A DNA stretch of 46,724 nucleotides, taken from the IMG/VR virus record IMGVR_UViG_2579778634_000020; one strand, given 5' to 3'. The position numbers were made by a program, and so were the translations under genes. The number at the start of each line of letters is the position of its first letter. Within the stretch, counting starts at the first letter, position 1. The notes beneath the pieces are model-generated. The model searched no databases, had not been told where the DNA came from, and worked only from the letters and a program-made list of their open reading frames with translations. Below are positions 1 through 46,724 of the stretch, piece by piece. The DNA comes from a virus (lineage: Duplodnaviria; Heunggongvirae; Uroviricota; Caudoviricetes).

Positions 1-7
1 CACTAAC

Positions 8-33
8 GCCCGCACATTGCTGCGGGCTTTTTG
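8..33 (+). terminator. Rho-independent terminator hairpin at the left edge of the window
   Basis: GCCCGCA (8-14), 6-nt loop, TGCGGGC (21-27), then TTTTT (28-32). Would terminate a plus-strand transcript entering from outside the window. Confidence 0.55.
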
Positions 34-330
34 ATTCATTTCGCAAATGTGCTGACATTTTCCCCTCTAATCCGTACCATACACGCCACAGTTTTTTATA
101 TCAGATTTCTTATGCTGGGCGTTCCGGCATGACGCATACTCTTCTGATGCCATATAACGAATTGAGTCGCTTTTAATGTCGCAAAATCAAGAAATTAGTA
201 AGAAAGAACAATACAACCTGAACAAGTAAGGGCAAAAATCACAACCATCTGACACATAAAGATTTTATTTATTTTTCAAAACGTTAAACAATATCAGCGA
301 CTACAATAACCTACGATAACCCACTCTTTT

Positions 331-377
331 TTTGCCCCATTTTTGCCCCTTTTGCAGCGTTTTGCCCCATTTTTGCC
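331..377. repeat. Direct repeat, 2 x TTTGCCCCATTTTTGCC, 30 bp apart
   Basis: Identical 17-mers at 331-347 and 361-377, with a partial third copy TTTTGCCCC at 341-349; adjacent direct repeats CTACAATAAC / CTACGATAAC at 301-320. Non-coding, just beyond the tail-fibre end of the prophage. Confidence 0.5.
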
Positions 378-502
378 ACCACAAAAAATCCTAAACCACA
401 CAAATCTAAAACCTACAAATTGCCCCCTTGGATACTTTTCAATAGAATCTGTTCCGGCTGGAAATCATTCAATACTCGCACTATCGAAAGTTATCCAGCC
501 AA

Positions 503-546
503 CCGCAGCACGTCCTGCATACGTCGTGTCTGCGGTTTTTCTTTTT
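503..546 (+). terminator. Plus-strand terminator-like hairpin at the prophage boundary
   Basis: CCGCAG (503-508) pairs with CTGCGG (530-535), inner CACG/CGTG pairing, followed by TTTTT CTTTTT (536-546). Oriented to stop transcription entering the prophage from the left. Confidence 0.45.
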
Positions 547-549
547 CGC

Positions 550-732
550 TTACATTGTGTCTGGTTCTTCCGGCCACTCAATATCAGGTGCAGTTGATGT
601 ATCAACACGGTTCAACAACACCCGATACTTTTTCCATGCGGCCAGTAACGCTTTCTCTTCCTCCGTTGCGATTTCCAGCTCAACAACAGTCTGAACGTAC
701 CGGGAACAGCCTCCTTCAGAGCTTGAAGGATA
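550..732 (-). pseudogene. 3' remnant of a tail fibre assembly (Tfa) gene, no start codon, in frame directly behind the stf stop
   Basis: Minus-strand frame after the stf TGA stop reads [60 protein letters not shown] then TAA at 550-552. The ...[33 protein letters not shown]... block matches the conserved C-terminus of lambda-type Tfa as I recall it. No ATG or GTG precedes it. Confidence 0.55.
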
Positions 733-3222
733 TCAATGTTCGCTTCCTGTTAACTGCCGGACAAGTGCAACCAGTTCGCTTACCTGATTTTCCAGAGTGC
801 TGATCCGGGTGTCTGCTGTTGCCAGATTTTCACGTAGCGTTGTGTTTTCCTCTTCCAGCGCGGTAACGCGATCATCTGTTTCACGGGCGACCTGAACAAG
901 TAAACCCGTCACGGCGGCGTAGTCAACATTAAGATAGCGCGTTTCTTCGCGTAGCTCGTTGCCGTCAACGGTCGGACCTTGTAACGCTTCACCGTAATGA
1001 GTAAACGATCCCACAGCTTCCGGTAGCGCCTCCATTACCTCCTGAGCGATAACGCCAGCGTAAGGTAGTCCGTTTTCCTTAAGGGTATAAGTGTACCCGT
1101 TCATTTTGCGGATGGCTTCAGTTGCATCACCTATAACCTGAATGTTGTCCTTCAGATCACGATCAGATGATTGGTTTATCGTTTCGCATGTAATGTGACC
1201 AGACGCTTTAAGATTTTTTACATCAAGTCTGTCGTTTGCAAAATTATATGAAATTGCGGTGCTGGTGCTTCCGGCATCATCATAATCGCTTTTATGAATA
1301 AACCAGTTTCCACCATTAGCAATGAGAGTATAAGTAGGCGTGTTAGCCGGGCGATCTGTTTCATTAAATCTTATTGCTGGGTTAGCGCTCCTTATTTGTA
1401 AAGGTTTTTCAACCGTGGATTTCAGTATCGCACTATCTACAATTAAATTACCTTCTGAGTTAATGTTTAGATATTTTGAAGCACCAGTTGAACCATCGTA
1501 TGTAAACCTTATTGTTAATTGACCTGGCTCATTTGATAAAGTCTCAACATACATATCAGCACCAAGACGCACAGTGCTGTCAGTTGCTAACAGTCTTGTA
1601 TGGAGAATACCACTAGATGTGTATGTATTGGTCGAATCACTATATCTATCAAGAAATAGACTGTTAAGTTGAGGGCTATTGCTCCTGCCTAATCCAAGAT
1701 TCGTTCTGGCACCATCAATAGTTGCCGCACCAGTACCTCCGGCCGCGATCGAAAGCGGAATCCATTCGCTATTCTCTGCATCGTAATAACCCCATGTTCC
1801 TGAATCGTAGATACTAAAAAATTTGCTTGCATTTTGACAATATACGCGTGTATTACCTGTTAGTTGAGTAAGCCTGTCCACTTCATCTTTTCTTGCGTGA
1901 CGCGTCCACTGCGGGCCTATTGTCGGATTCCAGCGATAAGTATAAAGCGAGCGCGTAGCCCATCCCTGAAATACACCTGTATACGCTGGTGTTCCATCTA
2001 CCTGACTAATAAACCCCGTAAGACTGCTTTCACCGGATGCAATCGATGGAAAGCCTTTTGCATTACTCATAATGCGCATAAATCCGATATACCCTGATGG
2101 GTTGCCGGAAATATCAGGACAATCACGCGGGGCTGAGCCAAGACCGATATTATCGCCAACAATTACTTGCGCCTGGTTGCGATAATTAAGTGCGTCCGCT
2201 GCAGATTTCGCCGCGTTTGTTTCACTGGATTTAGCATTAGTTTCGCTGGCTTTAGCGTTTGTTTCGCTGCTCTTTGCTGCTGCCTCGCTATTTTTCGCGT
2301 TGGTTTCTGATTTTTTGGCTGCTGTCGCGGAGTTTGCCGATGCAGTTTGTGAGGCCGCTGCCGCCTGTGCGCTGTTATCCGCATTCGTCTCAGACGTTTT
2401 TGCGGCCTTCGCGGAATTTCCTGCCGCCGTTGCCGAGGAAGCTGCACTACTGGCACTTGATGATGCGTTCGTTTCTGATGATTTCGCTGCCTCTTTTGAG
2501 GCCGCCGCATCCCGGGCTGAGGTGGCAGCTTCTGACGCTTTCGTGGTCGCGGTGGATGCAGAAGTGGCTGCAGATTTTTGTGACGCTGCAGCATTCGTTT
2601 CTGACGTTTTCGCCGCACCGGCACTGGTAGCCGCCGCGCTTTTTGAGGACTCTGCAGCGGCAGCACTTTTTGATGCTTCAGTAGCCTTTGTTGATGCCGT
2701 TCCTGCGCTGGAAGACGCTGACTGAGCCGACGTCGCGGCCTGCCCGGCTGATGTGCTGGCTGCACGTGCTGAGCCTGCAGCATCAGTCGCATGGGTTGCC
2801 GCCTCACGGGCTGATGTGCCGGCATCGCTGGCTGACTTCTTCGCGGCTGCCGTGTTCTGTTCCACTGCGGACGCGTTACGCGCCACCTCTTCCACCATCA
2901 GTTCAAAGCGGCGCAGTGCCTCCGGACGGGCATCATCCTCCGTCATGGCACCGAGAAAATCATTCAGTGTGCCCGGCTTTGAGTCCTCATATACGGTGAT
3001 AATCCCGGCGTGTGACGGCGGGAATCCCTCCACCAACAGACTGACGCTGTACTGACCATACTCGACGTCCATTGTGTAACGCCCGGCTTCATCCGGGTTT
3101 TCTGAGGCCACTGTGTTCACCACCACCGTGGTGCTGTTGCGCCTGGCCTTTAGCTGAATGGTGCAGTTTTGTATCGGCTTACCTGCGCCATCTTTCAGTA
3201 CACCTGAAATCCGTACTGCCAT
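733..3222 (-). CDS. stf: Side tail fibre protein: lambda Stf-like N-terminus, Ala/Ser/Thr-rich repeat shaft, C-terminal intramolecular-chaperone-like domain
   Basis: 829-aa ORF. N-terminus MAVRISGVLKDGAGKPIQNCTIQLKA...VYEDSKPGTLNDFLGAMTEDDARPEALRRFELMVEEVARNA is lambda Stf/StfR-like from memory. The C-terminal ~130 aa (NGYTYTLKENGLPYAGVIAQEV...LENQVSELVALVRQLTGSEH) resembles the self-cleaving chaperone domains (peptidase S74 type) of endosialidase and T5-type fibres. RBS GGGGGG upstream. Confidence 0.9.
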   Translation of the reverse strand: MAVRISGVLKDGAGKPIQNCTIQLKARRNSTTVVVNTVASENPDEAGRYTMDVEYGQYSVSLLVEGFPPSHAGIITVYEDSKPGTLNDFLGAMTEDDARPEALRRFELMVEEVARNASAVEQNTAAAKKSASDAGTSAREAATHATDAAGSARAASTSAGQAATSAQSASSSAGTASTKATEASKSAAAAESSKSAAATSAGAAKTSETNAAASQKSAATSASTATTKASEAATSARDAAASKEAAKSSETNASSSASSAASSATAAGNSAKAAKTSETNADNSAQAAAASQTASANSATAAKKSETNAKNSEAAAKSSETNAKASETNAKSSETNAAKSAADALNYRNQAQVIVGDNIGLGSAPRDCPDISGNPSGYIGFMRIMSNAKGFPSIASGESSLTGFISQVDGTPAYTGVFQGWATRSLYTYRWNPTIGPQWTRHARKDEVDRLTQLTGNTRVYCQNASKFFSIYDSGTWGYYDAENSEWIPLSIAAGGTGAATIDGARTNLGLGRSNSPQLNSLFLDRYSDSTNTYTSSGILHTRLLATDSTVRLGADMYVETLSNEPGQLTIRFTYDGSTGASKYLNINSEGNLIVDSAILKSTVEKPLQIRSANPAIRFNETDRPANTPTYTLIANGGNWFIHKSDYDDAGSTSTAISYNFANDRLDVKNLKASGHITCETINQSSDRDLKDNIQVIGDATEAIRKMNGYTYTLKENGLPYAGVIAQEVMEALPEAVGSFTHYGEALQGPTVDGNELREETRYLNVDYAAVTGLLVQVARETDDRVTALEEENTTLRENLATADTRISTLENQVSELVALVRQLTGSEH
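2200..2850. repeat. Low-complexity coding repeat region inside stf (K/A-SETNA and ASxxAxT units)
   Basis: The protein here is an almost pure A/S/T/K/E repeat (…KTSETNAAAS…KSSETNASSS…KTSETNADNS…KKSETNAKNS…KSSETNAKASETNAKSSETNAAKS…). The DNA is repetitive and GC-rich, which explains several spurious overlapping ORFs on both strands. Confidence 0.7.
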
Positions 3223-3231
3223 ATTCCCCCC

Positions 3232-3259
3232 ACAAAAAAGCCCGCCTGAACCGGCGGGC
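3232..3259 (-). terminator. Rho-independent terminator downstream of lom, abutting the stf ribosome binding site
   Basis: On the minus strand GCCCGCC (3259-3253), loop, GGCGGGC (3246-3240), then TTTTTTGTGGGGGG, immediately followed by the stf start at 3222. Confidence 0.6.
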
Positions 3260-3286
3260 TGTCATAACACTGTGTTACCTGGCTAA

Positions 3287-3886
3287 TCAGAATTTATAAC
3301 CGACACCAACGATGAAACTGTTGGTACGCCAGTCACCGCTGCCGGAGCCTTCATAAGCGACGTCAACGGCCACGGATTCGGTCGGGTTAAACTGCACGCC
3401 AGCTCCCCACGCCAGAGACGTGTTGCTGTGGCGACCGTCATCACTTCCGGTCAGCACATCGTGCGTTTTCCCCTTGTTGTCAGTTACGCGGATATAATCC
3501 CCGGAGAAAGTCGACACACGGCTGTAAGCCATACCCGCCATCGCATACGCGCTGAACCATTCATTCACGCGCACAGACGGCCCCGCCATCACGCTGAACC
3601 AGCGATTACGCACGGAATCCTCATGCCAGCGGGTATCGCTGTAATGCGTTTTTTGCTCATCTTCAGCGTTGGCATAACTGAATGACGTAATCAGCCCCAG
3701 CGTGTCCGTAAACTCATAACGGTATTTCACGTTAATCCCGTTCAGATTATCGCTGCCGGGAGCGTTCGTACGGGCATGAAGATACCCTGCGCTCAGTGTG
3801 GCCTGCTGCTCAGACGCCCATGCAGGCGCACCGGATACGGCCAGACAGATGGCTGCGGACAAAATGGCTGCACAAACTTTACGCAT
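3287..3886 (-). CDS. lom: Lom-like outer membrane beta-barrel protein (Ail/Lom/PagC family), prophage cargo
   Basis: 199 aa with an N-terminal signal peptide (MRKVCAAILSAAICLAVSGAPAWA). Lambda Lom signature motifs recalled: GINVKYRYE, VMAGP, AYAMAG, and the C-terminal VDVAYEGSGSGDWRTNSFIVGVGYKF. RBS GAGAGG. Flanked by terminators on both sides. Confidence 0.9.
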   Translation of the reverse strand: MRKVCAAILSAAICLAVSGAPAWASEQQATLSAGYLHARTNAPGSDNLNGINVKYRYEFTDTLGLITSFSYANAEDEQKTHYSDTRWHEDSVRNRWFSVMAGPSVRVNEWFSAYAMAGMAYSRVSTFSGDYIRVTDNKGKTHDVLTGSDDGRHSNTSLAWGAGVQFNPTESVAVDVAYEGSGSGDWRTNSFIVGVGYKF

Positions 3887-3908
3887 AATTACCTCTCGCT
3901 TTTCTGCA

Positions 3909-3934
3909 ATAAAAAAGGCGCCATTTCTGGCGCC
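3909..3934 (-). terminator. Rho-independent terminator downstream of J
   Basis: GGCGCCA-TTTC-TGGCGCC perfect hairpin (3917-3934) followed on the minus strand by TTTTTT (complement of 3911-3916). Confidence 0.6.
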
Positions 3935-3953
3935 CGTATATGGGTTATAAAAT

Positions 3954-6900
3954 TCAGCTGATACTGATGCCTGCGGTGGCTTTCTTCATCACCACAACCA
4001 GCAAATCGCTGATACTTGCTGTGGGATACCAGTCATTTACCAGCCATGCTGACACCGAAAACTCCAGCGTCGTGTGACCGTGACCGGCAGGCATATCAAT
4101 AACGCCACTGTAAATCAGCGTATTATCCAGCGCGGTACGGTTATAAATTTCAGCACCGTTTTTCCGCACTATCAGACGGCATGAGGAGTAAATATCAGTA
4201 TGCTCTCTCTCATGTTTAGCGCCGCTGAATGCCACCGCCGGAATAACAATCTGCCGGTCAAACGGCTGATCGTCATAAATCCTGACGGTAATGGTCCCTG
4301 ATGGCCACCGCTCCGGTGCCCGGGAGTCCCGCGGGAAAGCCTTACCCACTGTTTTGACAATATCGCCTTCAATCTGGTTGGCTGACAGTTTCCCTTTAAT
4401 CTGACAGTTCTCATTTATCGTAACGTTGTTGAGCGTCCCGGCGTTCGCATTCACACTGCCACTGATATCCGCATTTTTAGCGGTCAGCTTTCCGTCCGGT
4501 GTCAGGGAAAAGGCCGGAGGATTGCCGCCGCTGGTAATGGTGGGGGCCGTCAGGCGCTTCAGGAACACTTCATTCATGAATATCTGATCACCCTGACCAA
4601 CAAACATCGGTTTTGTGTTGCCATTCGCAGGATTAATCATCGCAATCCTGTCTGCCGCCAGCAGCACCTGACTCTGCATGCCGTCAGGGGTGTTCTCAAT
4701 ACCGGCACCAATACCCGCGATATAAAGGCGTCCGTCCTGCATCTGCTGCAGCTTCACAGCCCACATGCTGTTCAGGTTATTATTTGTATCAACCTGAACC
4801 TTCTGTATCTGCTGAATTGCAGCACTCTGGTCTTCCAGTTTCTTATTGACGGTCTGCGTGATTTCATTGCTGACATCCGTAATGGACGTCCTGATTTCAG
4901 CCAGGTCAGGCGCAAGCTGACCGTTATCAATCTGCGTCCACAGCTCCTGAGCCAGATGGGTTTTCCCTATCTCGCCTTTGAAAAAATCCAGATAACCGGA
5001 TGCATCATCACTCGGCTGACCAACAGCCTCCACGAATGCCGATTTGCCAACGGTGTTCACACTGCGGATATAAAAGTAATAATCATGGCCCGGTTTGATA
5101 TTGATACTGGCGGCTATCCAGTACAGCGCCGTACCAAGATAGCGTGCTGTGGTTTCAACCTGCCTGATATCCGCAATCCGCTTTTCCGAGAACCAGAACT
5201 CAAACTGTACCGTCGGATCATAAACCGCAAGATGCGGCGTGGCGGTTATCTGAAAATAGCCCGGTGTCAGCTCAATCCGAGACGGCGCTGCCGGTGCGGC
5301 AATCCGGAACGATACCGATGCCGGATCGCCCTGCTGTCCCCACGCATTTACCGCCCGGACTGTCAGCCTGTAGTTCCCCAGCGCCAGTTGCGTGAAGCGG
5401 TATGTAGTTTCCGTCGTCCGGGCCGTGCTGACCAGCCGCTCACTGCCGTCATCCGCTGCCACGGTCAGGCGAAGCATAAAGCTCACCCCCTTCACCACCT
5501 TCGGCGTGTCCCAGCGCGCCAGCACCTGATATTCCCCGCTGTCTGCGGTGACTTCGGCAGTCAGGTGCTGCACCGCTGGCGGCGTGACACCATTCACCGT
5601 GCCGCTCTGGTCGCCGTCAAAGTGCGCCCCGTTATCCACGATGGCCTCTTTTTCCGGCACATGCTGCACGGCGGTGATGGCATACGTGCCGTCGTCGTTC
5701 TCACGGATACTCACGCAGCGAAACAGTCGCTGGCGCAGCGTCGGCAGCTTCAGCCCCCATACGCTGTATTCAGCAACACCGTCAGGAACACGGCTCACTT
5801 TTACCTTCACGCCGTCGGTGGCGGACTGGACCTCCACGCTGACCGGATTGCCATTTCCGTCAACCAGGCTTATCAGCGTGGTACCGGAGGATGGCAGCGT
5901 GATTTCACGGTCGAGCGTCAGCGTCCGGGTCTGGCTGTTCACCGCCAGCACGCGCCCACCGGTGCTGATACCCGCATAGTCATCATCACAGATTTCAATG
6001 ACATCGCCCGGCACATGGCGAAGCCCTTCTGCGCCCACGCTGAAGTCCACGGTCTGCGTTTCCAGCAGTTCTGTTTTAATCAGCCACAGCCCGGCGCGGT
6101 GTGCCTGCCCCCGGCTGGTACAGCCAAAGGCATCCATCTTCGTGACATTACGACCATAACGGGCAATGGCCTGCGTATCTTCAACAAGCTCTGTCGCCGT
6201 CTCCCAGCCGTTGTCCGGGTCAATCCAGTTCACCTCAACGGCATTATGGCGGACCTTCAGGGCGCTGAAACTGTAGCGGAACGGCGCGCCATCATCCGGC
6301 ATCACCACATTACTGCGGTTATAGGTCCACACCTTATCCGACGGCCGGTCCTGCACGAACGTCAGCGTCTGCCCGTTCCATACCGGCATACAGCGCATCG
6401 CCGAGCAGAAATCACTGAGCACATCCCACGCCTTACGCTGTGTGGTCAGCCAGGCATTACAGGTGATGCGCGGCTCCGTGCCGCCAAAGCCGTCCGGCAC
6501 CGACTGGTCGCAGTACTGGCCGATGACATACAGCGCCCATTTATCCACATCCGCCGCACCAAGACGTTTCCCCATGCCGTAGCGCGGGTGGGTCAGCATA
6601 TCCCACAGACACCATGCCATGTTGTTGCTGTATGCTGGCTTAAACGTTCCGTCCCAGATACCGCTGTATTGCCGCGTCTGCGGGTTATAGTTCGACGGCA
6701 CCTGCAGAATGCGCCCGCGAAGATGATAATTACGGCTCACCTGCTGGCTGCCGAACTGCTCCGAGTCCACCTGTACGCCGACCAGTGCCGTGTTCGGGTA
6801 GCACTGTTTCACATCGATGATTTCGGTGTATGACGACCAGAGCGTTTTGTTCTGCAGCTGGTCTGTGGTGCTGTCCGGCGTCATCCTGCGCATCCGGATG

Positions 6901-7433
6901 TTGAACGGGCGCGGCGGCAGGTTACCCACCACCACCGAGGCCAGATACTGCGAGGTGGTTTTGCCCTTAATGGTGATGTCTTTTTCCGTCACCCAGCCAC
7001 CGTTACGTTGTATCTGAACCAGCAGGCGGACTTCCGACGGATTCCGGTCCCCCTTTGAGGTGGTTTCCACCAGTGCCTGCACACCGAAGGTAAAGCGCAG
7101 TCGGTCGATGTTTGCCGACGTGATGGCGCGGGTGATCGGCGTGTCGTATTTCACTTCCGTACCCAGCACCGTCTCGGAGCCGGAGGATTCAAATCCCTCC
7201 GGCGGAGTCTGCTCCTGCTCACCAGCCCGGAACACCACCGTGACACCGGCGATGTTGGTATTCCCCTCACTGTCCAGCACCGGCGTACTGTTCAGCAGCA
7301 CGCTTTTTAATCCATCCACCGGACCTTCAATCGGCCCTTCACTGATGGCATCAATCACACTCAGCAACTGCGTGGATTTCAGGTTGTCCTTCGCTTCACG
7401 CGGGGTATGCCCCTTACTGCTGCCTTTACCCAT
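3954..7433 (-). CDS. J: Tail tip / central fibre host-specificity protein J
   Basis: 1159 aa, collinear with and similar to lambda J over the N-terminal and central parts (…[45 protein letters not shown]…). Sits downstream of I-K-L-M in the lambda order. Confidence 0.95.
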
Positions 7434-7493
7434 TCGTCACGCTCCATAAACGACAAAACCGCCCGCAGGCGGTTTCACATAAAACGTTTTTCA

Positions 7494-8135
7494 TCAGCGA
7501 CCAATCACCACAACCTGACCACCATCACCTTCATCTGCTGTGCTGATCTCCTGAGATACCACCCGCGACCCCACACGCATTTCACCGTACAGAACGGGCA
7601 GGACATTGCCCTGGGCAACCATATTATCCAGTGAAGAAAAATAGGTGTTCTGTTTGCCGTTATCCGTTGTCTGTGTGCGGGGGGTTTTGGGTTTAGGGGC
7701 CAGCATCTGTGCAACACCGCCAAGCGTCATACTGGCACCGAGAGAAAACAGCAGATTACTCGCCATAATTCCTACCCCCGGCATCCATATAGCAACCGCC
7801 ATAACAGCCGCCCCCAGCACAGCCTGAAACACACCGCCACTTTTGGCTCCTGCCAGACGCGGCACGATATGGATCACAGCACCATTTGCCAGCGGTTCAT
7901 TAAGACGGGCTGATAATTCCGTTTCACCTGTATCACGCCCGGCAATGCGTATCTGATACCAGCCGTCGCTCAGCTTCTGACGAAACGCCGGGATCTGCAT
8001 GGCCAGCGCCCGGATGGCTTCAGCCCCCGTTTTTACACGAAGGTCGATGCGGCGGCCAAATCGTTGTAAATCCCCGTAAAGGCAGATGCGCGCCATGCCC
8101 GGTGACGCCAGAGGGAGTGTGTGCGTCGCTGCCAT
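7494..8135 (-). CDS. I: Tail assembly protein I
   Basis: 213 aa. Position and 103-nt overlap with the upstream K ORF, plus a 60-nt gap before J, match the lambda K-I-J arrangement. Confidence 0.85.
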   Translation of the reverse strand: MAATHTLPLASPGMARICLYGDLQRFGRRIDLRVKTGAEAIRALAMQIPAFRQKLSDGWYQIRIAGRDTGETELSARLNEPLANGAVIHIVPRLAGAKSGGVFQAVLGAAVMAVAIWMPGVGIMASNLLFSLGASMTLGGVAQMLAPKPKTPRTQTTDNGKQNTYFSSLDNMVAQGNVLPVLYGEMRVGSRVVSQEISTADEGDGGQVVVIGR

Positions 8136-8776
8136 TTGTCGGTATACCTCTCTCGTTTGCTCAGTTGTTCAGGAATATGGTGCAGCAGCTCGCCATCACC
8201 ACAGTAAATGGCGGCATGATTCGGCACCGATGAACCAAAACAGCACAGCAGTACATCGCCCGGCTGCGCCGCTGACAACGGCACCTGATACAGCCCCGTT
8301 GCCTCCAGATTATCCAGATAGAGATTCTGGCCGTTACGCCACCAGCCATCCTCACGATGAAAATCCGGCATCTCAATCCCCGCCAGATGATAAGCATCCC
8401 GGAACAGCGTGTAACAGTCCGTCACCCCGTGCTCAAAGCGCCGCCCGGTGAGATGCGGCACACAGCGGAACTTATGAATCGCCCCCCGGCAGACCAGCCA
8501 CCACGGCAAATCACTCTGCACCTGCAGCCGCCGGTCAGCCTCACTCAGCCAGGGCAGACCACCGGGGTGGCTGTGGACCAGCGCCACAATCTCACCCTGC
8601 ATTTCTGCCCGCAGCCAGTCCTCCGGAGCCATCCGGAAATAATCCTCCGGCTCACCGGAAATATTCACGCAGGGATAATATCTTTCTCCCTCCGGCGTTC
8701 TCACCACGAAGCCGCACGACTCCGCTGGCGCACATCGCCGGGCGTGCGCCAGAATCGCTGATTCTGTCTCTGTCAT
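8033..8776 (-). CDS. K: Tail assembly protein K (MPN/JAB plus NlpC/P60-like)
   Basis: 247-aa ORF (MTETESAILAHARRCAPAESCGFVV…HSHPGG…CYTLFRDAYH…). HSHPGG is a JAMM-like motif and the Cys/His pair fits an NlpC/P60-like fold. Between L and I as in lambda. Confidence 0.85.
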   Translation of the reverse strand: MTETESAILAHARRCAPAESCGFVVRTPEGERYYPCVNISGEPEDYFRMAPEDWLRAEMQGEIVALVHSHPGGLPWLSEADRRLQVQSDLPWWLVCRGAIHKFRCVPHLTGRRFEHGVTDCYTLFRDAYHLAGIEMPDFHREDGWWRNGQNLYLDNLEATGLYQVPLSAAQPGDVLLCCFGSSVPNHAAIYCGDGELLHHIPEQLSKRERYTDKWQRRTHSLWRHRAWRASAFTGIYNDLAAASTFV

Positions 8777-8781
8777 GGGAT

Positions 8782-9480
8782 TTACTGCGAAAATTTGTTA
8801 ATGGAAAGGAAGCCGCCAAAGTTGCCGACGTTATTGCGGAACTTACATCCGCTCAGGCATTTGCTGCATTTATCCTTCGTGATATCGGACGTCGGCTGGT
8901 CATATTCATCCGCGACCGCCGGACCGTGATAACCGCACTCATCGCCGCGATAGGTCCAGGTGCAGGTGTTGGCCAGCATGATACGTCCCGGAAAAACGGC
9001 ACCATCCGTTTCAGTCGGAGTAGACAGCACAAAGGCCGCGCTAACCGCGTTCAGTTCGCTGCACTGCTCGATGCGCCAGCGGCTGATCACCTCCTGCTCC
9101 GGATCGGCTTCGCTGTTTCCGTTGATGAAGTTCACCGCATCCAGAAAACGGGCGTAGACCTTACGCCGGACCACTGTTCCGCCGACCAGACTCTGTAAAT
9201 CCTCCACCATCCCGGTGACCATGCCGTGCAGGTTAGATACTTTCAGTGTTGGCCTTGCACTGGCACCTTTGCCGTTCATCTCAAATCCACTCCCCTGAAT
9301 GGGATAGGCCTGATACTGCCGACTCTGCCAGGTGACAGACTCACCTTTTTCATTCTGCTCATTGCAGAAAAAGTAGCGATCCCCGCCTACCTCTGTCAGG
9401 TCGATTTCCCAGAGCACCACGCTGGCCGACTGCTCCGCCCGAATGCATTCATTCAGTGTTTCCTGTTGTATGTCCTGCAT
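8782..9480 (-). CDS. L: Minor tail protein L
   Basis: 232 aa, the same length as lambda L. Start overlaps the M stop as ATGA at 9480. Confidence 0.85.
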   Translation of the reverse strand: MQDIQQETLNECIRAEQSASVVLWEIDLTEVGGDRYFFCNEQNEKGESVTWQSRQYQAYPIQGSGFEMNGKGASARPTLKVSNLHGMVTGMVEDLQSLVGGTVVRRKVYARFLDAVNFINGNSEADPEQEVISRWRIEQCSELNAVSAAFVLSTPTETDGAVFPGRIMLANTCTWTYRGDECGYHGPAVADEYDQPTSDITKDKCSKCLSGCKFRNNVGNFGGFLSINKFSQ

Positions 9481-9818
9481 CAGATCACCACTTCGTCAAA
9501 CTGACACGAAAAATCGGTATAGGTGATATGTTCTGTCGCTGACCACGTTCGACACACCACTCTGATTTTTCTGTTAATACCCGGCGGGCGCCAAAAAAAA
9601 GATTTATAGCCTTCATGCCGGGCTAAAAATTTTTCAAATGAATCACGTTCATTCGCCTCAACTTTGAAATCACAGGTGAAAACGCGCAGAGAATGATTAA
9701 GTCCATTTGGACTTCGTTGCTCATAACCATCGCCAAATCTTACAATTTTTATCGATGGTTTATTTTCTGTTTTCATTCCATCCTCTGGTAACCAGTGAAA
9801 TTCTTCCGTATTAGCCAC
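9480..9818 (-). CDS. M: Minor tail protein M
   Basis: 112 aa; the …[16 protein letters not shown]…[16 protein letters not shown]… region resembles lambda M. True start may be the internal Met near 9776. Confidence 0.8.
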
Positions 9819-12800
9819 TTAACATTCCCCCATCACGTCGCATATTTAACAGATTGCCCTGCACCCGCTGATCAACCATCCCCATAAGTGCTTTTATTGC
9901 CTGAGGGCCAATCTCTCCATTCTGGCCGTCATTTTGAATAGTGATTTGGTATACAGGGGCATAGGTAATATCTCCGCCTCCATTACCACTTTTACTATTA
10001 ATAGCTCTGACACCAAGAGAACCATCGGAAGTTCGTGTTAATGGCATAATGGCTTCCGGTCCAGCCTCACCAAAAACACCAGCCCCTTTTGCAAAAGCAA
10101 AAAATTGCGGGGAATCATAAATACCGTTCGAATACGTGCTCAATGACGGAGACTCATAAACACCGCCCTTTGCATTCGGAATAAATTTACTAATAGCACT
10201 CCCGATAGTTCCTAAAATCCCCCCAGAAGAACTGTTACTAATGCTGTCGAAAATCCCAGTAATTGAAGCCTTTAATGCTATTCGACTAAGATCCGAAATC
10301 ACGGAAGTAGCGAAAGAACGAAAATTTGCCTTGCCTGTCGTGACAAAATCACCCAGCGCATCGGTCATCCCATCAAACATCTGAGTCGTGGTTGATTTTA
10401 TCTGCTCACTGATATCCTTAGTGTCATCCAGCCAGTTATTGAATCCCTGGGAGGCACCACTAACCCAGTCTCCTGCCTGAATATCGAGCTGCTCGTTTTT
10501 CTGTCTGACAATTTCTTTTTCCCGTTCCAGAGCATCATTCAGAGCCTGCATTTTCTCTTGAAAAACATGATCTGACATTCCACGGGATTTATCTGCATAG
10601 TCACGTTCAAGTTGCAGACGCTGATTGTTATATCCATGTTCAATCCGCAGTAATTCCTGCTGGCGTTGCTGATTTTTATCGCCAACCCCATAACCAGCAA
10701 TCTGAATATCATACCCCTGCTGACGATTATCAATCGAAGCCTGCAATGAATCACGCCATGCTGTTATTTCGGCGGATTCCTTGATTAGCCTGTTATTCTT
10801 TTCAATCGCAACATTTTTCTCCATCAACGCGGTTATTTCTTCCCGGTGTAAGAGAAGCGATTTCTGATCCTGGGTTAATTTCGATGATGGTCGTGACTCC
10901 AGGTCGGCAATCCGCTGACGCCACTTAACCAGTTCCTGTTCAGAGGAACTTAATTTAACGGTCAACTCAGCTTGTGAACTTAGTAACGCATTCTGTTGAT
11001 TCAGATGATCAATCATTCGTTGGGCTGCATCATCAGAATAACCTTTCGCCTTTGGTTGCTTTGGATCTTTATAACGCTCATTTATTTGAGCGATAAGATT
11101 ATTATATTCTTCCTTTGAATACTGATTCTTTAGCTTTTCCAGTTTTGCAAGTTCACTAGCTCTCTGCTGCTCCCGGGTCTGATATTGTTTTGAAAAGGCA
11201 TCTGCTCTCTGTCTGAGTTCAATTCCTTCCTGTTGTCGCTTGTTGTAATCGTTTATTGATGAATTTAGTACGTCCTGAGCAATTTTTTCTGCTTGAAGTA
11301 CGCCCAATTGCTGCTTTAATCGTGCCAGCCTTTTATTTTGAGCTCCGCCATCTCCAATGCCACCTAACCCGAAAACTCCGGGTCGGGTATTTTTTTCTAT
11401 TTCATCAATTTGACGGAGAACATCTGAGATTTTTTGATCAAGGGAGGCCTCACGGCCAATATCCAGCATGGAATCCCATGCCCATTTTGCGGAGTCTGCG
11501 ACAGCTTTCCATGCAGTCTCAAGATAACCAAGATTTTCTTTAATCTGGTTGGTGCGCTGGATCATTGAGGATGAGTATTCTTCTGTCGCAATGCGGGCGG
11601 CCTCCTGCTGGTTCCCTTCATCCTGTAGCGCCTTAATCTGGTTATAAGTCGCAAGTGTCAGAAAATGGTACTGATCATTAAGTTTTGATATGGCACTGAC
11701 AGGATCCTTTGCAATTTCATTGAAGTCATTAACCAGTTGTTCGGTTGATATTCCTGTTACTTCGCTCGTTTTTACTATCGCTGTCGTCACTTGCTCCAGC
11801 GAACTGCTCGCTACCTTTCCCGAACGCACAAGCTGATTTAATACTGCCGCCGCAGCACCAGTTGTCGAATCAGCCGCATTCCCGGCACGTTGAGCTATAT
11901 CGCCCAATTGCCCGCTGGTTGTCCCCAACTGATTTCCGGTAAGAATAAGAGATTTATTAAATTCGTCCTGCTCCTGAGAGCCTTTATAGTAAGCCAGTCC
12001 TAAGACCCCAACGGCTGCTGCGGCCAGGGTAAAAGGATTAATTAATCCCAGCACATAAGAACCTACACCTTTGATCGCCGGGCCAATCCCACCGAACATA
12101 TCTTTTAGCTGGCCGCCCTGCTGCATTAACACCATAAATGGCGACTGACCAGTGGACAACCCAACAACAATATCCGTCATTTGTGCAGGCAACATGCGCA
12201 TAGCAAAAGCCGTTTGTTTTGCCGACATTCCGGTTTTGCTTAATTGTGATTGGGTAACCTCAAGCTCACTCCGCATAGCACGAAGTTTTCCAGAAAGCTC
12301 CTCATACATTTCAGGAGAAAGCATCCCCTTAGCTTTTGCTTCATTGAGCTGTTTCTGTTGTTCTACCAGACGATTAAAAGCAGTTCCGACAGGATCAAGT
12401 TGAGCAATCAGACGTTGCAAAGCAACAACCTGTTCATCATGCGCTTTTGCTGCTTCTCGCTCTGCCTGAGCCTCTCCGGTAAGCTCTCGCCGTGTTTCCT
12501 GTATTTTTCGGCTATAATTCTCAAACTGAGAACCATTTATTTTCCCGGATGCAAACGCAGCATTAAGTTCATCATGCTGTTGTTCAAGATTTCTTAGCGC
12601 CGCAGCCAGAGGGTCGATCTTGTCCAGCATTCTTTGAAAGGCCTGAGCCTGCGCTTCCTGCTGGGCGGCAGCAAGTTTTCCGGCCTTCTCGGCTTCTCTC
12701 TGCGCTTGCGCAACCCCGCTCAATTCCTCTGTGGTTTCATTAAGTTTACGGACAAGAAATTCATATTCTTCTTTATCAATAAGCCCTTTATCGAAAAATT

Positions 12801-13044
12801 TCTTTAATTCAGAATAGCGTCGACCGACAGTATCAATTGCGGCACCAACTGGATCAATAGCTGCTTTTAATTTTGCGAGCGCGTTCTTCTCATCTTCTGT
12901 TGCCTTAGTCACTTTCCCTGCGCTATTTGCAGCAGTTTCCCCAGCCTGCGTCATTTTGACTAATGAGGAGGTCAGATTGTCAGCATTATTTTTCGCTCCA
13001 GTGCTATCAATAATTATTGCGAGACGCGAGGTTTGCTCTGCCAT
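9811..13044 (-). CDS. H: Tail tape measure protein
   Basis: 1077 aa, strongly coiled-coil and Ala/Gln/Glu-rich, with a hydrophobic Gly-rich central segment (…[35 protein letters not shown]…). Lies between G-T and M. RBS AGGAG. Confidence 0.9.
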
Positions 13045-13060
13045 TTATTAAAACTCCTGA

Positions 13061-13089
13061 CAACAAAAAACCCACCGCGAAGTGGGTTT
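13061..13089 (-). terminator. Terminator-like hairpin immediately 5' of the tape measure gene
   Basis: Minus strand AAACCCAC-TTCGCG-GTGGGTTT followed by TTTGTTG, then RBS AGGAG and the H start codon. Confidence 0.4.
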
Positions 13090-13209
13090 CAGGCGACATA
13101 ATAGTAGATATAGCGATTACGAGGCCACGCAATGCTTTTCTCCAGGAGCATCATCGATTTAATTAAAGACACCATCACATCTCTGTAACAGAGTGTACGT
13201 AATTAACAA

Positions 13210-13979
13210 CTACACACACTGCTCCTGAAAATACTGGTCATCCAGTGCAAAGATCACTGCTTCAAATTCATCGCGCTCAATCAATACCGGATGAGTGGCT
13301 AAATATTCATTTATCTCTGTCAGAGATAAAGGCAAAGGCACCCCAGCCATTCCAGCATAACGTCGGGCACGGGATATTACCGAATAGGCGTACAACAACT
13401 CCTTAAGCACCGGGTCTATTTCTGGTTCCGGTATCGGTGGCAACCTGAGTTTTTCTCGCTTCCATCTTGCCTTTTCCCCCCTTTCTCCCCCGAACTCCGA
13501 TAACCACCGCTGGGCAGCTATGGCTTTTTTATCGTATCCTGCTTCTGCTGCTCTTTACCCTGGGCGATGCTGGCTGCTTCTGCAAGGATCTGCCAGTACA
13601 ACTCTGGATTCTGCTTAAGCAGCGCGATCCCTCGTTCTGCCGTATATTCCAGTGCAACCTCAACACCATTAACCAGTTCACCAACCCCTTTCCAGTCTTT
13701 CAGCAGATAACGAGCGGCATTATCAATGAGTAAATCATCAACAGAATCCACCTCGGAAACCTTTGAAATATCAAACTCCTTCGTTCCGACGTGCAAACTG
13801 GCATCCATTTTCTCAATGTGGCGACGGATTAATGCATTACGGGAGCGATACTGATCGTTATCGCTGCTTGCCACCAACAGTTTTAACCCGTCTACAGGTT
13901 TTAAGTCCTTCATTGGCGTAAACCAGCGTTCTCCACCAATGATAATTTTCTGATTAAGAATAAACATCCATAACCTCAT
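13210..13979 (-). CDS. Tail assembly chaperone G-T fusion, made by programmed -1 ribosomal frameshift
   Basis: G frame ends …DTIKKP-stop at 13518. The -1 frame is open from the slip site through the 13210-13443 ORF (…KKAIAAQRWLSEFGGERGEKARWKREKLRLPPIPEPE…). Position between the major tail protein and tape measure genes matches lambda G/GT. Confidence 0.7.
13518..13979 (-). CDS. G: Tail assembly chaperone G
   Basis: 153-aa ORF directly upstream of the T frame and tape measure gene; the slippery site lies in its last codons. Confidence 0.8.
   Translation of the reverse strand: MRLWMFILNQKIIIGGERWFTPMKDLKPVDGLKLLVASSDNDQYRSRNALIRRHIEKMDASLHVGTKEFDISKVSEVDSVDDLLIDNAARYLLKDWKGVGELVNGVEVALEYTAERGIALLKQNPELYWQILAEAASIAQGKEQQKQDTIKKP
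13524..13530 (-). other. Slippery heptamer A_AAA_AAG for -1 frameshifting (G to G-T)
   Basis: Minus strand 13530-13524 reads A AAA AAG with AAA and AAG as in-frame G codons, 2 codons before the G stop. It is the same heptamer used in E. coli dnaX. Confidence 0.7.
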
Positions 13980-14027
13980 TCAATGCGTCCCCCTGTAGGG
14001 CAGTACCACAGGAGGAATAACGGAAAA

Positions 14028-14990
14028 TCAACTAATCGCCTCAGCACTGGCTTTTGCGATCACGGCAGCCGGGGAATTTTTTTTTCTGGTTATCGTAGGT
14101 GCTTCATCTGCTGCGGTAATGCTCAATTGAACCTGGATAATGTCGCTATTACCCCCATCAGGCCATTCACCTGACACCTGAACCTTCGGGAAACTGAAAG
14201 TGTATGCCCCCTCTCCATTCGAAAGCGTGAAGCTGAACGGAACTGTTTCTCCAGTCAGTGTTTTACTCCAGATTTCCCACGCGGCTTTAGACCATGAAAG
14301 CGTCACCGTACCGGACGGTGTAAAAGTAGTCGGAATATTTGCTCCTGCATAAGGCGAGCCAGTCCCGATACAACGCTGTGTCTGGAGTTTGTTATCGAAC
14401 TGAATATCAAAACTGTCGATACAAAAACCGTTACCTCCGGCAACACCATTCAGGCTTACTGCTGAAACCTCCTTAAACGAATAACGTAGCTTTCCTGCAC
14501 TATCCACAGGTTCGCCTTTGATAAAATTCGTATCATCGGCCTTTGATTCCCAGTCCAGTCCGGCAAAGGTTACGGTCGCTGTAATATCGCCGTCGTTAGG
14601 GATCTGCATTTTCCATGAGCCAACCTGCGCTCCTCTGACGACAGAGGCAATTCCGACATCGGACGCATAGGTCGCCAGAGAAAATGTTATTCGCTCATTC
14701 CCCATTGTCAGAGAATCGCCTGACCATTCCGCGCCGAAACAGGATGCAAGAAAATCATCATGTTGACCCCAGCGAAATTTGGTACCAACATCACCGCCGA
14801 CATCCACAGTGCCAGGCGTCGCCCCCTGAGCCATCCGGGAGCCACCAATCTCATTATTTTCGCCTTTATTCTGGGTGGGTTTTACTCCCCAGCTTGTGCG
14901 TTTTAATAAACTCCAGTCACCACTTGCTGGCGTAGTGCCTGCAACCGTCTCCCGGATAAATGCCGAGATAACCTTTGCACCTGAACTCAC
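14028..14990 (-). CDS. Major tail (tube) protein, V-position, with a C-terminal Ig-like extension
   Basis: 320-aa ORF between the neck genes and G. The C-terminal ~90 aa are Thr/Ser/Gly-rich and beta-strand-like, typical of Big_2-type decoration domains. Assigned by position and composition, not by clear identity to lambda V. Confidence 0.7.
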   Translation of the reverse strand: MSSGAKVISAFIRETVAGTTPASGDWSLLKRTSWGVKPTQNKGENNEIGGSRMAQGATPGTVDVGGDVGTKFRWGQHDDFLASCFGAEWSGDSLTMGNERITFSLATYASDVGIASVVRGAQVGSWKMQIPNDGDITATVTFAGLDWESKADDTNFIKGEPVDSAGKLRYSFKEVSAVSLNGVAGGNGFCIDSFDIQFDNKLQTQRCIGTGSPYAGANIPTTFTPSGTVTLSWSKAAWEIWSKTLTGETVPFSFTLSNGEGAYTFSFPKVQVSGEWPDGGNSDIIQVQLSITAADEAPTITRKKNSPAAVIAKASAEAIS

Positions 14991-15016
14991 AGGAGCCTCC
15001 TATGTCATAAATTGCG

Positions 15017-15409
15017 CTAGAGCGCGCGATATGGAATTTGAAGATTAAGCTGGAACCAGCCATTCTTTTCGCCAACGGCTATTGAGGAAACAGCCTGGTA
15101 ACTGAGACGATCGTCATCCTGAAACTCAAACAGTTCCCGCAATTTATCGGCTGTCTCAGTAATGAGTTTTGAACCAGAACCTGCGGGGACAAATAACTGA
15201 ATAATGATTATCCCCGTGCGATAAACAATCGGCCCCGCGCCAATTTCATTAACTCCAGCCTGCCCGGGAATATTACTTAACCGCGCCCAGATTAACTTAC
15301 CGGAAGGATCGAACGTTGGCGCGTTCGGATACAATACGTCTTTTCCATCAATAATCGTCTGTGCCGTCATTCTGGAAATAACCGTATTTCTGATTTCAGT
15401 AAACGTCAT
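15017..15409 (-). CDS. Tail terminator / tail completion protein (lambda U-position)
   Basis: 130-aa ORF immediately upstream of the major tail protein gene. Positional call. Confidence 0.55.
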   Translation of the reverse strand: MTFTEIRNTVISRMTAQTIIDGKDVLYPNAPTFDPSGKLIWARLSNIPGQAGVNEIGAGPIVYRTGIIIIQLFVPAGSGSKLITETADKLRELFEFQDDDRLSYQAVSSIAVGEKNGWFQLNLQIPYRAL

Positions 15410-15786
15410 TTGTAAGCCTGTAAAACACCATGAAAAGCGTTGGCATACACGCCAGTTGGCGCTTGTTGTGAATGACCGTTTTCAAGAATCTCTGCATAAG
15501 GAAGGTTATTCTGGATATAAATAACTCCGTAATTTGCAGCTTTCGAAATAACCCCGATCCCACGCTGAACCGCAATCGTACCGTTCGGATCCACGTTATC
15601 AGATATACCAAAATCGGGATGCTGTAACGACACCAGGTTGTTATTTCTGAAACGTCCGGTATCAACCGGAGTAGCAATATCAATAGCAGTAAGAATCTGC
15701 ATAGCGATGTAGCGAATTTTCAGCCCCACATCTTCCTCAATCATCCCGGCAAATATTGACGGTTCTATATCCCATGCCTTTGCCAT
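15406..15786 (-). CDS. Head-tail joining / tail completion protein (lambda Z-position)
   Basis: 126-aa ORF, start overlaps the next gene as ATGA. Positional call. Confidence 0.5.
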   Translation of the reverse strand: MAKAWDIEPSIFAGMIEEDVGLKIRYIAMQILTAIDIATPVDTGRFRNNNLVSLQHPDFGISDNVDPNGTIAVQRGIGVISKAANYGVIYIQNNLPYAEILENGHSQQAPTGVYANAFHGVLQAYK

Positions 15787-16170
15787 TTACGCTCTCCTTA
15801 ACTGGATAGAGTAAACTGATGCGGAAGGATCTACACTCGCTGTAATTACCTCGTATCGTTGTAACTGCCTTAATACAGGATCATAAATCTCAATAATATG
15901 GTCGACAGCGGGTTTATCCGTAACCTCGCATACCAGAGCGGTTAATTTAAGGTCACCATGCAAAATATTAATCCCATCAATTCTGCCCAGCTTATAACGT
16001 GTCAACACGCCTCGCCCGGTATAGATTGCGGTGGATTCGCCACCAGTTTCCGTCACAGGATCCCAGTGCCGGTGCGTAACGTAAGAACCAGAAAAATCAC
16101 TCACGGCGTCCGCTAAATCCTCATCAAAAGCAGCGGCAACCTCTGACTGAATCTCTTCACGAAGCCCCAT
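15787..16170 (-). CDS. Head-tail adaptor / head closure protein
   Basis: 127-aa ORF in the neck module between the capsid and tail genes. Confidence 0.5.
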   Translation of the reverse strand: MGLREEIQSEVAAAFDEDLADAVSDFSGSYVTHRHWDPVTETGGESTAIYTGRGVLTRYKLGRIDGINILHGDLKLTALVCEVTDKPAVDHIIEIYDPVLRQLQRYEVITASVDPSASVYSIQLRRA

Positions 16171-16565
16171 TATCCCCCCCTCACAACCCTGACTTGTGAG
16201 CGACTAAGTCCGTACGGTTTCAGCAGTGCTATCGCAAGCTGTAAATCGGGTTCAAGCAATGCAGTGCTGTTTGCTGGCAACTCAGCAAATGATTTCGATA
16301 CACTGACCCCGTCAGCCGACACGGCTTTACTGATAACAACGCCAGAATCATTTTTCTGCTGAAACAACTTACCGAATGAGGCAATTCTGGCTGCATATGC
16401 TCCCGCAAGTTTTACCTCTTCCGGAATACGGGATGGGTTAATTTTCAGGTTGAAGCCATTAAGCCAGGCATTAGCCATTAAAACAGCTTTATTTTTAGCG
16501 TTCTCACTCGTCCAGCCGTTCCCAAACGCATTATCAACGTCATCACAGGTCACGTAAGTGATCAT
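16170..16565 (-). CDS. Head-tail connector protein
   Basis: 131-aa ORF in the neck module; start overlaps the downstream gene. Confidence 0.5.
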   Translation of the reverse strand: MITYVTCDDVDNAFGNGWTSENAKNKAVLMANAWLNGFNLKINPSRIPEEVKLAGAYAARIASFGKLFQQKNDSGVVISKAVSADGVSVSKSFAELPANSTALLEPDLQLAIALLKPYGLSRSQVRVVRGG

Positions 16566-16568
16566 GTG

Positions 16569-16745
16569 TTACTCCTGAGTTTTCCAGCCCATAGCCTTCC
16601 AGTTGTCAACTTCATCAGGATGAACATTAGCGATAGTTGGTGCGCCGGGAAACATCTGATAATCGGTCACCATAACCACTAACTCAATTTGCGTTTTTTG
16701 TGCGGCTTCACGCTGTGCTCTTTGCTCTTTAGTTAATCCGGCCAT
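16569..16745 (-). CDS. Small ORF (58 aa) between the major capsid and neck genes
   Basis: Not in the supplied track (<60 aa). ATG at 16745 preceded by RBS GGAGG; reads MAGLTKEQRAQREAAQKTQIELVVMVTDYQMFPGAPTIANVHPDEVDNWKAMGWKTQE, TAA at 16569-16571. Confidence 0.4.
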   Translation of the reverse strand: MAGLTKEQRAQREAAQKTQIELVVMVTDYQMFPGAPTIANVHPDEVDNWKAMGWKTQE

Positions 16746-16756
16746 ATGCCCTCCAT

Positions 16757-16777
16757 TAAAAATGGGGCCGAAGCCCC
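16757..16777 (-). terminator. Short GC hairpin with UUCG loop after the major capsid gene (attenuator-like)
   Basis: Minus strand GGGGC-TTCG-GCCCC followed by ATTTTTA, then RBS GGAGG of the small ORF. Confidence 0.4.
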
Positions 16778-16787
16778 GTTTGAATGT

Positions 16788-17927
16788 TTAACCAAGAATC
16801 AGACAACCATGTGCCGGCTTCACTGATGAAACACCCCATGCCAGTCCAACTTCATAGCGCACCTGGCGATACTGACGATACAGTGCAATCTGGAACGTAA
16901 TCCCTGAAATCGGGTCCGTAACATTCATTACATCATCAGCATTATCGCCACCTTCCGGCATTGCCGGAGTACGGGATGCCAGCAGAAACGCGTTGCGATC
17001 AAACGCCATATTTGCAGTAAAGGAGCCAACAACTGTGATTGCAGTATCATCGGCCAGATCCTGACGCAGTCCGGGCGCTGCAAGAGTAATCAGATTGCTG
17101 GTCGCTGCTGCCACAACATACTGATTCGGATCGCCAGCGAACGTAACAATCTGACCTGCAGAAATACTCCCCGAACCAGTATCAATGGAAATAAGAACAT
17201 CGCCTTCTTTTTTCTCGCCATTCACGAGATAACCAGTTGCAGCAACCTTTGGCGCTCGTTTTACACCTGCCGAACTGTGAATATTGAATCCCTCCAGACG
17301 CCCCAACACGCCCTCACGCAGTAGCTGTTCAGTGCCGGATTCATTCACTTTAAACAGTACAGACTGTTTTCCGCGCAAATTAGCAATGGCAGTGGAGCCA
17401 AGCACCATCTGCAGATCGGTTGTCGGTGCGCCGTTATCCTCCAGAACCTGACGAGCCAGAGCAGCATCAGAAAGATCATCTTTAACACCAAACGGCGTTG
17501 TCCCTGCGGTTCCCACGGCGCGGGAAGCACCGAAATACAACGCACCAAGATCAGCCTCAACCTCGTTTGCAAGGGCGCGAAAAGCCTGCTTGAACTGATC
17601 AGCAAGAATGGTGTTGTAAGTCCCTGAAGGGCCAAGAGCCAGTTGTTCTTCACCATTCCATTTAACCGGTGCCATTTTGGATTTAGTAATTTTCACATCA
17701 ACAGTGCCAATATTTTGATCACCGGTATTCGGAGCTGACGGCCCCGGTACGATATCTTCGGTTTTCGCCTCAGGCGCAACTGGCGCGGTTACCGTCTGAT
17801 CTTTTGCTGCGGCGTCAGCTTTTGCGTTTTTTGCTACCGCAGGGATAAAACCTACCTGCTCACGGGATACAATATCCAGGGCGGTATAAATAGTCGGGAT
17901 CAACCCGGTCAGGGTATTTCCAGCCAT
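16788..17927 (-). CDS. Major capsid protein
   Basis: Long ORF downstream of the scaffold gene, followed by a terminator-like hairpin. Likely start is the ATG at 17927 (MAGNTLTGLIPTIYT…); the track ORF extends to 18020 with no RBS. Confidence 0.8.
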   Translation of the reverse strand: MAGNTLTGLIPTIYTALDIVSREQVGFIPAVAKNAKADAAAKDQTVTAPVAPEAKTEDIVPGPSAPNTGDQNIGTVDVKITKSKMAPVKWNGEEQLALGPSGTYNTILADQFKQAFRALANEVEADLGALYFGASRAVGTAGTTPFGVKDDLSDAALARQVLEDNGAPTTDLQMVLGSTAIANLRGKQSVLFKVNESGTEQLLREGVLGRLEGFNIHSSAGVKRAPKVAATGYLVNGEKKEGDVLISIDTGSGSISAGQIVTFAGDPNQYVVAAATSNLITLAAPGLRQDLADDTAITVVGSFTANMAFDRNAFLLASRTPAMPEGGDNADDVMNVTDPISGITFQIALYRQYRQVRYEVGLAWGVSSVKPAHGCLILG

Positions 17928-18025
17928 AATTAAATATTCCTTAAAAATTTGCGTAATTGTGAATAGATGGAGTAATGAGCTATCCAGCCCTGACACCAGC
18001 TCCCATCCGGAAGCTGACAAATGTG

Positions 18026-18790
18026 TTAATCAACAATTGTGATACCGTCTTTCAATGCGTTTTGCTTACCTGCAATATCCAGTGCATCAAAAGCAGAGCG
18101 TTTCATCGTTTTCTGACCAATATCATGCTGTGTCGGACGGGAGCCGCCGCCATTGTTGCCACTGGCTTTCAGGATGTAGTCTTTCTGAGGGTAATTTTCG
18201 ACGAGGAACTCCAGCGCCTCATCAAACTGCGCCAGTTCGCCAGGCTTCGCGCGGGAATAAATTTTGTTGCCGGAAGCGTCATAAGCAACGATCTTCCCTT
18301 CTTCCACTTTGAATGCCTGCCCGAAGCGGGCTTGTAATAAATCTGCCGGGATCGCAATTTTATCGGCAATATATTTTGAACCCGCAAAACTACCGCCAAT
18401 CATAGAATCGTAAAGCTGCGTCTCCAGCATCTGAGAGCGTTGCTTTTCTTCATCTAATTGCTGCTGAAAATTTTTCGTAATTTCTGCCTTAACCTGGTCA
18501 ACCTGTCCCGCATCGAGCAGCTTTTTCTGGTCGATTTTTGACAGCATTTCCAGTGCCTCGATCGCCTTCTTCGGGTCTTCGATAGCGGCAAACTTAGCCA
18601 GTTTTTCCTCTGCAGCTTCTTTAGCCAGGCGATGATTTTTTGCCTCGCCATTAAGCTCTGTAATTTTTTTTGTCGCCAGCGGTGCATCGAAGCCAATTTC
18701 TTTACCATCGTCGTGCACATAAACTGGCAGGCCAGCAGTATCAATTTCTGCGTATTGTTTTCCGTTAATCTCGACCGTTTTCAGTTTCAT
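18026..18790 (-). CDS. Head scaffolding protein
   Basis: Charged, helical, K/E/A/Q-rich (…KEAAEEKLAKFAAIEDPKKAIEALEMLSKIDQKKLLDAGQVDQVKAEITKNFQQQLDEEKQRSQMLETQLYD…), directly upstream of the capsid gene. Likely start is the ATG at 18790 (MKLKTVEING…). Confidence 0.65.
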   Translation of the reverse strand: MKLKTVEINGKQYAEIDTAGLPVYVHDDGKEIGFDAPLATKKITELNGEAKNHRLAKEAAEEKLAKFAAIEDPKKAIEALEMLSKIDQKKLLDAGQVDQVKAEITKNFQQQLDEEKQRSQMLETQLYDSMIGGSFAGSKYIADKIAIPADLLQARFGQAFKVEEGKIVAYDASGNKIYSRAKPGELAQFDEALEFLVENYPQKDYILKASGNNGGGSRPTQHDIGQKTMKRSAFDALDIAGKQNALKDGITIVD

Positions 18791-18848
18791 ATTAGTACCT
18801 GGTTTAAGTCTTCCGACAGTTACGCTGCTCACCATCCGGATCGCAGCA

Positions 18849-18875
18849 ATAAAAAAGGCCACCCGAAGGTAGCCT
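18849..18875 (-). terminator. Intrinsic terminator-like hairpin inside the head operon
   Basis: Minus strand AGGCTACC-TTCG-GGTGGCCT (one G-U wobble pair) followed by TTTTTTATT, between the Mu-F-like gene stop (18895) and the scaffold start. Confidence 0.5.
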
Positions 18876-18894
18876 GTTGTAATAAATGATTTAT

Positions 18895-20010
18895 TTAAAT
18901 CCCTGCTTTTCTGAATACCTGTGCATCACGCTCACGGAGCTGCTTCAGCGTCAGCCATTCGCCTTTATCGGTGTAAAATTCATCTGGCGACATACCACCA
19001 TCCCGAATCAGCTTTGCTCGGGTTTCCCCCACAATCTGTTTTTGTCTGGTGTAAGGCTGACGCAAAAACCATTCCCTGTAGGTTGTATCTCCGGCCACCA
19101 CGCCATCCATGCTGGCCCGCTCAGCCGGGGAAATATCGCGAACATCAATACCCAGTTCCTTCGCTGATTTCAGAATGAACGTTTCCGTTGAGCGGCAGCA
19201 GAAATGAATTTTTCCCGGCCCCTGCAAATAAGGCACGCTGTGACCTACAGGTTTATTATTCAGCGTATATTTGAGGCGATCCCTGATTCGACATTGTGGC
19301 GTAGTACGATTATCAAGCGTTGATAACCATTGCTTACCCTTAATCAAATCATTATTCGCGCTGGCAAAACTCTCACGGGCAGTAGCAGCAAGATGTCCAA
19401 CCGCTGTTTTTGCAATGCTGGCCGCATTAGCCCGGCTCATCTGCAATGCACCATCCTGAAATCCCTTACTGACATGTCCCCGAATTTTTCTTGCGATCTG
19501 CTCATTGGTATCCCCCAGCAAAAAACCCTGACGCACTGTATTTGTTATGCGTCTGAGCCGATCCGCCTCAAGATCTGAGGCCCACTCACTGAGCAGTCGT
19601 CCCTGGAATGGTCGCGCCATTGCAGCGGCATAAAGTGCATCAGGAGAGATACCAACCAGAGGGTGAACATCAGCAACAAAATCAGGTAGCATAGAATCAA
19701 ACAGACTTAACTGATAACCAGCCTCATAAATTGCCAGCTCGTTCAGCTCTCCGGAGAGACGGGTAAACATGCTGTTAATAGCAGCGCGGTTAACCTCTCT
19801 GACACTCGCCAGAAGTGACTCCAGGCGCGTAACGGTAAAACTACCAGGATCGAGGCTGTCCAGTGCTACCAGCAGGCGAGCTGTAAGCTCCGCATCGCTG
19901 TCATTCAGTATTTTCACCATTCTGGCAGCCACACCAGTGCTATAGCGGGATATCCAGACTGCATGAGCAATTGATTCATCACGCAGCCGTTCATTCACGG
20001 TTTGCATCAT
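18895..20010 (-). CDS. Head morphogenesis protein (Mu gpF / SPP1 gp7 family)
   Basis: 371-aa ORF immediately downstream of the portal gene, overlapping it by 20 nt. Family call from position and recalled composition. Confidence 0.75.
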   Translation of the reverse strand: MMQTVNERLRDESIAHAVWISRYSTGVAARMVKILNDSDAELTARLLVALDSLDPGSFTVTRLESLLASVREVNRAAINSMFTRLSGELNELAIYEAGYQLSLFDSMLPDFVADVHPLVGISPDALYAAAMARPFQGRLLSEWASDLEADRLRRITNTVRQGFLLGDTNEQIARKIRGHVSKGFQDGALQMSRANAASIAKTAVGHLAATARESFASANNDLIKGKQWLSTLDNRTTPQCRIRDRLKYTLNNKPVGHSVPYLQGPGKIHFCCRSTETFILKSAKELGIDVRDISPAERASMDGVVAGDTTYREWFLRQPYTRQKQIVGETRAKLIRDGGMSPDEFYTDKGEWLTLKQLRERDAQVFRKAGI

Positions 20011-21397
20011 TGATTTCCATCAGCATTACACTCTGATTTTTTAATTCATCGATCACTTCCTCTGGACGGGAATCCTGATCGATAAATTTCAACGCCTGCA
20101 ACACCCGAACCGCATCAATCTGACGTATATCACCGCCCTGACGCAATGACTGAACAGCCAGCGCGGAGGATGAGTCAAACACCTGGGCAGATACATCCAG
20201 TTCAGTGCGCACATCCACATTGCCACCGCAACTCTCTCCGATCCATTCCGCCATTATCTGGAGAATATTATCGAGGGCATCTTCGAGGGAGTTCGCCATT
20301 GTATAAAGCGGCGAGTTTTCCTGCATTCGCTCTTCATTAGTCTGATCAACAGATTTGGTGGATGTATTTTCAGCACGCAGAAGTTTAGCGCCGGCATGAC
20401 GCATCTGATTTTCCAGCTTCTCAAGTGATGTTTCGCCAGATTCTATCGCTGCGCCACTATGTTCAACATATTCGAGGCCATTTTTTGTTCTGTCCTCAAA
20501 AATCGTAGCGGTGGATGCACCAACCGTCAGTTCTTCATTCCTGTCCAGCCCGTAGGCCACCAGCAATGGAACGCGGGCAACATGAAGAATATTGTCCTGC
20601 TCGCTCTGGCTTTGCCAGTGCTTGATATTCAGCAAGCCAAGATTAAGCAATGGCGGTGTACCACGCATAAACCCTGTTTTCTTCGTATACAGTGTTACCA
20701 GAGGAATATCATCACGGCTGGTATTCCATGACTCATGAAGCGTCCAGACAGATTCGCCATTAGTACCTTCGCTGCGTCGATAAATTTCAACTCGACGGGG
20801 CATAATATGGCGGATCTGCTCCACCTTCTTCTGCCCGAAATCATCACCATCAATAATGATGACCTCTTTTATACGCAAATCAGTGAGAACAACTTTCCCT
20901 TTTTCAACTTTCGATTTCCATCCAATAACCTGGCGTGGATTCAGCATCGTAACGTACGGGCGACCACCGGCCGCGTTTTCATCGGCTTTTGTCCGAATCT
21001 CTTTCATATCCGTTCGTGGATAGTCCACCAGCGCATGTGCCACACCATACTGAAATGCGAGACTGAAAAATTGCTGCGCCCACACATCCAGTCGGCTCCC
21101 CTCCATGTCGATATTTTCTGCATATTCCCTGATTTTTTCCGGCGTTTCCTCACTCAATACTGTCGGCTCTGCAAATATGCGCCCAATATTTTGTTTGATG
21201 CTTTCTTCATACACAGGAAGTAGCGTAGCCACAGACAGGCGTTTTTTATAAGCGTCTTCATCTTCATTAGGCCATTTGGGGAGATAATTTTCCCCCTGCC
21301 TGCGCATTTCAAGCGTACCGCCCATCAATGCGTCGTTAATATCCCACGCCTCCAGCATATCGTTATAGTCGAGGTTGGGTGTTGATATATCAGCCAT
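19991..21397 (-). CDS. Portal protein
   Basis: 468-aa ORF directly downstream of the large terminase gene; size and position typical. Confidence 0.85.
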   Translation of the reverse strand: MADISTPNLDYNDMLEAWDINDALMGGTLEMRRQGENYLPKWPNEDEDAYKKRLSVATLLPVYEESIKQNIGRIFAEPTVLSEETPEKIREYAENIDMEGSRLDVWAQQFFSLAFQYGVAHALVDYPRTDMKEIRTKADENAAGGRPYVTMLNPRQVIGWKSKVEKGKVVLTDLRIKEVIIIDGDDFGQKKVEQIRHIMPRRVEIYRRSEGTNGESVWTLHESWNTSRDDIPLVTLYTKKTGFMRGTPPLLNLGLLNIKHWQSQSEQDNILHVARVPLLVAYGLDRNEELTVGASTATIFEDRTKNGLEYVEHSGAAIESGETSLEKLENQMRHAGAKLLRAENTSTKSVDQTNEERMQENSPLYTMANSLEDALDNILQIMAEWIGESCGGNVDVRTELDVSAQVFDSSSALAVQSLRQGGDIRQIDAVRVLQALKFIDQDSRPEEVIDELKNQSVMLMEINDANRE

Positions 21398-21399
21398 AA

Positions 21400-22710
21400 T
21401 TAAATCCGAAGTGATGTGACTCTTCCGGTCGGTTTGACAATAGGGAATTGCTTAACGATGAAATAACCTCCGGCATCATTCGGGTGATCATTGCCAGATT
21501 TTTTATCAGGCTCCCCCTTATCATCCCAGACCTGTTGCTCCAGAGATTCGGCATATACCGGACAACGCTTCACATTAACTTTATAGCGACGCTCACCATT
21601 GGCATTGCAGAACATTGCATTCATTGAGTTAACGCGATCTTTTACTGGCGGGTTCGAGCTGTTCACCACAACGTTAAAACCAGCCTGCTTAAGCTGGGCT
21701 ATATCCGTCGTACTTGCGTTACTTGATTTTCTGGAATCTCCGGAAGCATCTGGATAAATATAAATCTCCCTCACTTTCCGGTAATCATTCCCGTCATACA
21801 GCCAGAAGCGTTCTTTAATGATGCGGATCATATCCGGCGTATCGTAGGCATTGATGATTTCAGTTACCGCACATGGAAGCCCCAAACGCAGCACATGGAC
21901 GATCCCCGCCATCTTTCCAACGTTAAAATCCATCCCAATATAAATCGGCTCCCCTGGCTGCTCCACTTCTTCGCAATTATTCAGTTTCCGGTCAAACTGA
22001 TGGTAAACAGTACCACTTGTCAGGTTAGTAAACTGTCCTCGAAGATAGGCTTTAATCAGCTCTGGAGGGTATGATTCAAGAAGCGAAGGAATGTAATCTG
22101 CTGGCAGGTTCTTTTCATTATCGAAAGTAGATGCCTGCACCAGACCATACAGTGAGGCCAGCTCTGTTTTTTCACGCACGGCTTTAACAAACTGCTCGTA
22201 GACAAATTTGAATCCTTCCGGCGTGGTTGTAACGTCAATACCGTTGCGAAGTCCATCAATCTTATAACGCATACGCGCAATTATCTTGCGCCACGCCGTT
22301 CTGGCTTTTTCCTTCGGCAAAATGTCCAGTTCATCCACCAGCGCATTACCAATTTTGAAACCGACGATCGTTTGTGGCTTCTCCATCGATCTGCAGATAG
22401 TGGTTCCCCGATACTGGCGTCCGTAATAAAAGTGAACCTCTTTATTTCCCTCATTAATTTTTACGTTCAATCCCCAGTCAGCAGCAACTTCTTCCACTGT
22501 AGGGTAAAAAATATCGCGAATTTGGGGATACGTTGGCGCAAAATATCCCTGATTTATACCTGGATGCTCCCAAATCCCCTTGCATATGCCGCCACACCCA
22601 ACCCATGTTTTGCCCGAGCCAAAACCAGCAATATAGGCTTTAAATTTATGGGGCATTGAAAGAAATCGCGCCTGAGGCACATTAAGCGTCGGAGAGATCA
22701 TCTTCATCAC
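21400..22710 (-). CDS. Terminase large subunit
   Basis: 436 aa; N-terminal Walker A-like GFGSGKT and a C-terminal nuclease-like acidic region. Upstream of portal. Confidence 0.9.
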   Translation of the reverse strand: MMKMISPTLNVPQARFLSMPHKFKAYIAGFGSGKTWVGCGGICKGIWEHPGINQGYFAPTYPQIRDIFYPTVEEVAADWGLNVKINEGNKEVHFYYGRQYRGTTICRSMEKPQTIVGFKIGNALVDELDILPKEKARTAWRKIIARMRYKIDGLRNGIDVTTTPEGFKFVYEQFVKAVREKTELASLYGLVQASTFDNEKNLPADYIPSLLESYPPELIKAYLRGQFTNLTSGTVYHQFDRKLNNCEEVEQPGEPIYIGMDFNVGKMAGIVHVLRLGLPCAVTEIINAYDTPDMIRIIKERFWLYDGNDYRKVREIYIYPDASGDSRKSSNASTTDIAQLKQAGFNVVVNSSNPPVKDRVNSMNAMFCNANGERRYKVNVKRCPVYAESLEQQVWDDKGEPDKKSGNDHPNDAGGYFIVKQFPIVKPTGRVTSLRI

Positions 22711-23776
22711 TCCTTACTCTGGCATCAACCACATTAATATTGATCGCCACAGGCTGGGGATGTTCATTATCTTCCACCGTTTCGATCTCTTTGCGCAGCT
22801 TCTGGTTTTCCATTCTGCGCCGTTCAATTTCCAGTTCCTGTAGCCGTTTATCTGCACATAAAGCCCCGCCAGCAGAAAACAAACGCAACAATTCACGCCG
22901 GGCGGCAGCCTTATCCTCCAGCAGGATCTCAACGCCGAATTTTCCGAATTTTGCCCCTGCATATAATTGCCGCGCATCCCCATCAAGCAGAGTGGTATCA
23001 GCCATATAAAGCTGTCCCGTTCCCTCACCGCAGCACTTCGGGCAGTCCGGATTGGGTATGGCGTTATCAACAAAGCCGAGGCCTCCATATTCCGGTTCGG
23101 GTTTGCCATCTCTGGAAGCCTGCGCCGCTGCCTTGTCGAATTCTGCTATATCGCGCCACTGGTAGAGATGATTCTCGCCCCAGCAATAACGGCAGTTAAC
23201 ACGGCGAAATTGTGCAAGCTGATTGGGGTCGGCCAGGACAATGGCCATCAACTGACTCACCAGTAAATCCAGGTCTGCGGTATAGCGTTTCTGGTACTGA
23301 TTGCGGAAGTAGCTGATAGCGCGAAAAACCCTGGCATTTCTAAGCATACGACTGGCGTTGCTGTTAGCTGTCGCACCTTGCCCCTCATAACCGGCTAGTC
23401 GGTACGCCTCTGTCGGCTTTTTCCCCTGAGCAACAAGCATCGCAAACTTAGCCTGCTGGTCAGAAATGCCGAATTCATCGGGACAGAACGAAAATTCCTC
23501 CGCGTCGCCCTCATTCAGGCCCGCATCGAATACTGGCTTTTTTTCCTGAGATTTTTCGTTCCGCTTTTGTGCAGTCTGCGCAGATTTTTTCTGCGCACTT
23601 TTTTGCGCAGTTTTGCGCATTTCTGTCTGCGCATTTTTCGGAGGTTTTTTGATGTAACGACGGGCTGTTGCGTAATTCAGTCCCCTTGCTTCACACCATG
23701 CCACCGGAGATATACCGGAGCGGGTGTATTCAGCAATATACTCCTGCTGCAACGCCCCCCAGTCCGGTCTGCTCAT
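22682..23776 (-). CDS. Putative terminase small subunit / DNA-recognition component
   Basis: 364 aa with an N-terminal HTH-like segment (…YIAEYTRSGISPVAWCEARGLNYATARRYIKK…), basic linker, Cys cluster (CRYC…CPKCCGEG) and C-terminal coiled coil. Overlaps the large terminase start. Confidence 0.55.
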   Translation of the reverse strand: MSRPDWGALQQEYIAEYTRSGISPVAWCEARGLNYATARRYIKKPPKNAQTEMRKTAQKSAQKKSAQTAQKRNEKSQEKKPVFDAGLNEGDAEEFSFCPDEFGISDQQAKFAMLVAQGKKPTEAYRLAGYEGQGATANSNASRMLRNARVFRAISYFRNQYQKRYTADLDLLVSQLMAIVLADPNQLAQFRRVNCRYCWGENHLYQWRDIAEFDKAAAQASRDGKPEPEYGGLGFVDNAIPNPDCPKCCGEGTGQLYMADTTLLDGDARQLYAGAKFGKFGVEILLEDKAAARRELLRLFSAGGALCADKRLQELEIERRRMENQKLRKEIETVEDNEHPQPVAININVVDARVRSDEDDLSDA

Positions 23777-23779
23777 CAG

Positions 23780-24031
23780 TTAGTCCTGATTTTTATCCAC
23801 CCTGAGTAGTTCGCGCAGAGCAAAGGCATCCCCTTTTCTGGCAAGCTTAAACAATGCCGCTCGTAACTCGGCTTCACCTTTCGCTCTGCCCTTACGGATG
23901 GCCGCATAAAAATCTGTCATTGCTTCCCGATTTTCTTTCAGTCGGTTCAGATCAACATCCAGAACGTCAGCGATTTGTTGTGCAGTCATCCGGCACGCTG
24001 CCAGAGACTCGACTTTCGAATACGGAATCAT
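23780..24031 (-). CDS. Small HTH-like protein upstream of the terminase genes
   Basis: 83-aa ORF (…MTAQQIADVLDVDLNRLKENREAMTDFYAAIRKGRAKGEAELRAALFKLARKGDAFALRELL…). The start overlaps the 3' end of the upstream gene, so the true start may be internal. Confidence 0.45.
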   Translation of the reverse strand: MIPYSKVESLAACRMTAQQIADVLDVDLNRLKENREAMTDFYAAIRKGRAKGEAELRAALFKLARKGDAFALRELLRVDKNQD

Positions 24032-24899
24032 TTGTCACCCCTATTGATATGCAGGGTGTCTTCTTCCTGTATTTTTCGTGAAGGATTTTTACTGCAGCGT
24101 TGTTCCAGGTGACCTGATGGTGAATGCGTTTATGGCTGGCACCCATCAGTGAGATTTTTACGCACGACGGCGCATACATGACGGAGTAAAAACTTTTAAC
24201 GTAGGTTCCGGAATCCAGATACAGCTCGGTCATTCCGCCGCTGTTTTTCTGCGTCTGTTTCTGCCCTAACTGGACAGCACCGATCGTCATGAACAATTCA
24301 CCACAGCGACCGAGATTCGTGTACGTATTCACATCCTCGTTAATGCGCCCCATGAATGAGAACGGTCGATCAACCGAACAGATAAAGCTGTTCATTGCCT
24401 TGCGTTTCACCCACGAAGCATGGCCGCCATTGTCACCAAGAAAATCCCCGCCCTGCGACATAGCGATGGAAAGAGCAGGTATTGATTCGTAGTACGCCAG
24501 CATTTCAGAAAGGATCGCATCCAGTTTCCTTATCGGAAAATAGGCCTGGTCATAGTTGCGATCCACCCGAAACTGGAACTCGTGATAATCATCATCGAGC
24601 TGAATGAAGTATTTACACCCGACCAGTTTTGCCAGGTCGAAACAGGCATTACGGGCGTAAAAAATTGAGCGGCGGTCACCGAAATTATCGGCTTCGTCAA
24701 AACGACTGGCGATATCGGCTTTGGAAAACACCAGCACCTGTTCACCAAATTCAGCCATGTACTGATGCCGTGTCTTATCTTCATCATCAACAACGATAAA
24801 AATTTTCCCGGTATAGCCAGCACGACGCAACGTCCGGTAAGTCAGAACTTTGTCCGGTCGCCCGTGAGTCAGAATAAAGGCGCAAAAATCATCACGCAT
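23967..24899 (-). CDS. Uncharacterised soluble protein with GT-A-fold glycosyltransferase-like motifs
   Basis: Start ATG at 24899 with strong RBS GAGGAGGAGG. N-terminal pattern FCAFILTHGRPD … KIFIVVDDEDKT … KYFIQLDDDYHEF resembles the beta1 / DD / DxD layout of GT-A nucleotide-sugar transferases. No predicted TM helices. Motif-level inference only. Confidence 0.45.
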   Translation of the reverse strand: MRDDFCAFILTHGRPDKVLTYRTLRRAGYTGKIFIVVDDEDKTRHQYMAEFGEQVLVFSKADIASRFDEADNFGDRRSIFYARNACFDLAKLVGCKYFIQLDDDYHEFQFRVDRNYDQAYFPIRKLDAILSEMLAYYESIPALSIAMSQGGDFLGDNGGHASWVKRKAMNSFICSVDRPFSFMGRINEDVNTYTNLGRCGELFMTIGAVQLGQKQTQKNSGGMTELYLDSGTYVKSFYSVMYAPSCVKISLMGASHKRIHHQVTWNNAAVKILHEKYRKKTPCISIGVTNDSVFESRVSGSVPDDCTTNR

Positions 24900-25683
24900 A
24901 TTCCTCCTCCTCACCACCATGCATGATCTCCACCATGCGCTGCGTCATCCGGACAAATCCATTTTCAATAGCCTGCTGATAATCAATGATCACCAGCGCC
25001 GACTCCTCGAAAAAACACTGAATTTCAGCGGGGGCGTGAGCGTAATAGTCCGCAATTCTGCTGAAATTAAACACCGTGTGACGTTCTGCCGCACACAGGA
25101 GGAATTTCTCAATATCAGGCTCAAGAGACGCCGAACGTATCCGGCTGATCAGCTCCTGAGTTTTCGTATCGTCGTACAGTTCACTGATATCCGGTTTACC
25201 GCCCGACGGCTCATAAACAGGCGTATCAATTTTCGTCGTATACGGCTCCTCCTCATTTCCTGTACCGGGCAAAACATCCGTCAACAGTTCATCAATTTCT
25301 GTCGGGATGAAGCCTGTCAGGGAGACATCAAAATCAGCATTGATTAGGTCCGACAGCTCCATCCGCAACAGATCTTCATCCCAGCCAGCATTCATCGGCA
25401 GGCGATTATCTGCCAGGCGGTACGCCTTTTTCTGCTCATCCGTCAGGCCAGACAGAACAATGACCGGAACAGAATCCATTTTGAGCATTTCAGCCGCCAT
25501 AACACGACCGTGACCCGCAATAATTTCGCCCTTTTCGTCAATCAGCACCGGATTAGTCCAGCCGAATTGCTTAATACTTTCTACCAGTTGTGCCACCTGC
25601 TCAGTACTGTGCGTCCTGGCGTTGTGCGCATACGGTGACAATTCTTGTAATGGGCGATAGACTATCTTTAATTTCTCGCTCAT
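24892..25683 (-). CDS. ParB N-terminal-domain (ParB/Srx-fold) nuclease-like protein
   Basis: 263 aa. N-terminus …IVYRPLQELSPYAHNARTHSTEQVAQLVESIKQFGWTNPVLIDEKGEIIAGHGRVMAA… carries the ParB-box GHGR motif. Same position as ynaK beside trkG in K-12 Rac (from memory). Confidence 0.8.
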   Translation of the reverse strand: MSEKLKIVYRPLQELSPYAHNARTHSTEQVAQLVESIKQFGWTNPVLIDEKGEIIAGHGRVMAAEMLKMDSVPVIVLSGLTDEQKKAYRLADNRLPMNAGWDEDLLRMELSDLINADFDVSLTGFIPTEIDELLTDVLPGTGNEEEPYTTKIDTPVYEPSGGKPDISELYDDTKTQELISRIRSASLEPDIEKFLLCAAERHTVFNFSRIADYYAHAPAEIQCFFEESALVIIDYQQAIENGFVRMTQRMVEIMHGGEEEEYA

Positions 25684-25702
25684 ACAGCCTTGCTTTATGA
25701 AT

Positions 25703-25734
25703 AAAACGCACCCCAGCAGCCAGTGCTACTGGGG
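25703..25734 (-). terminator. Rho-independent terminator downstream of trkG
   Basis: Minus strand CCCCAGTAG-CACTGG-CTGCTGGGG (one G-U pair) followed by TGCGTTTTATT. Confidence 0.55.
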
Positions 25735-25820
25735 ACGGAGGTATTGCTGGTAAAGTTAGGTATTGGATCAATGAGTGAGTCAACATAATATTAAACTCAC
25801 AATTATAAATCAGCCATATA

Positions 25821-27278
25821 TTAGGAGCGCCAAAAAAAACCTGAAAACAATATAATAACAGGATAAATTTCAAGGCGACCAAGAATCATAGCTATGCACA
25901 TTAAACATTTTGCAATGTCATTAAGCACTCCGAATGACGATGCAGTAGCCCCAAAACCTAATCCCATATTATTAATACATGCAGCCACTGTTGCAAATGA
26001 TGTAAGAAAATCATATCCCATACCATTTAACACCAGTATAAAAAACACCGTGAAGAGAGTATAAAGAAAAAAGAAACTCCATACAGACCTCATTACACGA
26101 TCTGTAACTATCTTCCCTCCTACATTTACACTCAACAACGCTCTGGGATGAGAAAGCTGATTTATCTCGTGTTTGCTTTGTTTGAAAAGTATAAGAAATC
26201 GAAGTGACTTAATTCCACCACAAGTTGAACCTATACATCCCCCAAAGAAACTTGACAACAGCAAAAACACTATCGTGTGCGTGGGCCAACTTGCATAATC
26301 CTGCGTAGCTAAACCATTATCAGTGAGCATGGAGCTGGCAAGAAAAAACGAATGAATAAAACTTCCATGCAAGTCATACATACCTATATGCCAGACCTGG
26401 AAAGAGGTAACAATGATCACCCCTAAGGCTATTAACAGAAAGAAACGAAGTTCAATATCTCTGATTAAAGGTTTTATCGTTTTCCTGCTAATAACAATAT
26501 ACCAAAGAGTGAAGTTGAAAGCCGATAGCAGGGAAAAAGAACCAGCCACCAGCTCAACCAAATAGTTATTAAAATATCCGATACTCTCGCTATGAGTTGA
26601 GAAACCACCAAGCGAAACTGTGGAAATCCCGTGACAAATAGCATCAAACAAAGGCATTCCTGCAAGTCTATAACAGACAATACAAGCAATACCTAATAAA
26701 GAATAAGTTATCCACAGTGTCCGTGACGTATCGGCCAGGCGGGGAGTGAGTTTGTCATCCTTAAATGGCCCCGGCATTTCTGACTGATAAAGCTTTGCAC
26801 CACCAATACCCAATAATGGCAATACAGCAACCGCCAGAACAATAACTCCTAAACCACCTATAAAATTTAACTGTGACCGATAGTACAAATATGCCCGAGG
26901 TAATGAACTAACATCATCAATTACAGTTGCTCCTGTTGTTGTTATTCCAGAAACCCCTTCAAACAGAGCATCAATGAACGTTAAATTAAGTTCTGAGTCA
27001 ATCCATAAAGGGAATGCACTAATAACAGAAAACAAAATCCAAAACATTACAATTATAATAAACCCATCACGGGTACGTAATTGAATGCCAGATTTCTTAG
27101 TTGTATACCACGCTCCGCCACCAATGCAAAAAAATATAACGAAAGTTATAAAGAAAACGAACAGGCTTTTTTCTTTATAAAACAATGCTACAACCATTGG
27201 TGGCAACATTGAAAGACTATAGAGCCAAACCAGGAACCCACACATATGAGTAACAACTCTTACATGAGATGTATTCAT
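25821..27278 (-). CDS. trkG: Trk-system potassium uptake protein TrkG, prophage cargo
   Basis: Translation from the ATG at 27278 (MNTSHVRVVTHMCGFLVWLYSLSMLPPMVVALFYKEK…) matches Rac-encoded TrkG as I recall it. Multi-pass membrane protein. Noticeably AT-rich codon usage, own AT-rich upstream region and own terminator. Confidence 0.9.
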   Translation of the reverse strand: MNTSHVRVVTHMCGFLVWLYSLSMLPPMVVALFYKEKSLFVFFITFVIFFCIGGGAWYTTKKSGIQLRTRDGFIIIVMFWILFSVISAFPLWIDSELNLTFIDALFEGVSGITTTGATVIDDVSSLPRAYLYYRSQLNFIGGLGVIVLAVAVLPLLGIGGAKLYQSEMPGPFKDDKLTPRLADTSRTLWITYSLLGIACIVCYRLAGMPLFDAICHGISTVSLGGFSTHSESIGYFNNYLVELVAGSFSLLSAFNFTLWYIVISRKTIKPLIRDIELRFFLLIALGVIIVTSFQVWHIGMYDLHGSFIHSFFLASSMLTDNGLATQDYASWPTHTIVFLLLSSFFGGCIGSTCGGIKSLRFLILFKQSKHEINQLSHPRALLSVNVGGKIVTDRVMRSVWSFFFLYTLFTVFFILVLNGMGYDFLTSFATVAACINNMGLGFGATASSFGVLNDIAKCLMCIAMILGRLEIYPVIILFSGFFWRS

Positions 27279-27415
27279 ATCTAAATATTCTTTCAATTAT
27301 AACCACCTTGCTGCAATATTATGATTATACTGTATAAAATTTAACTCCTCTTAGATCTTACTTCACTGTTCCTTATGAAACAATCATCAAAATGAATCAT
27401 ATTGTAGTTAAGATT

Positions 27416-27880
27416 TTACTTTAAACACTGCTCGGTTATGTATTGCTGAGCACCTTCAAGTTGGGCCTGCATCATTACCAGTCGTTCCCGCAGGGTGAAA
27501 TAATCCCGTTCAGCGGTGTCTGCCAGTCGGGGGGAGGCTGCATTATCCACGCCGGAGGCGGTGGTGGCTTCACGCACTGACTGACAGACTGCTTTGATGT
27601 GCAACCGACGACGACCAGCGGCAACATCATCACGCAGAGCATCATTTTCAGCTTTCGCATCAGCTAACTCCTTCGTGTATTTTGCATCGAGCGCAGCAAC
27701 ATCACGCTGACGCATCTGCATGTCAGTAATTGCCGCGTTCGCCAGCTTCAGTTCTCTGGCATTTTTGTCGCGCTGTTCTTTGTAGGCGATGGCGTTATCA
27801 CGGTAATGATTAACACCCCATGACAGGCAGACGACGATGCAGATAACCAGAGCGGAGATAATCGCGGTTACTCTGCTCAT
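27416..27880 (-). CDS. Rz: Rz i-spanin
   Basis: 154 aa, N-terminal TM anchor then coiled coil; start overlaps the endolysin stop as ATGA; Rz1 embedded in the +1 frame. Confidence 0.9.
27475..27660 (-). CDS. Rz1: Rz1 o-spanin (outer-membrane lipoprotein)
   Basis: 61 aa entirely inside Rz in another frame. Lipobox LVVVGC, proline-rich ([19 protein letters not shown]). Confidence 0.85.
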
Positions 27881-28353
27881 ACCTCAATCTCTCTGACCGT
27901 TCCGCCAGCTTCTTTGAATTTTGCAATCAGACTGTCAGCCTTATGCTCGAACTGACCATAACCAGCGCCCGGCAGTGAAGCCCATATATTGCTGCAACGG
28001 TCGATAGCCTGACGGATATCACCGCGATCAATCATCGGCAAAGCGCCACGCTCTTTAATCTGCTGCAGCGCTACAGCATCCTGACTTTCTGGAGAAAAAT
28101 CTTTCAGGCCAAGTTGCTTGCGGTAGGCATCCCACCAGCGTGAAAGAAGCTGGTAACGTCCAGCGGCTGTTGATTTGAGTTTCGGATTTAGCGTGACAAG
28201 TTTGCGGGGGTGATCGGAGTAATCAGTGAACAGTTCGCCACCGACAATAACATCATAACCGTGATTTCTGGTTTTCTGCCGTCCGTTATCTGTTCCTTCT
28301 GACCATGCCACCATATCAAGGAAAGCTTTACGCTGGGAATTAAGTGTCTGCAT
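27877..28353 (-). CDS. R: Endolysin (lambda R-type lytic transglycosylase)
   Basis: 158 aa; N-terminal region [39 protein letters not shown]…YSDHPR is R-like from memory, including the catalytic Glu in WSEGT. Lies between the holin and Rz. Confidence 0.9.
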
Positions 28354-28356
28354 TAA

Positions 28357-28707
28357 TTACTCCTTATGGGCACCGAACTTGTTACCGATGACCCTCATTG
28401 CCGCACCACGAATAGCATCAACACCAATCAGCCCCACCCCACCACCAATGGCAACAGAAAGTGATTTAGGCCATCCGACATACTCAAGCGCGGATGCAAA
28501 GGTCAGCGTCAGAGCACCACAAAGCAGAATCTCAAGCGTTTTTCGTTTCCAGCCGCCGCCACCGCCAAAATAGGCAATGCGCAAACCAGCCATAATAATT
28601 GACATAACCACTGCACCCAGCGGCGTATCTCCACGCCACCAACTTTGTAAGAGTTCCAGTAAGTCAGGCCAGGAATGAGGGGCATTGTGCATTTTCATAA
28701 GCCTCAC
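28357..28707 (-). CDS. S: Holin with a dual-start motif (possible holin/antiholin pair)
   Basis: 116-aa ORF beginning MRLMKMH…, with hydrophobic segments and a charged C-terminus. Three in-frame Met codons at positions 1, 4 and 6, analogous to lambda S107/S105. Confidence 0.75.
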   Translation of the reverse strand: MRLMKMHNAPHSWPDLLELLQSWWRGDTPLGAVVMSIIMAGLRIAYFGGGGGWKRKTLEILLCGALTLTFASALEYVGWPKSLSVAIGGGVGLIGVDAIRGAAMRVIGNKFGAHKE

Positions 28708-28792
28708 CTCCGAGAGTTCGGATGGTGCTAAGTGTAAGATTCAGGCTCTCAGGCTTGCTAACAAGAAGTCGAGGATGTTTCCGGAGCCTAAC

Positions 28793-28821
28793 AACGAAAA
28801 AGCCCCGGGACATGCCGGGGC
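28793..28821 (-). terminator. tR'-like terminator upstream of the holin gene
   Basis: Minus strand GCCCCGG-CATGTC-CCGGGGC followed by TTTTTCGT, about 85 nt before the holin start. Confidence 0.5.
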
Positions 28822-28915
28822 CAGATGGAGTGCCAGATTAAGCTTCTGGCGGTATATACTCGTGTTTGATATCGTTAAATCGCCAAAAGTAACAATTCAA
28901 ACAAAGAGGATTTTT

Positions 28916-29077
28916 ATGTCTGAAAAAAACAAACCACAAGGTGAAAATAAACCTCAGCACCCCGTGGCACCAAAACCAACTCCAACACAAAGTACTACAG
29001 ACTTTGCTACACGTCGTGTTTTTGTTGGAGATTCTGCCGACTCAGTCATTGAACATATAAAAAAACAGCCGAGATAA
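28916..29077 (+). CDS. Small plus-strand ORF (53 aa), antisense to the late operon
   Basis: ATG at 28916 preceded by AAAGAGGA, 5 nt before the ATG. Encodes MSEKNKPQGENKPQHPVAPKPTPTQSTTDFATRRVFVGDSADSVIEHIKKQPR. Overlaps the 3' end of the minus-strand membrane-protein gene by 32 nt. Confidence 0.3.
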   Translation: MSEKNKPQGENKPQHPVAPKPTPTQSTTDFATRRVFVGDSADSVIEHIKKQPR

Positions 29078-29615
29078 ACATCGCCGCTACCGGAGCAAGG
29101 ATGGTATACATCCTTGCTTTATCGAGACTCGTGCGGATTTTCTCATTTTCCAACAGTAACTCTCTTGCTGTATCACTCAAGTCAACAAGGCGATACCTTC
29201 GTATAAGCGGCAATAACTTATCAGGTCCTAAATATCCTGCATCAGCGAATATTTTAAAGCTCGAGGGCTCCATATCCTTATATTTTTCATGATATAGATG
29301 ATCAGGAGGGGCATTGATCAGGCCCCTAACCTTCACAGATAAACCAGTACATACCAAGTAAATGGCGCACCATGTCCATAGTAATGTAAATGTGGTAATT
29401 CCGGCGGTGAGAAAATCGAAATTAGTTTTCTGTGTCAGCAATAAAAAAGATGAACCAATTCCAACAATCTGAATGTTCAGAAGTTTGTATCCATTCTCAA
29501 CATTGGTTTTGTTAGAAAGATGAATCTCTCGTATCGTCTCTTCCCCTTGTTTTTCAAGATAATCGACGAGCTCATCATCTACTCCTAAAAAATAATCTTT
29601 AGGTAGTTCTCTCAT
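29046..29615 (-). CDS. Membrane protein of unknown function, cargo gene between Q and the holin
   Basis: 189 aa with about three predicted TM segments (…LLNIQIVGIGSSFLLLTQ…, …LTAGITTFTLLWTWCAIYLVCTG…, …MYTILAPVAAMFISAVFLYVQ). Visibly AT-rich. Bracketed by terminator-like hairpins. Confidence 0.6.
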   Translation of the reverse strand: MRELPKDYFLGVDDELVDYLEKQGEETIREIHLSNKTNVENGYKLLNIQIVGIGSSFLLLTQKTNFDFLTAGITTFTLLWTWCAIYLVCTGLSVKVRGLINAPPDHLYHEKYKDMEPSSFKIFADAGYLGPDKLLPLIRRYRLVDLSDTARELLLENEKIRTSLDKARMYTILAPVAAMFISAVFLYVQ

Positions 29616-29721
29616 CTCACCTCCACATCCTGTACTGAAAACAATTTTACCAGAATGTCTCGATTCTAGGTATTCCGCCAGGAATCGCGCTCCAGAAATG
29701 AAACATCAGGTTCGCCAGTAC

Positions 29722-29758
29722 CAGAAACAACAAAACCCGCTCAATGGCGGGTTCTGGT
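29722..29758 (-). terminator. Terminator-like hairpin about 80 nt downstream of the Q-like gene
   Basis: Minus strand AACCCGCC-ATTGA-GCGGGTT followed by TTGTTGTTTCTGG; an outer CCAGAA/TTCTGG pairing extends the structure. Confidence 0.5.
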
Positions 29759-29836
29759 AAAGTTCATGCGCTTGGTTCGCCTCGCGATACAGCTTTGCGA
29801 AGCATACCGGAATTGAAGCAGTTTATGCGTAAAAAA

Positions 29837-30379
29837 TCAAGCTATTTTTTGAGCAAATGATTCTCGCATGGGAATATATAGGGCATACTCAGCAACAGCC
29901 AACCAATTAGCAATTCGCTTTTCGCATGTGCTAAAACACCACTCAGGATGTGCATCATTTAGCAATTCAGCCATTTTGCGCTTAGTCATCCCCCGTCCTT
30001 CATACCGTTGCCGGAGGACACTAATCAATCCAGGATGCTCTGCCAGCACCTCACTTATGACTCTATCAATACATAACGCCTCTGCATCAGTACAATGCGC
30101 CAGCCAGGTCTTTTGCTTGCCATTGATCATCTCTCGCAAAAACGCTTCCAGCTCAGGTTTCTCTATTCCCGCTTTTTTCATCCTGCGCAGGGCTTCATTG
30201 ACGGCTGTTTTCGTCAATTTTTTGGATGCCAGCAACTGGTTAAACATATTTCCCGTCTTACCGCCGCCAATATACGACCAGCGCCCCCACATGCGCAGTT
30301 TTCCCTGAATCCAGACACTTTCCAGCGTGGTGAGACGAAGGTGTTCCCCGCTTTTGCCTGTATTTGTTGGGTAAATCAT
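29837..30379 (-). CDS. Putative late antiterminator (Q-like)
   Basis: About 180 aa from the ATG at 30379, which overlaps the upstream gene stop as ATGA. Last gene before the terminator, cargo gene and lysis cassette. Positional call; the sequence is not lambda Q-like. Confidence 0.6.
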   Translation of the reverse strand: MIYPTNTGKSGEHLRLTTLESVWIQGKLRMWGRWSYIGGGKTGNMFNQLLASKKLTKTAVNEALRRMKKAGIEKPELEAFLREMINGKQKTWLAHCTDAEALCIDRVISEVLAEHPGLISVLRQRYEGRGMTKRKMAELLNDAHPEWCFSTCEKRIANWLAVAEYALYIPMRESFAQKIA

Positions 30380-30666
30380 AAATAACCTTCCTTTCTCCAG
30401 ATTTCTTGTGTGCGAAAAACACCTTCTGCATGCATCAGGCGTAATTCTTCTTTGGTGTAATCGCTGGTTTTTACCCGCCCGTCGATTAAATCGTGGCATG
30501 AGCTACAGGCAATCGCTGCCTGCATATCGTGTGGTTTTGTCGCTGTTCCGCACGTCCCCGCCAGCCTGTAATGCGCCAGCACAGATGTTTCGGGATTGTG
30601 ATTGCAGTAGCCAGGAATTCTGACGGTGCACATCTGCCCCCGCGCCGCTTTACGTAAATCCACCAT
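30376..30666 (-). CDS. YbcO-like (DUF1364) putative nuclease
   Basis: 96 aa: MVDLRKAARGQMCTVRIPGYCNHNPETSVLAHYRLAGTCGTATKPHDMQAAIACSSCHD…, closely resembling DLP12 YbcO as I recall it, with four conserved Cys. Translationally coupled to both neighbours. Confidence 0.7.
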   Translation of the reverse strand: MVDLRKAARGQMCTVRIPGYCNHNPETSVLAHYRLAGTCGTATKPHDMQAAIACSSCHDLIDGRVKTSDYTKEELRLMHAEGVFRTQEIWRKEGYL

Positions 30667-31265
30667 TACGCAAACTCCAGCAGCTGCGCGGCCACATTTT
30701 CGACTTGTTCCGGAGAGGAAAATTTACGGAACAGAATCCAGTTCCACAGCACATTCAGAACAGATTTATAAACCTGCTGAAACTCGGTTTCGTCCATATT
30801 CGCAAAAGCGATAGATTTTGCCCGACGCCCGCGGCTACCGTCCTGATAAAAATGTTCGGTGTAAAATCCAGCCTGAATGGTTACCCACTCGCGAAAAGCC
30901 TCAAACGACTTTAGCAATGCCGTATCCCGGGTTCTGCGTGTCGCAACTGTATTCAGATATTGCTCTGCGGCATCACTCAGGGCTGGCGTGTGTTCCCGAC
31001 CAACTGATTCGCACAGGTAATCAACGAAACCAGACAGCAGTTCTCGTTCGCGAGGCGTGATCGCCCCACCGACCGGAGTCCAGTAATCGAATCCCAGTTG
31101 CAGGAGTTTGAAAAAACGCTTGTGGAATGCGTAGTTACGCACACGCTTAAAGTCTGCGTGTATCCACTCGCCTATTTTGATTTGATGCAGAAAATCACAA
31201 CTCTCCGGCGTCGCCGGGAGAAGTAATCCGGAAGAGGTTTGTTTGACCAGTTGTATATGCGCCAT
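30666..31265 (-). CDS. DUF1367-like protein (YbcN/YdaW family)
   Basis: 199-aa ORF directly upstream of the YbcO-like gene, at the position of ydaW in K-12 Rac. Family call from synteny and recalled similarity. Confidence 0.6.
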   Translation of the reverse strand: MAHIQLVKQTSSGLLLPATPESCDFLHQIKIGEWIHADFKRVRNYAFHKRFFKLLQLGFDYWTPVGGAITPRERELLSGFVDYLCESVGREHTPALSDAAEQYLNTVATRRTRDTALLKSFEAFREWVTIQAGFYTEHFYQDGSRGRRAKSIAFANMDETEFQQVYKSVLNVLWNWILFRKFSSPEQVENVAAQLLEFA

Positions 31266-31537
31266 TTCTTAATCTCTCGATGGCGCAGCGCAGCAGATGC
31301 CAGTTGTTCAGGCTGACGTATGAAGTATAAATAAACTGGCTCCAGTGTAAAGCCCCACCTTAATGGAATAAAAACCAAACAACAGATTGCTGGGATACAA
31401 ACAACGCTTATTATTAAAAGCGGTTAAACAAATTAAATTTTAATGTTATGCAAATCTGCCAGATCACCATAATATCTCATTTGAAAACCGCTGAAATAAC
31501 AACCCTATTAGGGTTAATCATATTAAGGTGAGTAAAT

Positions 31538-31624
31538 ATGGAAAACAACAAATCTGCACATTACGTTCCTTTTTTATCTGTAATACTTTTTGTTTTATGC
31601 TGTGCGTGGGCATTATTTTTATAA
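31538..31624 (+). CDS. Candidate small hydrophobic peptide (28 aa)
   Basis: ATG at 31538 preceded by AAGGTGAG; encodes MENNKSAHYVPFLSVILFVLCCAWALFL, a polar head then a single hydrophobic helix. Convergent with hok. Confidence 0.3.
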   Translation: MENNKSAHYVPFLSVILFVLCCAWALFL

Positions 31625-31730
31625 AAATATTCACAGATAAAATATACCCGCCAAAGTTGGTTAAGTGCGGGTGCGTTGAGGATGCCTGACTCATCAGAGG
31701 TGGCGAGGGATTTCTCCCTCGCCTGGTCTC

Positions 31731-31883
31731 TCACTCCTCAGGTTCGTAAGCTGTGAAGACAGCGACCTCCGTCTGACCGGTTCGGATTTGTACCTCGCAG
31801 AAGTCTTTCCTTGTTACCAGTGCCATCACAACGACGGTAATACAGATGACAATCAGGGCGGTTAACATCGTCTTTTGCTGCAT
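31731..31883 (-). CDS. hok: Hok/Gef-family type I toxin (HokD/RelF-like)
   Basis: Minus-strand translation MQQKTMLTALIVICITVVVMALVTRKDFCEVQIRTGQTEVAVFTAYEPEE (50 aa), near-identical over most positions to E. coli HokD/RelF as I recall it (MKQQKAMLIALIVICLTVIVTALVTRKDLCEVRIRTGQTEVAVFTAYEPEE). A 9-bp perfect hairpin (31701-31722) follows the stop. Confidence 0.85.
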   Translation of the reverse strand: MQQKTMLTALIVICITVVVMALVTRKDFCEVQIRTGQTEVAVFTAYEPEE

Positions 31884-31897
31884 CACAGCCTACTTAC

Positions 31898-31932
31898 CCT
31901 TACCTTTCGTTCAAGCGGTAAGGTCACTTTTT
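31898..31932 (+). terminator. Plus-strand hairpin plus T-run antisense to the hok 5' region (candidate Sok-like RNA terminator)
   Basis: CCTTACC (31898-31904), 12-nt loop, GGTAAGG (31917-31923), then TCACTTTTT. It lies just upstream of the hok start codon on the opposite strand. No convincing promoter was identified. Confidence 0.3.
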
Positions 31933-32031
31933 CTGTTGTGTGCTAACCAACAAACCTCTTTTATCTGCATTAAAAATCGTTATCATGTCATCCTCAACCT
32001 GTTAATAGCCTATTATGGACTTTAGTAAACA

Positions 32032-33861
32032 ATGAGCACTTCCGCATACAAGAGCAAAATTCGAACACTCCAGTGCGCGTTAAAAAACGGTGAATTTGAA
32101 CCATTCATACAACATATCCGTTTTCCATACTTTAAAAATATAGAGCAGAATGCAAGGATCGATTTTCAGTTCCCTATAACGGCTTTAGTAGGAAAAAATG
32201 GAACTAATAAAAGTTCTGTTATCAAAGCGCTATTTGGTTGCCCACATGGTAAAAATATAACTCGTTATTGGTTCACAACTGAAACAGATGAGTTTCCTGA
32301 CCTAAAACTTGCTGATGGCAGTTCTCTTAAACCTAGATATATATATGGATATAAAAATGCTGATGGCCGTTTAGTTGAAATACTCCAAGCACGTATCAAT
32401 GCTACCAAGAAAACAATCGATTATTGGGAAACAAGTCGACCATCTGTTGGTGATAACATGGAGAGTATTTCGGATGATCTGGGTGCTAATAGTAATGCAA
32501 CCAGATGGAAAAAAATCAAGAAGGGATTGGTTTTCCTAGATTTCAGATCGGAAATAAGTGCATTTGATAGATGTATGTATCACTCTGATTTTAAATTAAG
32601 AAAGAAGAAGAGTGGTGTATTAATTACAAAGCAAGACTATATCAGAAGCAAATCTAAATATATAAAGAAAGCTTTTGATGAAAAGCTAAGTAATTTAAGA
32701 CTCTGGGGGGCGGAAACCATTGTTAAAAATATAACCTTGGCGCCAGAACTAGTTGAGCACGTCTCATTTATATTAGGGAAAAAATATAAAGTCATTAAAT
32801 TTCTTGAGCATCGGTTATTTGGAACCAGAGGAGGAACCGCTTTACTTTCAACTGATAAGTTGAACTATACAGAAGCGTTTGCTGGAAGTGGTGAATTTGC
32901 AATAGTTTCACTAATACTCAATATTTATTCGGCCAAACCTAATTCATTAATTCTTCTTGACGAACCAGAAGTTTCACTTCACCCTGGTGCACAAAAAAGG
33001 ATGATGGATGTTCTGTACTCTATTGTTGAGCAGAAAAAACATCAAGTGGTAATATCAACCCATTCTCCTGTTATTGTGAACACTCTTCCCAAAGATGCCA
33101 TTAAATTATTTGTTTTTGATGAAGAGAGTGAAACAGCTAAAATAGTTCAAAATATAGCACCGGATGAAGCTTTTATAGAGCTAGGGCATGATATTAACAA
33201 GAAAACAATAATTGTAGAAGATAAATTAGCTAAAGCAATTATAGATAAAGCGATTAAAAATGATGAAAGATTAAGCTTATCATTTAGTGTAAGTTATATA
33301 CCAGGTGGTTCGGAGACCATTTTAAGCAAGCATCTTCCCAGTTACGCTGTGGTAGAACGCAATGATATTTTGTTTTTACTTGATGGTGATAAAAACAAAA
33401 AAATAAAACCAGTAAGAATTAGTGAAATTGCTGATGCTGATTTAGTTAATACAATGTGCAAATATTATGGTTGCGAGTTAATTATCAATGCCAGTGGTAG
33501 TAATGGCAAAAAAAATGAACAAGAATCTAATAGACTCAAAAGGCAAGTGCTTGAGTATGCATTCAATAAAGTGCAGTATTTACCATTTGATACTCCCGAA
33601 CAATTACTCATTGAAAAGGCAATTACGCCAAGTGAAAAAGAAATAATTGATTCACAGACCTGGAGTTCTAATGATCCAGAACTGTATAAGAATCAAATAA
33701 GATTATTAGCGCAACACCTGTATGATAAAGAAGAAGTAAATGCAGAGGAAATTTTTTGCCTCCAACAAATGATGACCGCAAGACTTAAAAATGAATTGCC
33801 TGAATTTATAAAAATAAGAAAAATAATTACTCAGGCTCTTGACCGTGGTATCATTAGGTAG
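32032..33861 (+). CDS. OLD-family-like nuclease candidate: ABC-type ATPase with a C-terminal TOPRIM-like region
   Basis: 609 aa. P-loop variant LVGKNGTNKSSV (54-62), Walker B and D-loop LILLDEPEVSLHP, H-loop VVISTHSP; C-terminal TIIVEDKLAKAII … ILFLLDGDKNKK gives a conserved Glu and a DxD about 55 residues apart as in TOPRIM. Architecture and size resemble P2 Old / GajA-like proteins. Visibly AT-rich gene. Confidence 0.7.
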   Translation: MSTSAYKSKIRTLQCALKNGEFEPFIQHIRFPYFKNIEQNARIDFQFPITALVGKNGTNKSSVIKALFGCPHGKNITRYWFTTETDEFPDLKLADGSSLKPRYIYGYKNADGRLVEILQARINATKKTIDYWETSRPSVGDNMESISDDLGANSNATRWKKIKKGLVFLDFRSEISAFDRCMYHSDFKLRKKKSGVLITKQDYIRSKSKYIKKAFDEKLSNLRLWGAETIVKNITLAPELVEHVSFILGKKYKVIKFLEHRLFGTRGGTALLSTDKLNYTEAFAGSGEFAIVSLILNIYSAKPNSLILLDEPEVSLHPGAQKRMMDVLYSIVEQKKHQVVISTHSPVIVNTLPKDAIKLFVFDEESETAKIVQNIAPDEAFIELGHDINKKTIIVEDKLAKAIIDKAIKNDERLSLSFSVSYIPGGSETILSKHLPSYAVVERNDILFLLDGDKNKKIKPVRISEIADADLVNTMCKYYGCELIINASGSNGKKNEQESNRLKRQVLEYAFNKVQYLPFDTPEQLLIEKAITPSEKEIIDSQTWSSNDPELYKNQIRLLAQHLYDKEEVNAEEIFCLQQMMTARLKNELPEFIKIRKIITQALDRGIIR

Positions 33862-33884
33862 TGATTCTGGATGCAGAGGGAAAA

Positions 33885-34925
33885 ATGAAAAAAATCAAAG
33901 TGTTTGACTTCTTTTCCGGTTGTGGTGGAACCAGCCAAGGTTTCCATCAAGCTGGAATGGATATTGTTTTTGGCCTCGATTTCGACGTTGATGCAGCCAG
34001 TTCATTTCGTGCAAATTTCCCGCAGGCTGCTTTTATTAACTCGGACATTAGGTTAATCGACAACAATGCCATAAACAAGTTAGTAAAAAAACATCGTAAT
34101 GATTACATTCTTTTTTCAGGATGTGCGCCTTGTCAACCGTACTCTAAGCAAAACTCAAATAAGAAAAATGATGATCCACGATTAGATCTATTAAAGGAAT
34201 TCAGTCGCTTTGTAGAGCATTATATGCCTGATTTTATTTTTGTTGAAAACGTGCCAGGAATGCAAAAGTTTAACAAAAATGAAGGAACATTCATGATGTT
34301 TTTAGAAATGCTTTCATCAAAGGGATATAGTGTAGATTATAAAGTAATGCCAGCTGCGTGGTACGGTGTACCACAGACGCGAGAAAGATTAGTGCTCATT
34401 GCATCCAAGGATTTTTATGTCGCATTGCCTTCTCCTACACATGGGGTTGGAAATACTCCCTATTCAACAGTAAAGGACTGGATCGCTAATTTACCGAAGA
34501 TAGAAGCAGGAGAAAAGCATAATAGTATTCCTGATCATGAAGCTGCACGCTTATCAGAGCTTAATTTACGTAGAATAAAATGCACTCCTGAAGGTGGAAG
34601 TCGAGAATTTTGGCCAGATGAATTGATTTTAGAATGCCATCGTAACCATAAAGGGCATACAGACGTATATGGACGTTTGAGTTGGGACAAACCAGCCAGC
34701 GGACTAACAACTCGTTGTATTAGCTATTCAAATGGACGTTTTGGACATCCAACACAAAATCGAGCAATATCGGTTCGTGAAGCAGCGTGTCTACAAACAT
34801 TTCCTTTGGATTATAAATTTATTGGTTCTTTGCAATCTCGGGCTCGTCAAATAGGAAATGCGGTCCCTCCGAAGATGTCTGAAACGATTGGAAAACATTT
34901 GCTTAATATAATCAAAGCCTCCTAG
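33885..34925 (+). CDS. DNA (cytosine-5)-methyltransferase
   Basis: Motif I FDFFSGCGGTSQGF, motif IV GCAPCQPYS (catalytic PC), motif VI ENV, motif VIII QTRER, motif X GNAVPP. ATG at 33885 with RBS AGAGGG; an in-frame GTG at 33861 overlaps the upstream TAG. Confidence 0.9.
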   Translation: MKKIKVFDFFSGCGGTSQGFHQAGMDIVFGLDFDVDAASSFRANFPQAAFINSDIRLIDNNAINKLVKKHRNDYILFSGCAPCQPYSKQNSNKKNDDPRLDLLKEFSRFVEHYMPDFIFVENVPGMQKFNKNEGTFMMFLEMLSSKGYSVDYKVMPAAWYGVPQTRERLVLIASKDFYVALPSPTHGVGNTPYSTVKDWIANLPKIEAGEKHNSIPDHEAARLSELNLRRIKCTPEGGSREFWPDELILECHRNHKGHTDVYGRLSWDKPASGLTTRCISYSNGRFGHPTQNRAISVREAACLQTFPLDYKFIGSLQSRARQIGNAVPPKMSETIGKHLLNIIKAS

Positions 34926-34938
34926 GAGGCTTTATTTT
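34914..34938. terminator. Palindromic terminator between the convergent MTase and early-right genes
   Basis: AAAGCCTCC-TA-GGAGGCTTT palindrome at 34914-34933 containing the MTase TAG stop, followed by TTTATTTTATT. Also hairpin-forming on the minus strand, with a weaker T-tract. Confidence 0.55.
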
Positions 34939-34958
34939 ATTGTTATCCCCCCTAGTAG

Positions 34959-35390
34959 TTAATCGTGCTCACCAGACAACCTCCTGAAATTACTCTGGTA
35001 AAATGCCAGTACACGCTGCATAACTTCGCTTTTCCGGCACTCGCGACAGATTATATTCAGGCGCCTGTCGTAGCGGCGTATTTCTCCGTCTGGTAATGAC
35101 CAGATAAGGTCAGGATCAACCACAACCGTTTTTTTCACCTTTGCCCTGGATAGTTTTTTGCGGGCGTTTTGCCAGTCCTTACGAGCCTGCTCAGACGGGA
35201 ATAATCCGTAGCCTGAATTGTAAACATCACCACTGGCGACCAGTTCTCTGGCGAGAGTGCTTATGTAATACCTTGATGCACCGGTTTTAGCCTCCAGAGC
35301 CCGTAACGTCTCGCGACCGCTCAGACGTACAAGTTCAACAACCTGCCCTTTAATTTTTTCCCGCTCTTCTGGTGTAAATACTTTTGCCAT
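34959..35390 (-). CDS. Hypothetical protein (143 aa)
   Basis: ATG at 35390 preceded by RBS GGAGG. Basic protein with a Cys pair (ICRECRK). No family recognised. Confidence 0.55.
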   Translation of the reverse strand: MAKVFTPEEREKIKGQVVELVRLSGRETLRALEAKTGASRYYISTLARELVASGDVYNSGYGLFPSEQARKDWQNARKKLSRAKVKKTVVVDPDLIWSLPDGEIRRYDRRLNIICRECRKSEVMQRVLAFYQSNFRRLSGEHD

Positions 35391-35405
35391 AGGTGCCTCC
35401 GGCAA

Positions 35406-36167
35406 TCACTTTTCCGACACAATACGACTGGAGGAATCGAAAATCTGTCGAACAATATCCCGGTGCTTGTTCAGCTCCCGCAGCGCGGCGCAGACTCGCT
35501 CCCACTTCTGGACATGATTTTTCGCCCGACGCAGTTCACGGTTTGCCATATGCAGCGATGGTAAAATCAGGTTATCCGCTTGCGTTTCAGTAAACGATGG
35601 CAACGACTGCACAATGTCCGCCACAGTTTCTGTTTTAATATCTTCCTGTGTTGCAGCTTCCTGTACTGGTAACGCAACACCGGCTAGCTGAGGAAAGGCT
35701 TTACCATCTGTTTCCGCTACCGATGCAGCTTTCGGCTCTGCTGGTAAATTACCGCCCGGCATGCAGTAACGAAATTTACCGTTCTGATTAACGCGAATCA
35801 GACGAGCTTTGCTGATTGCCATTGCCAGCGTTGAAGCCACTTTGCGGGATGTGGTACCGAACACCGTAGCCAGTTCATCCGCAGTTAGTGGACCACGTTG
35901 TTCAATCGTCGCAGTTAAATCGCTCTCTGAAATTTTCGCGACTGTTGCCGTGGTAGTTTCTTCCGGCAGTTCTGCCGGCGCTGGCTGTTCCTGCTGAACG
36001 TTGTTATCAGCCACACGCCAGGTGTACGCGCTTTTATCAACGAAACCAGCCTTTTTCAGTTCCCATAGTTCGTTCAGCACTTCTTCACGGCTGATATCAA
36101 GTCGCGCAGCAAGTTCTATGGATGTGGCTTTTCCCATTGCTTTCAGTGCGTCAAAAACAGTCTCCAT
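35406..36167 (-). CDS. Hypothetical DNA-binding protein with two winged-helix-like segments
   Basis: Likely start is the ATG at 36167 ([43 protein letters not shown]…); a second similar segment is [31 protein letters not shown]. Immediately downstream of the DnaC-like gene. Confidence 0.55.
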
Positions 36168-36189
36168 TAAATTTTTCTCCCGGTAAAAA

Positions 36190-36936
36190 TTACTTCGCAA
36201 TTCCTGGCTGGACGACATTCGGACGCCAGCTCTCCCAGTTAAAATTCACCCATCGCCCGCCGTTCATGGTCATGCGATCCATAATCCTCTCGCCGAGCAA
36301 TGTTTTCATGGCCTCATAATTCAGGTTTGTCAGCATCCCCACGCTGCGCATCGACGCTGTCCGGCGATCAACAATCTGGTGCAGCACCACCTGCTCGTTT
36401 TTTGTCTCGCGCTGAATGCCAATTTCATCAAGAACCAGCAGATCCACTTGGCACAGTTCCCGCAAAAATTTTTCGCCTGATTGCCCGTCGTCATAGCTGG
36501 CGTGTAGGGCACTCATGACATCAGCCACGGTAACCACAATCACTGTCTGGCCATCTTTCAGCAGGCGATTCCCGATAGCTGCCGCTAAGTGGTTCTTCCC
36601 GGTACCAGGTTTTCCGCTGAACGCAAAATTTGTACACCCGGTCATCAGTTCATCAGCGATGGATTTCGCCTGACTCAACGCGTATCGCTGCCCTTCGTTC
36701 TGCACCTGGTAATTCGAAAACGAGCATTTGCGGTGCAATGGCTGGATGCCAGAGCGATTCAGAATTTTTTCCACCCGCAACTGACGATTCTGACGGTTGA
36801 TCTCCTCACAACGTTTCTGGCCTTCGGAAAGTTGCCACTCGCGCCACTCCGCTACCGTCTTGAATGGCGCGGTTACATGCGACGGGGCCAGTCTGCGGAT
36901 ACGTTCAAGAACGTCGCCTGTCGCAATATTTTTCAT
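36190..36936 (-). CDS. ydaV: DnaC-like helicase loader / replication protein (lambda P functional analogue, IstB-like ATPase)
   Basis: 248 aa; Walker [18 protein letters not shown], Walker B LLVLDEIG. Downstream of the O-like gene. Symbol by synteny with K-12 Rac. Confidence 0.85.
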
Positions 36937-36942
36937 GGTCAG

Positions 36943-37731
36943 TTACCCCCTGAAGCCTGGCGGGATCGCACTATCCGGTAACGAGACGGTGTTAACCTGT
37001 CGGAGTAACGTCTCAGGTCGAACACCTTTCGGCGCGAACAAGCCCTGGTATTCGTTGGCGATGCTGTGTCGAATCACCTGCTCAGGTGAAAAACCCTGCT
37101 GGCGGAATTTTTCCAGCTCCCGTATCGCCCCGTTAGCGCCCTGCTCCGTTCGAATCGGTTTTCGCAATGCCTGCCTGAACTGAACCCACTCATGCCAGAG
37201 TGTTTCCGGCAACCAGTCAGGCAGCTCGATAGCCTCCGGTTCGAATTTTTTAGACGCTCGTTTTTGGCGAGGGGGATTTAGGGGGAGATAAGTATTTATA
37301 TCTTCCTCTTTCTCTTCCTCTGGTAACGCTTTTTGATCCGTTTTTGTAACGCTGGCAGCGTTACCTTTTCGTTTCAGTTCTCGTATTTTTGTTACTCTCT
37401 CGTTTGTAACCGCCCGTTTTTTAGAGCTTTTCCCGTTATGGCGCTCAAAGTTAGGAAGCGACAACACACCATTAGTTTCGACCAGCCATCCAACCTGAAT
37501 TAACGCATCAGCAAAACCAGCCATAAAAGTGATGCGATCTATTGCACTTTTTGTAACGCCGCGAGCGTTACACTCTGCGTTACCGTCTATCATTTGTTGA
37601 TCCGCCCATGCCCAGAAGCGAATGACTTTCCCTAATGCGGCATCTGGATCAATATTCAGAATCTCAGCAAGCCTGAATATTTCCGGCTTATCCGGCGTAA
37701 TAACTTCGAGCTTTATCCAGTTTGAAGCCAT
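36943..37731 (-). CDS. ydaU: Replication initiation protein (O-like, YdaU/DUF1376-like)
   Basis: 262 aa, upstream of the DnaC-like loader. Contains internal palindromic repeats and an acidic/AT-rich stretch. Symbol by synteny. Confidence 0.7.
   Translation of the reverse strand: MASNWIKLEVITPDKPEIFRLAEILNIDPDAALGKVIRFWAWADQQMIDGNAECNARGVTKSAIDRITFMAGFADALIQVGWLVETNGVLSLPNFERHNGKSSKKRAVTNERVTKIRELKRKGNAASVTKTDQKALPEEEKEEDINTYLPLNPPRQKRASKKFEPEAIELPDWLPETLWHEWVQFRQALRKPIRTEQGANGAIRELEKFRQQGFSPEQVIRHSIANEYQGLFAPKGVRPETLLRQVNTVSLPDSAIPPGFRG
37346..37364. promoter_or_regulatory. 19-bp inverted repeat GTAACGC-N5-GCGTTAC, copy 1 (inside the O-like gene)
   Basis: GTAACGC TGGCA GCGTTAC; a GGTAACGC half-site at 37322-37329 sits just upstream. 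Confidence 0.5.
37553..37571. promoter_or_regulatory. 19-bp inverted repeat GTAACGC-N5-GCGTTAC, copy 2 (inside the O-like gene)
   Basis: GTAACGC CGCGA GCGTTAC; a GCGTTACC half-site follows at about 37577-37584. Confidence 0.5.
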
Positions 37732-37743
37732 TTGTTTTCACCT

Positions 37744-37762
37744 TGTAACGCTCGCAGCGTTA
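37744..37762. promoter_or_regulatory. 19-bp inverted repeat GTAACGC-N5-GCGTTAC, copy 3 (immediately upstream of the O-like RBS)
   Basis: GTAACGC TCGCA GCGTTAC, 13-31 nt upstream of the O-like start codon and adjacent to its RBS AGGTG. Confidence 0.5.
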
Positions 37763-37808
37763 CATTTAACTGATACCGAACAAAACAGTTCGGTACGATT
37801 AATTTCAA

Positions 37809-38231
37809 TCAATGCACTACGACAGAATCGCTAGGAGAACCGCCGCCGCTGAAATGTGCTTTACGGTAAACGGCCTGGACTGCATCATCATGCGCATCAA
37901 TTGCCGTACTCAGTGCATCCTGTGCCGCCAGTAATGCACGGCGTTCCAGGGTATCGAAGATGCAGAGTCGGTGACGCAGCTCGCGAGGAAGAATTGCCAG
38001 AACCGCAGGGATCAGTTTCTGAATTTTTTCCCTTTGCGCATTCGTTTCACCTTTCAACCAACGATGATAGATATTCTGCTGATTGTTCCAGTCCTTGCCT
38101 GGTACCAGGGGCAATTCGCCGCCCCCCTGGCGCAGATATTCTTCAGTAATTGCGTTAGCGACCCACGCCTGCCCTTTTTCGGCTGCCAGGGCTAACAACA
38201 CTGATTCGATGTGCTCATGCTTGATTTTCAT
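37809..38231 (-). CDS. ydaT: YdaT-like protein
   Basis: 140-aa ORF translationally coupled to the upstream Cro-like gene, between ydaS-like and the O-like gene as in K-12 Rac. Positional call. Confidence 0.7.
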   Translation of the reverse strand: MKIKHEHIESVLLALAAEKGQAWVANAITEEYLRQGGGELPLVPGKDWNNQQNIYHRWLKGETNAQREKIQKLIPAVLAILPRELRHRLCIFDTLERRALLAAQDALSTAIDAHDDAVQAVYRKAHFSGGGSPSDSVVVH

Positions 38232-38482
38232 GAATCAACTCCCATCAGCTTTTTCGTAGTAGTTTTATTTCTGCCAATAGTTAAAATTGCATCGGCAGAA
38301 AATAATCCGTTTGATGCATGAGCGATTTTTTCAGCGTAATTTGTTTCGCCGGTATATTCTGTGCGAGGCAATTTTCCGTTATCCATCCATTTGTAGATTG
38401 CTCTTTGGCTGACACCACAAACGTCGGCCACAACAGAAACGCGAACAGTTTTGATTACATCTTCAAGTGTTTTCTGGTTCAT
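38228..38482 (-). CDS. ydaS: Cro-like HTH regulator (YdaS-like)
   Basis: ATG at 38482 preceded by RBS GAGGG: MNQKTLEDVIKTVRVSVVADVCGVSQRAIYKWMDNGKLP…, a Cro/XRE-type HTH. Divergent from the racR-like repressor gene. Confidence 0.75.
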   Translation of the reverse strand: MNQKTLEDVIKTVRVSVVADVCGVSQRAIYKWMDNGKLPRTEYTGETNYAEKIAHASNGLFSADAILTIGRNKTTTKKLMGVDS

Positions 38483-38497
38483 ATCACCCTCACAATG

Positions 38498-38571
38498 TGA
38501 ACTTTGAGTACATGCTATAACAGAACTGACAGTACATTCAAGAGCGAATATCATTGAACTTATGGTTCATG
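38498..38571. promoter_or_regulatory. Immunity switch region (OR-like) with direct repeats containing AGTACAT
   Basis: 17-bp direct repeats TGAACTTTGAGTACATG (38498-38514) and TGAACTTATGGTTCATG (38555-38571, overlapping the racR ATG), plus AGTACAT at 38531-38537, 24 bp from the first copy. The racR ATG has no Shine-Dalgarno. Confidence 0.45.
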
Positions 38572-38981
38572 AAGATAAAGCGCGTAAAGAGTTCGCCAGT
38601 AGGCTTGCGCTAGCCTGTGAAAACGCTGGTTATGAACAACATGGAAGGCAGGCAGAAATTGCCCGTCGAATGAAATTAACACCAAAAGCGGTTAGCAAAT
38701 GGTTTAATGGTGAAACAATTCCTCGCCGAGAGAAATTAAGGGAATTAGCAACACTCATTGGAACAACACCAACCTATCTTTTGGGAGAGGATACAGAAGA
38801 AAGTGGACAGATACGTTTCTATCAGGAGTTAAATCCAAGACAAAAAATCATCATTGACCTTCTGGACGAGCTCCCTGACAGTGAGACAGATGAACTTTTA
38901 AAAACTCTTGAGGAGAAAAAACAGAAGTACAATGCAATTTACGAAGAGTTAGCACGAAAGAAAAAACAAAAAGCCTCTTAA
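38562..38981 (+). CDS. racR: Prophage repressor, RacR-like (XRE-family HTH)
   Basis: 139 aa; HTH in …QAEIARRMKLTPKAVSKWFNGETIPRREKLRELATLIG…; charged C-terminus. Divergent from the Cro-like gene, with the early-left operon downstream on the same strand. Confidence 0.8.
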   Translation: MVHEDKARKEFASRLALACENAGYEQHGRQAEIARRMKLTPKAVSKWFNGETIPRREKLRELATLIGTTPTYLLGEDTEESGQIRFYQELNPRQKIIIDLLDELPDSETDELLKTLEEKKQKYNAIYEELARKKKQKAS

Positions 38982-39056
38982 ACCAGCATAAATCCGGTAG
39001 CGTCCCCCTCCGGGTTTGTGCTTCACTTTATCCCGTCTCATTTTTTTATACATAAA

Positions 39057-39100
39057 ATGTACTTAAAGTACTTTACAATGATGAACACAAAGTACATTAT
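39057..39100 (+). promoter_or_regulatory. Candidate PL-like promoter with operator motifs
   Basis: -35 TTTACA (39072-39077), 17-bp spacer, -10 CATTAT (39095-39100). The OR motif recurs as ATGTACT (39057-39063), palindrome AAGTACTT (39066-39073) and AGTACAT (39091-39097, overlapping the -10). Confidence 0.4.
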
Positions 39101-39268
39101 ATACCTACCAACCCACCCCGCCCCACAGAACGCCGGGCAATACTTCGAGTTACCAGGCAGTGGTCAGGGGTTAAGTAGCCAGCCCGAGGCGTATGAACAT
39201 GACGGCGGGATTCAAATTTTGCAGTGCAGCAGTTAGTTCCGCCACCCGGCGTTAAGGGGATAGATAAG

Positions 39269-39403
39269 ATGGTGCATTACGAAGTAGTTCAGTATTTGAT
39301 GGATTGTTGCGGTATCACTTACAACCAGGCTGTGCAGGCTTTACGCAGCAACGACTGGGATCTCTGGCAGGCAGAAGTCGCTATACGTAGCAACAAGATG
39401 TGA
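39269..39403 (+). CDS. ydaG: Small protein YdaG-like (44 aa)
   Basis: ATG at 39269 with RBS AAGGGGA: MVHYEVVQYLMDCCGITYNQAVQALRSNDWDLWQAEVAIRSNKM. Not in the track (<60 aa). Size and position match ydaG of K-12 Rac. Confidence 0.6.
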   Translation: MVHYEVVQYLMDCCGITYNQAVQALRSNDWDLWQAEVAIRSNKM

Positions 39404-39413
39404 GATTCGCAAA

Positions 39414-39569
39414 ATGCAAAAAATCGACCTCGGCAACAACGAATCCCTGGTGTGCGGCGTGTTCCCCAACCAGGATGGAACGTTCACTGCCATGACGTAT
39501 ACCAAAAGCAAAACATTTAAAACCGAAACTGGTGCGCGCCGATGGTTGGAGAAGCACACAGTAAGCTAA
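39414..39569 (+). CDS. ydaF: Small protein YdaF-like (51 aa)
   Basis: ATG at 39414: MQKIDLGNNESLVCGVFPNQDGTFTAMTYTKSKTFKTETGARRWLEKHTVS. Its 3' end overlaps the 3' end of the convergent sieB-like gene. Confidence 0.6.
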   Translation: MQKIDLGNNESLVCGVFPNQDGTFTAMTYTKSKTFKTETGARRWLEKHTVS

Positions 39570-40054
39570 CGATTAAAACGTCTACTCCTGCTGTTCCAGA
39601 ATAACTTCATAAAATGGGAGTATTTTTCGGTGACGAGATAATAAGAACAGTTTGCGCTATCACTCTGATGTTGAATGATGCCCTTCCGTTCTAATTTTTT
39701 CATAACCGGGTTACGGCAAGGAGAAGTGATAATAAGATTTCCTGTTTTAAGGAAATCTTTAAATACAGCGATTTCTTTCTCAGATAAACGAAGCAATACT
39801 CGTTGCTCTGGTAGTAATGAATAATGCTTTTGAATATGTGCTCGCAATCTTGAGAAGGAAATGGCGACCACGAAAGAAAAGGCAAAAACGATAATCTGAA
39901 AGAGCCAAGGTATTTCAGTATAAGCATTGAATGCGACAGTAAACTCTTTCGGTATCAGCCAGAGAGTGAGACCAAAAATGATAATCGTATACATAAGTCT
40001 TTCGAGTGGCTCGTTAGCAAAAAGTTTCAACAATGGAGTAAATACATCCAACAT
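39566..40054 (-). CDS. sieB: Superinfection exclusion protein B-like membrane protein
   Basis: About 162 aa from the ATG at 40054 (MLDVFTPLLKLFANEPLERLMYTIIIFGLTLWLIPKEF…), with two hydrophobic segments. Opposite orientation to the early-left genes, between racR and kilR. Confidence 0.7.
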   Translation of the reverse strand: MLDVFTPLLKLFANEPLERLMYTIIIFGLTLWLIPKEFTVAFNAYTEIPWLFQIIVFAFSFVVAISFSRLRAHIQKHYSLLPEQRVLLRLSEKEIAVFKDFLKTGNLIITSPCRNPVMKKLERKGIIQHQSDSANCSYYLVTEKYSHFMKLFWNSRSRRFNR

Positions 40055-40495
40055 ATCAATAACTCTCAACTGTAAGGGTATTGAAATGTTAACACAAGCT
40101 CTCGCTGTAGGGGTATAGCCGAGACCACCGAAGCCCGGAGGTGGTGAAATAAAACCGGGCACAACACGAAGGCGCATTTCCGATATCCATAAAGAGTCGG
40201 TCTTGTCTGTTAAATTTAAATGGTGGGAGTGCGCCTCCGGTTGTAAATAACGACATTGCTGTGTGTAGTCCTGGCGGCATCAGTTTTTTTCTTGAAGTTC
40301 GGCTGATGTCCGCCCTTTTTAAAGTGAATTTTGTGATGCGGTGAATGCGGCTAAGCGCACGTGGCACAGTTAAAAGTCATGTTAGTCCTTATTGGTTTGG
40401 GTGGGAAAGCCGACTGTAATTGTTAACTGGTTGCAGTCACCTGGAGGCACCAGGCACCGCATCAACAAAGTTCATTTGTAAAAATGGAGATAATT

Positions 40496-40717
40496 ATGAT
40501 TGCACATCACTTCGGAACTGATGAAATACCACGTCAGTGTGTGACTCCTGGCGATTATGTTCTTCATGAAGGCCGGACATATATTGCCTCGGCAAACAAT
40601 ATTAAAAAGCGAAAACTATATATTCGTAACCTGACCACAAAAACATGCATTACTGACCGCATGATTAAAGTCTTCCTCGGTCGTGATGGTTTACCTGTAA
40701 AGGCGGAGTCATGGTGA
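40496..40717 (+). CDS. kilR: KilR, FtsZ-targeting cell division inhibitor
   Basis: ATG at 40496 with RBS GGAG: [73 protein letters not shown], matching Rac KilR (73 aa) as I recall it. Confidence 0.85.
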
Positions 40718-40887
40718 TGACTAAGAAAATAAAATGTGCTTACCACCTTTGCAAAAAAGACGTTGAAGAAAGCAAAGCTATTGAAAGAATGCTTCACTTC
40801 ATGCACGGGATTTTATCAAAAGACGAACCGAGAAAATATTGCAGTGAAGCTTGTGCCGAAAAAGACCAGATGGCACATGAACTTTAA
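40717..40887 (+). CDS. ydaE: YdaE-like small Cys-rich protein
   Basis: ATG overlaps the kilR stop (TGATG): [56 protein letters not shown] (56 aa), with a possible Cys/His metal site. Not in the track. Confidence 0.65.
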   Translation: MTKKIKCAYHLCKKDVEESKAIERMLHFMHGILSKDEPRKYCSEACAEKDQMAHEL

Positions 40888-40961
40888 TTAATTGACTATT
40901 CGAAACTGAATTTATGCCAGAAATGGCAGGTATTCGCTCAACCTTAATTAAGGAGAAAAAC

Positions 40962-41237
40962 ATGATTACCAATTATGAAGCCACTGTTGTAACTACCGAT
41001 GACATTGTTCACGAGGTGAATCTGGAAGGAAAGCGCATTGGCTACGTAATTAAAACAGAAAATAAAGAAACCCCATTCACTGTGGTTGATATCGATGGTC
41101 CATCAGGCAACGTAAAAACACTTGATGAAGGTGTCAAAAAAATGTGCCTGGTGCATATCGGAAAGAATCTGCCCACAGAAAAAAAAGCCGAATTTCTGGC
41201 AACTCTAATTGCAATGAAATTAAAAGGTGAAATCTGA
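40962..41237 (+). CDS. racC: RacC
   Basis: ATG at 40962 with RBS AGGAG: MITNYEATVVTTDDIVHEVNLEGKRIGYVIKTENKETPFTVVDIDGPSGNVKTLDEGVKKMCLVHIGKNLPTEKKAEFLATLIAMKLKGEI (91 aa), matching Rac RacC from memory. Confidence 0.8.
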   Translation: MITNYEATVVTTDDIVHEVNLEGKRIGYVIKTENKETPFTVVDIDGPSGNVKTLDEGVKKMCLVHIGKNLPTEKKAEFLATLIAMKLKGEI

Positions 41238-41242
41238 AAGAA

Positions 41243-41267
41243 ATAGCCTGCGTATGGCGCAGGCTAT
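41243..41267. other. Perfect 10-bp stem-loop between racC and recE
   Basis: ATAGCCTGCG (41243-41252), 5-nt loop, CGCAGGCTAT (41258-41267), starting 6 nt after the racC stop. No downstream U-tract. Confidence 0.4.
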
Positions 41268-41338
41268 GAACAGTGTGTATCCGGCAAGATCATTCACTGA
41301 ACAAAACGAATTTTAATCTGAGTTGAGGTTAAAAAACA

Positions 41339-43939
41339 ATGAGCACAAAACCACTCTTCCTGTTACGGAAAGCGAAAAAATCATCCGGTGAACCTGACGT
41401 CGTCCTGTGGGCAAGCAACGATTTTGAATCGACCTGTGCCACTCTGGACTACCTGATCGTTAAGTCAGGTAAAAAACTGAGCAGCTATTTTAAAGCTGTT
41501 GCCACGAATTTTCCTGTCGTTAATGACCTGCCCGCTGAAGGTGAGATCGATTTTACCTGGAGTGAACGCTATCAACTCAGCAAAGACTCCATGACATGGG
41601 AACTAAAACCGGGAGCAGCACCAGACAACGCTCACTATCAAGGCAATACCAACGTCAACGGCGAAGACATGACTGAGATTGAGGAGAATATGCTACTCCC
41701 AATTTCTGGCCAGGAACTGCCCATTCGTTGGCTTGCTCAACACGGCAGCGAAAAACCGGTAACGCACGTTTCACGCGACGGACTCCAGGCATTACACATT
41801 GCTCGGGCTGAAGAACTACCGGCTGTTACTGCCCTGGCTGTTTCCCACAAAACCAGCCTGCTCGACCCGCTGGAAATTCGCGAACTCCACAAACTGGTTC
41901 GTGACACTGACAAAGTTTTCCCTAATCCTGGTAATTCAAACCTGGGACTGATAACTGCTTTTTTCGAAGCATACCTGAACGCTGACTACACCGATCGAGG
42001 ACTGCTGACAAAAGAGTGGATGAAGGGTAATCGTGTTTCACACATCACTCGCACGGCTTCCGGTGCTAATGCTGGCGGCGGAAACCTCACCGATCGCGGC
42101 GAAGGTTTCGTACACGATCTGACGTCACTGGCGCGCGACGTAGCCACTGGCGTACTGGCCCGTTCAATGGATCTGGACATCTATAACCTTCATCCGGCAC
42201 ACGCTAAACGCATTGAGGAAATTATCGCTGAAAATAAACCGCCCTTTTCTGTTTTCCGCGACAAATTCATCACCATGCCTGGCGGGCTGGATTATTCCCG
42301 CGCCATCGTGGTTGCGTCCGTAAAAGAAGCACCAATTGGGATCGAGGTCATCCCCGCGCACGTCACTGAATATCTGAACAAAGTACTGACTGAAACCGAT
42401 CATGCCAACCCTGATCCGGAAATCGTGGATATTGCCTGCGGTCGCTCCTCTGCCCCGATGCCGCAGCGAGTAACAGAAGAAGGAAAACAGGATGATGAAG
42501 AAAAACCGCAACCATCTGGAACAACGGCAGTTGAACAGGGAGAGGCTGAAACAATGGAACCGGACGCAACTGAACATCATCAGGACACGCAGCCGCTGGA
42601 TGCTCAGTCACAGGTAAATTCTGTTGATGCGAAATATCAGGAACTGCGGGCAGAACTCCATGAAGCCCGGAAAAACATTCCATCAAAAAATCCTGTCGAT
42701 GCCGATAAATTGCTTGCTGCATCACGTGGTGAATTTGTTGACGGAATTAGCGACCCGAACGATCCGAAATGGGTAAAGGGGATCCAGACTCGCGATTGTG
42801 TGTACCAGAACCAGCCAGAAACGGAAAAAACCAGCCCGGATATGAATCAACCTGAGCCAGTAGTGCAACAGGAACCGGAAATAGCCTGCAATGCCTGCGG
42901 CCAGACTGGCGGGGATAACTGCCCTGACTGTGGTGCGGTGATGGGCGACGCAACATACCAGGAAACATTCGATGAAGAGAGTCAGGTTGAAGCTAAGGAA
43001 AATGATCCGGAGGAAATGGAAGGCGCTGAACATCCGCACAATGAGAATGCTGGCAGCGATCCGCATCGCGATTGCAGTGATGAAACTGGCGAAGTCGCAG
43101 ATCCCGTAATCGTAGAAGACATAGAGCCAGGTATTTATTACGGAATTTCGAATGAGAATTACCACGCGGGTCCCGGTGTCAGTAAGTCTCAGCTCGATGA
43201 CATTGCTGATACTCCGGCACTGTATTTGTGGCGTAAAAATGCCCCCGTGGACACCACAAAGACAAAAACGCTCGATTTAGGAACCGCTTTCCACTGCCGG
43301 GTACTTGAGCCGGAAGAATTCAGTAACCGCTTTATCGTAGCACCTGAATTTAACCGCCGGACAAACTCCGGAAAAGAAGAAGAGAAAGCGTTTCTGAGGG
43401 AATGCGCAAGCACAGGAAAAACGGTTATCACTGCCGAAGAAGGCCGGAAAATTGAACTCATGTATCAGAGCGTTATGGCTTTGCCGCTGGGGCAATGGCT
43501 TGTTAAAAGCGCCGGACACGCTGAATCATCAATTTACTGGGAAGATCCTGAAACAGCAATTTTGTGTCGGTGCCGTCCGGACAAAATTATCCCTGAATTT
43601 CACTGGATCATGGACGTGAAAACTACGGCGGATATTCAACGATTCAAAACCGCTTATTACGACTACCGCTATCACGTTCAGGATGCATTCTACAGTGACG
43701 GTTATGAAGCACAGTTTGGAGTGCAGCCAACTTTCGTTTTTCTGGTTGCCAGCACAACTATTGAATGCGGACGTTATCCGGTTGAAATTTTCATGATGGG
43801 CGAAGAAGCAAAACTGGCAGGTCAGCTGGAATATCACCGCAATCTGCGAACCCTGGCTGACTGCCTCAATACCGATGAATGGCCAGCTATTAAGACGTTA
43901 TCAGTGCCCCGCTGGGCTAAGGAATATGCAAATGACTAA
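41339..43939 (+). CDS. recE: Exodeoxyribonuclease VIII (RecE)
   Basis: 866 aa; long acidic/disordered middle region and a C-terminal nuclease domain; stop overlaps the recT start. Matches the size of Rac RecE. Confidence 0.95.
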
Positions 43940-44741
43940 GCAACCACCAATCGCAAAAGCCGATCTGCAAAAAACTCAGGGAAACCGTGCACCAGCAGCA
44001 ATTAAAAATAACGACGTGATTAGTTTTATTAACCAGCCATCAATGAAAGAGCAACTGGCAGCAGCTCTTCCACGCCATATGACGGCTGAACGTATGATCC
44101 GTATCGCCACCACAGAAATTCGTAAAGTTCCGGCGTTAGGAAACTGTGACACTATGAGTTTTGTCAGTGCAATCGTACAGTGTTCACAGCTCGGACTTGA
44201 GCCCGGTAGCGCCCTCGGTCATGCATATTTACTGCCTTTTGGTAATAAAAACGAAAAGAGCGGTAAAAAAAACGTTCAGCTAATCATTGGCTATCGCGGC
44301 ATGATTGATCTGGCTCGCCGTTCAGGTCAAATCGCCAGCTTGTCAGCCCGTGTTGTCCGTGAAGGTGACGAGTTTAATTTCGAATTTGGCCTTGATGAAA
44401 AGTTAATACACCGCCCAGGAGAAAACGAAGATGCCCCTGTTACCCACGTCTATGCTGTCGCAAGACTGAAAGACGGAGGTACTCAGTTTGAAGTTATGAC
44501 GCGCAAACAGATTGAGCTGGTGCGCAGCCAGAGTAAAGCTGGTAATAACGGGCCGTGGGTAACTCACTGGGAAGAAATGGCAAAGAAAACGGCTATTCGT
44601 CGCCTGTTCAAATATCTGCCCGTATCAATTGAGATCCAGCGTGCAGTATCAATGGATGAAAAGGAACCACTGACAATCGATCCTGCAGATTCCTCTGTAT
44701 TAACCGGGGAATACAGTGTAATCGATAATTCAGAGGAATAA
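43932..44741 (+). CDS. recT: RecT single-strand annealing protein
   Basis: 269 aa from the ATG at 43932 ([65 protein letters not shown]…); start overlaps the recE stop. Confidence 0.95.
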
Positions 44742-44749
44742 TTCAGCCT

Positions 44750-44768
44750 GGCGGTGTAATGCACCGCC
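44750..44768 (+). terminator. Weak hairpin after recT (possible attenuator)
   Basis: GGCGGTG-TAATG-CACCGCC, then AACTTGAAATATTTTT; the T-run is displaced by about 10 nt. Confidence 0.3.
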
Positions 44769-44796
44769 AACTTGAAATATTTTTATGAGAAAAATT

Positions 44797-44991
44797 ATGA
44801 GATATGACAATGTTAAACCATGTCCATTTTGTGGTTGTCCATCAGTAACGGTGAAAGACATTTCAGGATATTACCGGGCAAAATGCAACGGATGCGAATC
44901 CCGAACTGGCTATGGTGGAAGTGAAAAAGAAGCGCTCGAAAGATGGAATAAACGAACCACTGAAAATATTAATGGAGGCGTTCATGTATAA
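44797..44991 (+). CDS. ralR: RalR (Lar) restriction-alleviation protein / type I TA toxin
   Basis: MRYDNVKPCPFCGCPSVTVKDISGYYRAKCNGCESRTGYGGSEKEALERWNKRTTENINGGVHV, near-identical to Rac RalR as I recall it. An alternative in-frame ATG lies at 44785 (MRKIM…). Confidence 0.85.
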   Translation: MRYDNVKPCPFCGCPSVTVKDISGYYRAKCNGCESRTGYGGSEKEALERWNKRTTENINGGVHV

Positions 44992-45172
44992 AATTACCGC
45001 TACAATTGAAAAGGAAGGTGGCACTCCTACTAACTGGACAAGATATTCAAAATCTAAACTAACGAAATCAGAATGCGAAAAAATGCTCTCAGGTAAAAAA
45101 GAAGCAGGCGTTTCCAGAGAGCAGAAAGTAAAACTGATAAATTTTAATTGCGAGAAACTTCAGTCCTCGTGA
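44984..45172 (+). CDS. ydaC: YdaC-like small protein
   Basis: ATG at 44984 preceded by GGAGG, overlapping the ralR stop: MYKITATIEKEGGTPTNWTRYSKSKLTKSECEKMLSGKKEAGVSREQKVKLINFNCEKLQSS. Symbol by synteny. Confidence 0.6.
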   Translation: MYKITATIEKEGGTPTNWTRYSKSKLTKSECEKMLSGKKEAGVSREQKVKLINFNCEKLQSS

Positions 45173-45204
45173 ATTGCATTGTATTCAAATTAAAACTTCA
45201 TAGC

Positions 45205-45218
45205 TGATTATTAATAAT
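45205..45218. other. Perfect 14-bp AT-rich palindrome GATTATTAATAATC upstream of xis
   Basis: Self-complementary over all 14 bp, in the AT-rich spacer between ydaC and xis. Confidence 0.4.
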
Positions 45219-45271
45219 CAACATCAGGCGTCAATTTCAGTCTAACATTGGCGCCTGCCAGAGGTGATGCG

Positions 45272-45487
45272 ATGGCACAAGTAATCTTTAATGAAGAGTG
45301 GATGGTTGAATACGGCCTGATGCTTCGCACTGGTCTGGGGGCCAGACAAATTGAAGCATACCGCCAGAACTGTTGGGTGGAGGGCTTCCACTTCAAACGA
45401 GTATCTCCTTTAGGTAAGCCAGACAGCAAACGAGGGATTATCTGGTACAACTATCCAAAGATAAATCAGTTTATCAAAGACTCATGA
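45272..45487 (+). CDS. xis: Excisionase / recombination directionality factor
   Basis: 71 aa from the ATG at 45272 with RBS GAGGTG: [71 protein letters not shown]. Immediately upstream of int, stop 1 nt before the int ATG. Confidence 0.8.
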
Positions 45488-45488
45488 T

Positions 45489-46724
45489 ATGTCTAAATTA
45501 CCAACAGGTGTCGAGATTAGAGGTAGAAACATTCGCATCTGGTTCATGTTTCGAGGAAAACGATGTCGGGAAACATTAAAAGGCTGGGAGATTACAAACA
45601 GTAATATTAAAAAAGCCGGAAATTTAAGAGCGCTGATAGTTCATGAAATAAACTCCGGTGAATTTGAGTATTTAAGACGTTTTCCCCAGTCCAGCACTGG
45701 GGCAAAAATGGTGACAACGAGAGTCATAAAAACGTTCGGGGAGCTTTGTGATATCTGGACAAAAATTAAAGAGACAGAGTTAACAACAAACACAATGAAG
45801 AAAACGAAATCACAATTAAAAACACTCAGAATAATAATTTGTGAAAGTACCCCGATATCATATATTCGTTATAGCGATATCTTAAACTACCGGAATGAAC
45901 TGCTGCATGGAGAAACGCTTTACCTGGATAATCCAAGATCCAACAAAAAAGGAAGAACCGTGCGCACAGTTGATAACTATATCGCCCTGCTCTGTTCGCT
46001 GTTACGTTTTGCGTATCAGTCGGGATTTATATCAACCAAACCATTTGAAGGAGTAAAAAAATTACAGCGAAACAGAATAAAGCCTGACCCGTTATCTAAA
46101 ACAGAATTCAATGCATTAATGGAAAGTGAAAAAGGACAGAGCCAAAACTTGTGGAAATTTGCCGTTTACTCCGGGCTTCGTCACGGGGAACTGGCAGCTC
46201 TGGCGTGGGAGGATGTGGATTTCGAGAAGGGAATTGTGAATGTCAGAAGAAACCTGACGATACTTGATATGTTCGGTCCCCCAAAAACAAATGCCGGGAT
46301 CCGGACGGTAACATTACTACAGCCAGCTCTTGAAGCACTGAAGGAGCAATACAAACTGACCGGGCATCATCGCAAAAGCGAAATCACTTTTTATCATCGG
46401 GAGTACGGCAGAACCGAAAAGCAAAAACTGCATTTTGTTTTCATGCCCAGGATGTGTAACGGAAAACAGAAACCTTATTACTCGGTAAGCAGTTTGGGTG
46501 CGAGATGGAATGCAGCAGTAAAACGTGCTGGTATTCGCCGCCGTAATCCGTACCATACGCGACATACTTTTGCCTGCTGGCTGTTGACGGCAGGAGCGAA
46601 CCCGGCATTTATAGCCAGCCAGATGGGGCATGAAACTGCGCAGATGGTGTATGAAATTTACGGTATGTGGATTGATGACATGAACGACGAACAGGTAGCC
46701 ATGTTGAATGCGCGGTTATCATAG
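45489..46724 (+). CDS. int: Tyrosine integrase (lambda Int family)
   Basis: 411 aa; C-terminal catalytic region …RRNPYHTRHTFACWLLTAGANPAFIASQMGHETAQMVYEIYGMW… gives the H-x-x-R … H … Y signature. The stop codon is the last 3 bases of the window. Confidence 0.95.
   Translation: MSKLPTGVEIRGRNIRIWFMFRGKRCRETLKGWEITNSNIKKAGNLRALIVHEINSGEFEYLRRFPQSSTGAKMVTTRVIKTFGELCDIWTKIKETELTTNTMKKTKSQLKTLRIIICESTPISYIRYSDILNYRNELLHGETLYLDNPRSNKKGRTVRTVDNYIALLCSLLRFAYQSGFISTKPFEGVKKLQRNRIKPDPLSKTEFNALMESEKGQSQNLWKFAVYSGLRHGELAALAWEDVDFEKGIVNVRRNLTILDMFGPPKTNAGIRTVTLLQPALEALKEQYKLTGHHRKSEITFYHREYGRTEKQKLHFVFMPRMCNGKQKPYYSVSSLGARWNAAVKRAGIRRRNPYHTRHTFACWLLTAGANPAFIASQMGHETAQMVYEIYGMWIDDMNDEQVAMLNARLS

Follow-up and report, generated by a model that had tools for sequence, protein, structure and literature searches.

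The tail fiber locus described here has its nearest described counterparts in the Stf-Tfa system of lambda, the StfR-TfaR system of the Rac prophage of E. coli K-12, and the T5-type L-shaped fiber (pb1). In lambda and Rac, the genes follow the order J-lom-stf, and the C-terminal receptor-binding part of Stf depends on a separate Tfa protein. A passage of PMC9608196 citing North et al. 2019 describes Tfa as having a variable N-terminal fiber-binding domain and a conserved C-terminal domain, and a role in trimerization is proposed for the C-terminal domain (PMC9608196). No accessory chaperone gene comes after the gene of the T5-type fiber, whose product ends in a Peptidase_S74 domain with a Ser1264/Lys1269 pair of the spacing S+5=K (PMC4690869); cleavage is licensed by Asp1239, Arg1250 and Thr1263, which belong to the trimeric fold upstream of this domain (PMC4690869).

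The window (the whole 46,724-nucleotide stretch of IMG/VR virus record IMGVR_UViG_2579778634_000020, to which all positions refer) carries a mosaic side tail fiber gene, stf, at 3222..733 on the minus strand (829 codons, ATG start, TGA stop at 735..733 in the ORF list), whose product matches tail fiber families in PHROG. This gene is a chimera that combines a lambda-type anchor and repeat shaft with a distal module akin to T5-type L-shaped fibers. A lambda-type N-terminus had been proposed in the preliminary description and is confirmed: the anchor domain (aa 1-134; 2821..3222, minus strand) matches phage_tail_N PF08400 in Pfam (E 1.8e-70), residues 1-94 match the solved N-terminus of the lambda tail fiber (9e7m, E 2.4e-49), and the anchor DNA is 86% identical to lambda stf and 92% identical to K-12 stfR, values that also describe the N-terminal ~280 codons. 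The A/S/T-rich shaft (aa ~135-365; 2128..2820, minus strand) is likewise built, as had been claimed, of repeats, namely 21/42-nt direct repeats of the families D1, D3 and D4 at 2199-2620; similar repeats are found in residues 18-401 of the BF23 LTF (LtfP), which are 44% identical to Stf aa 200-581.

The surroundings of the gene are also those of a lambda-type Stf. The order is J, lom, stf, as in lambda and Rac, with lom immediately upstream (3287..3886, minus strand, from the ORF list and the annotation of homologous loci) and a terminator-like hairpin between lom and stf (3260..3239, minus strand, from a terminator scan). The prophage occupies the Rac site, the same chromosomal location as in K-12: positions 1..395 (no strand assigned) contain its right end and the flank on the ttcC-uspF side, with 94.7% identity to K-12 by blastn (8790-9185 of the K-12 locus, L006). 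The pinR-ynaE-ynaM genes of K-12 Rac are missing between this right end and the tfa remnant discussed below.

Comparison with K-12 stfR-tfaR, which had been suggested as a means of finding the breakpoints, placed them at 2381 and 695. By blastn, DNA homology to lambda and K-12 stfR runs from 3300 to 2381 (stf codon ~281, within the shaft repeats), stops there, and restarts only at 695, which corresponds to tfa codon 147. Relative to lambda and Rac, the C-terminal half of Stf, which binds the receptor, has thus been replaced together with ~146 codons at the start of tfa (Tfa residues 1-146), and this gap in homology bears out the earlier proposal that a fiber-tip module had taken the place of the 3' end of stf and most of tfa. 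The Tfa-dependent C-terminal receptor-binding part of a lambda-type Stf is absent, and an S74-type C-terminus is found instead.

The distal fiber region (aa 366-685; 1168..2127, minus strand) is kin to T5-type L-shaped and lateral tail fibers, as judged by tblastn against phages and by blastp against BF23, MagusPhagus and a related locus, L001. T5-like fibers give tblastn matches of 45-52% to the distal module, and BF23 LtfP is similar over residues 18-589 and, weakly, over 847-1050, but not over a distal tip. The T5-type fiber begins with a collar-binding N-terminus, whereas Stf has the PF08400 anchor; further, T5 and the long-form relatives of Stf have a distal bullet or knob before the chaperone that is absent here, so that neither the N-terminal attachment nor the bullet-shaped distal receptor-binding domain of a T5-type pb1 is present. 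Siphophages of the mEp010/MagusPhagus type (~54 kb) are a plausible donor lineage: their distal module is 48-56% identical to that of Stf, and residues 1005-1159 of the MagusPhagus fiber are 81% identical to Stf aa 667-828 (the chaperone domain). Their fibers lack the lambda-type N-terminus, however, and a terminator follows their GSE(K/E)-TAA ending, where neither the spacer nor the tfa remnant of the present locus is found.

The C-terminus of Stf is, by sequence, a Peptidase_S74 intramolecular chaperone domain (aa 686-829; 736..1167, minus strand; PF13884), from which we infer autoproteolysis. The PF13884 match at aa 686-737 (E 1.6e-14) scores 54.3 bits against a curated cut-off of 22 bits, and the catalytic Ser and Lys expected of the self-cleaving chaperones that this end had been said to resemble are in place, within the motif NQS/SDRDLK (the slash marking the predicted cut): Ser686, the predicted scissile residue, is encoded at 1167..1165 and Lys691 at 1152..1150, both on the minus strand. 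Ser686, the Asp and Lys691 are invariant across an alignment of 27 homologues with identity down to 32%, and the S+5=K spacing is that of Ser1264/Lys1269 in T5 pb1. Stf also aligns with 6f45 (SSDRRIKKDI in 6f45, SSDRDLKDNI in Stf), which a profile built from the 27 homologues matches at 2.7e-7. The domain is too diverged from that of T5 pb1 for detection by phmmer, which, run against PDB sequences, reached neither T5 pb1 nor the K1F endosialidase; the comparison with T5 therefore draws on membership in the Pfam family, on the alignment to 6f45 and on how the motif is spaced. The fold of this family pairs an alpha/beta subdomain with a central trimeric coiled-coil helix. An AlphaFold2 model from the 27-sequence alignment had a mean pLDDT of 57, as expected because a presumed intertwined trimer was modeled as a monomer, and only the long C-terminal helix was confident (fragment residues 194-251, pLDDT >90). 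Foldseek with this poor monomer model returned nothing from the PDB at E<=0.001, with 8ond, 3gw6 and 3gud as weak matches only.

Directly behind the stf TGA, and in the same frame, lie 60 sense codons (732..553) that end in TAA at 552..550. The preliminary description had read all 60 as the C-terminus of Tfa; the frame, the length and the want of a usable start hold, but only codons 13-60 are derived from tfa, since the first 12 (732..697) are a spacer without Tfa similarity. Codons 13-57 match Caudo_TAP PF02413 (positions 86-130 of 131; E 1.7e-21, 77 bits) and correspond to residues 147-191 of the 194 in lambda Tfa, with 34/45 identical (76%). The nucleotides at 695..572 share 85% identity with lambda tfa (E 1e-36) and 84% with K-12 tfaR (E 9e-34), over the final 124 nt of tfa. 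Given these E-values, and given that hundreds of independent genomes carry the junction, we rejected a chance match or an assembly artefact. The remnant as a whole (553..696, minus strand; equivalent to Tfa codons 147-194) has no start codon and is missing the variable N-terminal fiber-binding domain; in its frame the ORF list has nothing of >=40 aa, and the first ATG, GTG or TTG is a GTG at codon 38. It is, then, a fragment and not a gene.

The spacer (697..732, 36 nt, minus strand; 12 codons in the stf frame) contains the Shine-Dalgarno-like GAAGGAGG at 717..710 and is particular to the lambdoid S74 cassette, as all 51 of its 51 exact occurrences in IMG/VR precede the remnant. It resembles neither tfa nor the DNA downstream of the mEp010/MagusPhagus fibers, and has no exact match in GTDB species representatives; a donor search with the chaperone protein gave only a 67% relative in E. 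ruysiae and distant matches. A function for a spacer hairpin at 729..713 was considered and dropped, its folding being no better than that of shuffled sequences (z -0.22). On the other side of the remnant, a terminator-like element facing the fiber genes (a hairpin followed by TTTTTCTTTTT; 501..546, plus strand) was inherited with the tfa 3' flank: it folds at -19 kcal/mol (z -4.4) and shares 98% identity with the sequence flanking the intact tfa in strain PEC178 and 91% with 44 nt close to the right end of K-12 Rac.

No other Tfa-like sequence was present in the window or in the whole genome of phage mEp460, and a separate Tfa is for this reason plausibly dispensable for an S74-ended Stf. Stf is not needed for plaque formation in lambda PaPa, so that fiber assembly does not follow from the existence of phages without an intact tfa.

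The arrangement is widespread. Chaperone domain, spacer and remnant (at >=80% coverage) are carried by 801/5426 complete E. coli genomes (~15%). The junction GSEH-TGA-YPSS(S/P)EGGCS(R/W)YVQT, with the same stop codon, spacer and remnant, is identical in the window, in loci L001 and L004 and in the isolated phages mEp460, Ayreon and PhiR70_1, and it recurs in 48/48 group-A IMG/VR loci with enough downstream sequence. PGAP already annotates the same arrangement, as a [quoted passage not shown] followed by a partial tfa pseudogene ("tail fiber assembly protein, incomplete, missing N-terminus"). We found no description in the literature of a tfa remnant behind an S74-type Stf, and the Ayreon genome announcement does not mention tail fibers. 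The scar is real but ordinary among E. coli prophages. Because all the relatives compared have the same junction, the joining event predates this prophage and did not happen within it: the scar is an old one. The reading of the locus as a recombination scar is thus supported, and refined in four respects: the junction is old and shared, the remnant has recombined since, the in-frame position goes back to one ancestral junction, and the incoming module is related to T5-type L-shaped fibers.

That later recombination is visible in the remnant itself, whose 3' ends and downstream flanks vary by backbone among mEp460, Ayreon, PhiR70_1 and the prophage copies. The 3' ending follows the cluster to which the downstream flank belongs (12 clusters), and the cassette-side markers SR and PW are each found with the same 6 flank types, failing the four-gamete test. 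Compared with the intact 194-aa tfa of PEC178, the window is 78% identical over 695..636 and 98.5% identical over 635..500, the part at 695..636 being linked to the cassette and that at 635..553 to the backbone. The remnant has evidently recombined again with an intact tfa, here with an apparent crossover near 636, and seems to have served repeatedly for crossovers, since at least 12 backbones are found behind it with different 3' ends and flanks. As it covers the conserved C-terminal part of Tfa, it is 84-99% identical to intact tfa genes and may therefore serve as a right-hand homology arm, a role suggested by these mosaic patterns.

The Stf of the window is a short form, and the gp34-like knob found before the chaperone in its long-form relatives is missing. 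mEp460, Ayreon and most prophage copies have long forms of 1090-1252 aa, with ~260-420 extra residues that include this knob, which matches T4 gp34 structures in a profile search. It is possible, though unlikely, that the stf studied here is a defective deletion derivative, which lost ~262 codons of distal knob or receptor-binding domain in a decaying prophage and so became unable to fold, cleave or bind. Aligned with L001, it lacks aa 682-942, the join (at ~1199/1194 relative to the long forms) falls at a short repeated motif, and the other relatives compared keep the knob (WG...VFEVG...FYAQ...VNGA.NC.T.NQS) before the scissile Ser; the short form is rare (3/5426 complete E. coli genomes, with stf split in two of the three), and the same end of this prophage is also without pinR-ynaE-ynaM. 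Further, because the knob is absent and the upstream fold of T5 licenses cleavage, processing of Stf could be impaired here; the sequence offered no assignable counterparts of Asp1239, Arg1250 and Thr1263 of T5. However, the 829-codon reading frame is intact, the catalytic Ser and Lys are kept, and the isolated phage PhiR70_1 has an undisrupted Stf of the same short architecture, collinear over all 829 residues with 90% aa identity; dN/dS against PhiR70_1 is 0.28 for the whole gene and 0.09 for the chaperone domain, which argues for purifying selection since the two separated. A somewhat smaller chance still attaches to a history in two steps, in which an S74 tip came to lie ahead of a still intact tfa, whose 5' part was deleted afterward, without any single replacement recombination. 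The order of events is not recorded in present sequences, and a second rearrangement could have left the 36-nt spacer behind; but no S74-ended stf followed by an intact tfa occurs among the 48 IMG/VR loci, the six junction loci or the annotated E. coli examples, and the one shared junction excludes independent deletions (while still allowing two steps in the common ancestor).

The remnant might instead be translated, either from an unconventional start or because ribosomes read through the stf UGA and so extend the chaperone domain by the conserved C-terminal segment of Tfa, and it might then aid trimerization of the fiber. It is in the stf frame and stop-free in 45/46 loci despite about 10-20% nucleotide divergence, the spacer holds the Shine-Dalgarno-like element, and trimerization is the role proposed for the Tfa C-terminal domain in PMC9608196. 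We regard this as very improbable, since no ATG, GTG or TTG is available in frame ahead of codon 38, the 12 spacer codons vary only non-synonymously (S/P, R/W, G/S), the remnant is frameshifted in one relative (L041), as expected of non-coding DNA, and anything made by read-through would be attached to the part lost on the predicted cleavage. The frame itself says little: as all copies share one junction, the in-frame position appears to be a single 1-in-3 coincidence and not replicated evidence, and selection for it was rejected as unsupported. The variants of the remnant mirror those of intact tfa, having come by recombination, and are uninformative on constraint. Slightly more improbable again is that the remnant persists through being used, with a Tfa tail added by the fraction of ribosomes that read through making a hybrid cis/trans-type chaperone that helps to trimerize the knob-less fiber; a single ancestral junction with gene conversion from intact tfa would explain an in-frame, stop-free remnant more simply.

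We consider it quite probable that the locus, the host-range end of a lambdoid prophage, represents as a whole a chimeric stf with predicted autocleavage, the remnant of a displaced tfa, and a homology arm on either side. The C-terminal 144 residues would template the folding of the trimer, by analogy with T5 pb1 and the K1F endosialidase, and Ser686, activated by Lys691, would then cut the Ser685-Ser686 bond and release the chaperone. Folding is predicted to proceed through this in-cis chaperone where lambda and Rac use Tfa, and a separate Tfa would not be required. The 144 nt behind the spacer would be what is left, as non-coding DNA, of the 3' end of a tfa displaced by the incoming module, in one ancestral illegitimate join passed to all lambdoid S74-type stf genes. 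With the conserved 5' end and shaft of stf as the left arm and the remnant as the right, the cassette could move into other lambdoid backbones by homologous recombination, and the secondary crossover near 636 may be a trace of this.

The scar does not overturn current understanding, and for annotation the 60 in-frame codons are to be treated as a pseudogene fragment and not as part of stf. For the engineering of chimeric lambda Stf proteins, S74-ended tips should work without a co-expressed chaperone, and the rare short form, a minimal fusion of shaft to chaperone, is suited to asking what the chaperone needs upstream of it. The locus is a clean, datable case of the exchange of a host-range module in lambdoid phages: a self-chaperoned fiber tip probably removed the need for Tfa, and the conserved 3' end of tfa that was left over now appears to provide the homology by which the cassette hops among at least 12 prophage backbones.

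The side tail fibre gene of the window (stf; 3222..733, minus strand, an 829-aa ORF in the ORF listing) lies downstream of J (7433..3954) and lom (3886..3287), in the gene order known from lambda. As the preliminary description had proposed, its product begins with a lambda-type prophage tail fibre N-terminal domain (aa 1-134; Pfam PF08400, E 1.8e-70), residues 1-94 of which align to 9e7m, a solved structure of the N-terminus of the lambda tail fibre (E 2.4e-49), has an A/S/T shaft encoded by direct repeats of 21/42 nt (window 2199-2620), and ends in a chaperone-type domain: Peptidase_S74 ("chaperone of endosialidase") matches aa 686-737 at 54.3 bits in Pfam, against a cut-off of 22 bits. Since this match starts at NQS|SDRDLKDNI, the catalytic positions are assigned to Ser686 and Lys691, and the Ser, the Asp that follows it and the Lys are all invariant across 27 aligned homologues from the databases (identity down to 32%). 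In T5 pb1 the nucleophile at the scissile bond is Ser1264, which Lys1269 activates, and cleavage is blocked by S1264A (PMC4690869); the serine-plus-five spacing to the Lys is the same in the window's Stf, for which autocleavage is predicted, by this analogy, at Ser686 with Lys691. Sequence searches led to a single solved structure, 6f45, whose SSDRRIKKDI aligns with SSDRDLKDNI of Stf; an AlphaFold monomer model was poor except for the long C-terminal helix, and a Foldseek search with that model gave no significant match. In the chaperone domain of the mEp010 tail fibre (aa ~518), the otherwise invariant nucleophilic Ser is a Cys (NQSCDRDLK), so that the site may either use a thiol or be inactive.

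Directly behind the stf stop (TGA, 735..733), 60 sense codons continue in the stf frame up to a TAA (552..550). The whole of this stretch had been taken for the startless C-terminus of the tail fibre assembly gene, tfa. That is true of codons 13-57, which match the Caudo_TAP profile over its last third (E 1.7e-21; profile positions 86-130 of 131) and are identical to residues 147-191 of lambda Tfa at 34 of 45 positions, and there is no in-frame start codon ahead of codon 38; the first 12 codons (732..697), however, are a spacer not related to Tfa. A tblastn search of the whole 46.7-kb window found no other Tfa-like sequence. The spacer carries a strong Shine-Dalgarno-like GAAGGAGG (710-717, minus strand) 15 nt past the end of stf. 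No start codon is suitably spaced from it, and it may have served as ribosome-binding site for a gene that lay behind the fibre in the donor.

Comparison with lambda and with stfR-tfaR of K-12 Rac locates the breakpoints. DNA homology (86% and 92% identity, respectively) spans 3300..2381, that is, the lom 3' flank and stf codons 1 to ~281, ends within the shaft repeats, and is back only in the final 124 nt of tfa (695..572; 85% and 84%). The DNA between 2381 and 695 is foreign to lambda and Rac, and it is related to T5-type L-shaped and lateral tail fibres: in tblastn, fibres of Salmonella phage SP01, BF23 and BASEL Tequintavirus are 45-52% identical to it and those of mEp010, mEp013 and MagusPhagus 51-56%, and residues 18-401 of BF23 LtfP are 44% identical to Stf aa 200-581. 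With lambda/Rac homology at both ends and foreign DNA between, the reading of the region as a recombination scar, left when a fibre-tip module replaced the stf 3' end and most of tfa, holds.

The scar is neither recent nor rare. The same arrangement is already annotated by NCBI PGAP in other strains, the gene as [quoted passage not shown] and the fragment as [quoted passage not shown] in dusA-site prophages, in a Rac-site prophage with pinR and in a plasmid record beside parB/sopA. Of 5426 complete E. coli genomes probed with window 553-1194, 801 have chaperone domain, spacer and remnant at ≥80% coverage; three isolated phages, mEp460, Ayreon and PhiR70_1, carry them as well. The whole mEp460 genome holds no other Tfa sequence, which lends indirect support to Tfa being dispensable. 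The junction GSEH-TGA-YPSS(S/P)EGGCS(R/W)... (stop, spacer and first remnant codons) is shared by the window with five further lambdoid loci, and was present in 48/48 IMG/VR loci of the lambdoid S74 type with enough downstream sequence. Because it is identical in all these loci, it goes back to one ancestral join, and the in-frame position is therefore a single inherited 1-in-3 coincidence, not replicated evidence. In contrast, the fibres of a second S74 group, the mEp010/MagusPhagus-like phages (~54 kb), end in GSE(K/E)-TAA followed by a terminator and have no remnant, as would be expected of a donor. One locus among 46 (IMGVR_UViG_2718218453_000005, L041) has a frameshifted remnant (...EVWKSIGCC*), as expected of non-coding DNA. 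In IMGVR_UViG_2908572912_000001 (L125), the entire stf is deleted and the remnant kept, spacer and remnant being joined directly to internal lom sequence (...GSDDLNGINVKY). In the 61.5-kb linear record of E. coli RL465 "plasmid III" (NZ_LT906558.1), J-lom-stf and the remnant adjoin the parB/sopA partition genes, which points to a phage-plasmid of lambdoid type that bears this scar too.

About 262 codons that precede the chaperone in the common long forms (1090-1252 aa) are missing from stf of the window, at ~1199/1194. In all long forms and donor-type fibres the scissile Ser is preceded by a conserved knob, with the motif WG...VFEVG...FYAQ...VNGA.NC.T.NQS, and in a profile search this knob resembles a domain of T4 gp34; with the knob absent (~1168-1260, aa 655-685), a shaft-type domain (...NFANDRLDVKNLKASGHITCETINQS) directly adjoins the chaperone and its predicted scissile Ser. 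This junction is rare (3/5426 complete genomes, two of them with a split stf), and around it stf of the RL465 record matches the window at 100% identity for 221 nt. Simple decay of stf is argued against by the intact ORF, by the same short architecture in phage PhiR70_1, and by dN/dS against that phage (0.28 overall, 0.09 across the chaperone domain); the residues around the join are markedly unlike (GHITCETINQS in the window vs GNVTCVAVNHS in PhiR70_1).

Downstream of the remnant, two intervals of the window, 541..499 and 395..1, align to K-12 Rac at its right end, as far as uspF; over 395..1, which covers the Rac right end and ttcC-uspF side, the identity is 94.7%. The prophage therefore sits at the Rac site. 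The ~1.7 kb with pinR, ynaE and ynaM that lies 3' of tfaR in K-12 (6990-8725 of the Rac region, L006) is absent from window 1-550; these genes are retained in L004, a relative at the Rac site that carries the same S74 stf. The Rac-right-end homology also includes two perfect 18-nt direct repeats 30 nt apart (TTTTGCCCCATTTTTGCC, 330-377). A stable hairpin at 501-546 (plus strand; -19 kcal/mol, z -4.4), followed by TTTTTCTTTTT, looks like a terminator pointing into the fibre genes, with no U-run on the stf strand; it moves with the tfa 3' flank and is present also near the right end of K-12 Rac.

The remnant itself has at least eight kinds of ending among 46 loci, the window included (...WPEEPDTM, ...WPALP, ...WPAVPVME, ...WP(A/T)NPVRE, ...WPVAPIG, ...PKCNSLELITCE, ...PPPSKR and others). 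These loci sort into 12 downstream-flank clusters, and the ending follows the flank; the cassette-side spacer markers, S..R and P..W, are each paired with six of the same flank types, a four-gamete pattern that requires repeated recombination within ~150 nt. Against tfa and its flank in the intact stf-tfa prophage of strain PEC178 (whose Tfa has 194 aa and ends in WPEEPDTM), the window switches sharply from 78% identity (695..636) to 98.5% (635..500), which places a crossover at ~636, within the AWKKYRV core. In Tfa proteins the N-terminal domain, which binds the fibre, is variable and the C-terminal domain is conserved (PMC9608196), and it is because of this conservation that the remnant is still similar enough to recombine.

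The observation of the preliminary description is confirmed and its interpretation supported, and the feature is an instance of things already known, namely S74-ended fibres, mosaicism of tail fibres and a pseudogene remnant. A literature search for a tfa remnant behind an S74-type Stf found no describing paper; database annotation already flags the feature. What is added here is the mapping of the breakpoints, the single origin of the junction and the re-use of the remnant as a recombination site. The remnant would persist because it provides a portable host-range cassette with its right-hand homology arm, the left arm being formed by the shaft repeats and the conserved 5' end of stf.

Follow-up and report, generated by a model that had tools for sequence, protein, structure and literature searches.

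Gene content and boundaries

The prophage in the window (the whole 46,724-nucleotide stretch of DNA analysed) has its genes in a lambda-like order (Table 1). Read from the integrase end, it comprises int, xis and the recET/kil early-left genes, a DicA-like repressor and cro, ydaT, ydaU and ydaV, and Ren-like and nin-like genes. A Q-like gene, S, R, Rz and Rz1, trkG and a ParB/glycosyltransferase pair come next, followed by a terminase of the headful type, a P22-type head, a lambda-type tail, lom and the side fibre. Gene order, the tail genes H, M, L, K, I and J, lom, Q-dependent late control and S-R-Rz/Rz1 lysis are shared with lambda, from which the window differs in possessing RecET in place of Red, a P22-type head with a T4-type TerL (Terminase_6) instead of cos packaging, and a repressor in which domain searches detected no S24 peptidase domain. 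T4-type TerL proteins of the Terminase_6 family are typical of headful packagers.

Table 1. Features of the 46,724-nucleotide window
Feature	Position	Strand	Remarks
Chromosomal flank (uspF upstream region) and ttcC	1-229		229/230 identical to K-12
ttcC remnant	176-229		Within flank; displaced original ttcA 5' end
Prophage end arm	230-732		TTTGCCCC repeats and tfa remnant
Side tail fibre, 829 aa	733-3222	-	PF08400 (1.8e-70), PF13884 (1.6e-14)
Lom/Ail outer-membrane protein, moron	3287-3886	-	96.5% identity to L003 Lom
Lambda-type tail tip and tape measure genes	3954-13044	-	Full length, 87-98% to PGAP-annotated relatives
J, followed by I, K, L, M	3954-7433 (J)	-	
Tape measure	9811-13044	-	
Tail assembly chaperones, tail tube, terminator-like, head-tail connectors	13210-16745	-	Weak Phage_TAC_18 match
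Chaperones	13210-13443, 13521-13877 (ydaY)	-	
Tail tube	14028-14990	-	
Head and packaging module	16788-23776	-	98-100% to relatives, no stops
ParB/glycosyltransferase cassette	23967-25683	-	
TAGT/GREB1-like GT-A glycosyltransferase	23970-24899	-	
ParB/Srx-like protein	24892-25683	-	
trkG potassium transporter, moron	25821-27296	-	100% protein identity to a relative's TrkG, 99.8% DNA identity to K-12
Lysis cassette: holin, GH24 endolysin, Rz, embedded Rz1	27416-28707	-	100% to relatives
Predicted membrane protein, 189 aa	29046-29615	-	PHROG 11870 (no assigned function); hydrophobic segments in translation
Q-like antiterminator (DUF1133), DUF1364 (HNH-like), DUF1367 (NinB/Orf-like)	29837-31265	-	
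Hok/Gef-family toxin, hokD type	31731-31886	-	PF01848 (1.8e-21)
Variable cargo: nuclease and methyltransferase	31910-34958	+	Low GC (34-39%)
Predicted OLD-family ABC-ATPase/TOPRIM nuclease	32032-33861	+	
C5 DNA methyltransferase	33885-34925	+	
Replication block: DUF977 (Ren-like), DUF1627 (YdaW), YdaV (DnaC-like), YdaU (initiator), YdaT (cII position)	34959-38231	-	
Immunity module	38228-38981		
Cro-like HTH protein	38231-38482	-	
DicA-like HTH repressor, 139 aa	38562-38981	+	
Early-left region: ydaF, sieB, KilS, kilR, ydaE, racC, recE, recT, ralR/RalA, rcbA, xisR	39224-45487		sieB on minus strand
DicF-like KilS	40260-40315		
RalA sRNA	44990-45168		
intR tyrosine integrase, 411 aa	45489-46724	+	Intact; 98.8% to K-12 IntR, full length, no stop

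The lysis, Q-like, terminase, head and lambda-type tail genes, with which a preliminary description had credited this DNA, are all present as full-length ORFs, among them the DUF1133 gene, TerS, TerL, the portal and the P22-type coat. Besides coat, TerL and TerS, the head and packaging module codes for a DUF6651 scaffold-like protein, a Mu-F-like minor head protein and a DUF4055 portal. Immediately upstream of terS lie the overlapping ParB-like and glycosyltransferase genes (Pfam PF20691, 6.5e-35, and PF02195; PHROG 842, 8.6e-104); in two distant contigs the same cassette precedes terminases of other types. The Rz1 ORF (27475-27660) is the counterpart of K-12 rzoR. No Pfam match was found for the 189-residue membrane protein; the interval from Q to the holin gene is the position of stx in Stx phages. 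The morons are accessory genes, dispensable for phage growth. The side fibre joins a prophage tail-fibre N-terminal domain to an S74 intramolecular chaperone and, compared with the 1091-residue fibre of a relative (L003), has an internal, in-frame gap that leaves it approximately 260 residues shorter. The tfa remnant in the end arm is a sign of past module exchange.

Identity to K-12 steps down from 229/230 over positions 1-229 to 88% from nucleotide 230, which places the start of the prophage at about 230 and not at 733 as originally given. The att core, approximately AAGAAAGAACAATACAAYCTGAACAA, is located at about 200-225 on the uspF side, and a 43-nt repeat in the flank matches the ttcA 5' end of a second relative (L002). 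Since the window ends exactly at the intR stop codon, the ttcA-side att lies outside it, and is expected just past 46724; a single att site is found within the window. Probable IntR arm-type sites are three clustered copies of TTTGCCCC at 331-368; in L002, two further copies adjoin the stop codon of intR. The tfa remnant (572-695) shows 84% identity to K-12 tfaR and was annotated by PGAP as a partial tfa gene in L003. Insertion at the 5' end of ttcA, the ttcC remnant and an IntR-type integrase are features of the Rac family seen here, as is colinearity with the K-12 early-left operon and late remnants. From its gene content, colinearity, deletion junctions and genome distribution, the region from about 230 to 46724 is very probably a complete-looking Rac-family lambdoid temperate prophage, put into the ttcA 5' end by IntR and XisR.

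Relationship to the Rac prophage of K-12

The K-12 region containing the cryptic Rac prophage (NC_000913, 1408000-1438000; the prophage itself occupies 1411899-1434958) was compared with the window using blastn. All Rac remnants are colinear with the window prophage. Identity is 98.9% over 7.6 kb from intR to ydaG (window 39106-46724), a stretch that includes IntR/XisR and the early-left genes rcbA, ralR/RalA, recT, recE, racC, ydaE, kilR, KilS, sieB and ydaF; it is 99.8% for Rz/Rz1-trkG-ynaK (25430-27860), 99.9% for ydaY-ynaA, which takes in the tape-measure N-terminus (12110-13869), 94.4% for the ydaU C-terminus, ydaV and ydaW, 92.5% for ydaT, and 92.3% for lom and the stf N-terminus. TrkG, RecE, RecT, RalR, KilR and RacC, on which the Rac-like assignment had been founded, are encoded here with 95-100% protein identity to the same-named homologues in a close relative (CP136025). 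The high identity extends beyond these proteins, and together with the full-length genes the colinear matches bear out a Rac-like prophage of full length.

The remnants flanking all three K-12 deletion scars, namely Rz, trkG, the ParB N-terminus, ydaY and the tape-measure N-terminus, show 99.8-99.9% identity, with 7 mismatches in 4,191 bp. The deletions correspond to window positions 27861-35717, 13870-25429 and 3683-12109, and each junction possesses a 2-nt microhomology. K-12 Rac very probably goes back to a phage whose late genes were arranged in this way, and has since lost 27.8 kb by three illegitimate deletions and gained the IS5 that interrupts lom in K-12. Since the scar-flanking remnants are colinear at such identity, the K-12 ancestor had the same late region, and it follows from the three-deletion history that ydaW, ynaK, ynaA, rzpR and lomR of K-12 are scar truncations or fusions; decay thus accounts, as was suggested earlier, for the lysis, Q, packaging, head and tail genes that K-12 lacks. 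The triple-deletion layout was present in 335 genomes and junction B in 348, the sampled rows being mostly laboratory derivatives of K-12; the scars are lineage-specific.

Immunity differs, with RacR/YdaS in K-12 Rac and a DicA-like pair in the window. The immunity module gave no blastn match to K-12, and BLASTP against RacR/YdaS revealed 36% identity over just 33 residues of the HTH. With no DNA match and this short similarity alone, the module does not have RacR/YdaS specificity, and the window prophage is heteroimmune to the K-12 Rac type, a common situation in related lambdoid phages. Its immunity module shares 95.8% identity with that of Tritos, a deposited phage genome. The fibre ends also differ (stfR-tfaR-pinR-ynaE in K-12, the S74 fibre here). 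One might suppose that this is not a deep Rac relative, but another lambdoid phage using the ttcA site, which acquired Rac-like early genes by recombination; the repressor and Cro unrelated to RacR and YdaS, the replication genes merely 92-94% identical, the distinct fibre end and the general mosaicism of lambdoid phages would all fit. We hold this to be highly improbable, since late K-12 remnants on either side of the three scars are colinear at near identity, and the junction map has already largely refuted it. With immunity, replication and fibre modules at 0-94% identity to K-12, the Rac-family phage in the window is best regarded as a mosaic cousin of the phage that gave rise to K-12 Rac and does not represent that ancestral phage itself.

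Cargo slots and the nuclease-methylase pair

Accessory genes occupy separate slots, namely the attR-end arm, lom, trkG, the Q-to-holin interval and the hok-to-DUF977 interval. The first is empty in the window and contains sitABCD in a relative; the last holds a rare OLD-like nuclease and C5 methylase pair here and QueH, an alpha/beta hydrolase, a RelA/SpoT protein, ParA or DUF5677 in other prophages. The preliminary description had grouped hok, this pair and two unknown proteins (34959-36167) into a single island missing from K-12. These genes do not form one cargo unit lacking from K-12. A single deletion took 27861-35717 from K-12, and with it S, R, part of Rz, Q and the nin-like genes, while K-12 retains 35718-36167, which encodes the first 150 residues of the DUF1627 protein, as ydaW. 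Only the nuclease/Dcm pair is variable cargo; hok, DUF977 and DUF1627 are widely shared lambdoid genes, the latter two (DUF977/Ren-like and DUF1627/YdaW) being the supposed unknowns and part of the backbone. The hok gene is common to most lambdoid prophages as hokD. Its conservation with other prophages stops about 25 nt upstream of the start codon, and a search for an accompanying Sok-like RNA found none.

The pair, detected in 32 of 5,426 genomes, is the one unusual feature of the prophage and the most interesting lead. The nuclease is an ABC ATPase by its Pfam AAA_21 and AAA_15 matches and its Walker A (GKNGTNKSS, residues 54-62), Walker B (LLDEPE, 308-313) and H-loop (H344) motifs, and contains, in a C-terminal TOPRIM domain, the metal-site residues E396, D397 and D451-G452-D453, all invariant in 25 homologues. 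It was compared with the OLD-family nucleases P2 Old, TsOLD, GajA and HEC-04/IbfA. Foldseek analysis of its model (pLDDT 84.9) gave TsOLD (6P74) and GajA as top matches at 1e-12, with low global TM (0.31-0.36) and 13-14% sequence identity to solved OLD structures; its best PADLOC match is HEC-04 (1.7e-34). The methyltransferase (PF00145, 5.3e-61; TIGR00675) carries the C5-methylase motifs and matches M.HaeIII, M.HhaI and the Dnmt1 catalytic domain. OLD genes have been described as solitary (class 1), with a UvrD-like helicase (class 2), in retrons (class 3) or as split AriB partners in PARIS (PMC10568477). None of the genomic classes 1-4 applies here, the conserved neighbour being a PF00145 methylase. 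Of a Type II restriction-modification system, the pair has the methyltransferase but no cognate endonuclease of a known restriction-enzyme fold, the ATPase-TOPRIM protein being the sole nuclease of the two-gene form; farther homologues adjoin complete HpaII-like or SmaI-like restriction-modification pairs.

We found no published description of this pairing. The two proteins may be independent, an abortive-infection nuclease of the P2 Old or HEC-04/IbfA type beside an orphan anti-restriction methylase, given that a single gene suffices for defence by HEC-04/IbfA-type proteins, that class 1 OLD genes are described as solitary and that orphan methylases are frequent in phages. This appears unlikely in view of their linkage: just 23 bp separate the genes in the window, some homologous pairs overlap, a C5 methylase lies directly downstream in all seven nuclease homologues looked up (37-67% identity), and a genome scan placed it directly downstream in 42 of 75 loci, and within 3 kb in 70, across bacterial phyla. 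Conservation across phyla extends to the partner methylase of the two-gene type, at 53-72%. We infer that nuclease and methylase together are probably a methylation-coupled anti-phage defence.

Integrity and known relatives

Fifty-seven of the 58 reference CDS are full length, without stop or frameshift, at 87-100% identity to annotated relatives, which are themselves prophages of unproven viability. The sole exception is the non-essential rcbA, which ends early at 45172. Genes for integration, regulation, replication, lysis, packaging, head and tail are all represented, and from these the prophage may be viable and inducible. No S24 autocleavage domain was detected in the repressor, so induction by the SOS response cannot be taken for granted. 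It is also conceivable, if somewhat improbable, that the prophage, though complete in structure, is no longer viable. Point mutations affecting regulatory sites, promoters, the pac site or structural proteins would then have grounded it recently, and these would escape a comparison at the ORF level. Independent decay is common at ttcA, as seen in the triple deletion of K-12, another breakpoint within the same ParB-like gene in BL21, an IS3 within Q and an internal stop in intR in GDSC2BY4G, and an IS4 insertion in 14EC029; rcbA is truncated here, and induction of the related KingRac is weak. Against this stand the other 57 genes, with lysis, packaging, head, tail, int and xis all intact, and the close match of the immunity module to phage Tritos.

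Full-length Rac-family prophages are an already known and common kind of phage, not a new one, and their layout is common to annotated relatives. At least 80% of the late region (window 1-24000) is covered in 676 of 5,426 complete E. coli genomes, which marks the prophage as ordinary; the same coverage of 24001-46724 was found in 158. The ON4706xx "phage" records were extracted in silico as prophages and do not represent virions. Full-size examples already described include Sp10, CP-933R, Rac-SA53 and KingRac (PMC4632033, PMC5917428, PMC6731689). KingRac (Frazao et al. 2019, PMC6731689; PMC12251178) is an approximately 46.8-kb Rac-like prophage at ttcA, heteroimmune to K-12 Rac. It is inducible by mitomycin, as was established by experiment, forms virions and has lysogenised K-12 (PMC6731689). 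Its rcbA is 189 nt long, as in the window. Its gene table contains no trkG and no genes of recT or recE size, the sizes differing at the ralR, recT and recE positions, and it is therefore a different mosaic. Sp10 and CP-933R of O157:H7 and the LT-II phage Rac-SA53 (KU052037) are also full-size and located in ttcA, with a left arm reportedly common with K-12 Rac (PMC4632033, PMC5917428). Rac-SA53 carries enterotoxin cargo and matches just 14% of window 12000-36000, at 87% identity.

Extent and gene content of the prophage

The ORF map, together with the composition profile and BLAST searches against complete E. coli genomes, shows a single lambdoid prophage that occupies nearly the whole window. 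Window 1-229 matches the K-12 chromosome upstream of uspF at 229 of 230 positions, including the ttcC pseudogene (176-229), and identity to K-12 is down to 88% from position 230. The prophage therefore starts near 230 rather than at 733, where it had been placed in the preliminary description. Over 43 nt, ttcC, the displaced original 5' end of ttcA, imperfectly repeats the 5' end of ttcA as it stands in a relative, strain GDSC2BY4G (CP136025), which puts the att core at about 200-225. Since the last base of the window is exactly that of the intR stop codon, the ttcA-side att site is outside our view; judged from the relative, it should be located about 60-100 bp further on. Copies of TTTGCCCC are grouped just inside both prophage ends, three at window 331-368 and two at 26995-27013 in the GDSC2BY4G locus, and are predicted to be probable IntR arm-type binding sites. 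Their total number is not above chance (5 found, 2.4 expected); only the clustering at the ends is suggestive. What remains of a tail-fibre assembly (tfa) gene at 572-695, its C-terminal part, lies downstream of a self-chaperoning S74 fibre and is the scar of a past fibre-module exchange. In strain FDAARGOS_1058 (CP065970) a sitABCD iron/manganese transporter operon (3586-7035 of that locus) lies between ttcC and the tfa remnant, in the attR-end arm. The end arm is another cargo slot, empty in the window and holding sitABCD in FDAARGOS_1058.

Gene completeness was assessed with 58 translated reference CDS, taken from the PGAP annotations of CP136025 and CP065970, one phage record and K-12 intR, which were placed in the window by tblastn. 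All except rcbA aligned end to end; among them there were no internal stops and no gaps indicative of the frameshifts that the preliminary description had named as a possible refutation. The exception, rcbA (44984-45172), which overlaps RalA on the opposite strand, stops at 45172 instead of about 45193, seven codons early (189 nt versus 210 nt in K-12). The 829-aa side fibre aligns in frame with two parts (residues 1-678 and 937-1091) of the FDAARGOS_1058 fibre, which has 1091 aa, and it keeps the S74 chaperone domain. The terminase type (see the table) would imply headful packaging. No IS elements were seen in the window, nor does it contain tRNA genes. Between Q and the holin, the interval where Stx phages carry stx, the minus strand at 29046-29615 encodes a protein of 189 aa in which roughly three segments are hydrophobic; it belongs to PHROG 11870 (function unknown) and has no Pfam match.

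The repressor and Cro resemble RacR and YdaS in the helix-turn-helix only, and the immunity module shares 95.8% identity with its counterpart in phage Tritos. Since domain searches did not find an S24 peptidase domain in the repressor, its SOS-triggered self-cleavage is not to be assumed. The RalA sRNA is present. A DicF-like RNA at 40260-40315 (plus strand), upstream of kilR, was detected at 39 bits with E = 2e-6, short of the Rfam gathering score, and overlaps the mapped position of K-12 KilS (40222-40319, by coordinate transfer). This RNA and kilR parallel the DicF-dicB arrangement of the Qin prophage.

Full-size Rac-like prophages at ttcA have been described in O157:H7 (Sp10, CP-933R) and other strains (PMC4632033) and, according to Jobling as cited in PMC5917428, in LT-II enterotoxigenic strains. 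KingRac, a Rac-like prophage of 46,834 bp, displaced K-12 Rac in the mouse gut, was weakly induced by mitomycin and formed virions (PMC6731689); it may also transduce flanking DNA (PMC12251178). The length of KingRac and the 189-nt rcbA in its gene table agree with the window, but that table has neither trkG nor recT- and recE-sized genes, and we rejected the identity of the two. Phage vB_EcoS-666R9 and its relatives (98% identical, "phages" in GenBank) were set aside as evidence of viability because they are in silico prophage extractions from clinical isolates. Window 1-24000 is at least 80% covered in 676 of the RefSeq complete genomes; for 24001-46724, the number at this threshold is 158. 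About 28% of genomes have at least one half of a probe for the ynaK/ydaY junction. From the published prophages and these counts, the kind of element is well known and common, and the present prophage is an ordinary new member of the family. The preliminary observation is confirmed, and its reading as an intact Rac relative is right in outline and wrong as to boundaries, island composition and novelty.

Decay of the K-12 Rac prophage

Comparison of the K-12 Rac region (NC_000913 1408000-1438000) with the window by blastn gave a strictly colinear map, with remnants up to 99.89% identical, which bears out the proposed relationship to Rac.

Features of the prophage and their correspondence to K-12 Rac
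Feature	Window position	Identity or length	Remarks
Rz1	27475-27660		present
TerL			Terminase_6 (T4 type)
Portal			DUF4055; with Mu-F-like minor head protein and P22-type coat protein
Tail genes			lambda-type
Q-like protein			DUF1133; Phage_antitermQ match
DUF1367			NinB/Orf-like
DUF977			Ren-like, PHROG 142
Cro	38231-38482	84 aa	HTH protein
Repressor	38562-38981	139 aa	DicA-like HTH protein
K-12 intR to ydaG	46724-39106	98.94%	79 mismatches in 7.6 kb
K-12 racR and ydaS	none		no match
K-12 ydaT	38237-37811	92.5%	
K-12 ydaU C-terminus, ydaV, ydaW	37316-35718	94.4%	
K-12 rzpR/rzoR, trkG, ynaK	27860-25430	99.79%	
K-12 ydaY, ynaA	13869-12110	99.89%	
K-12 lomR, stfR N-terminus	3476-2381	92.3%	
K-12 tfaR fragment	695-572	84%	
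K-12 deletion A	27861-35717	7,857 bp	lost: part of Rz, R, S, 189-aa ORF, Q, nin-like genes, hok, nuclease-methylase pair, DUF977, C-terminal part of DUF1627 (YdaW)
K-12 deletion B	13870-25429	11,560 bp	from inside ParB-like gene across terminase, head and tail-tube genes
K-12 deletion C	3683-12109	8,427 bp	from inside tape-measure gene to inside lom

Each of the three K-12 junctions brings together widely separated parts of the window, which share a microhomology of 2 nt only (TA, AA and CA). From the K-12 and window coordinates at these junctions we infer that ydaW, ynaK, ynaA, rzpR and lomR of K-12 are truncations or fusions at deletion scars; what K-12 retains of the ParB-like gene, ynaK, is its N-terminal stump. 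This gives an exact, base-level account of the decay of K-12 Rac, of modest value, in which several K-12 genes of unknown function find a place as deletion scars.

The layout with all three scars occurs in 335 of 5,426 complete genomes, and junction B alone in 348. The scar-bearing entries sampled were for the most part derivatives of K-12, or genomes of 4.5-4.7 Mb that resemble it, and the scars appear to be confined to K-12-type genomes. Because of this confinement, and because only 7 of 4,191 bases (0.17%) separate the remnants beside the scars from the intact copy, the decay would fit better with a recent event than with an ancient fossil. In BL21 and other B-strain genomes the match to the ParB-like gene stops at probe position 78 (17531-17608 of the K-12 region), which suggests a breakpoint in the same gene different from that of K-12; decay at the ttcA locus would thus be recurrent and lineage-specific. 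Over the early half of the window, the closest relative is the GDSC2BY4G prophage. An IS3 lies inside its Q-like gene (8837-10640) and its intR (25751-26986) contains an internal stop; this prophage is undergoing its own, independent decay.

A nuclease-methylase pair in a lambdoid cargo slot

Window 31266-35405 is at least 80% covered in only 32 of 5,426 genomes by BLAST. The flanks of the slot, hok up to about 31909 and DUF977 from about 34979, are widespread, and the variable cargo (about 31910-34958; 34-39% GC, on the strand opposite to its neighbours) consists of exactly two genes, a nuclease and a methylase, which reduces the larger island of the preliminary description, with hok and further proteins, to this pair. 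In other prophages the same interval holds QueH, an alpha/beta hydrolase (O157:H7), a RelA/SpoT-domain protein, ParA, DUF5677, DUF7167 or DUF551; it is a general lambdoid cargo slot. Phage record vB_EcoS-666R9 has a different gene set between its Ren-like and nin-like genes. The hok gene (31731-31912) is of the hokD type. Its conservation with other prophages does not reach further than ~25 nt upstream of its start codon, the point at which the cargo starts, and neither a Sok RNA nor any other Rfam element was found at hok; this copy may therefore be devoid of its own regulatory region.

In the 609-aa nuclease-type protein, the ABC-ATPase motifs, and likewise the Glu and DxD of the TOPRIM type, are invariant across 25 homologues. 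The best PDB matches of its AlphaFold model (pLDDT 84.9) are TsOLD (6P74) and GajA. The top PADLOC match, HEC-04, covers part of the protein only; HEC-04 is a single-gene ATPase-TOPRIM defence related to IbfA. The gene adjacent to that of the window nuclease encodes a canonical C5 DNA methylase. A PF00145 gene lies directly downstream in all seven nuclease homologues looked up (37-67% identity), from Serratia, Yersinia, Microbulbifer, other E. coli prophages, Bradyrhizobium, Pseudomonas and Tolumonas; in the other E. coli prophages the pair sits between Q and the holin. A scan of species-representative genomes yielded 75 evaluable loci, in 42 of which (Proteobacteria, Actinomycetota, Bacteroidota, Acidobacteriota, Bacillota and others) the methylase directly follows the nuclease. 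In a further 28 a C5 methylase is found elsewhere within 3 kb, and nearly all of the listed cases have it upstream of the nuclease gene, so that linkage extends to 70 of the 75 loci and across bacterial phyla. In the more distant, second group of loci examined, the two genes are separated by one for a restriction enzyme of HpaII type or SmaI type or for a GHKL ATPase (HATPase_c_3, accompanied in locus L084 by a Hypoth_Ymh domain). Methylases of the two-gene form are 53-72% identical across phyla; those linked to the HpaII-like or SmaI-like enzymes are only 23-34% identical to the window methylase, too little for its target site to be inferred by comparison.

The pair most likely serves in methylation-coupled defence. 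The TOPRIM nuclease might be a restriction enzyme restrained by 5-methylcytosine, which would attack DNA devoid of its partner's mark. Alternatively, it could guard the partner methylase, or a restriction-modification system, and fire upon its inhibition. A 2023 review of OLD proteins recognizes solitary, helicase-linked and retron-linked classes and leaves methylases unmentioned (PMC10568477). PADLOC-DB 2.0 has no dedicated model for the nuclease-methylase pairing, and no published description of an OLD-methylase pairing was found in the limited literature searched, which is absence of evidence. We tentatively propose, at somewhat less than even confidence, that the OLD-like ATPase-TOPRIM nuclease and C5 methylase (32032-34925) represent a class of OLD-family defence that is methylation-coupled, phylum-spanning and so far undescribed, here carried as a rare moron (an accessory gene not needed for phage growth) in a lambdoid cargo hot spot. 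In tying OLD-family nucleases to cytosine methylation, this cargo is of wider value than the prophage itself, and it is the main part worth following up, with a cassette near the terminase genes to a lesser extent.

That cassette (23967-25683, minus strand) sits immediately upstream of terS and comprises a ParB/Srx-like gene and, overlapping it, the gene for a TAGT/GREB1-like GT-A glycosyltransferase. A PDB sequence search with the glycosyltransferase gave no match; its PHROG is shared with the T-even beta-glucosyl-HMC-alpha-glucosyltransferase, and it carries a DDD motif. Its sugar acceptor may be DNA or a virion protein. The same two genes are also found upstream of two other terminase types in two distant contigs, at 63-65% identity.

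What the first reader, a model, noticed from the sequence alone, without database searches (positions are those of the whole stretch)
23967..25683. ParB-like nuclease-domain protein coupled to a soluble GT-A-like protein beside the terminase genes
The ParB N-terminal-domain protein (GHGR motif) is immediately followed, with a 2-nt gap and a strong GAGGAGGAGG RBS, by a protein whose N-terminus carries the GT-A glycosyltransferase pattern: beta1 FILTHGRPD, DD in FIVVDDEDK, DxD in IQLDDDYHEF. In K-12 Rac only a short ynaK remnant remains at this position, from memory. ParB/Srx-fold proteins recur in phage DNA-modification and packaging contexts, so a ParB-like plus nucleotide-sugar-transferase-like pair next to the packaging genes could be a DNA modification or anti-restriction module. 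This is a hypothesis from motifs and context.
Basis: inference. Interest (0 to 1): 0.55.

Follow-up and report, generated by a model that had tools for sequence, protein, structure and literature searches.

The report
Prophage ParB-adaptor plus glycosyltransferase gene pair
Just upstream of its DNA-packaging genes, this Rac-type E. coli prophage carries an intact sugar-transferring enzyme and a dedicated ParB-like partner; the pair is conserved in viruses of many bacterial phyla and archaea and probably decorates phage DNA with sugar, but nobody has tested this and the chemical target is unknown.

Summary
On the minus strand, a 263-aa ParB/Srx-fold protein (24892-25683) overlaps by 8 nt a 310-aa protein (23967-24899). 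The second protein is a confident member of Pfam TAGT, the "TET-associated glycosyltransferase"/GREB1-like family, and its model has a GT-A fold with a conserved DDD motif.

The two genes are an obligate pair. The partner sits directly upstream of TAGT in 86/88 viral loci, and at least its C-terminal domain is present in 77/77 usable genome loci from many phyla. A large terminase usually follows. This matches the published, purely computational "ParB-terminase locus" concept.

- No TET/JBP dioxygenase or other handle-making enzyme accompanies the pair.
- The partner has three parts: a ParB domain of the kind fused to phage DNA methyltransferases, a near-invariant linker motif, and a TAGT-specific C-terminal domain that can occur alone.

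Best reading: an adaptor-dependent, late-expressed DNA glycosyltransferase (confidence 0.5). Main rival: protein glycosylation, possibly of the partner's own linker.

This is a new member of a known, predicted kind, with moderate interest. It is easily testable, because 866 of 5426 complete E. coli genomes carry it.

The parts
24892..25683 (-). ParB/Srx-fold adaptor protein (ynaK full-length form), 263 aa including stop
25279..25683 (-). N-terminal ParB/Srx nucleotide-binding-type domain (residues ~1-135), GHGR box at residues 57-60
   Evidence: Same subtype as the N-terminus of ParB-fused DNA methyltransferases: PHROG 498 at 9e-51 and PADLOC MTase_II at 1.7e-38. Across 86 non-redundant full-length partners: N21 100%, G57 100%, R60 91%, N93 98%. 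The canonical Glu of the GERR box is replaced by His or Asn.
25204..25245 (-). Linker motif PYTTKIDTPVYEPS (residues 147-160), predicted disordered
   Evidence: pLDDT below 50, yet near-invariant in 96-97 aligned non-redundant partners: Y148 99%, T/S149 99%, P155 100%, Y157 99%.
24895..25203 (-). Helical C-terminal domain specific to TAGT partners (residues 161-263)
   Evidence: No Pfam or structural match. R201, A211, Y214 and D234 are 100% conserved; E226 and G242 are 99%. Occurs alone as 132-147-aa ORFs upstream of TAGT in Vibrio jumbo phages and several bacterial phyla. All 28 phage records that have it also have TAGT.
24903..24912 (-). Shine-Dalgarno GAGGAGGAGG for the glycosyltransferase gene, inside the end of the ParB-like ORF
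   Evidence: Read directly from the sequence.
23967..24899 (-). TAGT-family (GREB1-related) GT-A glycosyltransferase, 310 aa including stop; overlaps the ParB stop by 8 nt
25711..25734 (-). Terminator-like hairpin after the trkG moron, 28 nt before the ParB-like start codon
   Evidence: 10-bp stem with 7 GC pairs, followed by a T tract. This implies the pair is transcribed by read-through as part of the late operon (inference).
23780..24031 (-). Small ORF (83 aa longest; PGAP aa) between the glycosyltransferase and TerS; overlaps the low-confidence tail of the glycosyltransferase
   Evidence: PHROG 309 terminase-small-subunit segment at 8e-23. Annotated as hypothetical in RefSeq.
21400..23776 (-). 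Terminase small (22682-23776) and large (21400-22710) subunits, the downstream context that defines the ParB-terminase locus
   Evidence: Pfam Terminase_2, Terminase_6N and Terminase_6C.

Best explanation
The two genes form one functional module in the late operon of a Rac-type lambdoid prophage.

Gene 2 is a catalytically intact, nucleotide-sugar-dependent GT-A glycosyltransferase of the TAGT/GREB1-like family.

Gene 1 is its dedicated adaptor, with three parts:
- a ParB/Srx nucleotide-binding-type domain of the subtype that phages fuse to DNA methyltransferases;
- a short, near-invariant linker motif (Y-[T/S]-x-K-x3-P-x-Y);
- a helical C-terminal domain found only beside TAGT genes.

The C-terminal half most likely docks or activates the glycosyltransferase. 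The ParB domain most likely brings it onto double-stranded phage DNA late in infection, just before or during packaging. Sugars would then be added post-replicatively, and the packaged genome would be protected from restriction or other nucleases.

Shown here: fold, family membership, conserved catalytic residues, obligate gene pairing, position next to terminases, and absence of a TET/JBP partner.

Inferred: physical interaction of the two proteins, DNA as the acceptor, timing, and the protective role. The acceptor atom is unknown, because no hydroxymethyl-pyrimidine source is encoded.
For: - Obligate pairing: the partner is adjacent upstream, with overlapping stop and start codons, in 86/88 viral loci. 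It is present in all 77 usable loci of a phylogenetically broad genome set. Named examples are Lactobacillus, Nocardia and Porphyromonas phages and haloarchaeal virus HHTV-2.
- Reciprocal exclusivity: 28/28 phage records with the C-terminal domain also carry TAGT.
- The C-terminal domain alone suffices as neighbour in Vibrio jumbo phages and elsewhere.
- Downstream genes are large terminases of at least four Pfam types, plus portals.
- The ParB N-domain matches the N-termini of ParB-fused DNA methyltransferases.
- Other TET-less TAGTs are coupled to Mom-family DNA-modification proteins.
- TAGT is fused to sugar-tailoring-type methyltransferases or a sulfotransferase, or duplicated in tandem.
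- Literature: T6 TAGT is proposed to add the second glucose on glucosyl-hmC DNA (PMC13390438). ParB-like proteins activate cognate phage thymine dioxygenases on dsDNA (PMC13229309). Enzymes in the ParB-terminase locus are predicted to modify DNA during packaging (PMC4738411).
Against: - No enzyme that could create a hydroxyl acceptor on DNA is found in the window or beside the pair in other phages. That covers TET/JBP, hydroxymethylases and kinases. Canonical DNA bases have no hydroxyl, and every characterised family member uses a hydroxyl acceptor.
- One family member, GREB1, glycosylates a protein (PMC7968844).
- No DNA modification has been reported for any phage carrying the pair; I found none in the library.
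- No natural ParB-TAGT fusion was seen among the 145 closest 50%-cluster representatives scanned.
- The partner has no recognisable DNA-binding HTH.
- The Box II arginine is missing in about 9% of partners, and the whole ParB domain is dispensable in some lineages.
Confidence: 0.5

Rival explanations
1. Protein glycosylation. The glycosyltransferase O-glycosylates a protein rather than DNA. The most economical target is its own partner, at the near-invariant hydroxyl residues of the disordered linker (Y148, T/S149, Y157). Another packaging or virion protein is also possible. The sugar would then regulate the ParB-like protein's role at the packaging step.
For: - The linker is predicted disordered yet almost invariant across 96-97 non-redundant partners; Y148, T/S149, P155 and Y157 are each at least 99% conserved. 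That pattern is typical of a substrate or docking peptide.
- The linker plus C-terminal domain, not the ParB domain, is the part obligately tied to TAGT.
- GREB1, a TAGT-family enzyme, O-GlcNAcylates a protein.
- No DNA acceptor handle is encoded.
Against: - All other genomic associations of the family are with DNA-modifying enzymes: TET/JBP by name, Mom, and T-even hmC pathways.
- The ParB N-domain subtype is the one fused to DNA methyltransferases.
- Tandem TAGTs and fused sugar-tailoring domains fit hypermodification pathways at least as well.
Confidence: 0.2
2. Classical TAGT chemistry on hydroxymethyl-pyrimidines supplied from elsewhere. For example, the enzyme acts on hmC or hmU DNA of co-infecting phages, or on bases made by an unrecognised, highly divergent oxidase encoded in the phage or host.
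For: - Characterised relatives act on hmU, or on glucosyl-hmC (JGT from general knowledge).
- The PNAS 2026 study notes thousands of 5mYOX-like sequences that escape the Pfam TET/JBP model.
- This particular window carries a C5-cytosine methyltransferase.
Against: - That methyltransferase belongs to an opposite-strand nuclease/methylase moron present in only 32 genomes, against 866 for the pair.
- No dioxygenase-like gene appeared among the 25 most frequent Pfam families reported for the flanking genes of 38 viral and 74 genome loci.
- Many hosts are strict anaerobes (Clostridia, Veillonella, Bacteroidota), where O2-dependent oxidation is not available (inference).
- Phages as small as 31 kb carry only the pair.
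Confidence: 0.1
3. A packaging accessory without glycosyl transfer. The ParB-like protein acts as a nuclease or DNA-handling factor for terminase, by analogy with the HNH proteins found beside terminases. The GT-like protein would be structural or inactive, or the pair would be a decaying remnant in this prophage.
For: - The position directly upstream of TerS/TerL is conserved across terminase types.
- ParB_N was historically annotated as a nuclease domain.
- Rac is often defective, and many E. coli copies are truncated: 1604 records match but only 866 cover at least 80%.
Against: - The DDD motif and other catalytic-type residues are invariant over very large distances.
- Both ORFs here are full length and 99-100% identical to copies in induced, sequenced phages.
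- Expanded loci add a second TAGT and sugar-tailoring-type enzymes. This argues for real glycan chemistry.
Confidence: 0.07

Closest known systems
TAGT / GREB1-like glycosyltransferases (Pfam PF20691): T6-type second-glucose transferase, trypanosome base-J glucosyltransferase, human GREB1
   Same: Same Pfam family at full model length. GT-A fold with the DDD motif. RefSeq now names the E. coli gene 'GREB1-related protein'. T6 TAGT is proposed to add a second glucose to glucosyl-hmC in DNA.
   Different: There is no TET/JBP, no hmC/hmU pathway and no first-step glucosyltransferase in the prophage. This clade instead has an obligate ParB-like partner and sits beside terminase genes. T4-like members lack the partner and carry a ~100-aa N-terminal extension. 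GREB1 acts on a protein.
ParB-terminase large subunit (ParB-Tls) loci of phages and prophages (Iyer, Aravind and co-workers)
   Same: Gene order: a ParB-fold gene, an embedded nucleic-acid-modifying enzyme, then terminase. [quoted passage not shown]
   Different: The concept is purely computational. The held texts describe methyltransferases in these loci; I could not retrieve the 2013 paper to check whether the TAGT version is listed. The partner's TAGT-specific C-terminal domain, which can occur without the ParB domain, is not mentioned in the texts I could read.
ParB-dependent phage thymine dioxygenases (5mYOX176/ParB176; O'Toole et al. 2026)
   Same: A small ParB-like protein with a nucleotide-binding domain plus a C-terminal domain and no obvious DNA-binding domain. 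It is encoded next to a DNA-modifying enzyme, near terminases, and is required for that enzyme's activity on dsDNA.
   Different: The client enzyme here is a glycosyltransferase, not a dioxygenase. Homology of the C-terminal domains could not be tested, because no sequences were available. Activation is inferred here, not shown.
ParB-N6/N4 DNA methyltransferase fusions of prophages
   Same: The N-terminal ~140 residues match the ParB module of these fusions very strongly: PHROG 498 at 9e-51 and PADLOC MTase_II at 1.7e-38. They share the genomic niche and are enriched in prophages (PMC12704722).
   Different: Here the ParB module is a separate polypeptide joined to a TAGT-specific domain instead of being fused to the enzyme, and the chemistry is glycosyl transfer rather than methyl transfer.
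Chromosome- or plasmid-partition ParB (Spo0J, KorB)
   Same: ParB/Srx fold and Box II/III remnants: G57, R60, N93.
   Different: There is no HTH DNA-binding domain and no ParA gene. The catalytic Glu of the GERR box is replaced by His or Asn in 84 of 86 partners. The NCBIfam partition models score far below their cutoffs.

Membership tests
TAGT / GREB1-like glycosyltransferase (Pfam PF20691) | Sequence match to the family model above the curated threshold | tested here: met
   121.5 bits against a cutoff of 27.5, E 6e-35, model positions 4-205 of 205. Homologs are precomputed as PF20691.
TAGT / GREB1-like glycosyltransferase (Pfam PF20691) | GT-A nucleotide-sugar transferase fold with an acidic DxD-type motif | tested here: met
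TAGT / GREB1-like glycosyltransferase (Pfam PF20691) | Genomic association with a TET/JBP (5mYOX) dioxygenase | tested here: not met
   RefSeq annotations of matching prophages show no dioxygenase. It is also absent from the Pfam families reported (top 25) for all window ORFs and for genes flanking the pair in 38 viral and 74 genome loci.
TAGT / GREB1-like glycosyltransferase (Pfam PF20691) | Transfers a sugar to hydroxymethyl-pyrimidine, or to its sugar, in DNA | not testable with these tools
   Needs nucleoside mass spectrometry or enzyme assays.
ParB-terminase (ParB-Tls) DNA-modification locus | A ParB-fold gene and a large terminase gene, co-directional, flanking a modifying enzyme | tested here: met
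   Order on the minus strand: ParB-like 25683-24892, GT 24899-23967, small ORF, TerS, TerL 22710-21400. The same order occurs in phages of four bacterial phyla; in archaeal virus HHTV-2 the large terminase lies about 3 kb downstream.
ParB-terminase (ParB-Tls) DNA-modification locus | Phage DNA is modified in connection with packaging | not testable with these tools
   This is a prediction in the literature. No experiment was found.
Partition-type ParB CTPase | ParB N-terminal fold with a GERR Box II that includes the catalytic Glu | tested here: not met
   The fold is present, but Box II reads GHGR. Glu occupies that position in 1 of 86 partners; the Arg is kept in 91%.
Partition-type ParB CTPase | Central HTH DNA-binding domain and a ParA partner | tested here: not met
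   Only ParB_N is detected. NCBIfam parB_part scores 38 bits against a cutoff of 58. No ParA appears among the 25 Pfam families reported for the window ORFs.
ParB-like activator of a DNA-modifying enzyme (5mYOX-ParB type) | Nucleotide-binding domain plus C-terminal domain, no DNA-binding domain, encoded beside a cognate enzyme | tested here: inconclusive
   The architecture and adjacency fit. Homology to 5mYOX-associated ParBs could not be checked because no sequences are held.
ParB-like activator of a DNA-modifying enzyme (5mYOX-ParB type) | The partner is required for enzyme activity on dsDNA | not testable with these tools
   Requires co-expression or in vitro reconstitution.

The most novel reading that the evidence does not exclude
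The ParB-adaptor/TAGT pair glycosylates DNA that carries no hydroxymethyl handle. The sugar would go directly onto a canonical base (for example an exocyclic amine) or onto another native DNA position, guided along dsDNA by the ParB module at the time of packaging. This would be a new kind of DNA modification, present in about one in six complete E. coli genomes and in phages of anaerobes, where oxygen-dependent TET chemistry is impossible.
Probability: 0.2. Interest if true: 0.85.

Novelty: new member of a known kind. Interest (0 to 1): 0.45.

Why it matters
- If the pair does modify DNA, it would be a TET-independent route to glycosylated phage DNA. It is widespread in temperate phages of gut bacteria, including about 16% of complete E. 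coli genomes, and so is relevant to restriction evasion, type IV restriction targeting, phage therapy host range and sequencing artefacts.
- It would also extend the recently shown principle that ParB-like proteins activate DNA-modifying enzymes from dioxygenases to glycosyltransferases.
- Because the system sits in a Rac-type prophage of E. coli, the open question of what the acceptor is becomes directly testable with standard genetics and nucleoside mass spectrometry.
- If the enzyme instead glycosylates its partner's linker, that would be an unexpected protein-level control of a packaging-associated ParB protein.

Tried and rejected
1. A TET/JBP or other hydroxylase in the prophage. None appears in RefSeq annotation or in the reported (25 most frequent) Pfam families for all window ORFs.
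2. The C5-cytosine methyltransferase at 33861-34925 as a pathway partner. Rejected: it is paired with an OLD/AAA_21-type nuclease on the opposite strand, and that cassette occurs in only 32 genomes against 866 for the pair.
3. ParB-TAGT gene fusions as Rosetta-stone evidence. None was found among 145 representatives. The long TAGTs are instead fused to SAM methyltransferases or a sulfotransferase, are tandem TAGTs, or carry unannotated N-terminal extensions.
4. Resemblance of the N-terminal extension of T4-like TAGTs (MPRYEPK in Aeh1) to the partner's linker motif. Not significant (HMM score -2.9) and only loosely kept in phage 65. Left as an unexplained hint.
5. Subtyping the radical SAM enzymes that follow TAGT in 9 loci. 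Only generic core matches were found, far below family cutoffs.
7. Retrieving Iyer et al. 2013 (the founding TAGT paper) and the sequences of 5mYOX-associated ParBs. Neither is held.
8. Defence-system membership. TAGT has no PADLOC hit.
9. A literature search for reported DNA modification in carrier phages found nothing useful.
Full report
**What is in the sequence.** The finding lies on the minus strand of a Rac-type lambdoid prophage.
- The gene order, read 5'->3' on the minus strand, is: lysis genes, the trkG moron, ParB-like, glycosyltransferase-like, small ORF, TerS, TerL, portal, and then head and tail genes.
- The ParB-like ORF (24892-25683, 263 aa) matches Pfam ParB_N and PHROG 620.
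- The second ORF starts at the ATG at 24899. This is supported by the consensus N-terminus MRDDF... of 45 homologs. It ends at 23967 (310 aa).
- Its start overlaps the ParB stop by 8 nt (ATGCGTGA). It is preceded by GAGGAGGAGG.
- A strong terminator-like hairpin closes the trkG moron 28 nt upstream of the ParB start. The pair is therefore probably transcribed by antiterminated late read-through (inference).

**Identity of the two proteins.**
- *Glycosyltransferase.* Gene 2 hits Pfam PF20691 (TAGT, TET-associated glycosyltransferase) over the whole model at E 6e-35, and PHROG 842 at 8.6e-104. Recent RefSeq annotation calls it "GREB1-related protein".
- Eight homologs, from E. coli to a T4-like Aeromonas phage (24-48% identity), keep R14, D68, R83, D102/D103, D189, K235 and H260/H261 invariant. 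The enzyme therefore looks active.
- This N-domain is the subtype found at the N-terminus of ParB-fused DNA methyltransferases: PHROG 498 at 9e-51 and PADLOC MTase_II at 1.7e-38.
- The rest is a disordered linker followed by a helical C-terminal domain with no Pfam or structural match.

**The pair is a conserved module.**
- In E. coli the 2-kb region is present at 80% coverage or more in 866 of 5426 complete genomes, and in ten sequenced induced phages.
- Homologs of the glycosyltransferase at 28-47% identity occur in Lactobacillus, Nocardia and Porphyromonas phages and in haloarchaeal virus HHTV-2. Each has a ParB-like gene immediately upstream with overlapping stop and start codons. In the bacterial phages terminase genes lie directly or within two small ORFs downstream; in HHTV-2 the large terminase lies about 3 kb downstream.
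- The partners share both the ParB domain and the distinctive C-terminal half.
- In 80 IMG/VR loci plus the reference phages, a partner HMM hit lies directly upstream in 86 of 88 loci.
- An independent scan of one genome per species gave 110 relatives at 41-53% identity. Hosts include Clostridia, Veillonella, Bacteroidota, Kiritimatiellae, Planctomycetota, Acidobacteriota, Chlorobi, Verrucomicrobia, Saccharibacteria and an archaeal MAG.
- Of the 79 of those loci in which TAGT was detected, 59 have the full partner adjacent, 12 have only the C-terminal domain, 5 have the partner one gene away, and 2 are cut by contig ends.
- Reciprocally, all 28 phage records that contain the C-terminal domain also contain TAGT.
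- Downstream genes are large terminases of several unrelated Pfam types (Terminase_6N, Terminase_3, TerL_ATPase, GpA, T7-like), plus small terminases and portals. Upstream genes are lysis or replication genes.
- The family is large: at least 8000 clusters at 90% identity (the scoring cap), and 1329 clusters at 50% identity.

**Anatomy of the partner.**
- In Vibrio jumbo phages and in several Bacteroidota, Cloacimonadota and Firmicutes loci, the upstream ORF is only 132-147 aa long. It covers just the linker and C-terminal domain, and no ParB-domain gene lies within 4 kb.
- The linker and C-terminal domain are therefore the part tied to the enzyme. The ParB domain is an add-on.
- Conservation across 100 non-redundant partners:
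  - ParB domain: N21 and G57 100%, R60 91%, N93 98%. The catalytic Glu of the canonical GERR box is replaced by His or Asn.
  - Linker: Y148 99%, T/S149 99%, P155 100%, Y157 99%, although this region is predicted disordered.
  - C-terminal domain: R201, A211, Y214 and D234 100%; E226 and G242 99%.

**What is missing.** No TET/JBP dioxygenase, hydroxymethylase or kinase is encoded in the window or next to the pair elsewhere. For the batch scans, only the 25 most frequent families are reported. The window does carry a C5-cytosine methyltransferase (33861-34925). It is part of an opposite-strand nuclease/methylase moron found in only 32 genomes, so it is unrelated.

**Hints from relatives.**
- A second TAGT clade (~400 aa with an N-terminal extension) is followed by a Mom-family DNA-modification gene on ~38-kb marine phage contigs.
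- Some TAGTs are fused to SAM methyltransferases or a sulfotransferase.
- Clostridial prophages carry ParB, two tandem TAGTs, a radical SAM enzyme, TerS and TerL in that order. The radical SAM enzyme could not be subtyped.
- These point to multi-step glycan-type hypermodification in a DNA-modification setting.

**Literature.**
- T6 TAGT is proposed to add the second glucose to glucosyl-hmC (PMC13390438).
- GREB1 O-GlcNAcylates a protein (PMC7968844).
- ParB-like proteins with a nucleotide-binding and a C-terminal domain, but no DNA-binding domain, activate cognate phage thymine dioxygenases on dsDNA (PMC13229309).
- Iyer et al. describe "ParB-terminase large subunit loci" whose enzymes are predicted to modify DNA during packaging (PMC4738411).
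- A 2025 survey of the ParB-CTPase fold mentions neither glycosyltransferases nor terminases (PMC12704722).
- The founding 2013 TAGT paper was not available.

**Interpretation.**
- *Best-supported model (confidence 0.5):* a late-expressed, adaptor-dependent DNA glycosyltransferase. The linker and C-terminal domain engage the enzyme. The ParB module brings it to dsDNA around packaging. The sugar protects the packaged genome.
- *Weak point:* the acceptor. Known family members need a hydroxyl, and none is provided on DNA here.
- *Main rival (0.2):* protein glycosylation, most simply of the partner's own invariant Tyr/Thr linker.
- *Lesser rivals:* use of hydroxymethyl bases supplied from elsewhere (0.1), and a non-catalytic packaging role or decay (0.07).

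**Verdict.**
- The module belongs to a kind already predicted computationally, and the genes already carry family-level names. I therefore rate it a new member of a known kind, with moderate interest (0.45).
- Three points were not found in the texts I could read: the TAGT-specific C-terminal adaptor domain, which can stand alone; the near-invariant linker motif; and the consistent absence of any handle-making enzyme.
- These make the acceptor question sharp, and it is testable in E. coli.

Noticed in passing
window 32032-34925 (+): An opposite-strand two-gene cassette. The first gene is a 609-aa AAA_21/OLD/PtuA/AriA-like ATP-dependent nuclease. The second is a 354-aa C5-cytosine DNA methyltransferase with overlapping stop and start. 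Only 32 of 5426 complete E. coli genomes carry it, at a slot where other Rac variants carry a different two-gene insert. It looks like a variable restriction-modification-like defence moron.
   Followed up: partly
window 25711-27296 (-): The trkG potassium-transporter moron sits between the lysis genes and the ParB-like gene. It ends in a strong terminator-like hairpin (25734-25711) just 28 nt before the ParB-like start codon.
   Followed up: partly
window 23780-24031 (-): A small ORF (69-83 aa) between the glycosyltransferase and TerS matches a segment of a terminase-small-subunit PHROG (phrog_309, 8e-23). It overlaps the poorly conserved, low-confidence 25-aa C-terminal tail that is specific to the E. 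coli glycosyltransferase. Similar ~85-aa ORFs follow TAGT in other enterobacterial loci.
   Followed up: no
L092:6001-7792, also L093 and L094 (marine ~38-kb phage contigs): A 403-aa TAGT with an N-terminal extension is followed, with overlap, by a Mom-family protein (PF25680). There is no ParB or terminase nearby. This is a different TET-less pairing of TAGT with a DNA-modification enzyme.
   Followed up: partly
L132:2397-7747, also L141, L144, L136, L127, L130, L121, L103, L129, L169: Prophages of anaerobic Clostridia and Blautia carry expanded modules: ParB-like, TAGT, a second TAGT, a ~320-aa radical SAM enzyme (CNNxCxYC motif, twitch/SPASM-like tail), TerS and TerL. The radical SAM enzyme could not be assigned to any curated subfamily. 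It might tailor the sugar or create the acceptor.
   Followed up: partly
L007:5459-5878 (Vibrio phage pv27), also L100, L153, L158, L161, L172: The partner occurs as a stand-alone 132-147-aa protein containing only the linker motif and C-terminal domain, with no ParB domain. In the Vibrio jumbo phages the pair lies among replication genes rather than next to the terminase.
   Followed up: yes
L009:3689-4050 (Aeromonas phage Aeh1), L091:1177-1540 (phage 65): The N-terminal extensions of T4-like TAGTs contain PWDHWQQMPRYEPK (Aeh1) and DWVGMPAFKQEK (phage 65). These loosely resemble the partner's linker motif (Y-T-x-K-x3-P-x-Y-E-P). The match is not statistically significant, so it may be chance.
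   Followed up: partly
P0248, P0251, P0285, P0286, P0267, P0268 and L084:7001-8716: Long TAGT proteins are fused to class I SAM methyltransferase domains, to a Sulfotransfer_2 domain, or to a second TAGT domain. Others have 180-270-aa N-terminal extensions with no Pfam match.
   Followed up: partly
E. coli genomes; proteins P0194, P0204, P0227, P0235: About half of the E. coli records that match the region carry only part of it (1604 matching records, 866 with at least 80% coverage). Several predicted proteins are chimeras of the ParB-like N-terminus with Lom/Ail, terminase or tail fragments. These reflect different deletion end-points of Rac decay, as in K-12 ynaK.
   Followed up: no

Follow-up and report, generated by a model that had tools for sequence, protein, structure and literature searches.

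The stretch of DNA analysed here (46,724 nucleotides, referred to as the window) carries a full-length trkG gene in the late region of what sequence comparison identifies as a complete Rac-type lambdoid prophage. Its identity to strain 13E0767 is 98.8% over positions 5565-27880, where that strain is annotated with genes for tail, head, portal and terminase followed by ParB, trkG and Rz, and its identity to ON470614 is 98.3% through the lysis, Q and YbcO genes. All genes from 30379 to 5565 are co-oriented, and the Q-like gene, upstream of the lysis genes, is followed by cargo, holin, lysozyme and Rz. Scanned against Rfam, the whole window gave a single match, RalA at 44990-45168, and no match in trkG or its surroundings. 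Some GenBank 'phage' records contain trkG and were considered as proof of active virions; this was rejected, as ON470614 begins at the integrase and stops within the tail genes, and the trkG-bearing 'phage' records appear to be prophage predictions and not genomes sequenced from virions. The features discussed below, all on the minus strand, are:

29837..30379, minus strand: candidate Q-like late antiterminator gene of the DUF1133 family (PF06576, 5e-109; PF06530 Phage_antitermQ, 27 bits, cutoff 26)
29902-29873, minus strand: candidate late promoter TTGGCT-18-TATATT (pattern scan only)
29756-29731, minus strand: candidate first terminator, hairpin with T-tract (pattern scan only)
28801..28822, minus strand: second strong terminator-like hairpin (8 pairs, 7 of them G-C, T-rich tail), between the cargo ORF of the Q-holin slot and the holin gene
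27416..27880, minus strand: Rz i-spanin gene (Pfam Phage_lysis, 5.6e-53), which ends the lysis cassette directly upstream of the trkG segment
27475-27660, minus strand: Rz1, embedded in Rz (ORF with lipobox)
27297..27415, minus strand: AT-rich regulatory spacer that moves with trkG (GC and conservation)
27279..27296, minus strand: six additional trkG codons (MKEYLD) with a TTG start at 27296, giving 491 aa
25821..27278, minus strand: trkG as annotated in the ORF list, with ATG at 27278 and 485 aa, a TrkH-family K+ transporter subunit
25738..25820, minus strand: spacer 3' of trkG, within which the cargo segment has its 3' junction (homology limits)
25700..25737, minus strand: intrinsic-terminator-like hairpin and U-tract (pattern scan and fold), ending 16 nt before the ATG of the ParB-like gene
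24892..25683, minus strand: gene with a ParB_N domain, a full-length ynaK (Pfam ParB_N, near-identical annotated loci), with which the packaging module begins

The initial annotation had placed a full-length TrkG between the lysis cassette and the ParB-like gene, and the ORF list, the Pfam match and the Rz/Rz1 and ParB_N flanks bear this out. The family match to Pfam TrkH (PF02386; E = 5e-145, 484 bits against a curated cutoff of 27) is full length, covering residues 40-483, and the TIGR00933 profile also clears its cutoff of 331, with 415 bits. The NCBIfam TrkH equivalog NF008020 reaches only 450 bits where 866 are required, which argues that the protein belongs to a distinct TrkG clade (with members at 60-79% identity across Enterobacterales) and is not TrkH. 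The alignment to TrkH of V. parahaemolyticus (3PJZ/4J9U) is likewise full length (E = 1e-120), and at the sequence level the four pore-loop glycines are kept in the motifs TTTG, LGGF, DNG and NMG. The protein is 100% identical to TrkG of K-12, and the two nucleotide differences between the genes are both synonymous. K-12 TrkG mediates TrkA-dependent, Na+-stimulated K+ uptake, for which transport measurements are published (PMC9898762). Since both the protein and the 137-nt upstream spacer are identical to those of K-12, the published K-12 data (PMC9898762; PMC5811629) carry over directly to the window.

The true start of trkG is probably the TTG at 27296, with which the minus-strand ORF 25821-27296 opens in the ORF list, so that the annotated start would be six codons short. 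The TTG has a Shine-Dalgarno-like AAGGTGG (27309-27303) 6 nt ahead of it, whereas no such motif precedes the ATG at 27278. Both the TTG and the Shine-Dalgarno-like motif are conserved in the trkG copies of E600003 and E. albertii and in the chromosomal orthologue of E. fergusonii; the Pectobacterium orthologue likewise has a TTG start. Many TrkG homologues are 491 aa long and have a residue other than Met where the annotated Met falls.

In base composition trkG is clearly distinct from the flanking phage genes, as had been claimed at the outset. Its GC content is 38.1% and its GC3 32.3%, compared with 45.8-52.3% and 44.7-54.7%, respectively, in ten neighbouring late genes that are themselves not cargo, and A or T ends 71% of its synonymous codons against 52% (chi-square p = 3e-14). 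Across the 46.7-kb window, 5.7% of trkG-sized windows are equally AT-rich, and apart from trkG itself they all fall within a single further cargo island (31.2-35.0 kb). The region upstream of the gene, also described beforehand as AT-rich, has a GC content of 25.5% over 27279-27415.

This upstream spacer contains candidate promoter sites: a perfect -10 element, TATAAT, at 27329-27324, with a poor -35, and a second promoter-like site, TTTAAA-18-TATGAT, at 27425-27396, which reaches 10 nt into the 3' end of Rz. The promoter prediction that the initial annotation had proposed for the spacer thus yields candidates, but their number is no higher than expected by chance (7 consensus matches found, 8.6 expected from shuffled sequences). 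The case for a promoter is instead made by conservation and by the literature. In the core of the spacer (27395-27294), identity is 88% with the E. albertii copy and 93% with the E600003 copy, compared with 65% and 79%, respectively, at the third codon positions of trkG, so this non-coding block is more conserved than the synonymous sites of the gene. Moreover, AGTATAAT is retained also in the chromosomal orthologue of E. fergusonii, which has the -10 and the Shine-Dalgarno/TTG pair in common with trkG of the window. [quoted passage not shown] The K-12 gene is partially repressed by H-NS/StpA and expressed at a level comparable to trkH (PMC9898762).

Downstream of trkG, the hairpin at 25737-25707 has 13 bp with one bulge and is directly followed by UUUUAUU (25706-25700), a short U-tract. 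Together with its surroundings (71 nt), the hairpin has a predicted folding energy of -23.3 kcal/mol (z = -3.2 relative to shuffled sequences). This structure was described as the gene's own intrinsic terminator, with coordinates (25703-25734) that are essentially right; functionally the description holds, since it is the first terminator after the gene (84 nt beyond the stop), but historically it does not, since its 3' arm and T-tract are homologous to a terminator found at the same slot in prophages that lack trkG. Beyond the trkG stop, homology continues for about 50 nt in the copy at the icd locus and for about 4-25 nt in the E. albertii copy, while homology to trkG-less prophages starts near 25750. 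The 3' arm and T-tract can be aligned with the terminator that precedes the ParB-like gene in five trkG-less prophages, in which the stem is longer and four pairs differ by compensatory changes, a covariation that supports the structure. On these comparisons, the terminator is part of the slot itself and did not come in with trkG. Alternatively, it might have arrived with the gene as part of a trkG cassette, a reading that would suit its position as the first terminator after trkG and the fact that its 5' arm (CGTCCCCAGTAGC) is unlike that of the trkG-less relatives, so that the hairpin is partly specific to the trkG-bearing version. We regard such an arrival as unlikely, because the hairpin is absent from the E600003 and E. 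albertii copies, with homology lost within 4-50 nt of the stop, because alignments to trkG-less prophages cover the 3' arm, the T-tract and the last 16 nt up to the ParB-like ATG (a region that occurs without trkG in 81-86 genomes), and because the chromosomal orthologues have different genes downstream.

As the initial annotation had suggested, we compared the window with Rac-like prophages without trkG, and found that the position between lysis genes and ParB-like gene holds other cargo: in relatives that share the ParB-TAGT-terS-terL packaging module, it is occupied by the LT-IIa A and B genes, by a KTSC gene with a hypothetical ORF, by small ORFs, or by a spacer of ~400 nt. An exact empty site, with this Rz adjoining this ParB-like gene in the absence of trkG, occurs in none of 5426 complete E. 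coli genomes: queried with a synthetic ParB-5'/Rz-3' junction, no genome had both parts within ~900 bp. The insertion is therefore deduced from relatives whose lysis cassette differs too. A search for direct or inverted repeats flanking the trkG segment, as a sign of transposition, gave only short AT-rich chance matches. The variable content of the slot, the distinct composition of trkG and the downstream terminator (a hairpin whose function is predicted) are the marks of a moron.

The trkG segment is present in 1593 of the 5426 complete E. coli genomes, with 1517 records at an identity of at least 99%. The trkG of the window and the icd-locus copy are 90.6% identical and represent two prophage-derived lineages; between them dN is 0.019 and dS 0.445 (dN/dS 0.043), and TrkG shares 93% amino acid identity with its E. 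albertii counterpart at 84% nucleotide identity. Judged by these substitution patterns, trkG is under purifying selection. Intactness of the reading frame across the 1541 genomes is gauged from the DNA identity of at least 99%, from annotation names, from a 4894-member protein cluster and from dN/dS; annotation names were sampled in 30 trkG records, one of which has an IS5 nearby. Chromosomal orthologues outside phage contexts, in E. fergusonii and Pectobacterium, are 75-79% identical.

E600003 has an orphan copy of trkG at the icd/iraM locus, and E. albertii has one between yebY and pphA; both are still preceded by a 3' remnant of Rz. The icd-locus copy was also considered as a self-mobile 1.6-kb cassette; this was rejected, as ~56 nt of the Rz 3' end are attached to it and mark it as a prophage remnant. 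In K-12, Rac retains positions 25430-27860 of the window between two large deletions. The gene thus remains intact after loss of the surrounding phage genes at three independent loci, and the survival of the orphans with their Rz scar, together with the decayed Rac of K-12, argues for selection at the level of the host. The view that trkG is a conserved gene that functions in the lysogen is upheld by its prevalence, by the dN/dS of 0.04 and by the published K-12 data; decay of the reading frame in most homologous prophages, which would have spoken against it, is not what these (inferred) intactness data indicate.

We consider trkG to be, very probably, a classical prophage moron: foreign, AT-rich, equipped with its own promoter, expressed in the lysogen and expected to be read through upon induction. 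An ancestral lambdoid phage would have taken up the gene from what was probably an enterobacterial chromosome, promoter and 5' leader included, and the captured segment would have become fixed directly after Rz, at the junction of lysis cassette and packaging module. In the lysogen, trkG would be transcribed from the sigma-70 promoter in the AT-rich spacer, partly damped by H-NS/StpA, and we infer that the transcript ends at the hairpin 84 nt past the stop, which would leave the ParB-like and packaging genes silent. TrkG, together with TrkA of the host, would then provide Na+-dependent K+ uptake. The counterpart of the Q-like gene in ON470614 is annotated as 'antitermination protein Q', and the segment 29731..29902 appears to be arranged like pR'-tR' of lambda. 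On induction, polymerase modified by the Q-like protein would start at the late promoter beside the Q-like gene and would be expected to ignore the trkG terminator as well as the two upstream ones; the hairpin at 28801..28822 is one that late transcription must cross too. Given the gene order, the co-orientation, the Q-like gene and the lambda paradigm, it is reasonable to expect that the modified polymerase reads through trkG and its terminator into the packaging genes.

The position of trkG, co-oriented with the late genes inside the late unit between lysis and packaging, and its retention in complete prophages would also fit a gene that serves mainly the lytic cycle, in which a Q-driven K+ importer sustains translation or offsets K+ loss and expression in the lysogen is secondary. 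This is very unlikely in our judgement. At the three loci where the phage genes were lost, trkG is intact and under purifying selection, the gene has its own conserved promoter block (PMC5811629), and K-12 expresses it at about the level of trkH although neither the Q-like gene nor the late promoter is present there (PMC9898762); moreover, a membrane transporter produced minutes before lysis would be of doubtful use. Neither do we see more than a very slight chance that trkG is a neutral hitch-hiker, silenced by H-NS and of no benefit to host or phage, which owes its frequency to the success of Rac-type prophages at ttcA. The AT-richness and H-NS repression of the gene and the role of TrkH as the main Trk transporter in K-12 (PMC9898762) are in line with such a neutral passenger, but a dN/dS of 0.04 over a dS of 0.45, the excess of amino acid over nucleotide identity with E. 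albertii, the persistence of trkG where flanking phage genes are deleted, and the published near-trkH expression and measured transport activity (PMC9898762) all speak against it.

Within the interpretation as a moron, it is conceivable, though improbable, that trkG has a second role as a late gene, in which massive Q-driven transcription raises phage yield, and that the covarying terminator acts as an insulator at the level of the slot. If so, the extra K+ might supply ribosomes or counter the K+ efflux caused by infection or by abortive-infection systems, and any cargo in the slot, be it trkG or an LT-II toxin, could be expressed in the lysogen without leaking into the packaging genes.

That trkG is cargo is correct but already known: the foreign origin of trkG in Rac has been in the textbooks since 1991, and its promoter, H-NS control and transport activity are published. 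The gains of the present analysis are modest: an intact prophage places trkG in an interchangeable slot that holds LT-II enterotoxin genes in relatives; the terminator appears as a property of this slot and not of trkG; orphan copies with an Rz scar are found at two chromosomal loci besides the decayed Rac of K-12; and the annotated start of trkG is perhaps six codons short.

Morons have been defined for lambdoid phages, with bor and lom of lambda and the 'ant moron' of the P22 group as examples (PMC2629481). Like these, trkG is an extra gene unrelated to its flanks, with a different composition and independent expression, in a slot of variable content; it differs in that the downstream terminator goes with the slot, not with the insert, and in that no exactly empty relative was found. 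The Rac-like prophages that encode LT-II enterotoxins (Jobling 2016, as cited in PMC5917428) share with the window the ParB-TAGT-terS-terL module, the cargo slot between lysis genes and ParB-like gene, and the conserved terminator before the latter. However, their cargo consists of the LT-IIa A and B toxin genes and not of a transporter, their lysis cassette has a GH108 endolysin and no lambda-type Rz, and their Q-holin slot holds a second toxin pair where the window has an unannotated ORF of 189 aa. Compared with TrkH of the core genome, TrkG has the same fold family and conserved pore-loop glycines, but its transport is Na+-dependent and its gene H-NS-repressed (PMC9898762). The closest known system is trkG of the K-12 Rac prophage, which was studied by Tanudjaja et al. 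2022 (PMC9898762) and by Schlosser et al. 1991 (as cited in PMC9898762). The protein, the 137-nt spacer and the neighbours (Rz upstream, ynaK/ParB-like downstream) are the same in both, whereas K-12 Rac lacks positions 13870-25429 of the window (head and packaging genes and the 3' part of ynaK) as well as 27861-35717 (lysozyme, holin and the Q-like region). As a consequence of these deletions, only trkG of the window, among the two, lies inside a potentially functional late operon.

A full-length trkG lies between the lysis cassette and a ParB-like gene, as the initial annotation had proposed: its product matches the Pfam family TrkH (PF02386) over its whole length (E = 5e-145, profile search), with Rz upstream and a ParB_N-domain gene downstream. 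The observation is confirmed and its interpretation supported, with the origin of the terminator corrected. That trkG is foreign in Rac, its promoter, its H-NS control and its function are all published already.

27416-27880, minus strand: Rz, upstream of trkG
27475-27660, minus strand: Rz1, embedded in Rz
Further upstream, minus strand: lambda-R-like lysozyme and S-type holin
25821-27296, minus strand: uninterrupted trkG ORF with TTG start; the conventional annotated ATG at 27278 gives 485 aa
24892-25683, minus strand: ParB_N-domain gene, downstream of trkG
Downstream with the ParB_N-domain gene, minus strand: TET-associated-glycosyltransferase (TAGT)-family gene, terS, terL

Overall, the window is a complete lambdoid prophage of the Rac type. 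It is 98.8% identical over 5565-27880 to strain 13E0767, in which tail, head, portal, terminase, ParB, trkG and Rz are annotated, and 98.3% identical to record ON470614 across lysis genes, Q-like gene and YbcO; at its right end are the racR-side genes, recET, ralR, xis and int. The sole Rfam family match in the window is the RalA antitoxin sRNA of the RalR/RalA type I toxin-antitoxin (44990-45168, minus strand; RF02694, 218 bits). Rac of K-12 corresponds to this prophage without 13870-25429 and 27861-35717, and its Rz'-trkG-ynaK' island is what remains between the two deletions, which end about 0.4-0.6 kb to either side of trkG. The packaging module begins with the ParB_N gene and the TAGT gene (PF20691, 6.5e-35), which together span 23967-25683 (minus strand). 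The RefSeq name for the TAGT protein is 'GREB1-related', no TET/JBP gene adjoins its gene in the window, and the ParB-like N-terminus is similar to the N-terminal portion of proteins in which ParB is fused to a methyltransferase (PADLOC MTase_II, 1.7e-38); the two genes may form a DNA-modification or packaging-associated pair.

TrkG scores above the cutoff of the TrkH-family model TIGR00933 and far under that of the TrkH equivalog model (450 vs 866 bits). Its residues 7-485 align to the solved TrkH of V. parahaemolyticus, with the glycine kept in all four pore loops. The protein is 100% identical to that of K-12 (two nucleotide differences, both synonymous), and the 137-nt spacer upstream is the K-12 spacer with no differences. 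At 27294-27309 (minus strand) a Shine-Dalgarno sequence for the annotated ATG (27278) is absent, and AAGGTGG lies 6 nt ahead of TTG 27296, six codons upstream of that ATG. Because this TTG and its Shine-Dalgarno sequence are conserved in the E. coli E600003, E. albertii and E. fergusonii copies, and because many homologues are 491 aa long and have a residue other than Met where the annotated start falls, TrkG probably comprises 491 rather than 485 aa, the TTG start adding six residues.

The gene is compositionally foreign. It had been described as AT-rich compared with the flanking phage genes, and composition indeed differs: GC is 38.1% and GC3 32.3%, against 45.8-52.3% and 44.7-54.7% in ten flanking late genes (non-cargo only), A/T-ending synonymous codons reach 71% vs 52% (chi-square p = 3e-14), ATA and TTA are four- to five-fold enriched, and the upstream spacer has 25.5% GC. 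Only 5.7% of 1458-nt windows across the 46.7 kb are as AT-rich, the remaining ones all lying within one other cargo island at 31.2-35.0 kb. There, 32032-34925 (plus strand; GC 32-40%), the sole other region AT-rich like trkG, is transcribed opposite to the phage genes and encodes a 609-aa ABC/OLD-type ATPase (PADLOC HEC-04, 1.7e-34; ATPase-Toprim, PtuA/AriA/GajA-like) as well as a C5 cytosine DNA methyltransferase of 354 aa (MTase_II, 1.4e-96); the region is probably cargo with a defence or restriction-modification-like role, and strain 13E0767 has different genes in its position. A 189-aa ORF (29046-29615, minus strand; GC 38.9%), followed by a strong terminator, lies in the Q-holin slot, the Stx/pertussis-like-toxin position of related prophages; it has no match in Pfam, NCBIfam or PADLOC and looks like a second moron, i.e. 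an independently expressed extra gene.

A promoter of its own for trkG is supported by a conserved upstream core and by published K-12 promoter data on identical sequence. A promoter consensus scan of the spacer gave 7 sites vs 8.6 expected, which is uninformative in such AT-rich DNA, and conservation is the more telling indication of the putative promoter. The core at 27395-27294 is 88% identical between window and E. albertii, where third codon positions of trkG reach only 65%, and 93% identical to E600003 (third positions 79%); a perfect TATAAT (27329-27324) and the SD/TTG block are common to the chromosomal orthologue of E. fergusonii. Genomic SELEX with sigma-70 holoenzyme identified a promoter for trkG that is constitutive and counts among the very few located in prophages; the authors infer that trkG was inserted 'together with its promoter' (PMC5811629). 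When fused to lux, the K-12 fragment equivalent to window 27279-27788, placed by mapping its primers, is active; in K-12 the levels of trkG and trkH mRNA are similar, and trkG mRNA increases when hns, or hns together with stpA, is mutated (PMC9898762). Since neither a Q-like gene nor a late promoter is present in K-12 Rac, expression there is autonomous.

The gene had also been credited with its own intrinsic terminator. The structure stands: CGUCCCCAGUAGC-ACUG-GCUGCUGGGGUGCG folds into a stem of 13 bp with a single bulge (25737-25707), directly followed by UUUUAUU (25706-25700), with the ATG of the ParB-like gene 16 nt further on, and the folding energy of the 71-nt context is -23.3 kcal/mol (z = -3.2). 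Its attribution to trkG does not, since it is homologous to the terminators of five trkG-less prophages with the ParB-TAGT-terS-terL module (strains 52F4, SA31-1, W, M8 and STEC307), which have a longer hairpin, then UUUUUUAUU, at the same position:

Relatives' locus L005, 5793-5884: long hairpin before the ParB-like gene
L006 (SA31-1), 5790-5881: the same
L032-L034, 3651-3742: the same

The window aligns to this version along its 3' arm, its T-tract and the leader preceding the ParB-like ATG; the version occurs in 81-86 E. coli genomes and is under selection, as four stem pairs show compensatory double changes among the five. Where trkG is present, the distal 5' arm is replaced and a new, shorter hairpin pairs with an inner 5' partner; a terminator is therefore maintained across the recombination joint. 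The terminator at 25737-25700 is best understood as a resident element of the cargo slot, not specific to trkG, and would stop lysogen-phase transcription of any cargo from entering the packaging genes.

The minus strand carries all genes from the Q-like gene to the tail genes, and the following elements bear on late transcription:

29837-30379, minus strand: Q-like gene (DUF1133 at 5e-109; Phage_antitermQ just over cutoff)
29902-29873, minus strand: promoter-like site (pattern match)
29756-29731, minus strand: hairpin/T-tract after this site
28822-28801, minus strand: further strong terminator, ahead of the holin gene

The promoter-like site and hairpin resemble lambda pR'-tR'. If the lambda model applies, Q-modified polymerase would cross three terminators, the one downstream of trkG included, en route to the ParB-like and terminase genes, and the late read-through suggested in the initial annotation is a reasonable expectation by this analogy.

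Of 5426 complete E. coli genomes, 1593 carry the 1.9-kb trkG segment, at >=99% identity in 1517 records, almost always between Rz and ynaK, and in most relatives the ORF appears to be intact. The segment also occurs in E. ruysiae (100% aa identity) and E. albertii (93%). Orphan copies lie between iraM and icd in E. coli E600003 (90.6% nucleotide identity; locus L003, 8001-9700; dN = 0.019, dS = 0.445, dN/dS = 0.043) and between yebY and pphA in E. albertii NBRC 107761 (84%; L014, 2800-4470), with no phage genes within several kb of either. Homology to the Rz genes of trkG-less prophages ends at the Rz stop codon, and that among trkG lineages 4-50 nt past the trkG stop codon. Both orphans keep 25-56 nt of the Rz 3' end before the AT-rich spacer. 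All these lineages therefore descend from an ancestor with the Rz-trkG junction, the orphans being remnants of prophages and not independently moving cassettes, and trkG has survived the loss of its prophage in at least two cases in addition to K-12. No flanking repeats suggestive of transposition were found around trkG. Proteins of the TrkG clade, at 60-79% identity, occur widely among Enterobacterales. Since orthologues occupy ordinary chromosome in E. fergusonii (79%; between porin genes and hchA) and Pectobacterium (75%; adjoining ychF and pth) and are moderately AT-rich (42-43% GC), capture from an enterobacterial chromosome would be the simplest origin.

In relatives sharing the packaging module, the space between lysis genes and ParB-like gene holds:

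SA31-1: LT-IIa enterotoxin A and B genes
52F4: KTSC-domain gene and a small ORF
M8 and STEC307: small hypothetical ORFs
E. coli W: small 60-aa hypothetical ORF and about 400 nt of spacer

Lysis cassettes differ between trkG-bearing and trkG-less prophages, and a window-type Rz adjacent to the ParB-like gene without trkG occurs in none of the 5426 genomes. In SA31-1 the LT-IIa A/B and the pertussis-like ADP-ribosyltransferase/AB5 B-subunit pairs lie at L006 6134-7268 and 8877-10127, the latter pair in the Q-holin slot. Our small additions to what is known are a slot-resident, covarying terminator, a slot common to LT-II cargo, orphan copies with Rz scars, chromosomal orthologues and a probable TTG start with six more residues. 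The variable slot content agrees with the moron definition quoted in PMC2629481, and LT-IIa in the SA31-1 slot is consistent with the reported carriage of LT-II toxins by Rac-like prophages of full size (PMC5917428).

Follow-up and report, generated by a model that had tools for sequence, protein, structure and literature searches.

The stretch between the late antiterminator gene and the holin gene of a Rac-like lambdoid prophage of E. coli looks like a self-contained two-gene moron, set in the variable slot between the tR' terminator and the holin, where the late-gene switch gives way to the lysis genes. The window, meaning the whole stretch of viral DNA that was analysed, is 46,724 nucleotides long, and all coordinates refer to it. 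The module spans about 29652 to 28791 and joins a gene for a predicted inner-membrane protein of 189 amino acids to a convergent gene for a basic protein of 53 amino acids. Our best guess is that it serves a lysogenic-conversion or exclusion role, with a homology lead to the PycTM-type effectors of abortive infection. More tentatively, in a reading somewhat short of probable, the larger product may be a cyclase-less PycTM-like effector that is restrained by its convergent partner, the pair forming exclusion or abortive-infection cargo of the toxin/antidote type.

The backbone on either side of the module is well defined. Upstream is a Q-like late antiterminator gene (DUF1133; 29837 to 30379, minus strand), whose product matches Pfam PF06576 (E 3e-109) and phrog_753, "anti-termination protein Q-like" (E 1e-79), and gives a weak match to Phage_antitermQ. 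Inside the 3' end of this gene, about 110 nt 5' of the first terminator, a consensus scan alone picks out a putative sigma-70 promoter resembling pR' (TTGGCT-18-TATATT, 29873 to 29902, minus strand), a location that fits a late promoter. Downstream lies the gene for holin S of the lambda family, with an MKM dual start (28357 to 28698, minus strand; TIGR01594, E 5e-41; PF05106, E 2e-27). Antiterminator gene, promoter and holin gene all belong to the backbone and not to the cargo, and the prophage also encodes a separate sieB, distinct from the 189-residue gene. The Q-to-holin interval of lambdoid phages is a familiar home for cargo, examples being stx in 933W and tRNA genes. An earlier note on this DNA had taken the interval for such a cargo slot, and this was borne out by sister Rac-like prophages, which have the same DUF1367-DUF1364-DUF1133(Q) genes, lysis cassette and trkG, with tRNA-Thr and tRNA-Gly filling the slot.

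The two terminator hairpins that the same note had described at the ends of the interval are both present on the minus strand. They had been put forward there as rival candidates for tR', a rivalry that dissolves once each is followed across related genomes. The upstream one (29721 to 29756; -18.4 kcal/mol, z -3.4 against shuffles) is a tR'-like intrinsic terminator that begins 81 nt past the stop codon closing the Q-like gene (29837), with a hairpin of 10 pairs, six of them GC (29756 to 29731), and the tail TTGTTGTTTCT. It goes with the Q backbone: the first 180 nt or so of the query, covering the 3' end of Q and this hairpin, are common to 1645 E. coli genomes, most of them without the cargo, and homology to two sister prophages (L098 and L099) stops just past it. 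The downstream terminator (GGCCCCGG-CATGTC-CCGGGGCT and a T run; 28791 to 28822) forms the right edge of the module and goes with the cargo, its hairpin of eight pairs, seven of them GC (28822 to 28801), being followed by TTTTCGTTGT, with some 95 nt separating it from the start codon of the holin gene at 28698. By a strict scan, a hairpin with a T run occurs at this place, with differing stem sequences, on the late strand in 23 of 41 variants and on the opposite strand in 2 of 41. Just before it stands another element, hairpin A (GCCAGA-N7-TCTGGC; 28832 to 28850, minus strand), and the two fold jointly at -25.5 kcal/mol (z -2.8). In Morganella the stem of hairpin A is retained with both sides changed (GCCAGT/ACTGGC), and in one variant (L077) an alignment read by eye has G-U pairing only on the minus strand. 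Terminator-like sites in the region number 7, against 3.3 +/- 1.5 expected, and an Rfam scan of positions 28300 to 30500 returned a chance match alone (E 0.64).

The edges of the module are set by where conservation ends, at about 29660 on one side and about 28790 on the other, and the GC fraction across the 189-residue reading frame is 0.36 to 0.44, against about 0.49 to 0.55 in the flanks. All of the module's elements are conserved in homologous loci, which places them beyond chance. Of 5426 complete E. coli genomes, 223 have the module at 98.8% identity or more, and in prophages of Serratia, Morganella and Pantoea the same gene pair is flanked by unrelated kinds of antiterminator (PF06530, PF03589, Ogr_Delta) and of holin. 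Other family members lie among known morons (SieB, HicAB, ParE) or adjoin cI-like repressors. HK97 gp15 is an example of a moron in the sense of Hendrix, and the module resembles such morons, and Q-S slot cargo in general, in its site 3' of tR', its deviating base composition, its own terminator and promoter-like element, its insertion between backbone genes and the presence of different cargo at the same site in sister phages. It differs from them in consisting of two convergent genes instead of one gene or operon, and in having a product that fits no established family of toxins, exclusion proteins or virulence factors. No description of the module turned up in the literature under its accessions, DUF names or phage names. 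The pair, uncharacterised and yet conserved in enterobacterial prophages, may well be a new kind of toxin/antidote or defence system carried by phages.

The larger gene (29046 to 29615, minus strand) is the AT-rich frame of 189 codons to which the earlier note had ascribed about three transmembrane segments, and it is real. Kyte-Doolittle analysis gives two strongly hydrophobic segments, at residues 71 to 94 and 168 to 189 or thereabouts, and a third helix, rich in Gly and Ser, lies at about 46 to 62. The AF2 model is all-helical (pLDDT 81.8), and the predicted layout runs from an acidic cytosolic N-terminal helix into TM1, which is rich in Gly and Ser, and on through TM2 and a helical domain in the cytosol to TM3 at the C terminus. 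An alignment of 41 family sequences holds 25 invariant residues. That the protein has no recognisable family is correct as far as Pfam, NCBIfam and PADLOC are concerned, all of which came back empty, and does not hold for PHROGs, where the protein falls in phrog_11870 (E 6e-108) and its partner in phrog_14506, both families with no assigned function. Pfam, PHROG, NCBIfam, PDB-sequence and Foldseek searches placed it in neither a structural nor a lysis family. The best match of its profile among PDB sequences was GpsB (E 0.097), judged to be noise, and Foldseek searches of the AF2 model were rejected as meaningless, both against the PDB, where the best hits were generic BAR-like helical bundles (E 0.27), and against BFVD (best E 0.46). 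Kinship with SLATT proteins was also dropped, as none among 78 family members matched Pfam SLATT at E <= 0.01. A word-indexed search for homologues mostly recovered the close family again.

The homology lead came from the distant relatives. One of these, P0129, belongs to the family over its full length (hhalign 99.4%, E 3e-21; HMMER E 1e-21). It matches positions 7 to 153 of the 160 in the PADLOC model of PycTM, the Pycsar effector (PDLC02364; E 1.5e-8), as well as positions 23 to 168 of the 173 in the CBASS model Effector-2TM (PDLC00700; 4e-5). It also has a precomputed match to PycTM in Pfam (PF18967), with a current score of 16.1 bits against a cut-off of 27.2. Two further relatives, P0181 and P0197, match the same PycTM and 2TM models more weakly (2e-3 for P0197 against PDLC00700), and PADLOC scans of other distant members were partly empty, the PycTM match being traced to P0129. 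Profile matches of sequences rich in transmembrane segments can be biased. The window protein itself matches neither the PycTM nor the 2TM models, and its link to them runs through P0129, by way of which the 189-residue protein can be inferred to be a distant, cyclase-less relative of PycTM and of the CBASS 2TM effectors. PycTM is reported to kill through loss of membrane integrity (PMC11224242). With the PycTM match of P0129 and the 99.4% hhalign link to the family, a membrane-disrupting, cell-killing action of the 189-residue protein is plausible.

The likeness to PycTM (PF18967, PDLC02364) lies in the small helical membrane protein of some 160 to 190 amino acids and in the match of P0129 to the model nearly from end to end. 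The differences are several. Around 20 loci, among them the window and loci from Serratia, Morganella, Pantoea, Pandoraea and metagenomes, have no cyclase or CD-NTase near the module, and the known activation logic of PycTM therefore cannot apply. The window protein reaches no PycTM model, the family occurs as single cargo in prophages and has a third, C-terminal transmembrane helix, and Pycsar is without the convergent small gene that the module has. Of the CBASS 2TM effectors (PDLC00700) the module shares the size, the helical membrane architecture and weak full-length profile matches, these coming from distant members only; unlike them it has neither a CD-NTase in any locus nor a nucleotide-sensing domain, and it does not qualify as one.

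A membrane protein in this setting could also protect the lysogen without killing it, by direct superinfection exclusion or by conversion of host physiology, either blocking DNA entry or altering envelope or ion physiology, with the small protein as a regulator or co-factor. An exclusion or conversion factor is what the earlier note had itself suggested. HK97 gp15 and P22 SieA are membrane proteins that block DNA entry, and the immunity region of lambda holds rex, that of other phages sie genes. The predicted inner-membrane location of the 189-residue protein and the moron anatomy of its gene, with promoter-like and terminator signals of its own, are consistent with such a role, as are relatives encoded in the immunity region. 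It is nevertheless unlikely, in that similarity to SieB (PF14163), Imm and other exclusion families is absent, the sole homology lead is to killing effectors, and so close and old an association with a partner encoded antisense is more often the mark of a toxic product that has to be kept in check.

The site itself brings in a second alternative. The module stands directly before the holin in every one of 44 close variants, inside the Q-dependent late transcript, and a lysis-related role would therefore fit too: the 189-residue protein, a small inner-membrane protein with several transmembrane segments, would be a late antiholin or holin helper tuning holin triggering or depolarisation, and the small gene would damp leakage before induction. 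P0129 even has a very weak match to Holin_BhlA (E 0.14). The marks of a holin or antiholin are missing all the same, and the idea is rather improbable: no holin or antiholin family is matched in Pfam, PHROG or NCBIfam, a terminator stands between the module and holin S, sister prophages dispense with the module and have tRNAs in its place, and the module accompanies at least two unrelated holin families. Relatives of the protein occupy other cargo sites, adjoining cI, following the tape-measure gene or sitting in a baseplate operon, which indicates that the function is not tied to lysis.

The earlier note had seen a plus-strand frame of 53 codons with a good ribosome binding site, antisense to the membrane-protein gene at its 3' end, and it is indeed there (28916 to 29077, plus strand), overlapping the 3' end of the larger gene by 32 nt, with AGAGGA 6 nt 5' of its ATG and a basic, Pro/Gln-rich product that falls in phrog_14506 (E 8e-46). 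Comparison across related sequences indicates that the frame is genuinely a gene and, as the module's conserved second member, not incidental. It is open in 44 of 44 distinct variants, the other frames being full of stops, and variation by codon position (11828/9303/16573) is greatest at the third, a pattern like that of coding sequence. The consensus reads MSxxNKP..KPQ..P.P..DFxxxRxFVGDSA(D/E)..KKxK; the N-terminal two thirds are of low complexity and evolve quickly, and divergence of the DNA has left in place the start codon with a Shine-Dalgarno sequence, the Lys-rich end and the RxxVGDSA(D/E) motif. The small protein forms 83 clusters, typically of 47 to 53 amino acids, with the same taxonomic range as the 189-residue protein, and similar Pro-rich basic peptides are encoded antisense to the 3' ends of the distant relatives P0129, P0147, P0113 and P0181, which occupy other prophage sites. 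The start that PGAP assigns at 28862, giving 71 amino acids, is probably too far upstream. That the frame does not encode a functional protein and is instead an antisense RNA, a 3'-UTR feature of the larger mRNA in the manner of type I systems, or a by-product, would suit three things, namely the complementarity of its transcript to the 3' end and 3' UTR of the message for the membrane protein, the resemblance to type I pairs that overlap at their 3' ends (txpA/RatA and fst RNAI/RNAII) and the quickly evolving N-terminal part of low complexity, but is very unlikely in view of the uninterrupted frame, the signals and motif kept as the DNA diverges, the variable third position and the peptide of the same type in distant relatives.

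Both genes have putative promoters in the form of conserved -10-like motifs with poor -35 regions. For the membrane-protein gene this is an extended -10, TGGTAAAAT (29644 to 29652, minus strand), 28 nt before the ATG and at the left edge of the conserved module, conservation beginning only about 10 nt upstream of it; among 37 distinct upstream sequences, 26 have TAAAAT at 28 to 35 nt 5' of the ATG, against 0.7 on average and 3 at most in shuffles. For the small gene it is the extended -10 TGATATCGT (28867 to 28875, plus strand), 40 nt before the ATG, and 30 out of 35 distinct sequences have TGnTAYnnT at 37 to 48 nt 5' of the ATG, against 0.5 on average and 4 at most in shuffles. This putative -10 is the best-conserved non-coding block and is followed by a conserved leader, and it fits the conservation better than a rejected -35/-10 candidate, TTGATA-18-TAACAA, whose -10 lacks conservation. 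A structured RNA element 5' of the small gene was rejected as well, since the leader shows no structure (z +1.1). The module is thus not simply Q-dependent cargo like stx, as had been supposed in the earlier note; the -10 elements conserved ahead of each gene make it look designed to be expressed while the prophage is repressed as well.

From these elements a mechanism can be proposed. In the lysogen both genes would be expressed from their own -10 promoters, and the small gene, through its protein, an antisense RNA or both, would hold the membrane effector low or inactive. The small-gene mRNA would be complementary without gaps to the final 32 nt and the 3' UTR of the larger gene. Once restraint is lost the effector would permeabilise the membrane. 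A possible trigger is an infecting phage that shuts off host expression; another is Q-modified polymerase from pR', which might pass tR' and the module terminator and overrun the small-gene promoter. The outcome would be protection of the abortive-infection or exclusion type, possibly with a further contribution to the late membrane collapse in the prophage's own lysis. It is possible, if doubtful, that the module represents a new class of phage-borne toxin/antidote defence, in which control of a PycTM-like pore former that needs no cyclase would lie with a convergent peptide and an antisense mRNA and not with a nucleotide signal, with terminator-resistant late transcription or shut-off by an infecting phage flipping the balance to permeabilisation.

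A point against the toxin/antidote reading is that two-protein toxin-antitoxin pairs are normally co-transcribed and not convergent. The module does not pass for a type II pair, its genes being convergent and without a match in Pfam or NCBIfam. Among type I pairs, txpA/RatA and fst RNAI/RNAII have convergent transcripts that overlap at their 3' ends, and the module is like them in that the mRNA 3' end of a predicted membrane-active product is overlapped by a convergent transcript with its own putative promoter. The 3'-overlap geometry is all that it shares with them, as the "toxin" has 189 amino acids instead of being a peptide of fewer than 60, and the antisense transcript of the module encodes a conserved protein. 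Another comparison is with Tai/Ati of phi80, a prophage defence with late-expressed self-immunity in which Tai targets tail assembly (PMC11364771). There too a cargo gene is active in the lysogen and its balance with a partner is flipped by Q-dependent late transcription, as is proposed for the module; the two are unrelated in sequence, and Q-dependent read-through in the module would favour the effector and not the antidote.

The annotation of the small gene is hereby corrected, and the two terminators are allotted to backbone and cargo. If the proposed function is true, about 4% of complete E. coli genomes would bear an unrecognised membrane-acting defence or toxin/antidote module, as would many prophages of Klebsiella, Citrobacter, Serratia, Yersinia, Proteus, Morganella and Pantoea. 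The PycTM/2TM effector superfamily would gain a signalling-independent form, rewired as stand-alone prophage cargo, and the pairing of a convergent protein with an antisense transcript would join the known restraints on toxic membrane proteins. The module would also offer a clean case of Q antitermination switching a cargo module at induction.

The 189-aa ORF and the small convergent ORF between the Q-like gene and the holin very probably form a self-contained two-gene cargo module (approximately 29652-28791). The window holds a Rac-like lambdoid E. coli prophage whose late operon runs along the minus strand, and 25717-37197 matches the Rac region of strain FORC 064 at 99.8% identity. On that strand, genes for DUF1367 (NinB-like, 31265-30666), DUF1364 (30666-30376) and the DUF1133 Q-like antiterminator (30379-29837) are followed by the 189-aa ORF (29615-29046), a lambda-family holin (28698-28357), a GH24 endolysin (28353-27877), Rz with embedded Rz1 (27880-27416) and trkG (27278-25821), which, as in Rac, separates Rz from the packaging genes. 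The holin begins Met-Lys-Met (28692-28698, minus strand), the dual-start motif that lambda S uses to make holin and antiholin. A full terminase-to-tail-fibre module is present on the minus strand at ~800-25700, which is not so in K-12 Rac or in FORC 064, the latter having sitABCD in its place. This module is 97-98% identical to those of Salmonella phage SPF_0923 and E. coli vB_EcoS-683R6, so this could be a complete prophage, and because it runs on into these genes, the late transcript must cross the Q-holin interval.

Elsewhere in the prophage, an AAA-ATPase/Toprim (OLD-like) nuclease gene and then a C5 cytosine methyltransferase gene (32032-34925, plus strand) run opposite to the surrounding early/nin genes. 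The nuclease matches PADLOC HEC-04 (E 2e-34) and ATPase-Toprim, AriA, PtuA, GajA and Old models, the methyltransferase matches type II MTase models (E 1e-96), and the pair is probably a second defence cargo of the same prophage. A 51-aa type I toxin gene of the Hok/Gef family (31731-31886, minus strand) sits in the AT-rich gap between this pair and the DUF1367 gene.

The two hairpins that the earlier note had placed around the 189-aa ORF are the region's two strongest terminator-like sites (29756-29731 and 28822-28801, both on the minus strand), with folding z-scores against shuffles of -3.4 and -2.8, respectively. When 1.2 kb across the region was searched against 5426 complete E. coli genomes, the whole query was matched in 223 at an identity of at least 98.8%, and only its first ~180 bases, holding the end of the Q gene and the first hairpin, in 1645. 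Two sister Rac-like prophages share the DUF1367-DUF1364-DUF1133 genes and have a downstream lysis cassette, with trkG next in one; their homology to the window ends right after the first hairpin and the slot is filled by tRNA-Thr and tRNA-Gly, which bears out the proposal of a variable cargo site between Q and the holin. As the first hairpin travels with the end of Q and the sister slots hold tRNAs, it can be assigned as the tR' of this Q type. The second hairpin belongs to the cargo. In a strict scan of 41 distinct homologous modules, drawn from many genera, a GC-rich hairpin with a T run occupied the corresponding late-strand position in 23 and was found on the opposite strand in 2, with stem sequences that vary among modules. 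A small stem, hairpin A (28850-28832, minus strand), precedes this terminator, and in Morganella its pairing is maintained although both sides have changed.

Several variants of the slot were also observed. In Citrobacter/Klebsiella-type loci (L050-L055, 72-75% identity) the module is without a terminator hairpin and a tRNA gene follows directly, so both kinds of cargo can coexist. The E. coli genomes H92-H96 match only query positions 781-901 (window ~28900-28780) at 96-99% identity, the rest of the module being absent; this stretch, the small-gene promoter block with hairpin A and the terminator, could be a remnant or belong to the end of a diverged form of the module. In H71-H76, from human isolates, the module has a 1-bp length difference and a single annotated hypothetical protein, and one of its two genes may be frameshifted. 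The Serratia prophages L004/L005 (5754-5939, 6829-7053) carry an Ogr/Delta-type zinc-finger gene 60 nt upstream of the module and an additional 74-aa ORF between module and holin.

The 53-aa plus-strand ORF was located as first described (28916-29077), with AGAGGA six bases before its ATG and a 32-nt overlap with the 189-aa gene. Among 95 loci with a full-length 189-aa homologue, which represent 44 distinct protein variants with identities as low as 50%, an intact opposite-strand ORF was present in all 44 variants, starting 124-142 nt past the stop codon and overlapping the 3' end by 20-35 nt. The peptides follow the pattern MSxxNKP, a Pro/Gln/Lys-rich stretch, DFxxxRxFVGDSA(D/E) and a Lys-rich end. 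Differences at codon positions 1, 2 and 3 numbered 11828, 9303 and 16573, the third being highest, and the other reading frames across the ORF contain many stops. A profile search with the small protein recovered 83 protein clusters, typically of 47-53 aa, in the same genera as the large protein. RefSeq/PGAP annotates 71 aa (28862-29077, plus strand; WP_224482377); as that start lies upstream of a conserved -10-like motif and the homologues are shorter, the ATG at 28916 is likelier. By these comparisons of sequence, the antisense ORF is the module's second gene.

Flank alignments place the start of upstream conservation ~10 bases before a TAAAAT and its downstream end at the terminator. In E. 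coli this TAAAAT takes the form of an extended -10, TGGTAAAAT (29652-29644), lying 28 nt upstream of the 189-aa gene's ATG. Upstream of the small ORF, TGATATCGT (28867-28875), an extended -10-like TGnTAYnnT, falls within the best-conserved non-coding block, and the leader after it is unstructured. TAAAAT precedes the start codon by 28-35 nt in 26 of 37 distinct upstream sequences (shuffle mean 0.7), and TGnTAYnnT precedes the small ORF's ATG by 37-48 nt in 30 of 35 (shuffle mean 0.5), counts that show constraint and not independent events, as these sequences share descent. The 189-aa ORF is AT-rich, as had been noted (GC 0.36-0.44 against ~0.5 in the flanks). Its low GC content, promoter-like elements and separate terminator give the unit what looks like the anatomy of a moron.

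An AlphaFold model of the 189-aa protein, built from 41 homologues (mean pLDDT 81.8), is all-helical. Residues 14-62 form a long helix that terminates in a Gly/Ser-rich membrane segment, and 68-92 form a second membrane helix; after a helical soluble part, the final long helix (134-188) closes with a third hydrophobic segment. Judged by hydropathy and charge, both soluble parts appear to be cytosolic. The protein had no match in Pfam, NCBIfam, PADLOC or PDB sequences, and structure searches against PDB and BFVD gave noise only. It belongs to a small, narrow family: 1.84 billion representatives, searched exhaustively with a profile, yielded 100 matches at E <= 1e-3, nearly all of 160-200 aa. 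Of 78 members scanned with the PADLOC models, one stood out clearly, the distant homologue P0129, a full-length family member (hhalign probability 99.4%, E 3e-21) that matches the PycTM model PDLC02364 (E 1.5e-8, positions 7-153 of 160) and the CBASS 'Effector 2TM' model PDLC00700 (positions 23-168 of 173). It also has a precomputed match to PF18967 (PycTM), for which current Pfam gives 16.1 bits, below the 27.2-bit cut-off, and P0181 and P0197 match the same models more weakly. PycTM is the Pycsar effector reported to disrupt membrane integrity and cause abortive infection (PMC11224242). No cyclase or CD-NTase was found nearby in the ~20 loci inspected, all of them prophage cargo sites.

Distant relatives of the large protein at other prophage sites keep the antisense arrangement, which argues that the convergent partner is ancestral to the family. 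P0129, beside a cI-like repressor, has an antisense 53-aa ORF at its 3' end (MSNQKSSQSKSPKSTKPAAP...KKNK, 30-nt overlap) with a TTGTTA-17-TATAAT promoter in front of it; P0147, which lies close to a cI-like repressor, has one of 67 aa containing MSNEKQPDKPATTPTQ...FDSVDS; P0113 follows a tape-measure gene and has MNKQKEQQPSPKPVPRFVGNEQEKKK; and P0181, among SieB and HicAB, has MSTKKQEPRRTPPLRP.... In L103 (6700-7005), the phage carrying P0129, direct repeats GTTACCACAACTTATAA and GTAACCACAACTTATAA flank the small gene's strong promoter and a 55-aa ribbon-helix-helix gene precedes it on the same strand, a hint that a repressor controls the small gene in this branch.

A toxin/antidote or abortive-infection function is a tentative reading, held at somewhat under even odds. 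The unit would be a PycTM-like membrane effector that lacks a cyclase and is kept in check by the gene convergent with it. In the lysogen both putative promoters would fire, and the small-gene transcript would be complementary to the effector mRNA over its 3' UTR and 3' end; the basic small peptide may in addition bind the effector at its acidic cytosolic N-terminal helix, and either effect would hold the effector low or inactive. If an infecting phage shut off host expression, the balance would shift toward the effector, as it would on induction if a terminator-resistant Q-modified polymerase swept across the small gene's promoter; the membrane would then be permeabilised. The 189-aa protein could otherwise be a non-killing exclusion or host-conversion factor. 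That the partner acts as an antisense RNA only is disfavoured by the conserved peptide sequence. A lysis accessory would suit the constant position before the holin, but a terminator separates the two, the module is absent from sister phages and occurs with unrelated holins, and relatives lie at non-lysis sites.

The 189-aa protein is a member of no holin or Sie family, and no published description of the two-gene module was found in the literature searched. Without a cyclase or a direct model match the module is not Pycsar or CBASS; it is not type I TA, as the protein has 189 aa and the antisense transcript is coding, nor type II TA, as the genes are convergent. The module, supported so far by sequence evidence only, is interesting and may be likened most closely to a PycTM/2TM effector combined with type I TA-like, 3'-overlapping antisense control, in the form of a lambdoid moron.

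Follow-up and report, generated by a model that had tools for sequence, protein, structure and literature searches.

A prophage gene pair joining an OLD-like ABC ATPase-TOPRIM nuclease to a C5-cytosine methyltransferase is a candidate restriction-modification-like defence cassette

The closest characterised relatives of the nuclease described here are HEC-04 and IbfA, which, like it, unite ABC ATPase and TOPRIM nuclease in one polypeptide. HEC-04 is a single-gene defence (Payne et al. 2024, bioRxiv 10.1101/2024.01.29.577857) that is toxic on induction and requires both its ATPase and its TOPRIM sites, and IbfA, encoded by IncI1 plasmids, gives an abortive phenotype in which phage DNA replication is unaffected (PMC12111858). 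The same order of ABC ATPase, TOPRIM and helical extension runs through OLD Classes 1 to 5 (P2 Old and TsOLD; Gabija GajA; retron Eco8; PARIS AriA+AriB; archaeal Cran1). In BpOLD, the helical domain that follows the TOPRIM supplies the catalytic lysine as well as a second metal site (PMC6755086).

The window analysed here, the whole stretch of 46,724 nucleotides, derives from a Rac-type E. coli prophage, in which a two-gene cassette of 2.9 kb (positions 32032-34925, + strand) forms an AT-rich, opposite-strand island within the early/nin operon. It is also carried by E. coli ATCC 8739, a laboratory strain in common use, and by STEC strains of types O103 and O111. Its layout agrees with a preliminary description made from the sequence: a 609-aa nuclease-like ORF (32032..33861, +) is followed by a methyltransferase ORF (33861..34925, +), the GC content is 34-39% in the cassette against ~50% in the flanks, every flanking gene lies on the opposite strand, and a Hok/Gef gene is the neighbour at 31731-31886. 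Comparison with other Rac-like phages places the left edge of the cassette at ~32000. The palindromic terminator that had been proposed for the other end was found both by a scan and by direct reading, as a hairpin (34914..34933) that lies across the methyltransferase stop codon and resembles a bidirectional intrinsic terminator; it consists of AAAGCCTCC-TAGG-GGAGGCTTT followed by a T-rich tail, and the scan gave stems of 8-9 pairs with T-rich tails on both strands. The upstream non-coding region (31887..32031, +) is the predicted site of the cassette's own promoter, and no sigma-70 consensus promoter was found in it. Searches of the cassette and its flanks returned no Rfam match, and the flanks held no direct or inverted repeats of the kind that would mark a transposon-like cassette.

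Two alternative starts had been suggested for the methyltransferase, a GTG at 33861 and an ATG preceded by a ribosome-binding site at 33885. The start is almost certainly the ATG, because a Shine-Dalgarno sequence lies ~7 nt upstream, the RefSeq start is the same, and the N-termini of homologs align from there. Direct reading of the sequence thus gives a 23-nt intergenic spacer (33862..33884, +), with the GAGGG Shine-Dalgarno sequence ahead of the ATG. The homologous loci typically have ~25-60 nt between the genes, or an overlap, and such tight coupling within the operon would fit a stoichiometric complex of the two products.

The first gene (32032..33861, +) corresponds to RefSeq WP_000107696.1, annotated as an 'ATP-dependent nuclease', and its assignment as an OLD-like ABC ATPase-TOPRIM protein draws on the ORF, Pfam, PADLOC and AlphaFold. 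All of the motifs initially read from the letters (GKNGTNKSS, LILLDEPEVSLHP, ISTHSP, IIVEDK and LLDGDKN) are present in the translation, and both profile and structure searches place the protein in the group of ABC ATPases with an OLD-type TOPRIM, and in no unrelated family. The ABC-type ATPase head (residues ~20-375; 32089..33156, +) matches Pfam AAA_21 (1.8e-20) and AAA_15 (3.6e-20). As in the OLD family, this N-terminal domain contains a Walker A motif (G54..K60-S61), a signature (S286-G287), a Walker B motif (D310-E311) and an H-loop (H344). The OLD-type TOPRIM and C-terminal helical domain (residues ~388-609; 33193..33858, +) likewise carries the conserved Glu and DxD metal site (E396-D397 and D451-G-D453). 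After the TOPRIM comes the helical domain; E523 and K553, which may correspond to the BpOLD residues, are invariant or nearly so. The AlphaFold model has a pLDDT of 84.7. The top structural matches of the head are ABC ATPases of the Rad50/SbcC/RecF/UvrA group, those of the C-terminal region are BpOLD and TsOLD, and TsOLD is also the closest sequence match in the PDB (3.4e-11). Among PADLOC profiles, the protein matched HEC-04 and the retron I-B ATPase-Toprim (2.8e-26).

HEC-04 is in fact the best PADLOC model for 33/33 members of the ABC-TOPRIM family, although the profile is matched only at positions 160-383 of 494 and not over its full length. The alignment is confined to a core: BLASTP finds 28% identity over 227 aa (residues 236-464), and hhalign pairs IbfA with the nuclease at a probability of 98.8% in columns 245-464 only. 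The shared core begins at the signature motif, takes in Walker B and the H-loop, and reaches the TOPRIM, where the VED and DGD metal-site motifs align, and mutation of the corresponding HEC-04 residues abolishes defence. In contrast, no alignment extends into the N-terminal half or the C-terminal helical domain. Furthermore, HEC-04 and IbfA (~500-518 aa) act alone and have no obligate methylase neighbour, whereas the nuclease described here is linked to a methyltransferase.

That partner (33885..34925, +; 346 aa; RefSeq WP_000721512.1) is a complete C5-cytosine methyltransferase (C5-MTase), as had been supposed. It matches PF00145 DNA_methylase from end to end (5e-61), TIGR00675 above its cutoff (1.5e-48) and PADLOC MTase_II (1.4e-96). 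The motifs FSGCGG, PCQ, ENV, QTRER and GNAVPP, all present in the translation, correspond to the C5-MTase hallmark motifs I (FxGxG), IV (PCQ), VI (ENV), VIII (QxRxR) and X (GNAVPP), which in that family are accompanied by a variable target-recognition region, and the enzyme is predicted to be active. Vsr, the enzyme that repairs the products of 5-methylcytosine (5mC) deamination, is a recurrent neighbour (15/80 loci), and its presence suggests that the product of the methyltransferase in vivo is 5mC in DNA. We also considered tRNA methylation, in which a DNMT2-like enzyme would shield tRNA from a tRNase; the Vsr neighbours, and a match to DNMT2 far weaker than that to DNA methyltransferases, disfavour it. 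A lead from an enzyme that one source calls M.HgiDII, which is 63% identical to the methyltransferase, was dropped, as R.HgiDII has an N-terminal GHKL domain and is not an ABC-TOPRIM protein.

We find the two genes as neighbours far beyond E. coli, in line with the expectation that the pair would be conserved. A C5-MTase accompanies the nuclease gene in 134/138 testable loci (~97%), in many phyla and in several gene orders. This figure comprises 74/77 testable species-level genome loci (58 of them directly adjacent and on the same strand) and 60/61 viral contigs, in which the genes are adjacent. The loci come from Proteobacteria, Actinobacteria, Bacteroidota, Firmicutes and others, and the linkage is independent of orientation, the arrangements being tandem, reversed or convergent. 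Approached from the methyltransferase side, the ATPase gene was upstream in 3/3 MTase homologs and, for diverged E. coli alleles, again in 3/3; neither gene occurred without the other in 50 E. coli genomes. Two exceptions, L047 and L061, keep all catalytic residues and lack an MTase within 5 kb. Two further loci that had seemed to lack one, L069 and L139, really have a HEF_HK + Response_reg_2 architecture, with the MTase ~5 kb away as in L082 and L083. The family is large, with ~550 clusters at 50% identity that range from Enterobacteria to Actinobacteria and Bacteroidota. Across 114 non-identical pairs, the catalytic residues of ATPase, TOPRIM and MTase alike are intact and invariant (114/114), as are the PC, ENV and QxRxR motifs of the MTase partners (114/114). 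The two proteins co-diversify: their distances co-vary (Mantel r=0.61; 0/999 permutations reach this value), the MTase being the more conserved of the two. Its target-recognition region is strongly constrained, with residues 261-300 the best conserved part. With the genes kept together in this way across phyla, the pair looks like a widespread, unnamed defence system of the restriction-modification (R-M) type.

Based on these observations, we propose, with a probability of roughly 0.55, that the cassette is a prophage moron encoding a two-gene, ATP-dependent, R-M-like module for defence and addiction, with 5mC shielding self DNA against the nuclease. The C5-MTase would mark resident DNA, that of the host and of the prophage, at its target sites. 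The 609-aa protein would be the effector: its ABC/SMC-like ATPase head may bind or scan nucleic acid, and its OLD-type TOPRIM, a putative metal-dependent nuclease, would cut unmarked DNA such as that of a superinfecting phage. The nuclease would probably act together with the MTase or by way of it, in the manner of Res and Mod in Type III systems; alternatively, it would read the cytosine-methylation status of the DNA. On this proposal DNA would be the substrate, methylation would be protective, the two proteins would interact and phage would be restricted, and the genomic comparisons suggest that the two genes are functionally interdependent. The preliminary description had called the module 'modification-dependent'; its reading as an OLD-type nuclease joined to an MTase is supported, and 'modification-sensitive' is the better term, as methylation should protect DNA and not target it. 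We rejected a 5mC-dependent (Type IV-like) nuclease on logical grounds, since a host that methylates its DNA would be killed by it. Several points count against the R-M proposal, among them the extra effector-like genes at ~15% of loci that are described below. The relatives HEC-04/IbfA, P2 Old and PARIS AriB work on their own or lack a methylase, and a number of them are reported to behave as abortive-infection effectors or tRNases and not as DNA restriction enzymes. Loci L047 and L061 retain a catalytically complete nuclease with no nearby MTase. Finally, the gene for the nuclease comes ahead of that for the MTase and a controller protein is absent, which would complicate the establishment of a true R-M system in a naive host.

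Restriction might instead be that of a classical Type II pair, with the ABC-TOPRIM protein as a sequence-specific endonuclease that shares the MTase's site and works independently of the MTase protein. The R and M genes are adjacent in every orientation, the greater conservation of the MTase is usual for R-M pairs, and GajA, which recognises a DNA motif (PMC8136825), is an example of a sequence-specific enzyme in the OLD family. However, the MTase lineages have been exchanged between closely related nucleases: ATPases that are 50-57% identical lie beside MTases that are only 31-34% identical, including an HpaII-type MTase partner in L071 and L073. No part of the nuclease follows these exchanges, in that no 30-aa ATPase segment diverges preferentially in the swapped pairs. 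Since unrelated MTase lineages have been exchanged with no corresponding change in any one nuclease segment, the nuclease itself probably lacks a module for reading sequence. In addition, the nuclease, with its TOPRIM/ABC fold, falls outside the Type II REase folds listed in the 2008 census (PMC2441816), and its invariant ATPase motifs imply a predicted use of ATP, where a Type II endonuclease requires only Mg2+. We therefore regard a Type II-like pair as improbable.

The genes found around the pair bear on a further alternative, namely that the ABC-TOPRIM protein is a suicide effector like PARIS, Old or IbfA, possibly an RNase or tRNase, that is silenced by the C5-MTase or monitors it. A phage that blocks the MTase or titrates it away, uses up SAM or brings an anti-restriction protein would then free the effector, the infection would be aborted, and DNA methylation would not be the self/non-self signal. 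The abortive phenotype of IbfA, with phage DNA replication unaffected, and the toxicity of induced HEC-04, which needs both active sites, accord with such a role, as does the tRNase activity reported for P2 Old and AriB. AbiR provides a precedent for methylase-dependent abortive infection. Moreover, at ~15% of loci the MTase is shared with one more gene of effector type (GHKL+Ymh, HEF_HK+receiver, R.HpaII or else a SmaI-like REase), which complicates a simple Type II view, with GHKL+Ymh in 10/80 loci and HEF_HK+receiver in 4 loci sharing an operon and MTase with the ABC-TOPRIM gene. Such stacking, both on complete R-M pairs of HpaII or SmaI-like type and on GHKL systems, resembles a second layer, and could make the ABC-TOPRIM protein an accessory and not the restriction enzyme; the exchange of MTase partners beside an unchanged nuclease agrees with this. 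Nevertheless, the MTase is the sole partner in ~85% of loci, which leaves a guard without any first-line restriction system to watch over. Its constrained catalytic motifs (114/114) and target-recognition region would be unneeded in mere bait, and the partner is always a C5-MTase that co-diversifies with the nuclease. A guard function is thus unlikely, if to be taken seriously. The idea that the ABC-TOPRIM protein is the missing cutter of the GHKL-type 'REases' of REBASE was rejected as a general rule, given its absence from 4/4 sampled GHKL+Ymh loci.

The settings in which the pair occurs are those of morons and of defence islands. In prophages it occupies moron slots, between hok and DUF977 in Rac, in the Q-holin slot, or directly after cI-like repressors; it is found outside prophages as well, and beside other defence genes, including those of Type I R-M systems. 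The INPHARED deposited phage genomes gave no homolog at E<=1e-20, and plasmids gave a single weak match. Orphan Dcm-like MTases are common in phages, and we considered whether the MTase is the payload, shielding phage DNA from host restriction, with the ABC-TOPRIM protein mitigating its side effects (for instance by processing covalent adducts of MTase and DNA, or lesions linked to methylation), much as Vsr accompanies Dcm. The recurrence of Vsr as a third neighbour, the fact that the top structural matches of the head are repair proteins, and archaeal Cran1, an OLD protein that is not a defence protein, lend this some weight. Against it, the bacterial OLD-family proteins so far characterised are all defence or toxic effectors, TOPRIM nucleases have no known link to adduct repair, the convergent arrangement is typical of R-M pairs, and the pair is also found outside prophages and beside other genes of defence. 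We consider a helper role very unlikely.

Should the R-M proposal hold, the cassette would represent a new R-M enzyme architecture, of ABC ATPase, TOPRIM nuclease and C5-MTase, and a new, methylase-defined class within the OLD family, the known members of which otherwise operate singly or together with a helicase, a retron or a split partner. The ABC-TOPRIM family is by no means rare and turns up repeatedly in prophage moron slots; current defence-finder models would nonetheless miss the cassette, or call a weak HEC-04 match and an orphan methylase. It also bears on the role of the many 'orphan' Dcm-like methylases of prophages and on what stops OLD-type nucleases from killing their host. Taking these points together, we tentatively suggest, at somewhat less than even odds, that the cassette is the minimal form of an unrecognised ATP-dependent R-M type. 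In it, the C5-MTase would be self-marker and target-recognition partner for an ABC-TOPRIM nuclease that lacks specificity of its own; the ~550 clusters would form a sixth OLD class, and the nuclease would be one of several interchangeable ATPase effectors (with GHKL+Ymh and HEF_HK/receiver) that plug into C5-MTases.

As anticipated, PADLOC 2.0, NCBIfam 20.0, the definitions of OLD classes 1-5, the Type II REase folds listed in the 2008 census and the full-text literature searched yielded no named system that combines these two genes. The pairing is therefore undescribed in the models and literature searched; an earlier description may exist in the ABC ATPase classification of Krishnan/Aravind 2020 (PMC7544218), the likeliest place for it, or in REBASE.

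The OLD classes share with the cassette their prophage and defence contexts as well as their domain order, yet sequence similarity to the nuclease is weak outside Walker B and the H-loop. Class 1 consists of lone genes, in contrast to the C5-MTase neighbour in 134/138 loci. The UvrD/PcrA/Rep-like helicase of Class 2 (Gabija) is absent among the recurrent neighbours, and GajA models match the nuclease only in the Walker B region. Neither is there a neighbouring reverse transcriptase, as in Class 3 (retron Eco8), where it comes with an ncRNA, so the I-B ATPase-Toprim match reflects homology only; nor the split AriA (ABC ATPase) and AriB (DUF4435 TOPRIM) genes of Class 4 (PARIS), nor the membrane-protein partner that defines Class 5 (Cran1). 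What defines the cassette is its C5-MTase, a partner described in none of the OLD-class papers. WonAB of V. cholerae, in which the partner of the ABC ATPase is a PD-(D/E)xK nuclease and a methylase is lacking, was set aside as a different system.

Other ATPase proteins are obligately linked to C5-MTases, often with Vsr (R.NmeAIP-type GHKL+Hypoth_Ymh, R.EcoUTORF4938P-type HEF_HK+Response_reg_2, and paraMORC; PMC2441816, PMC2292703, PMC8011034), but their ATPase fold is GHKL and not ABC, and they have no recognised nuclease domain. As the GHKL loci sampled elsewhere lack an ABC-TOPRIM gene (4/4), we regard these as parallel effectors of a separate system. AbiR of Lactococcus (PMC13064643), likewise a defence of non-canonical kind, harms its host unless the methylase M.LlaKR2I is present; it is, however, built from three unrelated proteins (sigma-like, ParB-like and a nuclease-Snf2 helicase), with no ABC ATPase or TOPRIM. 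Type I and Type III R-M systems come closest to the logic proposed here, though in logic only: an MTase marks self and may recognise the target, and a separate ATPase-nuclease, encoded by a tightly linked gene, cuts DNA without the mark. The cassette encodes neither the N6-adenine Mod nor the SF2/PD-(D/E)xK Res of Type III; the places that SF2 helicase motors, PD-(D/E)xK nucleases and N6-adenine MTases fill in Type I and III systems are taken here by an ABC ATPase, a TOPRIM and a C5-MTase.

The gene pair lies in a near-complete Rac-type E. coli prophage, which makes up the window and is 100% identical to positions 2503139-2549862 of NZ_AP022105.1. The prophage encodes intR, xisR, ralR, recET, kilR, sieB, racR, ydaSTUV and trkG, together with lysis, head and tail genes. 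In contrast to the Rac remnant of K-12, its head, tail and lysis modules are full; in the annotation, the tape-measure gene carries a frameshift and one tail-fibre gene is partial. Its further accessory or conflict genes are trkG, sieB, kilR, ralR, hok, a Lom-family gene and ydaS/ydaT. Embedded in the minus-strand early/nin operon are two plus-strand genes, encoding a 609-aa ABC ATPase-TOPRIM (OLD-like) putative nuclease (32032-33861; "ATP-dependent nuclease" in RefSeq) and a 346-aa C5-cytosine methyltransferase (C5-MTase; 33885-34925; annotated "DNA cytosine methyltransferase"). The cassette has a GC content of 34-39%, compared with ~50% in each flank, and is bordered by minus-strand Hok/Gef (31731-31886) and DUF977 (34959-35390) genes. 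The 23-nt plus-strand spacer between the TAG of the first gene (33859-61) and the ATG of the second (33885) contains GAGGG; homolog N-termini do not support the alternative MTase start that had been suggested, GTG 33861, and we place the start at the ATG following GAGGG. A perfect hairpin, AAAGCCTCC-TAGG-GGAGGCTTT (34914-34933), extends across the MTase stop codon, with a T-rich tail on each strand.

Comparison with other Rac-like phages put the cassette boundaries at ~32000 and ~34980. Cargo varies among these phages in the slot between hok and DUF977/lygF, where others encode a Paa adhesin, an acetyltransferase, or a methylase alongside a Ren-like exclusion protein. We found no transposon-like repeats flanking the cassette, and no Rfam family matched in or beside it. 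At the neighboring hok locus (31400-32030) a Hok/Gef gene is annotated, but no Rfam family, whether hok mRNA or Sok antisense RNA, reaches its gathering score.

The pairing noted in the preliminary description proved to be conserved. Among 80 loci with ATPase homologs (33-63% identity), drawn from a one-genome-per-species collection and covering Proteobacteria, Actinobacteria, Bacteroidota, Firmicutes, Acidobacteria, Patescibacteria and other phyla, a C5-MTase was present in 74, or in 74/77 once three of the six MTase-less loci, which end at contig edges, were counted as untestable. It is directly adjacent and on the same strand in 58 loci (42 downstream and 16 upstream of the ATPase), and is usually the more conserved partner (50-65% versus 37-42% identity). 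Of 64 IMG/VR viral contigs, examined as an independent set, 61 were testable and 60 of these have an MTase (50 tandem downstream, 4 upstream and 6 convergent). Two homologs, from Cryobacterium (L047:2913-6728; L-numbers denote fetched loci, with coordinates within the locus) and a myxobacterial MAG (L061:4884-6728), keep all ATPase/TOPRIM catalytic residues with no C5-MTase within 5 kb; the former neighbors an HNH_2 endonuclease gene. In the reverse direction, all three MTase homologs followed up (Klebsiella, P. syringae and Pasteurella) have a ~590-aa ATPase immediately upstream, and all three lie in prophages. In P. syringae (L089:2434-6023) and Pasteurella (L090:2439-6038), the pair sits on the same strand as, and immediately 3′ of, a cI-like repressor (HTH_3 + Peptidase_S24). 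In lambda, rexAB takes up this position just after cI, which suggests that these two pairs may be expressed in the lysogen.

Of 5,426 complete E. coli genomes, 32 carry the window allele, the two genes each matching at ≥99.4% identity. Eighteen further matches represent a diverged MTase, and the three inspected each have, in the Q-holin moron slot, a nuclease-MTase pair that is diverged in both genes; neither a lone nuclease nor a lone MTase was seen among the E. coli genomes with matches. A Citrobacter pair (83% and 93% identity) is found in a non-Rac setting. Deposited phage genomes in INPHARED lacked a homolog (tblastn, E ≤ 1e-20), and most of the 64 IMG/VR contigs with one are apparently predicted proviruses. 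The pair seems to be limited to temperate elements that are integrated or unisolated. The cassette is readily testable, being only 2.9 kb long and carried by E. coli ATCC 8739, one of the 32 genomes with the window allele.

Across 114 non-identical pairs all catalytic residues are invariant, namely K60, S286/G287, D310/E311 and H344 of the ATPase, E396/D397, D451/D453 and K553 of the TOPRIM region, and the PC, ENV and QxRxR motifs of the MTase (residue numbers refer to the window proteins). The MTase is complete, with every motif present and an end-to-end match to PF00145 (5e-61). Unexpectedly, the solved structures closest to it are the catalytic domains of eukaryotic DNMT1 (~1e-38), with bacterial M.HaeIII (1e-20) and M.HhaI (1e-14) far weaker. 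Nuclease and MTase pairwise distances correlate (Spearman r = 0.61; 0/999 Mantel permutations as high). Searched with a profile, a set of 1.84 billion representative proteins yielded 548 clusters at E ≤ 1e-30, nearly all ~600 aa, indicating that the ABC-TOPRIM proteins are, as judged by sequence, a discrete and sizeable family.

Only two more families recur near the pair in the 80 genome loci. Vsr, which typically accompanies enzymes that produce 5mC in DNA, is present in 15. The other is a ~550-aa GHKL (HATPase_c_3) + Hypoth_Ymh protein, whose gene separates those of the MTase and ATPase, with all three on one strand, in 10 loci (L028, L063, L064, L065, L070, L074 [3306-4958], L075, L077, L080 and L085). 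This protein, also encoded in L162-L165, corresponds to the "R.NmeAIP-type" putative restriction gene of a 2008 census (PMC2441816), for which no nuclease domain is known. Its 2,774 homologs (E ≤ 1e-20) are tightly linked to C5-MTases, usually as a two-gene module of their own, with or without Vsr, and are sometimes stacked with the ABC-TOPRIM gene. We rejected, as a general rule, the idea that ABC-TOPRIM is the missing nuclease of GHKL systems, as it is absent from 4/4 GHKL+Ymh loci sampled elsewhere. In L082 (361-4961), L083 (343-4990), L139 (5767-9566) and L069 (8337-11291), a HEF_HK GHKL protein and a Response_reg_2 protein adjoin the ABC-TOPRIM gene; these form a known two-component-like restriction-modification (R-M) module accompanying C5-MTases, described with no mention of the ABC-TOPRIM ATPase (PMC8011034). 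In two Bacteroidota loci (L071:3919-4992; L073:3910-4986) a complete HpaII R-M pair precedes the ATPase gene in a tight operon, and in two actinobacterial loci (L015:3921-4754; L042:4012-4806) the MTase and ATPase genes are separated by a SmaI-like REase gene; in these four, a single methylase apparently serves two different nucleases. The picture is better described as one of several types of ATPase effector, each of which partners a C5-MTase, with occasional stacking of more than one type on a single MTase.

R-M logic offers the most economical reading: the MTase would render resident DNA refractory and the ATP-driven OLD-type nuclease would attack unmarked incoming DNA; as other R-M systems do, the pair may also stabilise its carrier by post-segregational killing. 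We infer this function because the linkage, which also supports the R-M-like coupling proposed earlier, is near-obligate whatever the gene orientation, constraint on both catalytic centers is strong, the co-occurrence of Vsr implies that the MTases methylate DNA, the pair occupies prophage moron slots and defence islands, and the MTase is the sole partner in ~85% of loci. That the ABC-TOPRIM protein is instead a helper of an orphan methylase is less likely. The main rival is a guard, or abortive infection, model, with the MTase as sensor or antidote for a suicide effector like PARIS, Old or IbfA. The nearest characterised relatives behave in this way, and the stacking of ABC-TOPRIM on complete R-M systems also favors it, but it leaves the lone, catalytically constrained MTase partner in most loci unexplained.

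How an R-M nuclease of this kind might find its target is addressed by partner exchanges. MTases always co-vary among nucleases at least 60% identical, and clear exchanges appear below that value: the ATPases of L028 and L009 share 57% identity and their MTases 34%, the corresponding values for the L015/L042 group and L054/L059 are 50-53% and 31-34%, and the HpaII-type MTase of L071 and L073 is 23% identical to the usual one. The partner is nevertheless always a C5-MTase. The target-recognition region of the MTase (residues 261-300) is its best conserved part across the 114 partners. When 30-residue nuclease segments were compared between swapped and same-clade pairs at matched overall identity, none diverged more in the swapped pairs (largest difference 0.07; pairs are phylogenetically non-independent and identity bins coarse), and nothing in the nuclease sequence points to a target-recognition module changing along with the methylase. 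This makes a classical Type II enzyme, with sequence specificity independent of the MTase, less likely. On the basis of the swap analysis, the invariance of the ATPase motifs and the tightly coupled translation of the two genes, we prefer the version of R-M logic in which the nuclease would lack sequence specificity of its own and act with or through the MTase, much as Type III Res does with Mod.

HEC-04 is the top-scoring PADLOC model for 33/33 aligned members, but in every case only part of its profile is matched (positions 160-383 of 494). This single-gene ABC ATPase-TOPRIM defence has been validated and is inactivated by a Walker A mutation or by an E319/D375/D377 mutation (10.1101/2024.01.29.577857), and its family includes IbfA of IncI1 plasmids, which has an abortive-infection-like phenotype (PMC12111858). 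Compared directly with IbfA of plasmid R64, the window protein is 28% identical over 227 residues (BLASTP; hhalign probability 98.8%), and the two share only one stretch, which runs from the signature motif via Walker B and H-loop to the TOPRIM, with VED and DGD aligned. As the match is only partial, the window protein is, by sequence, a sister family of HEC-04 rather than a member. No NCBIfam equivalog exists for the family, all matches falling far below cutoffs, and TOPRIM or ABC enzymes are absent from the 2008 fold census of Type II REases (PMC2441816). Neither the papers covered by our full-text searches nor these models and this census describe the pairing, which is conserved, widespread and apparently new to the literature. 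OLD proteins are classified by gene context: Class 1 comprises lone genes, Class 2 (Gabija) those with a UvrD-like helicase, Class 3 those with a retron, Class 4 the PARIS systems, and Class 5 archaeal Cran1, which goes with a membrane protein; the window nuclease has a methylase partner, which is found in none of these five classes.
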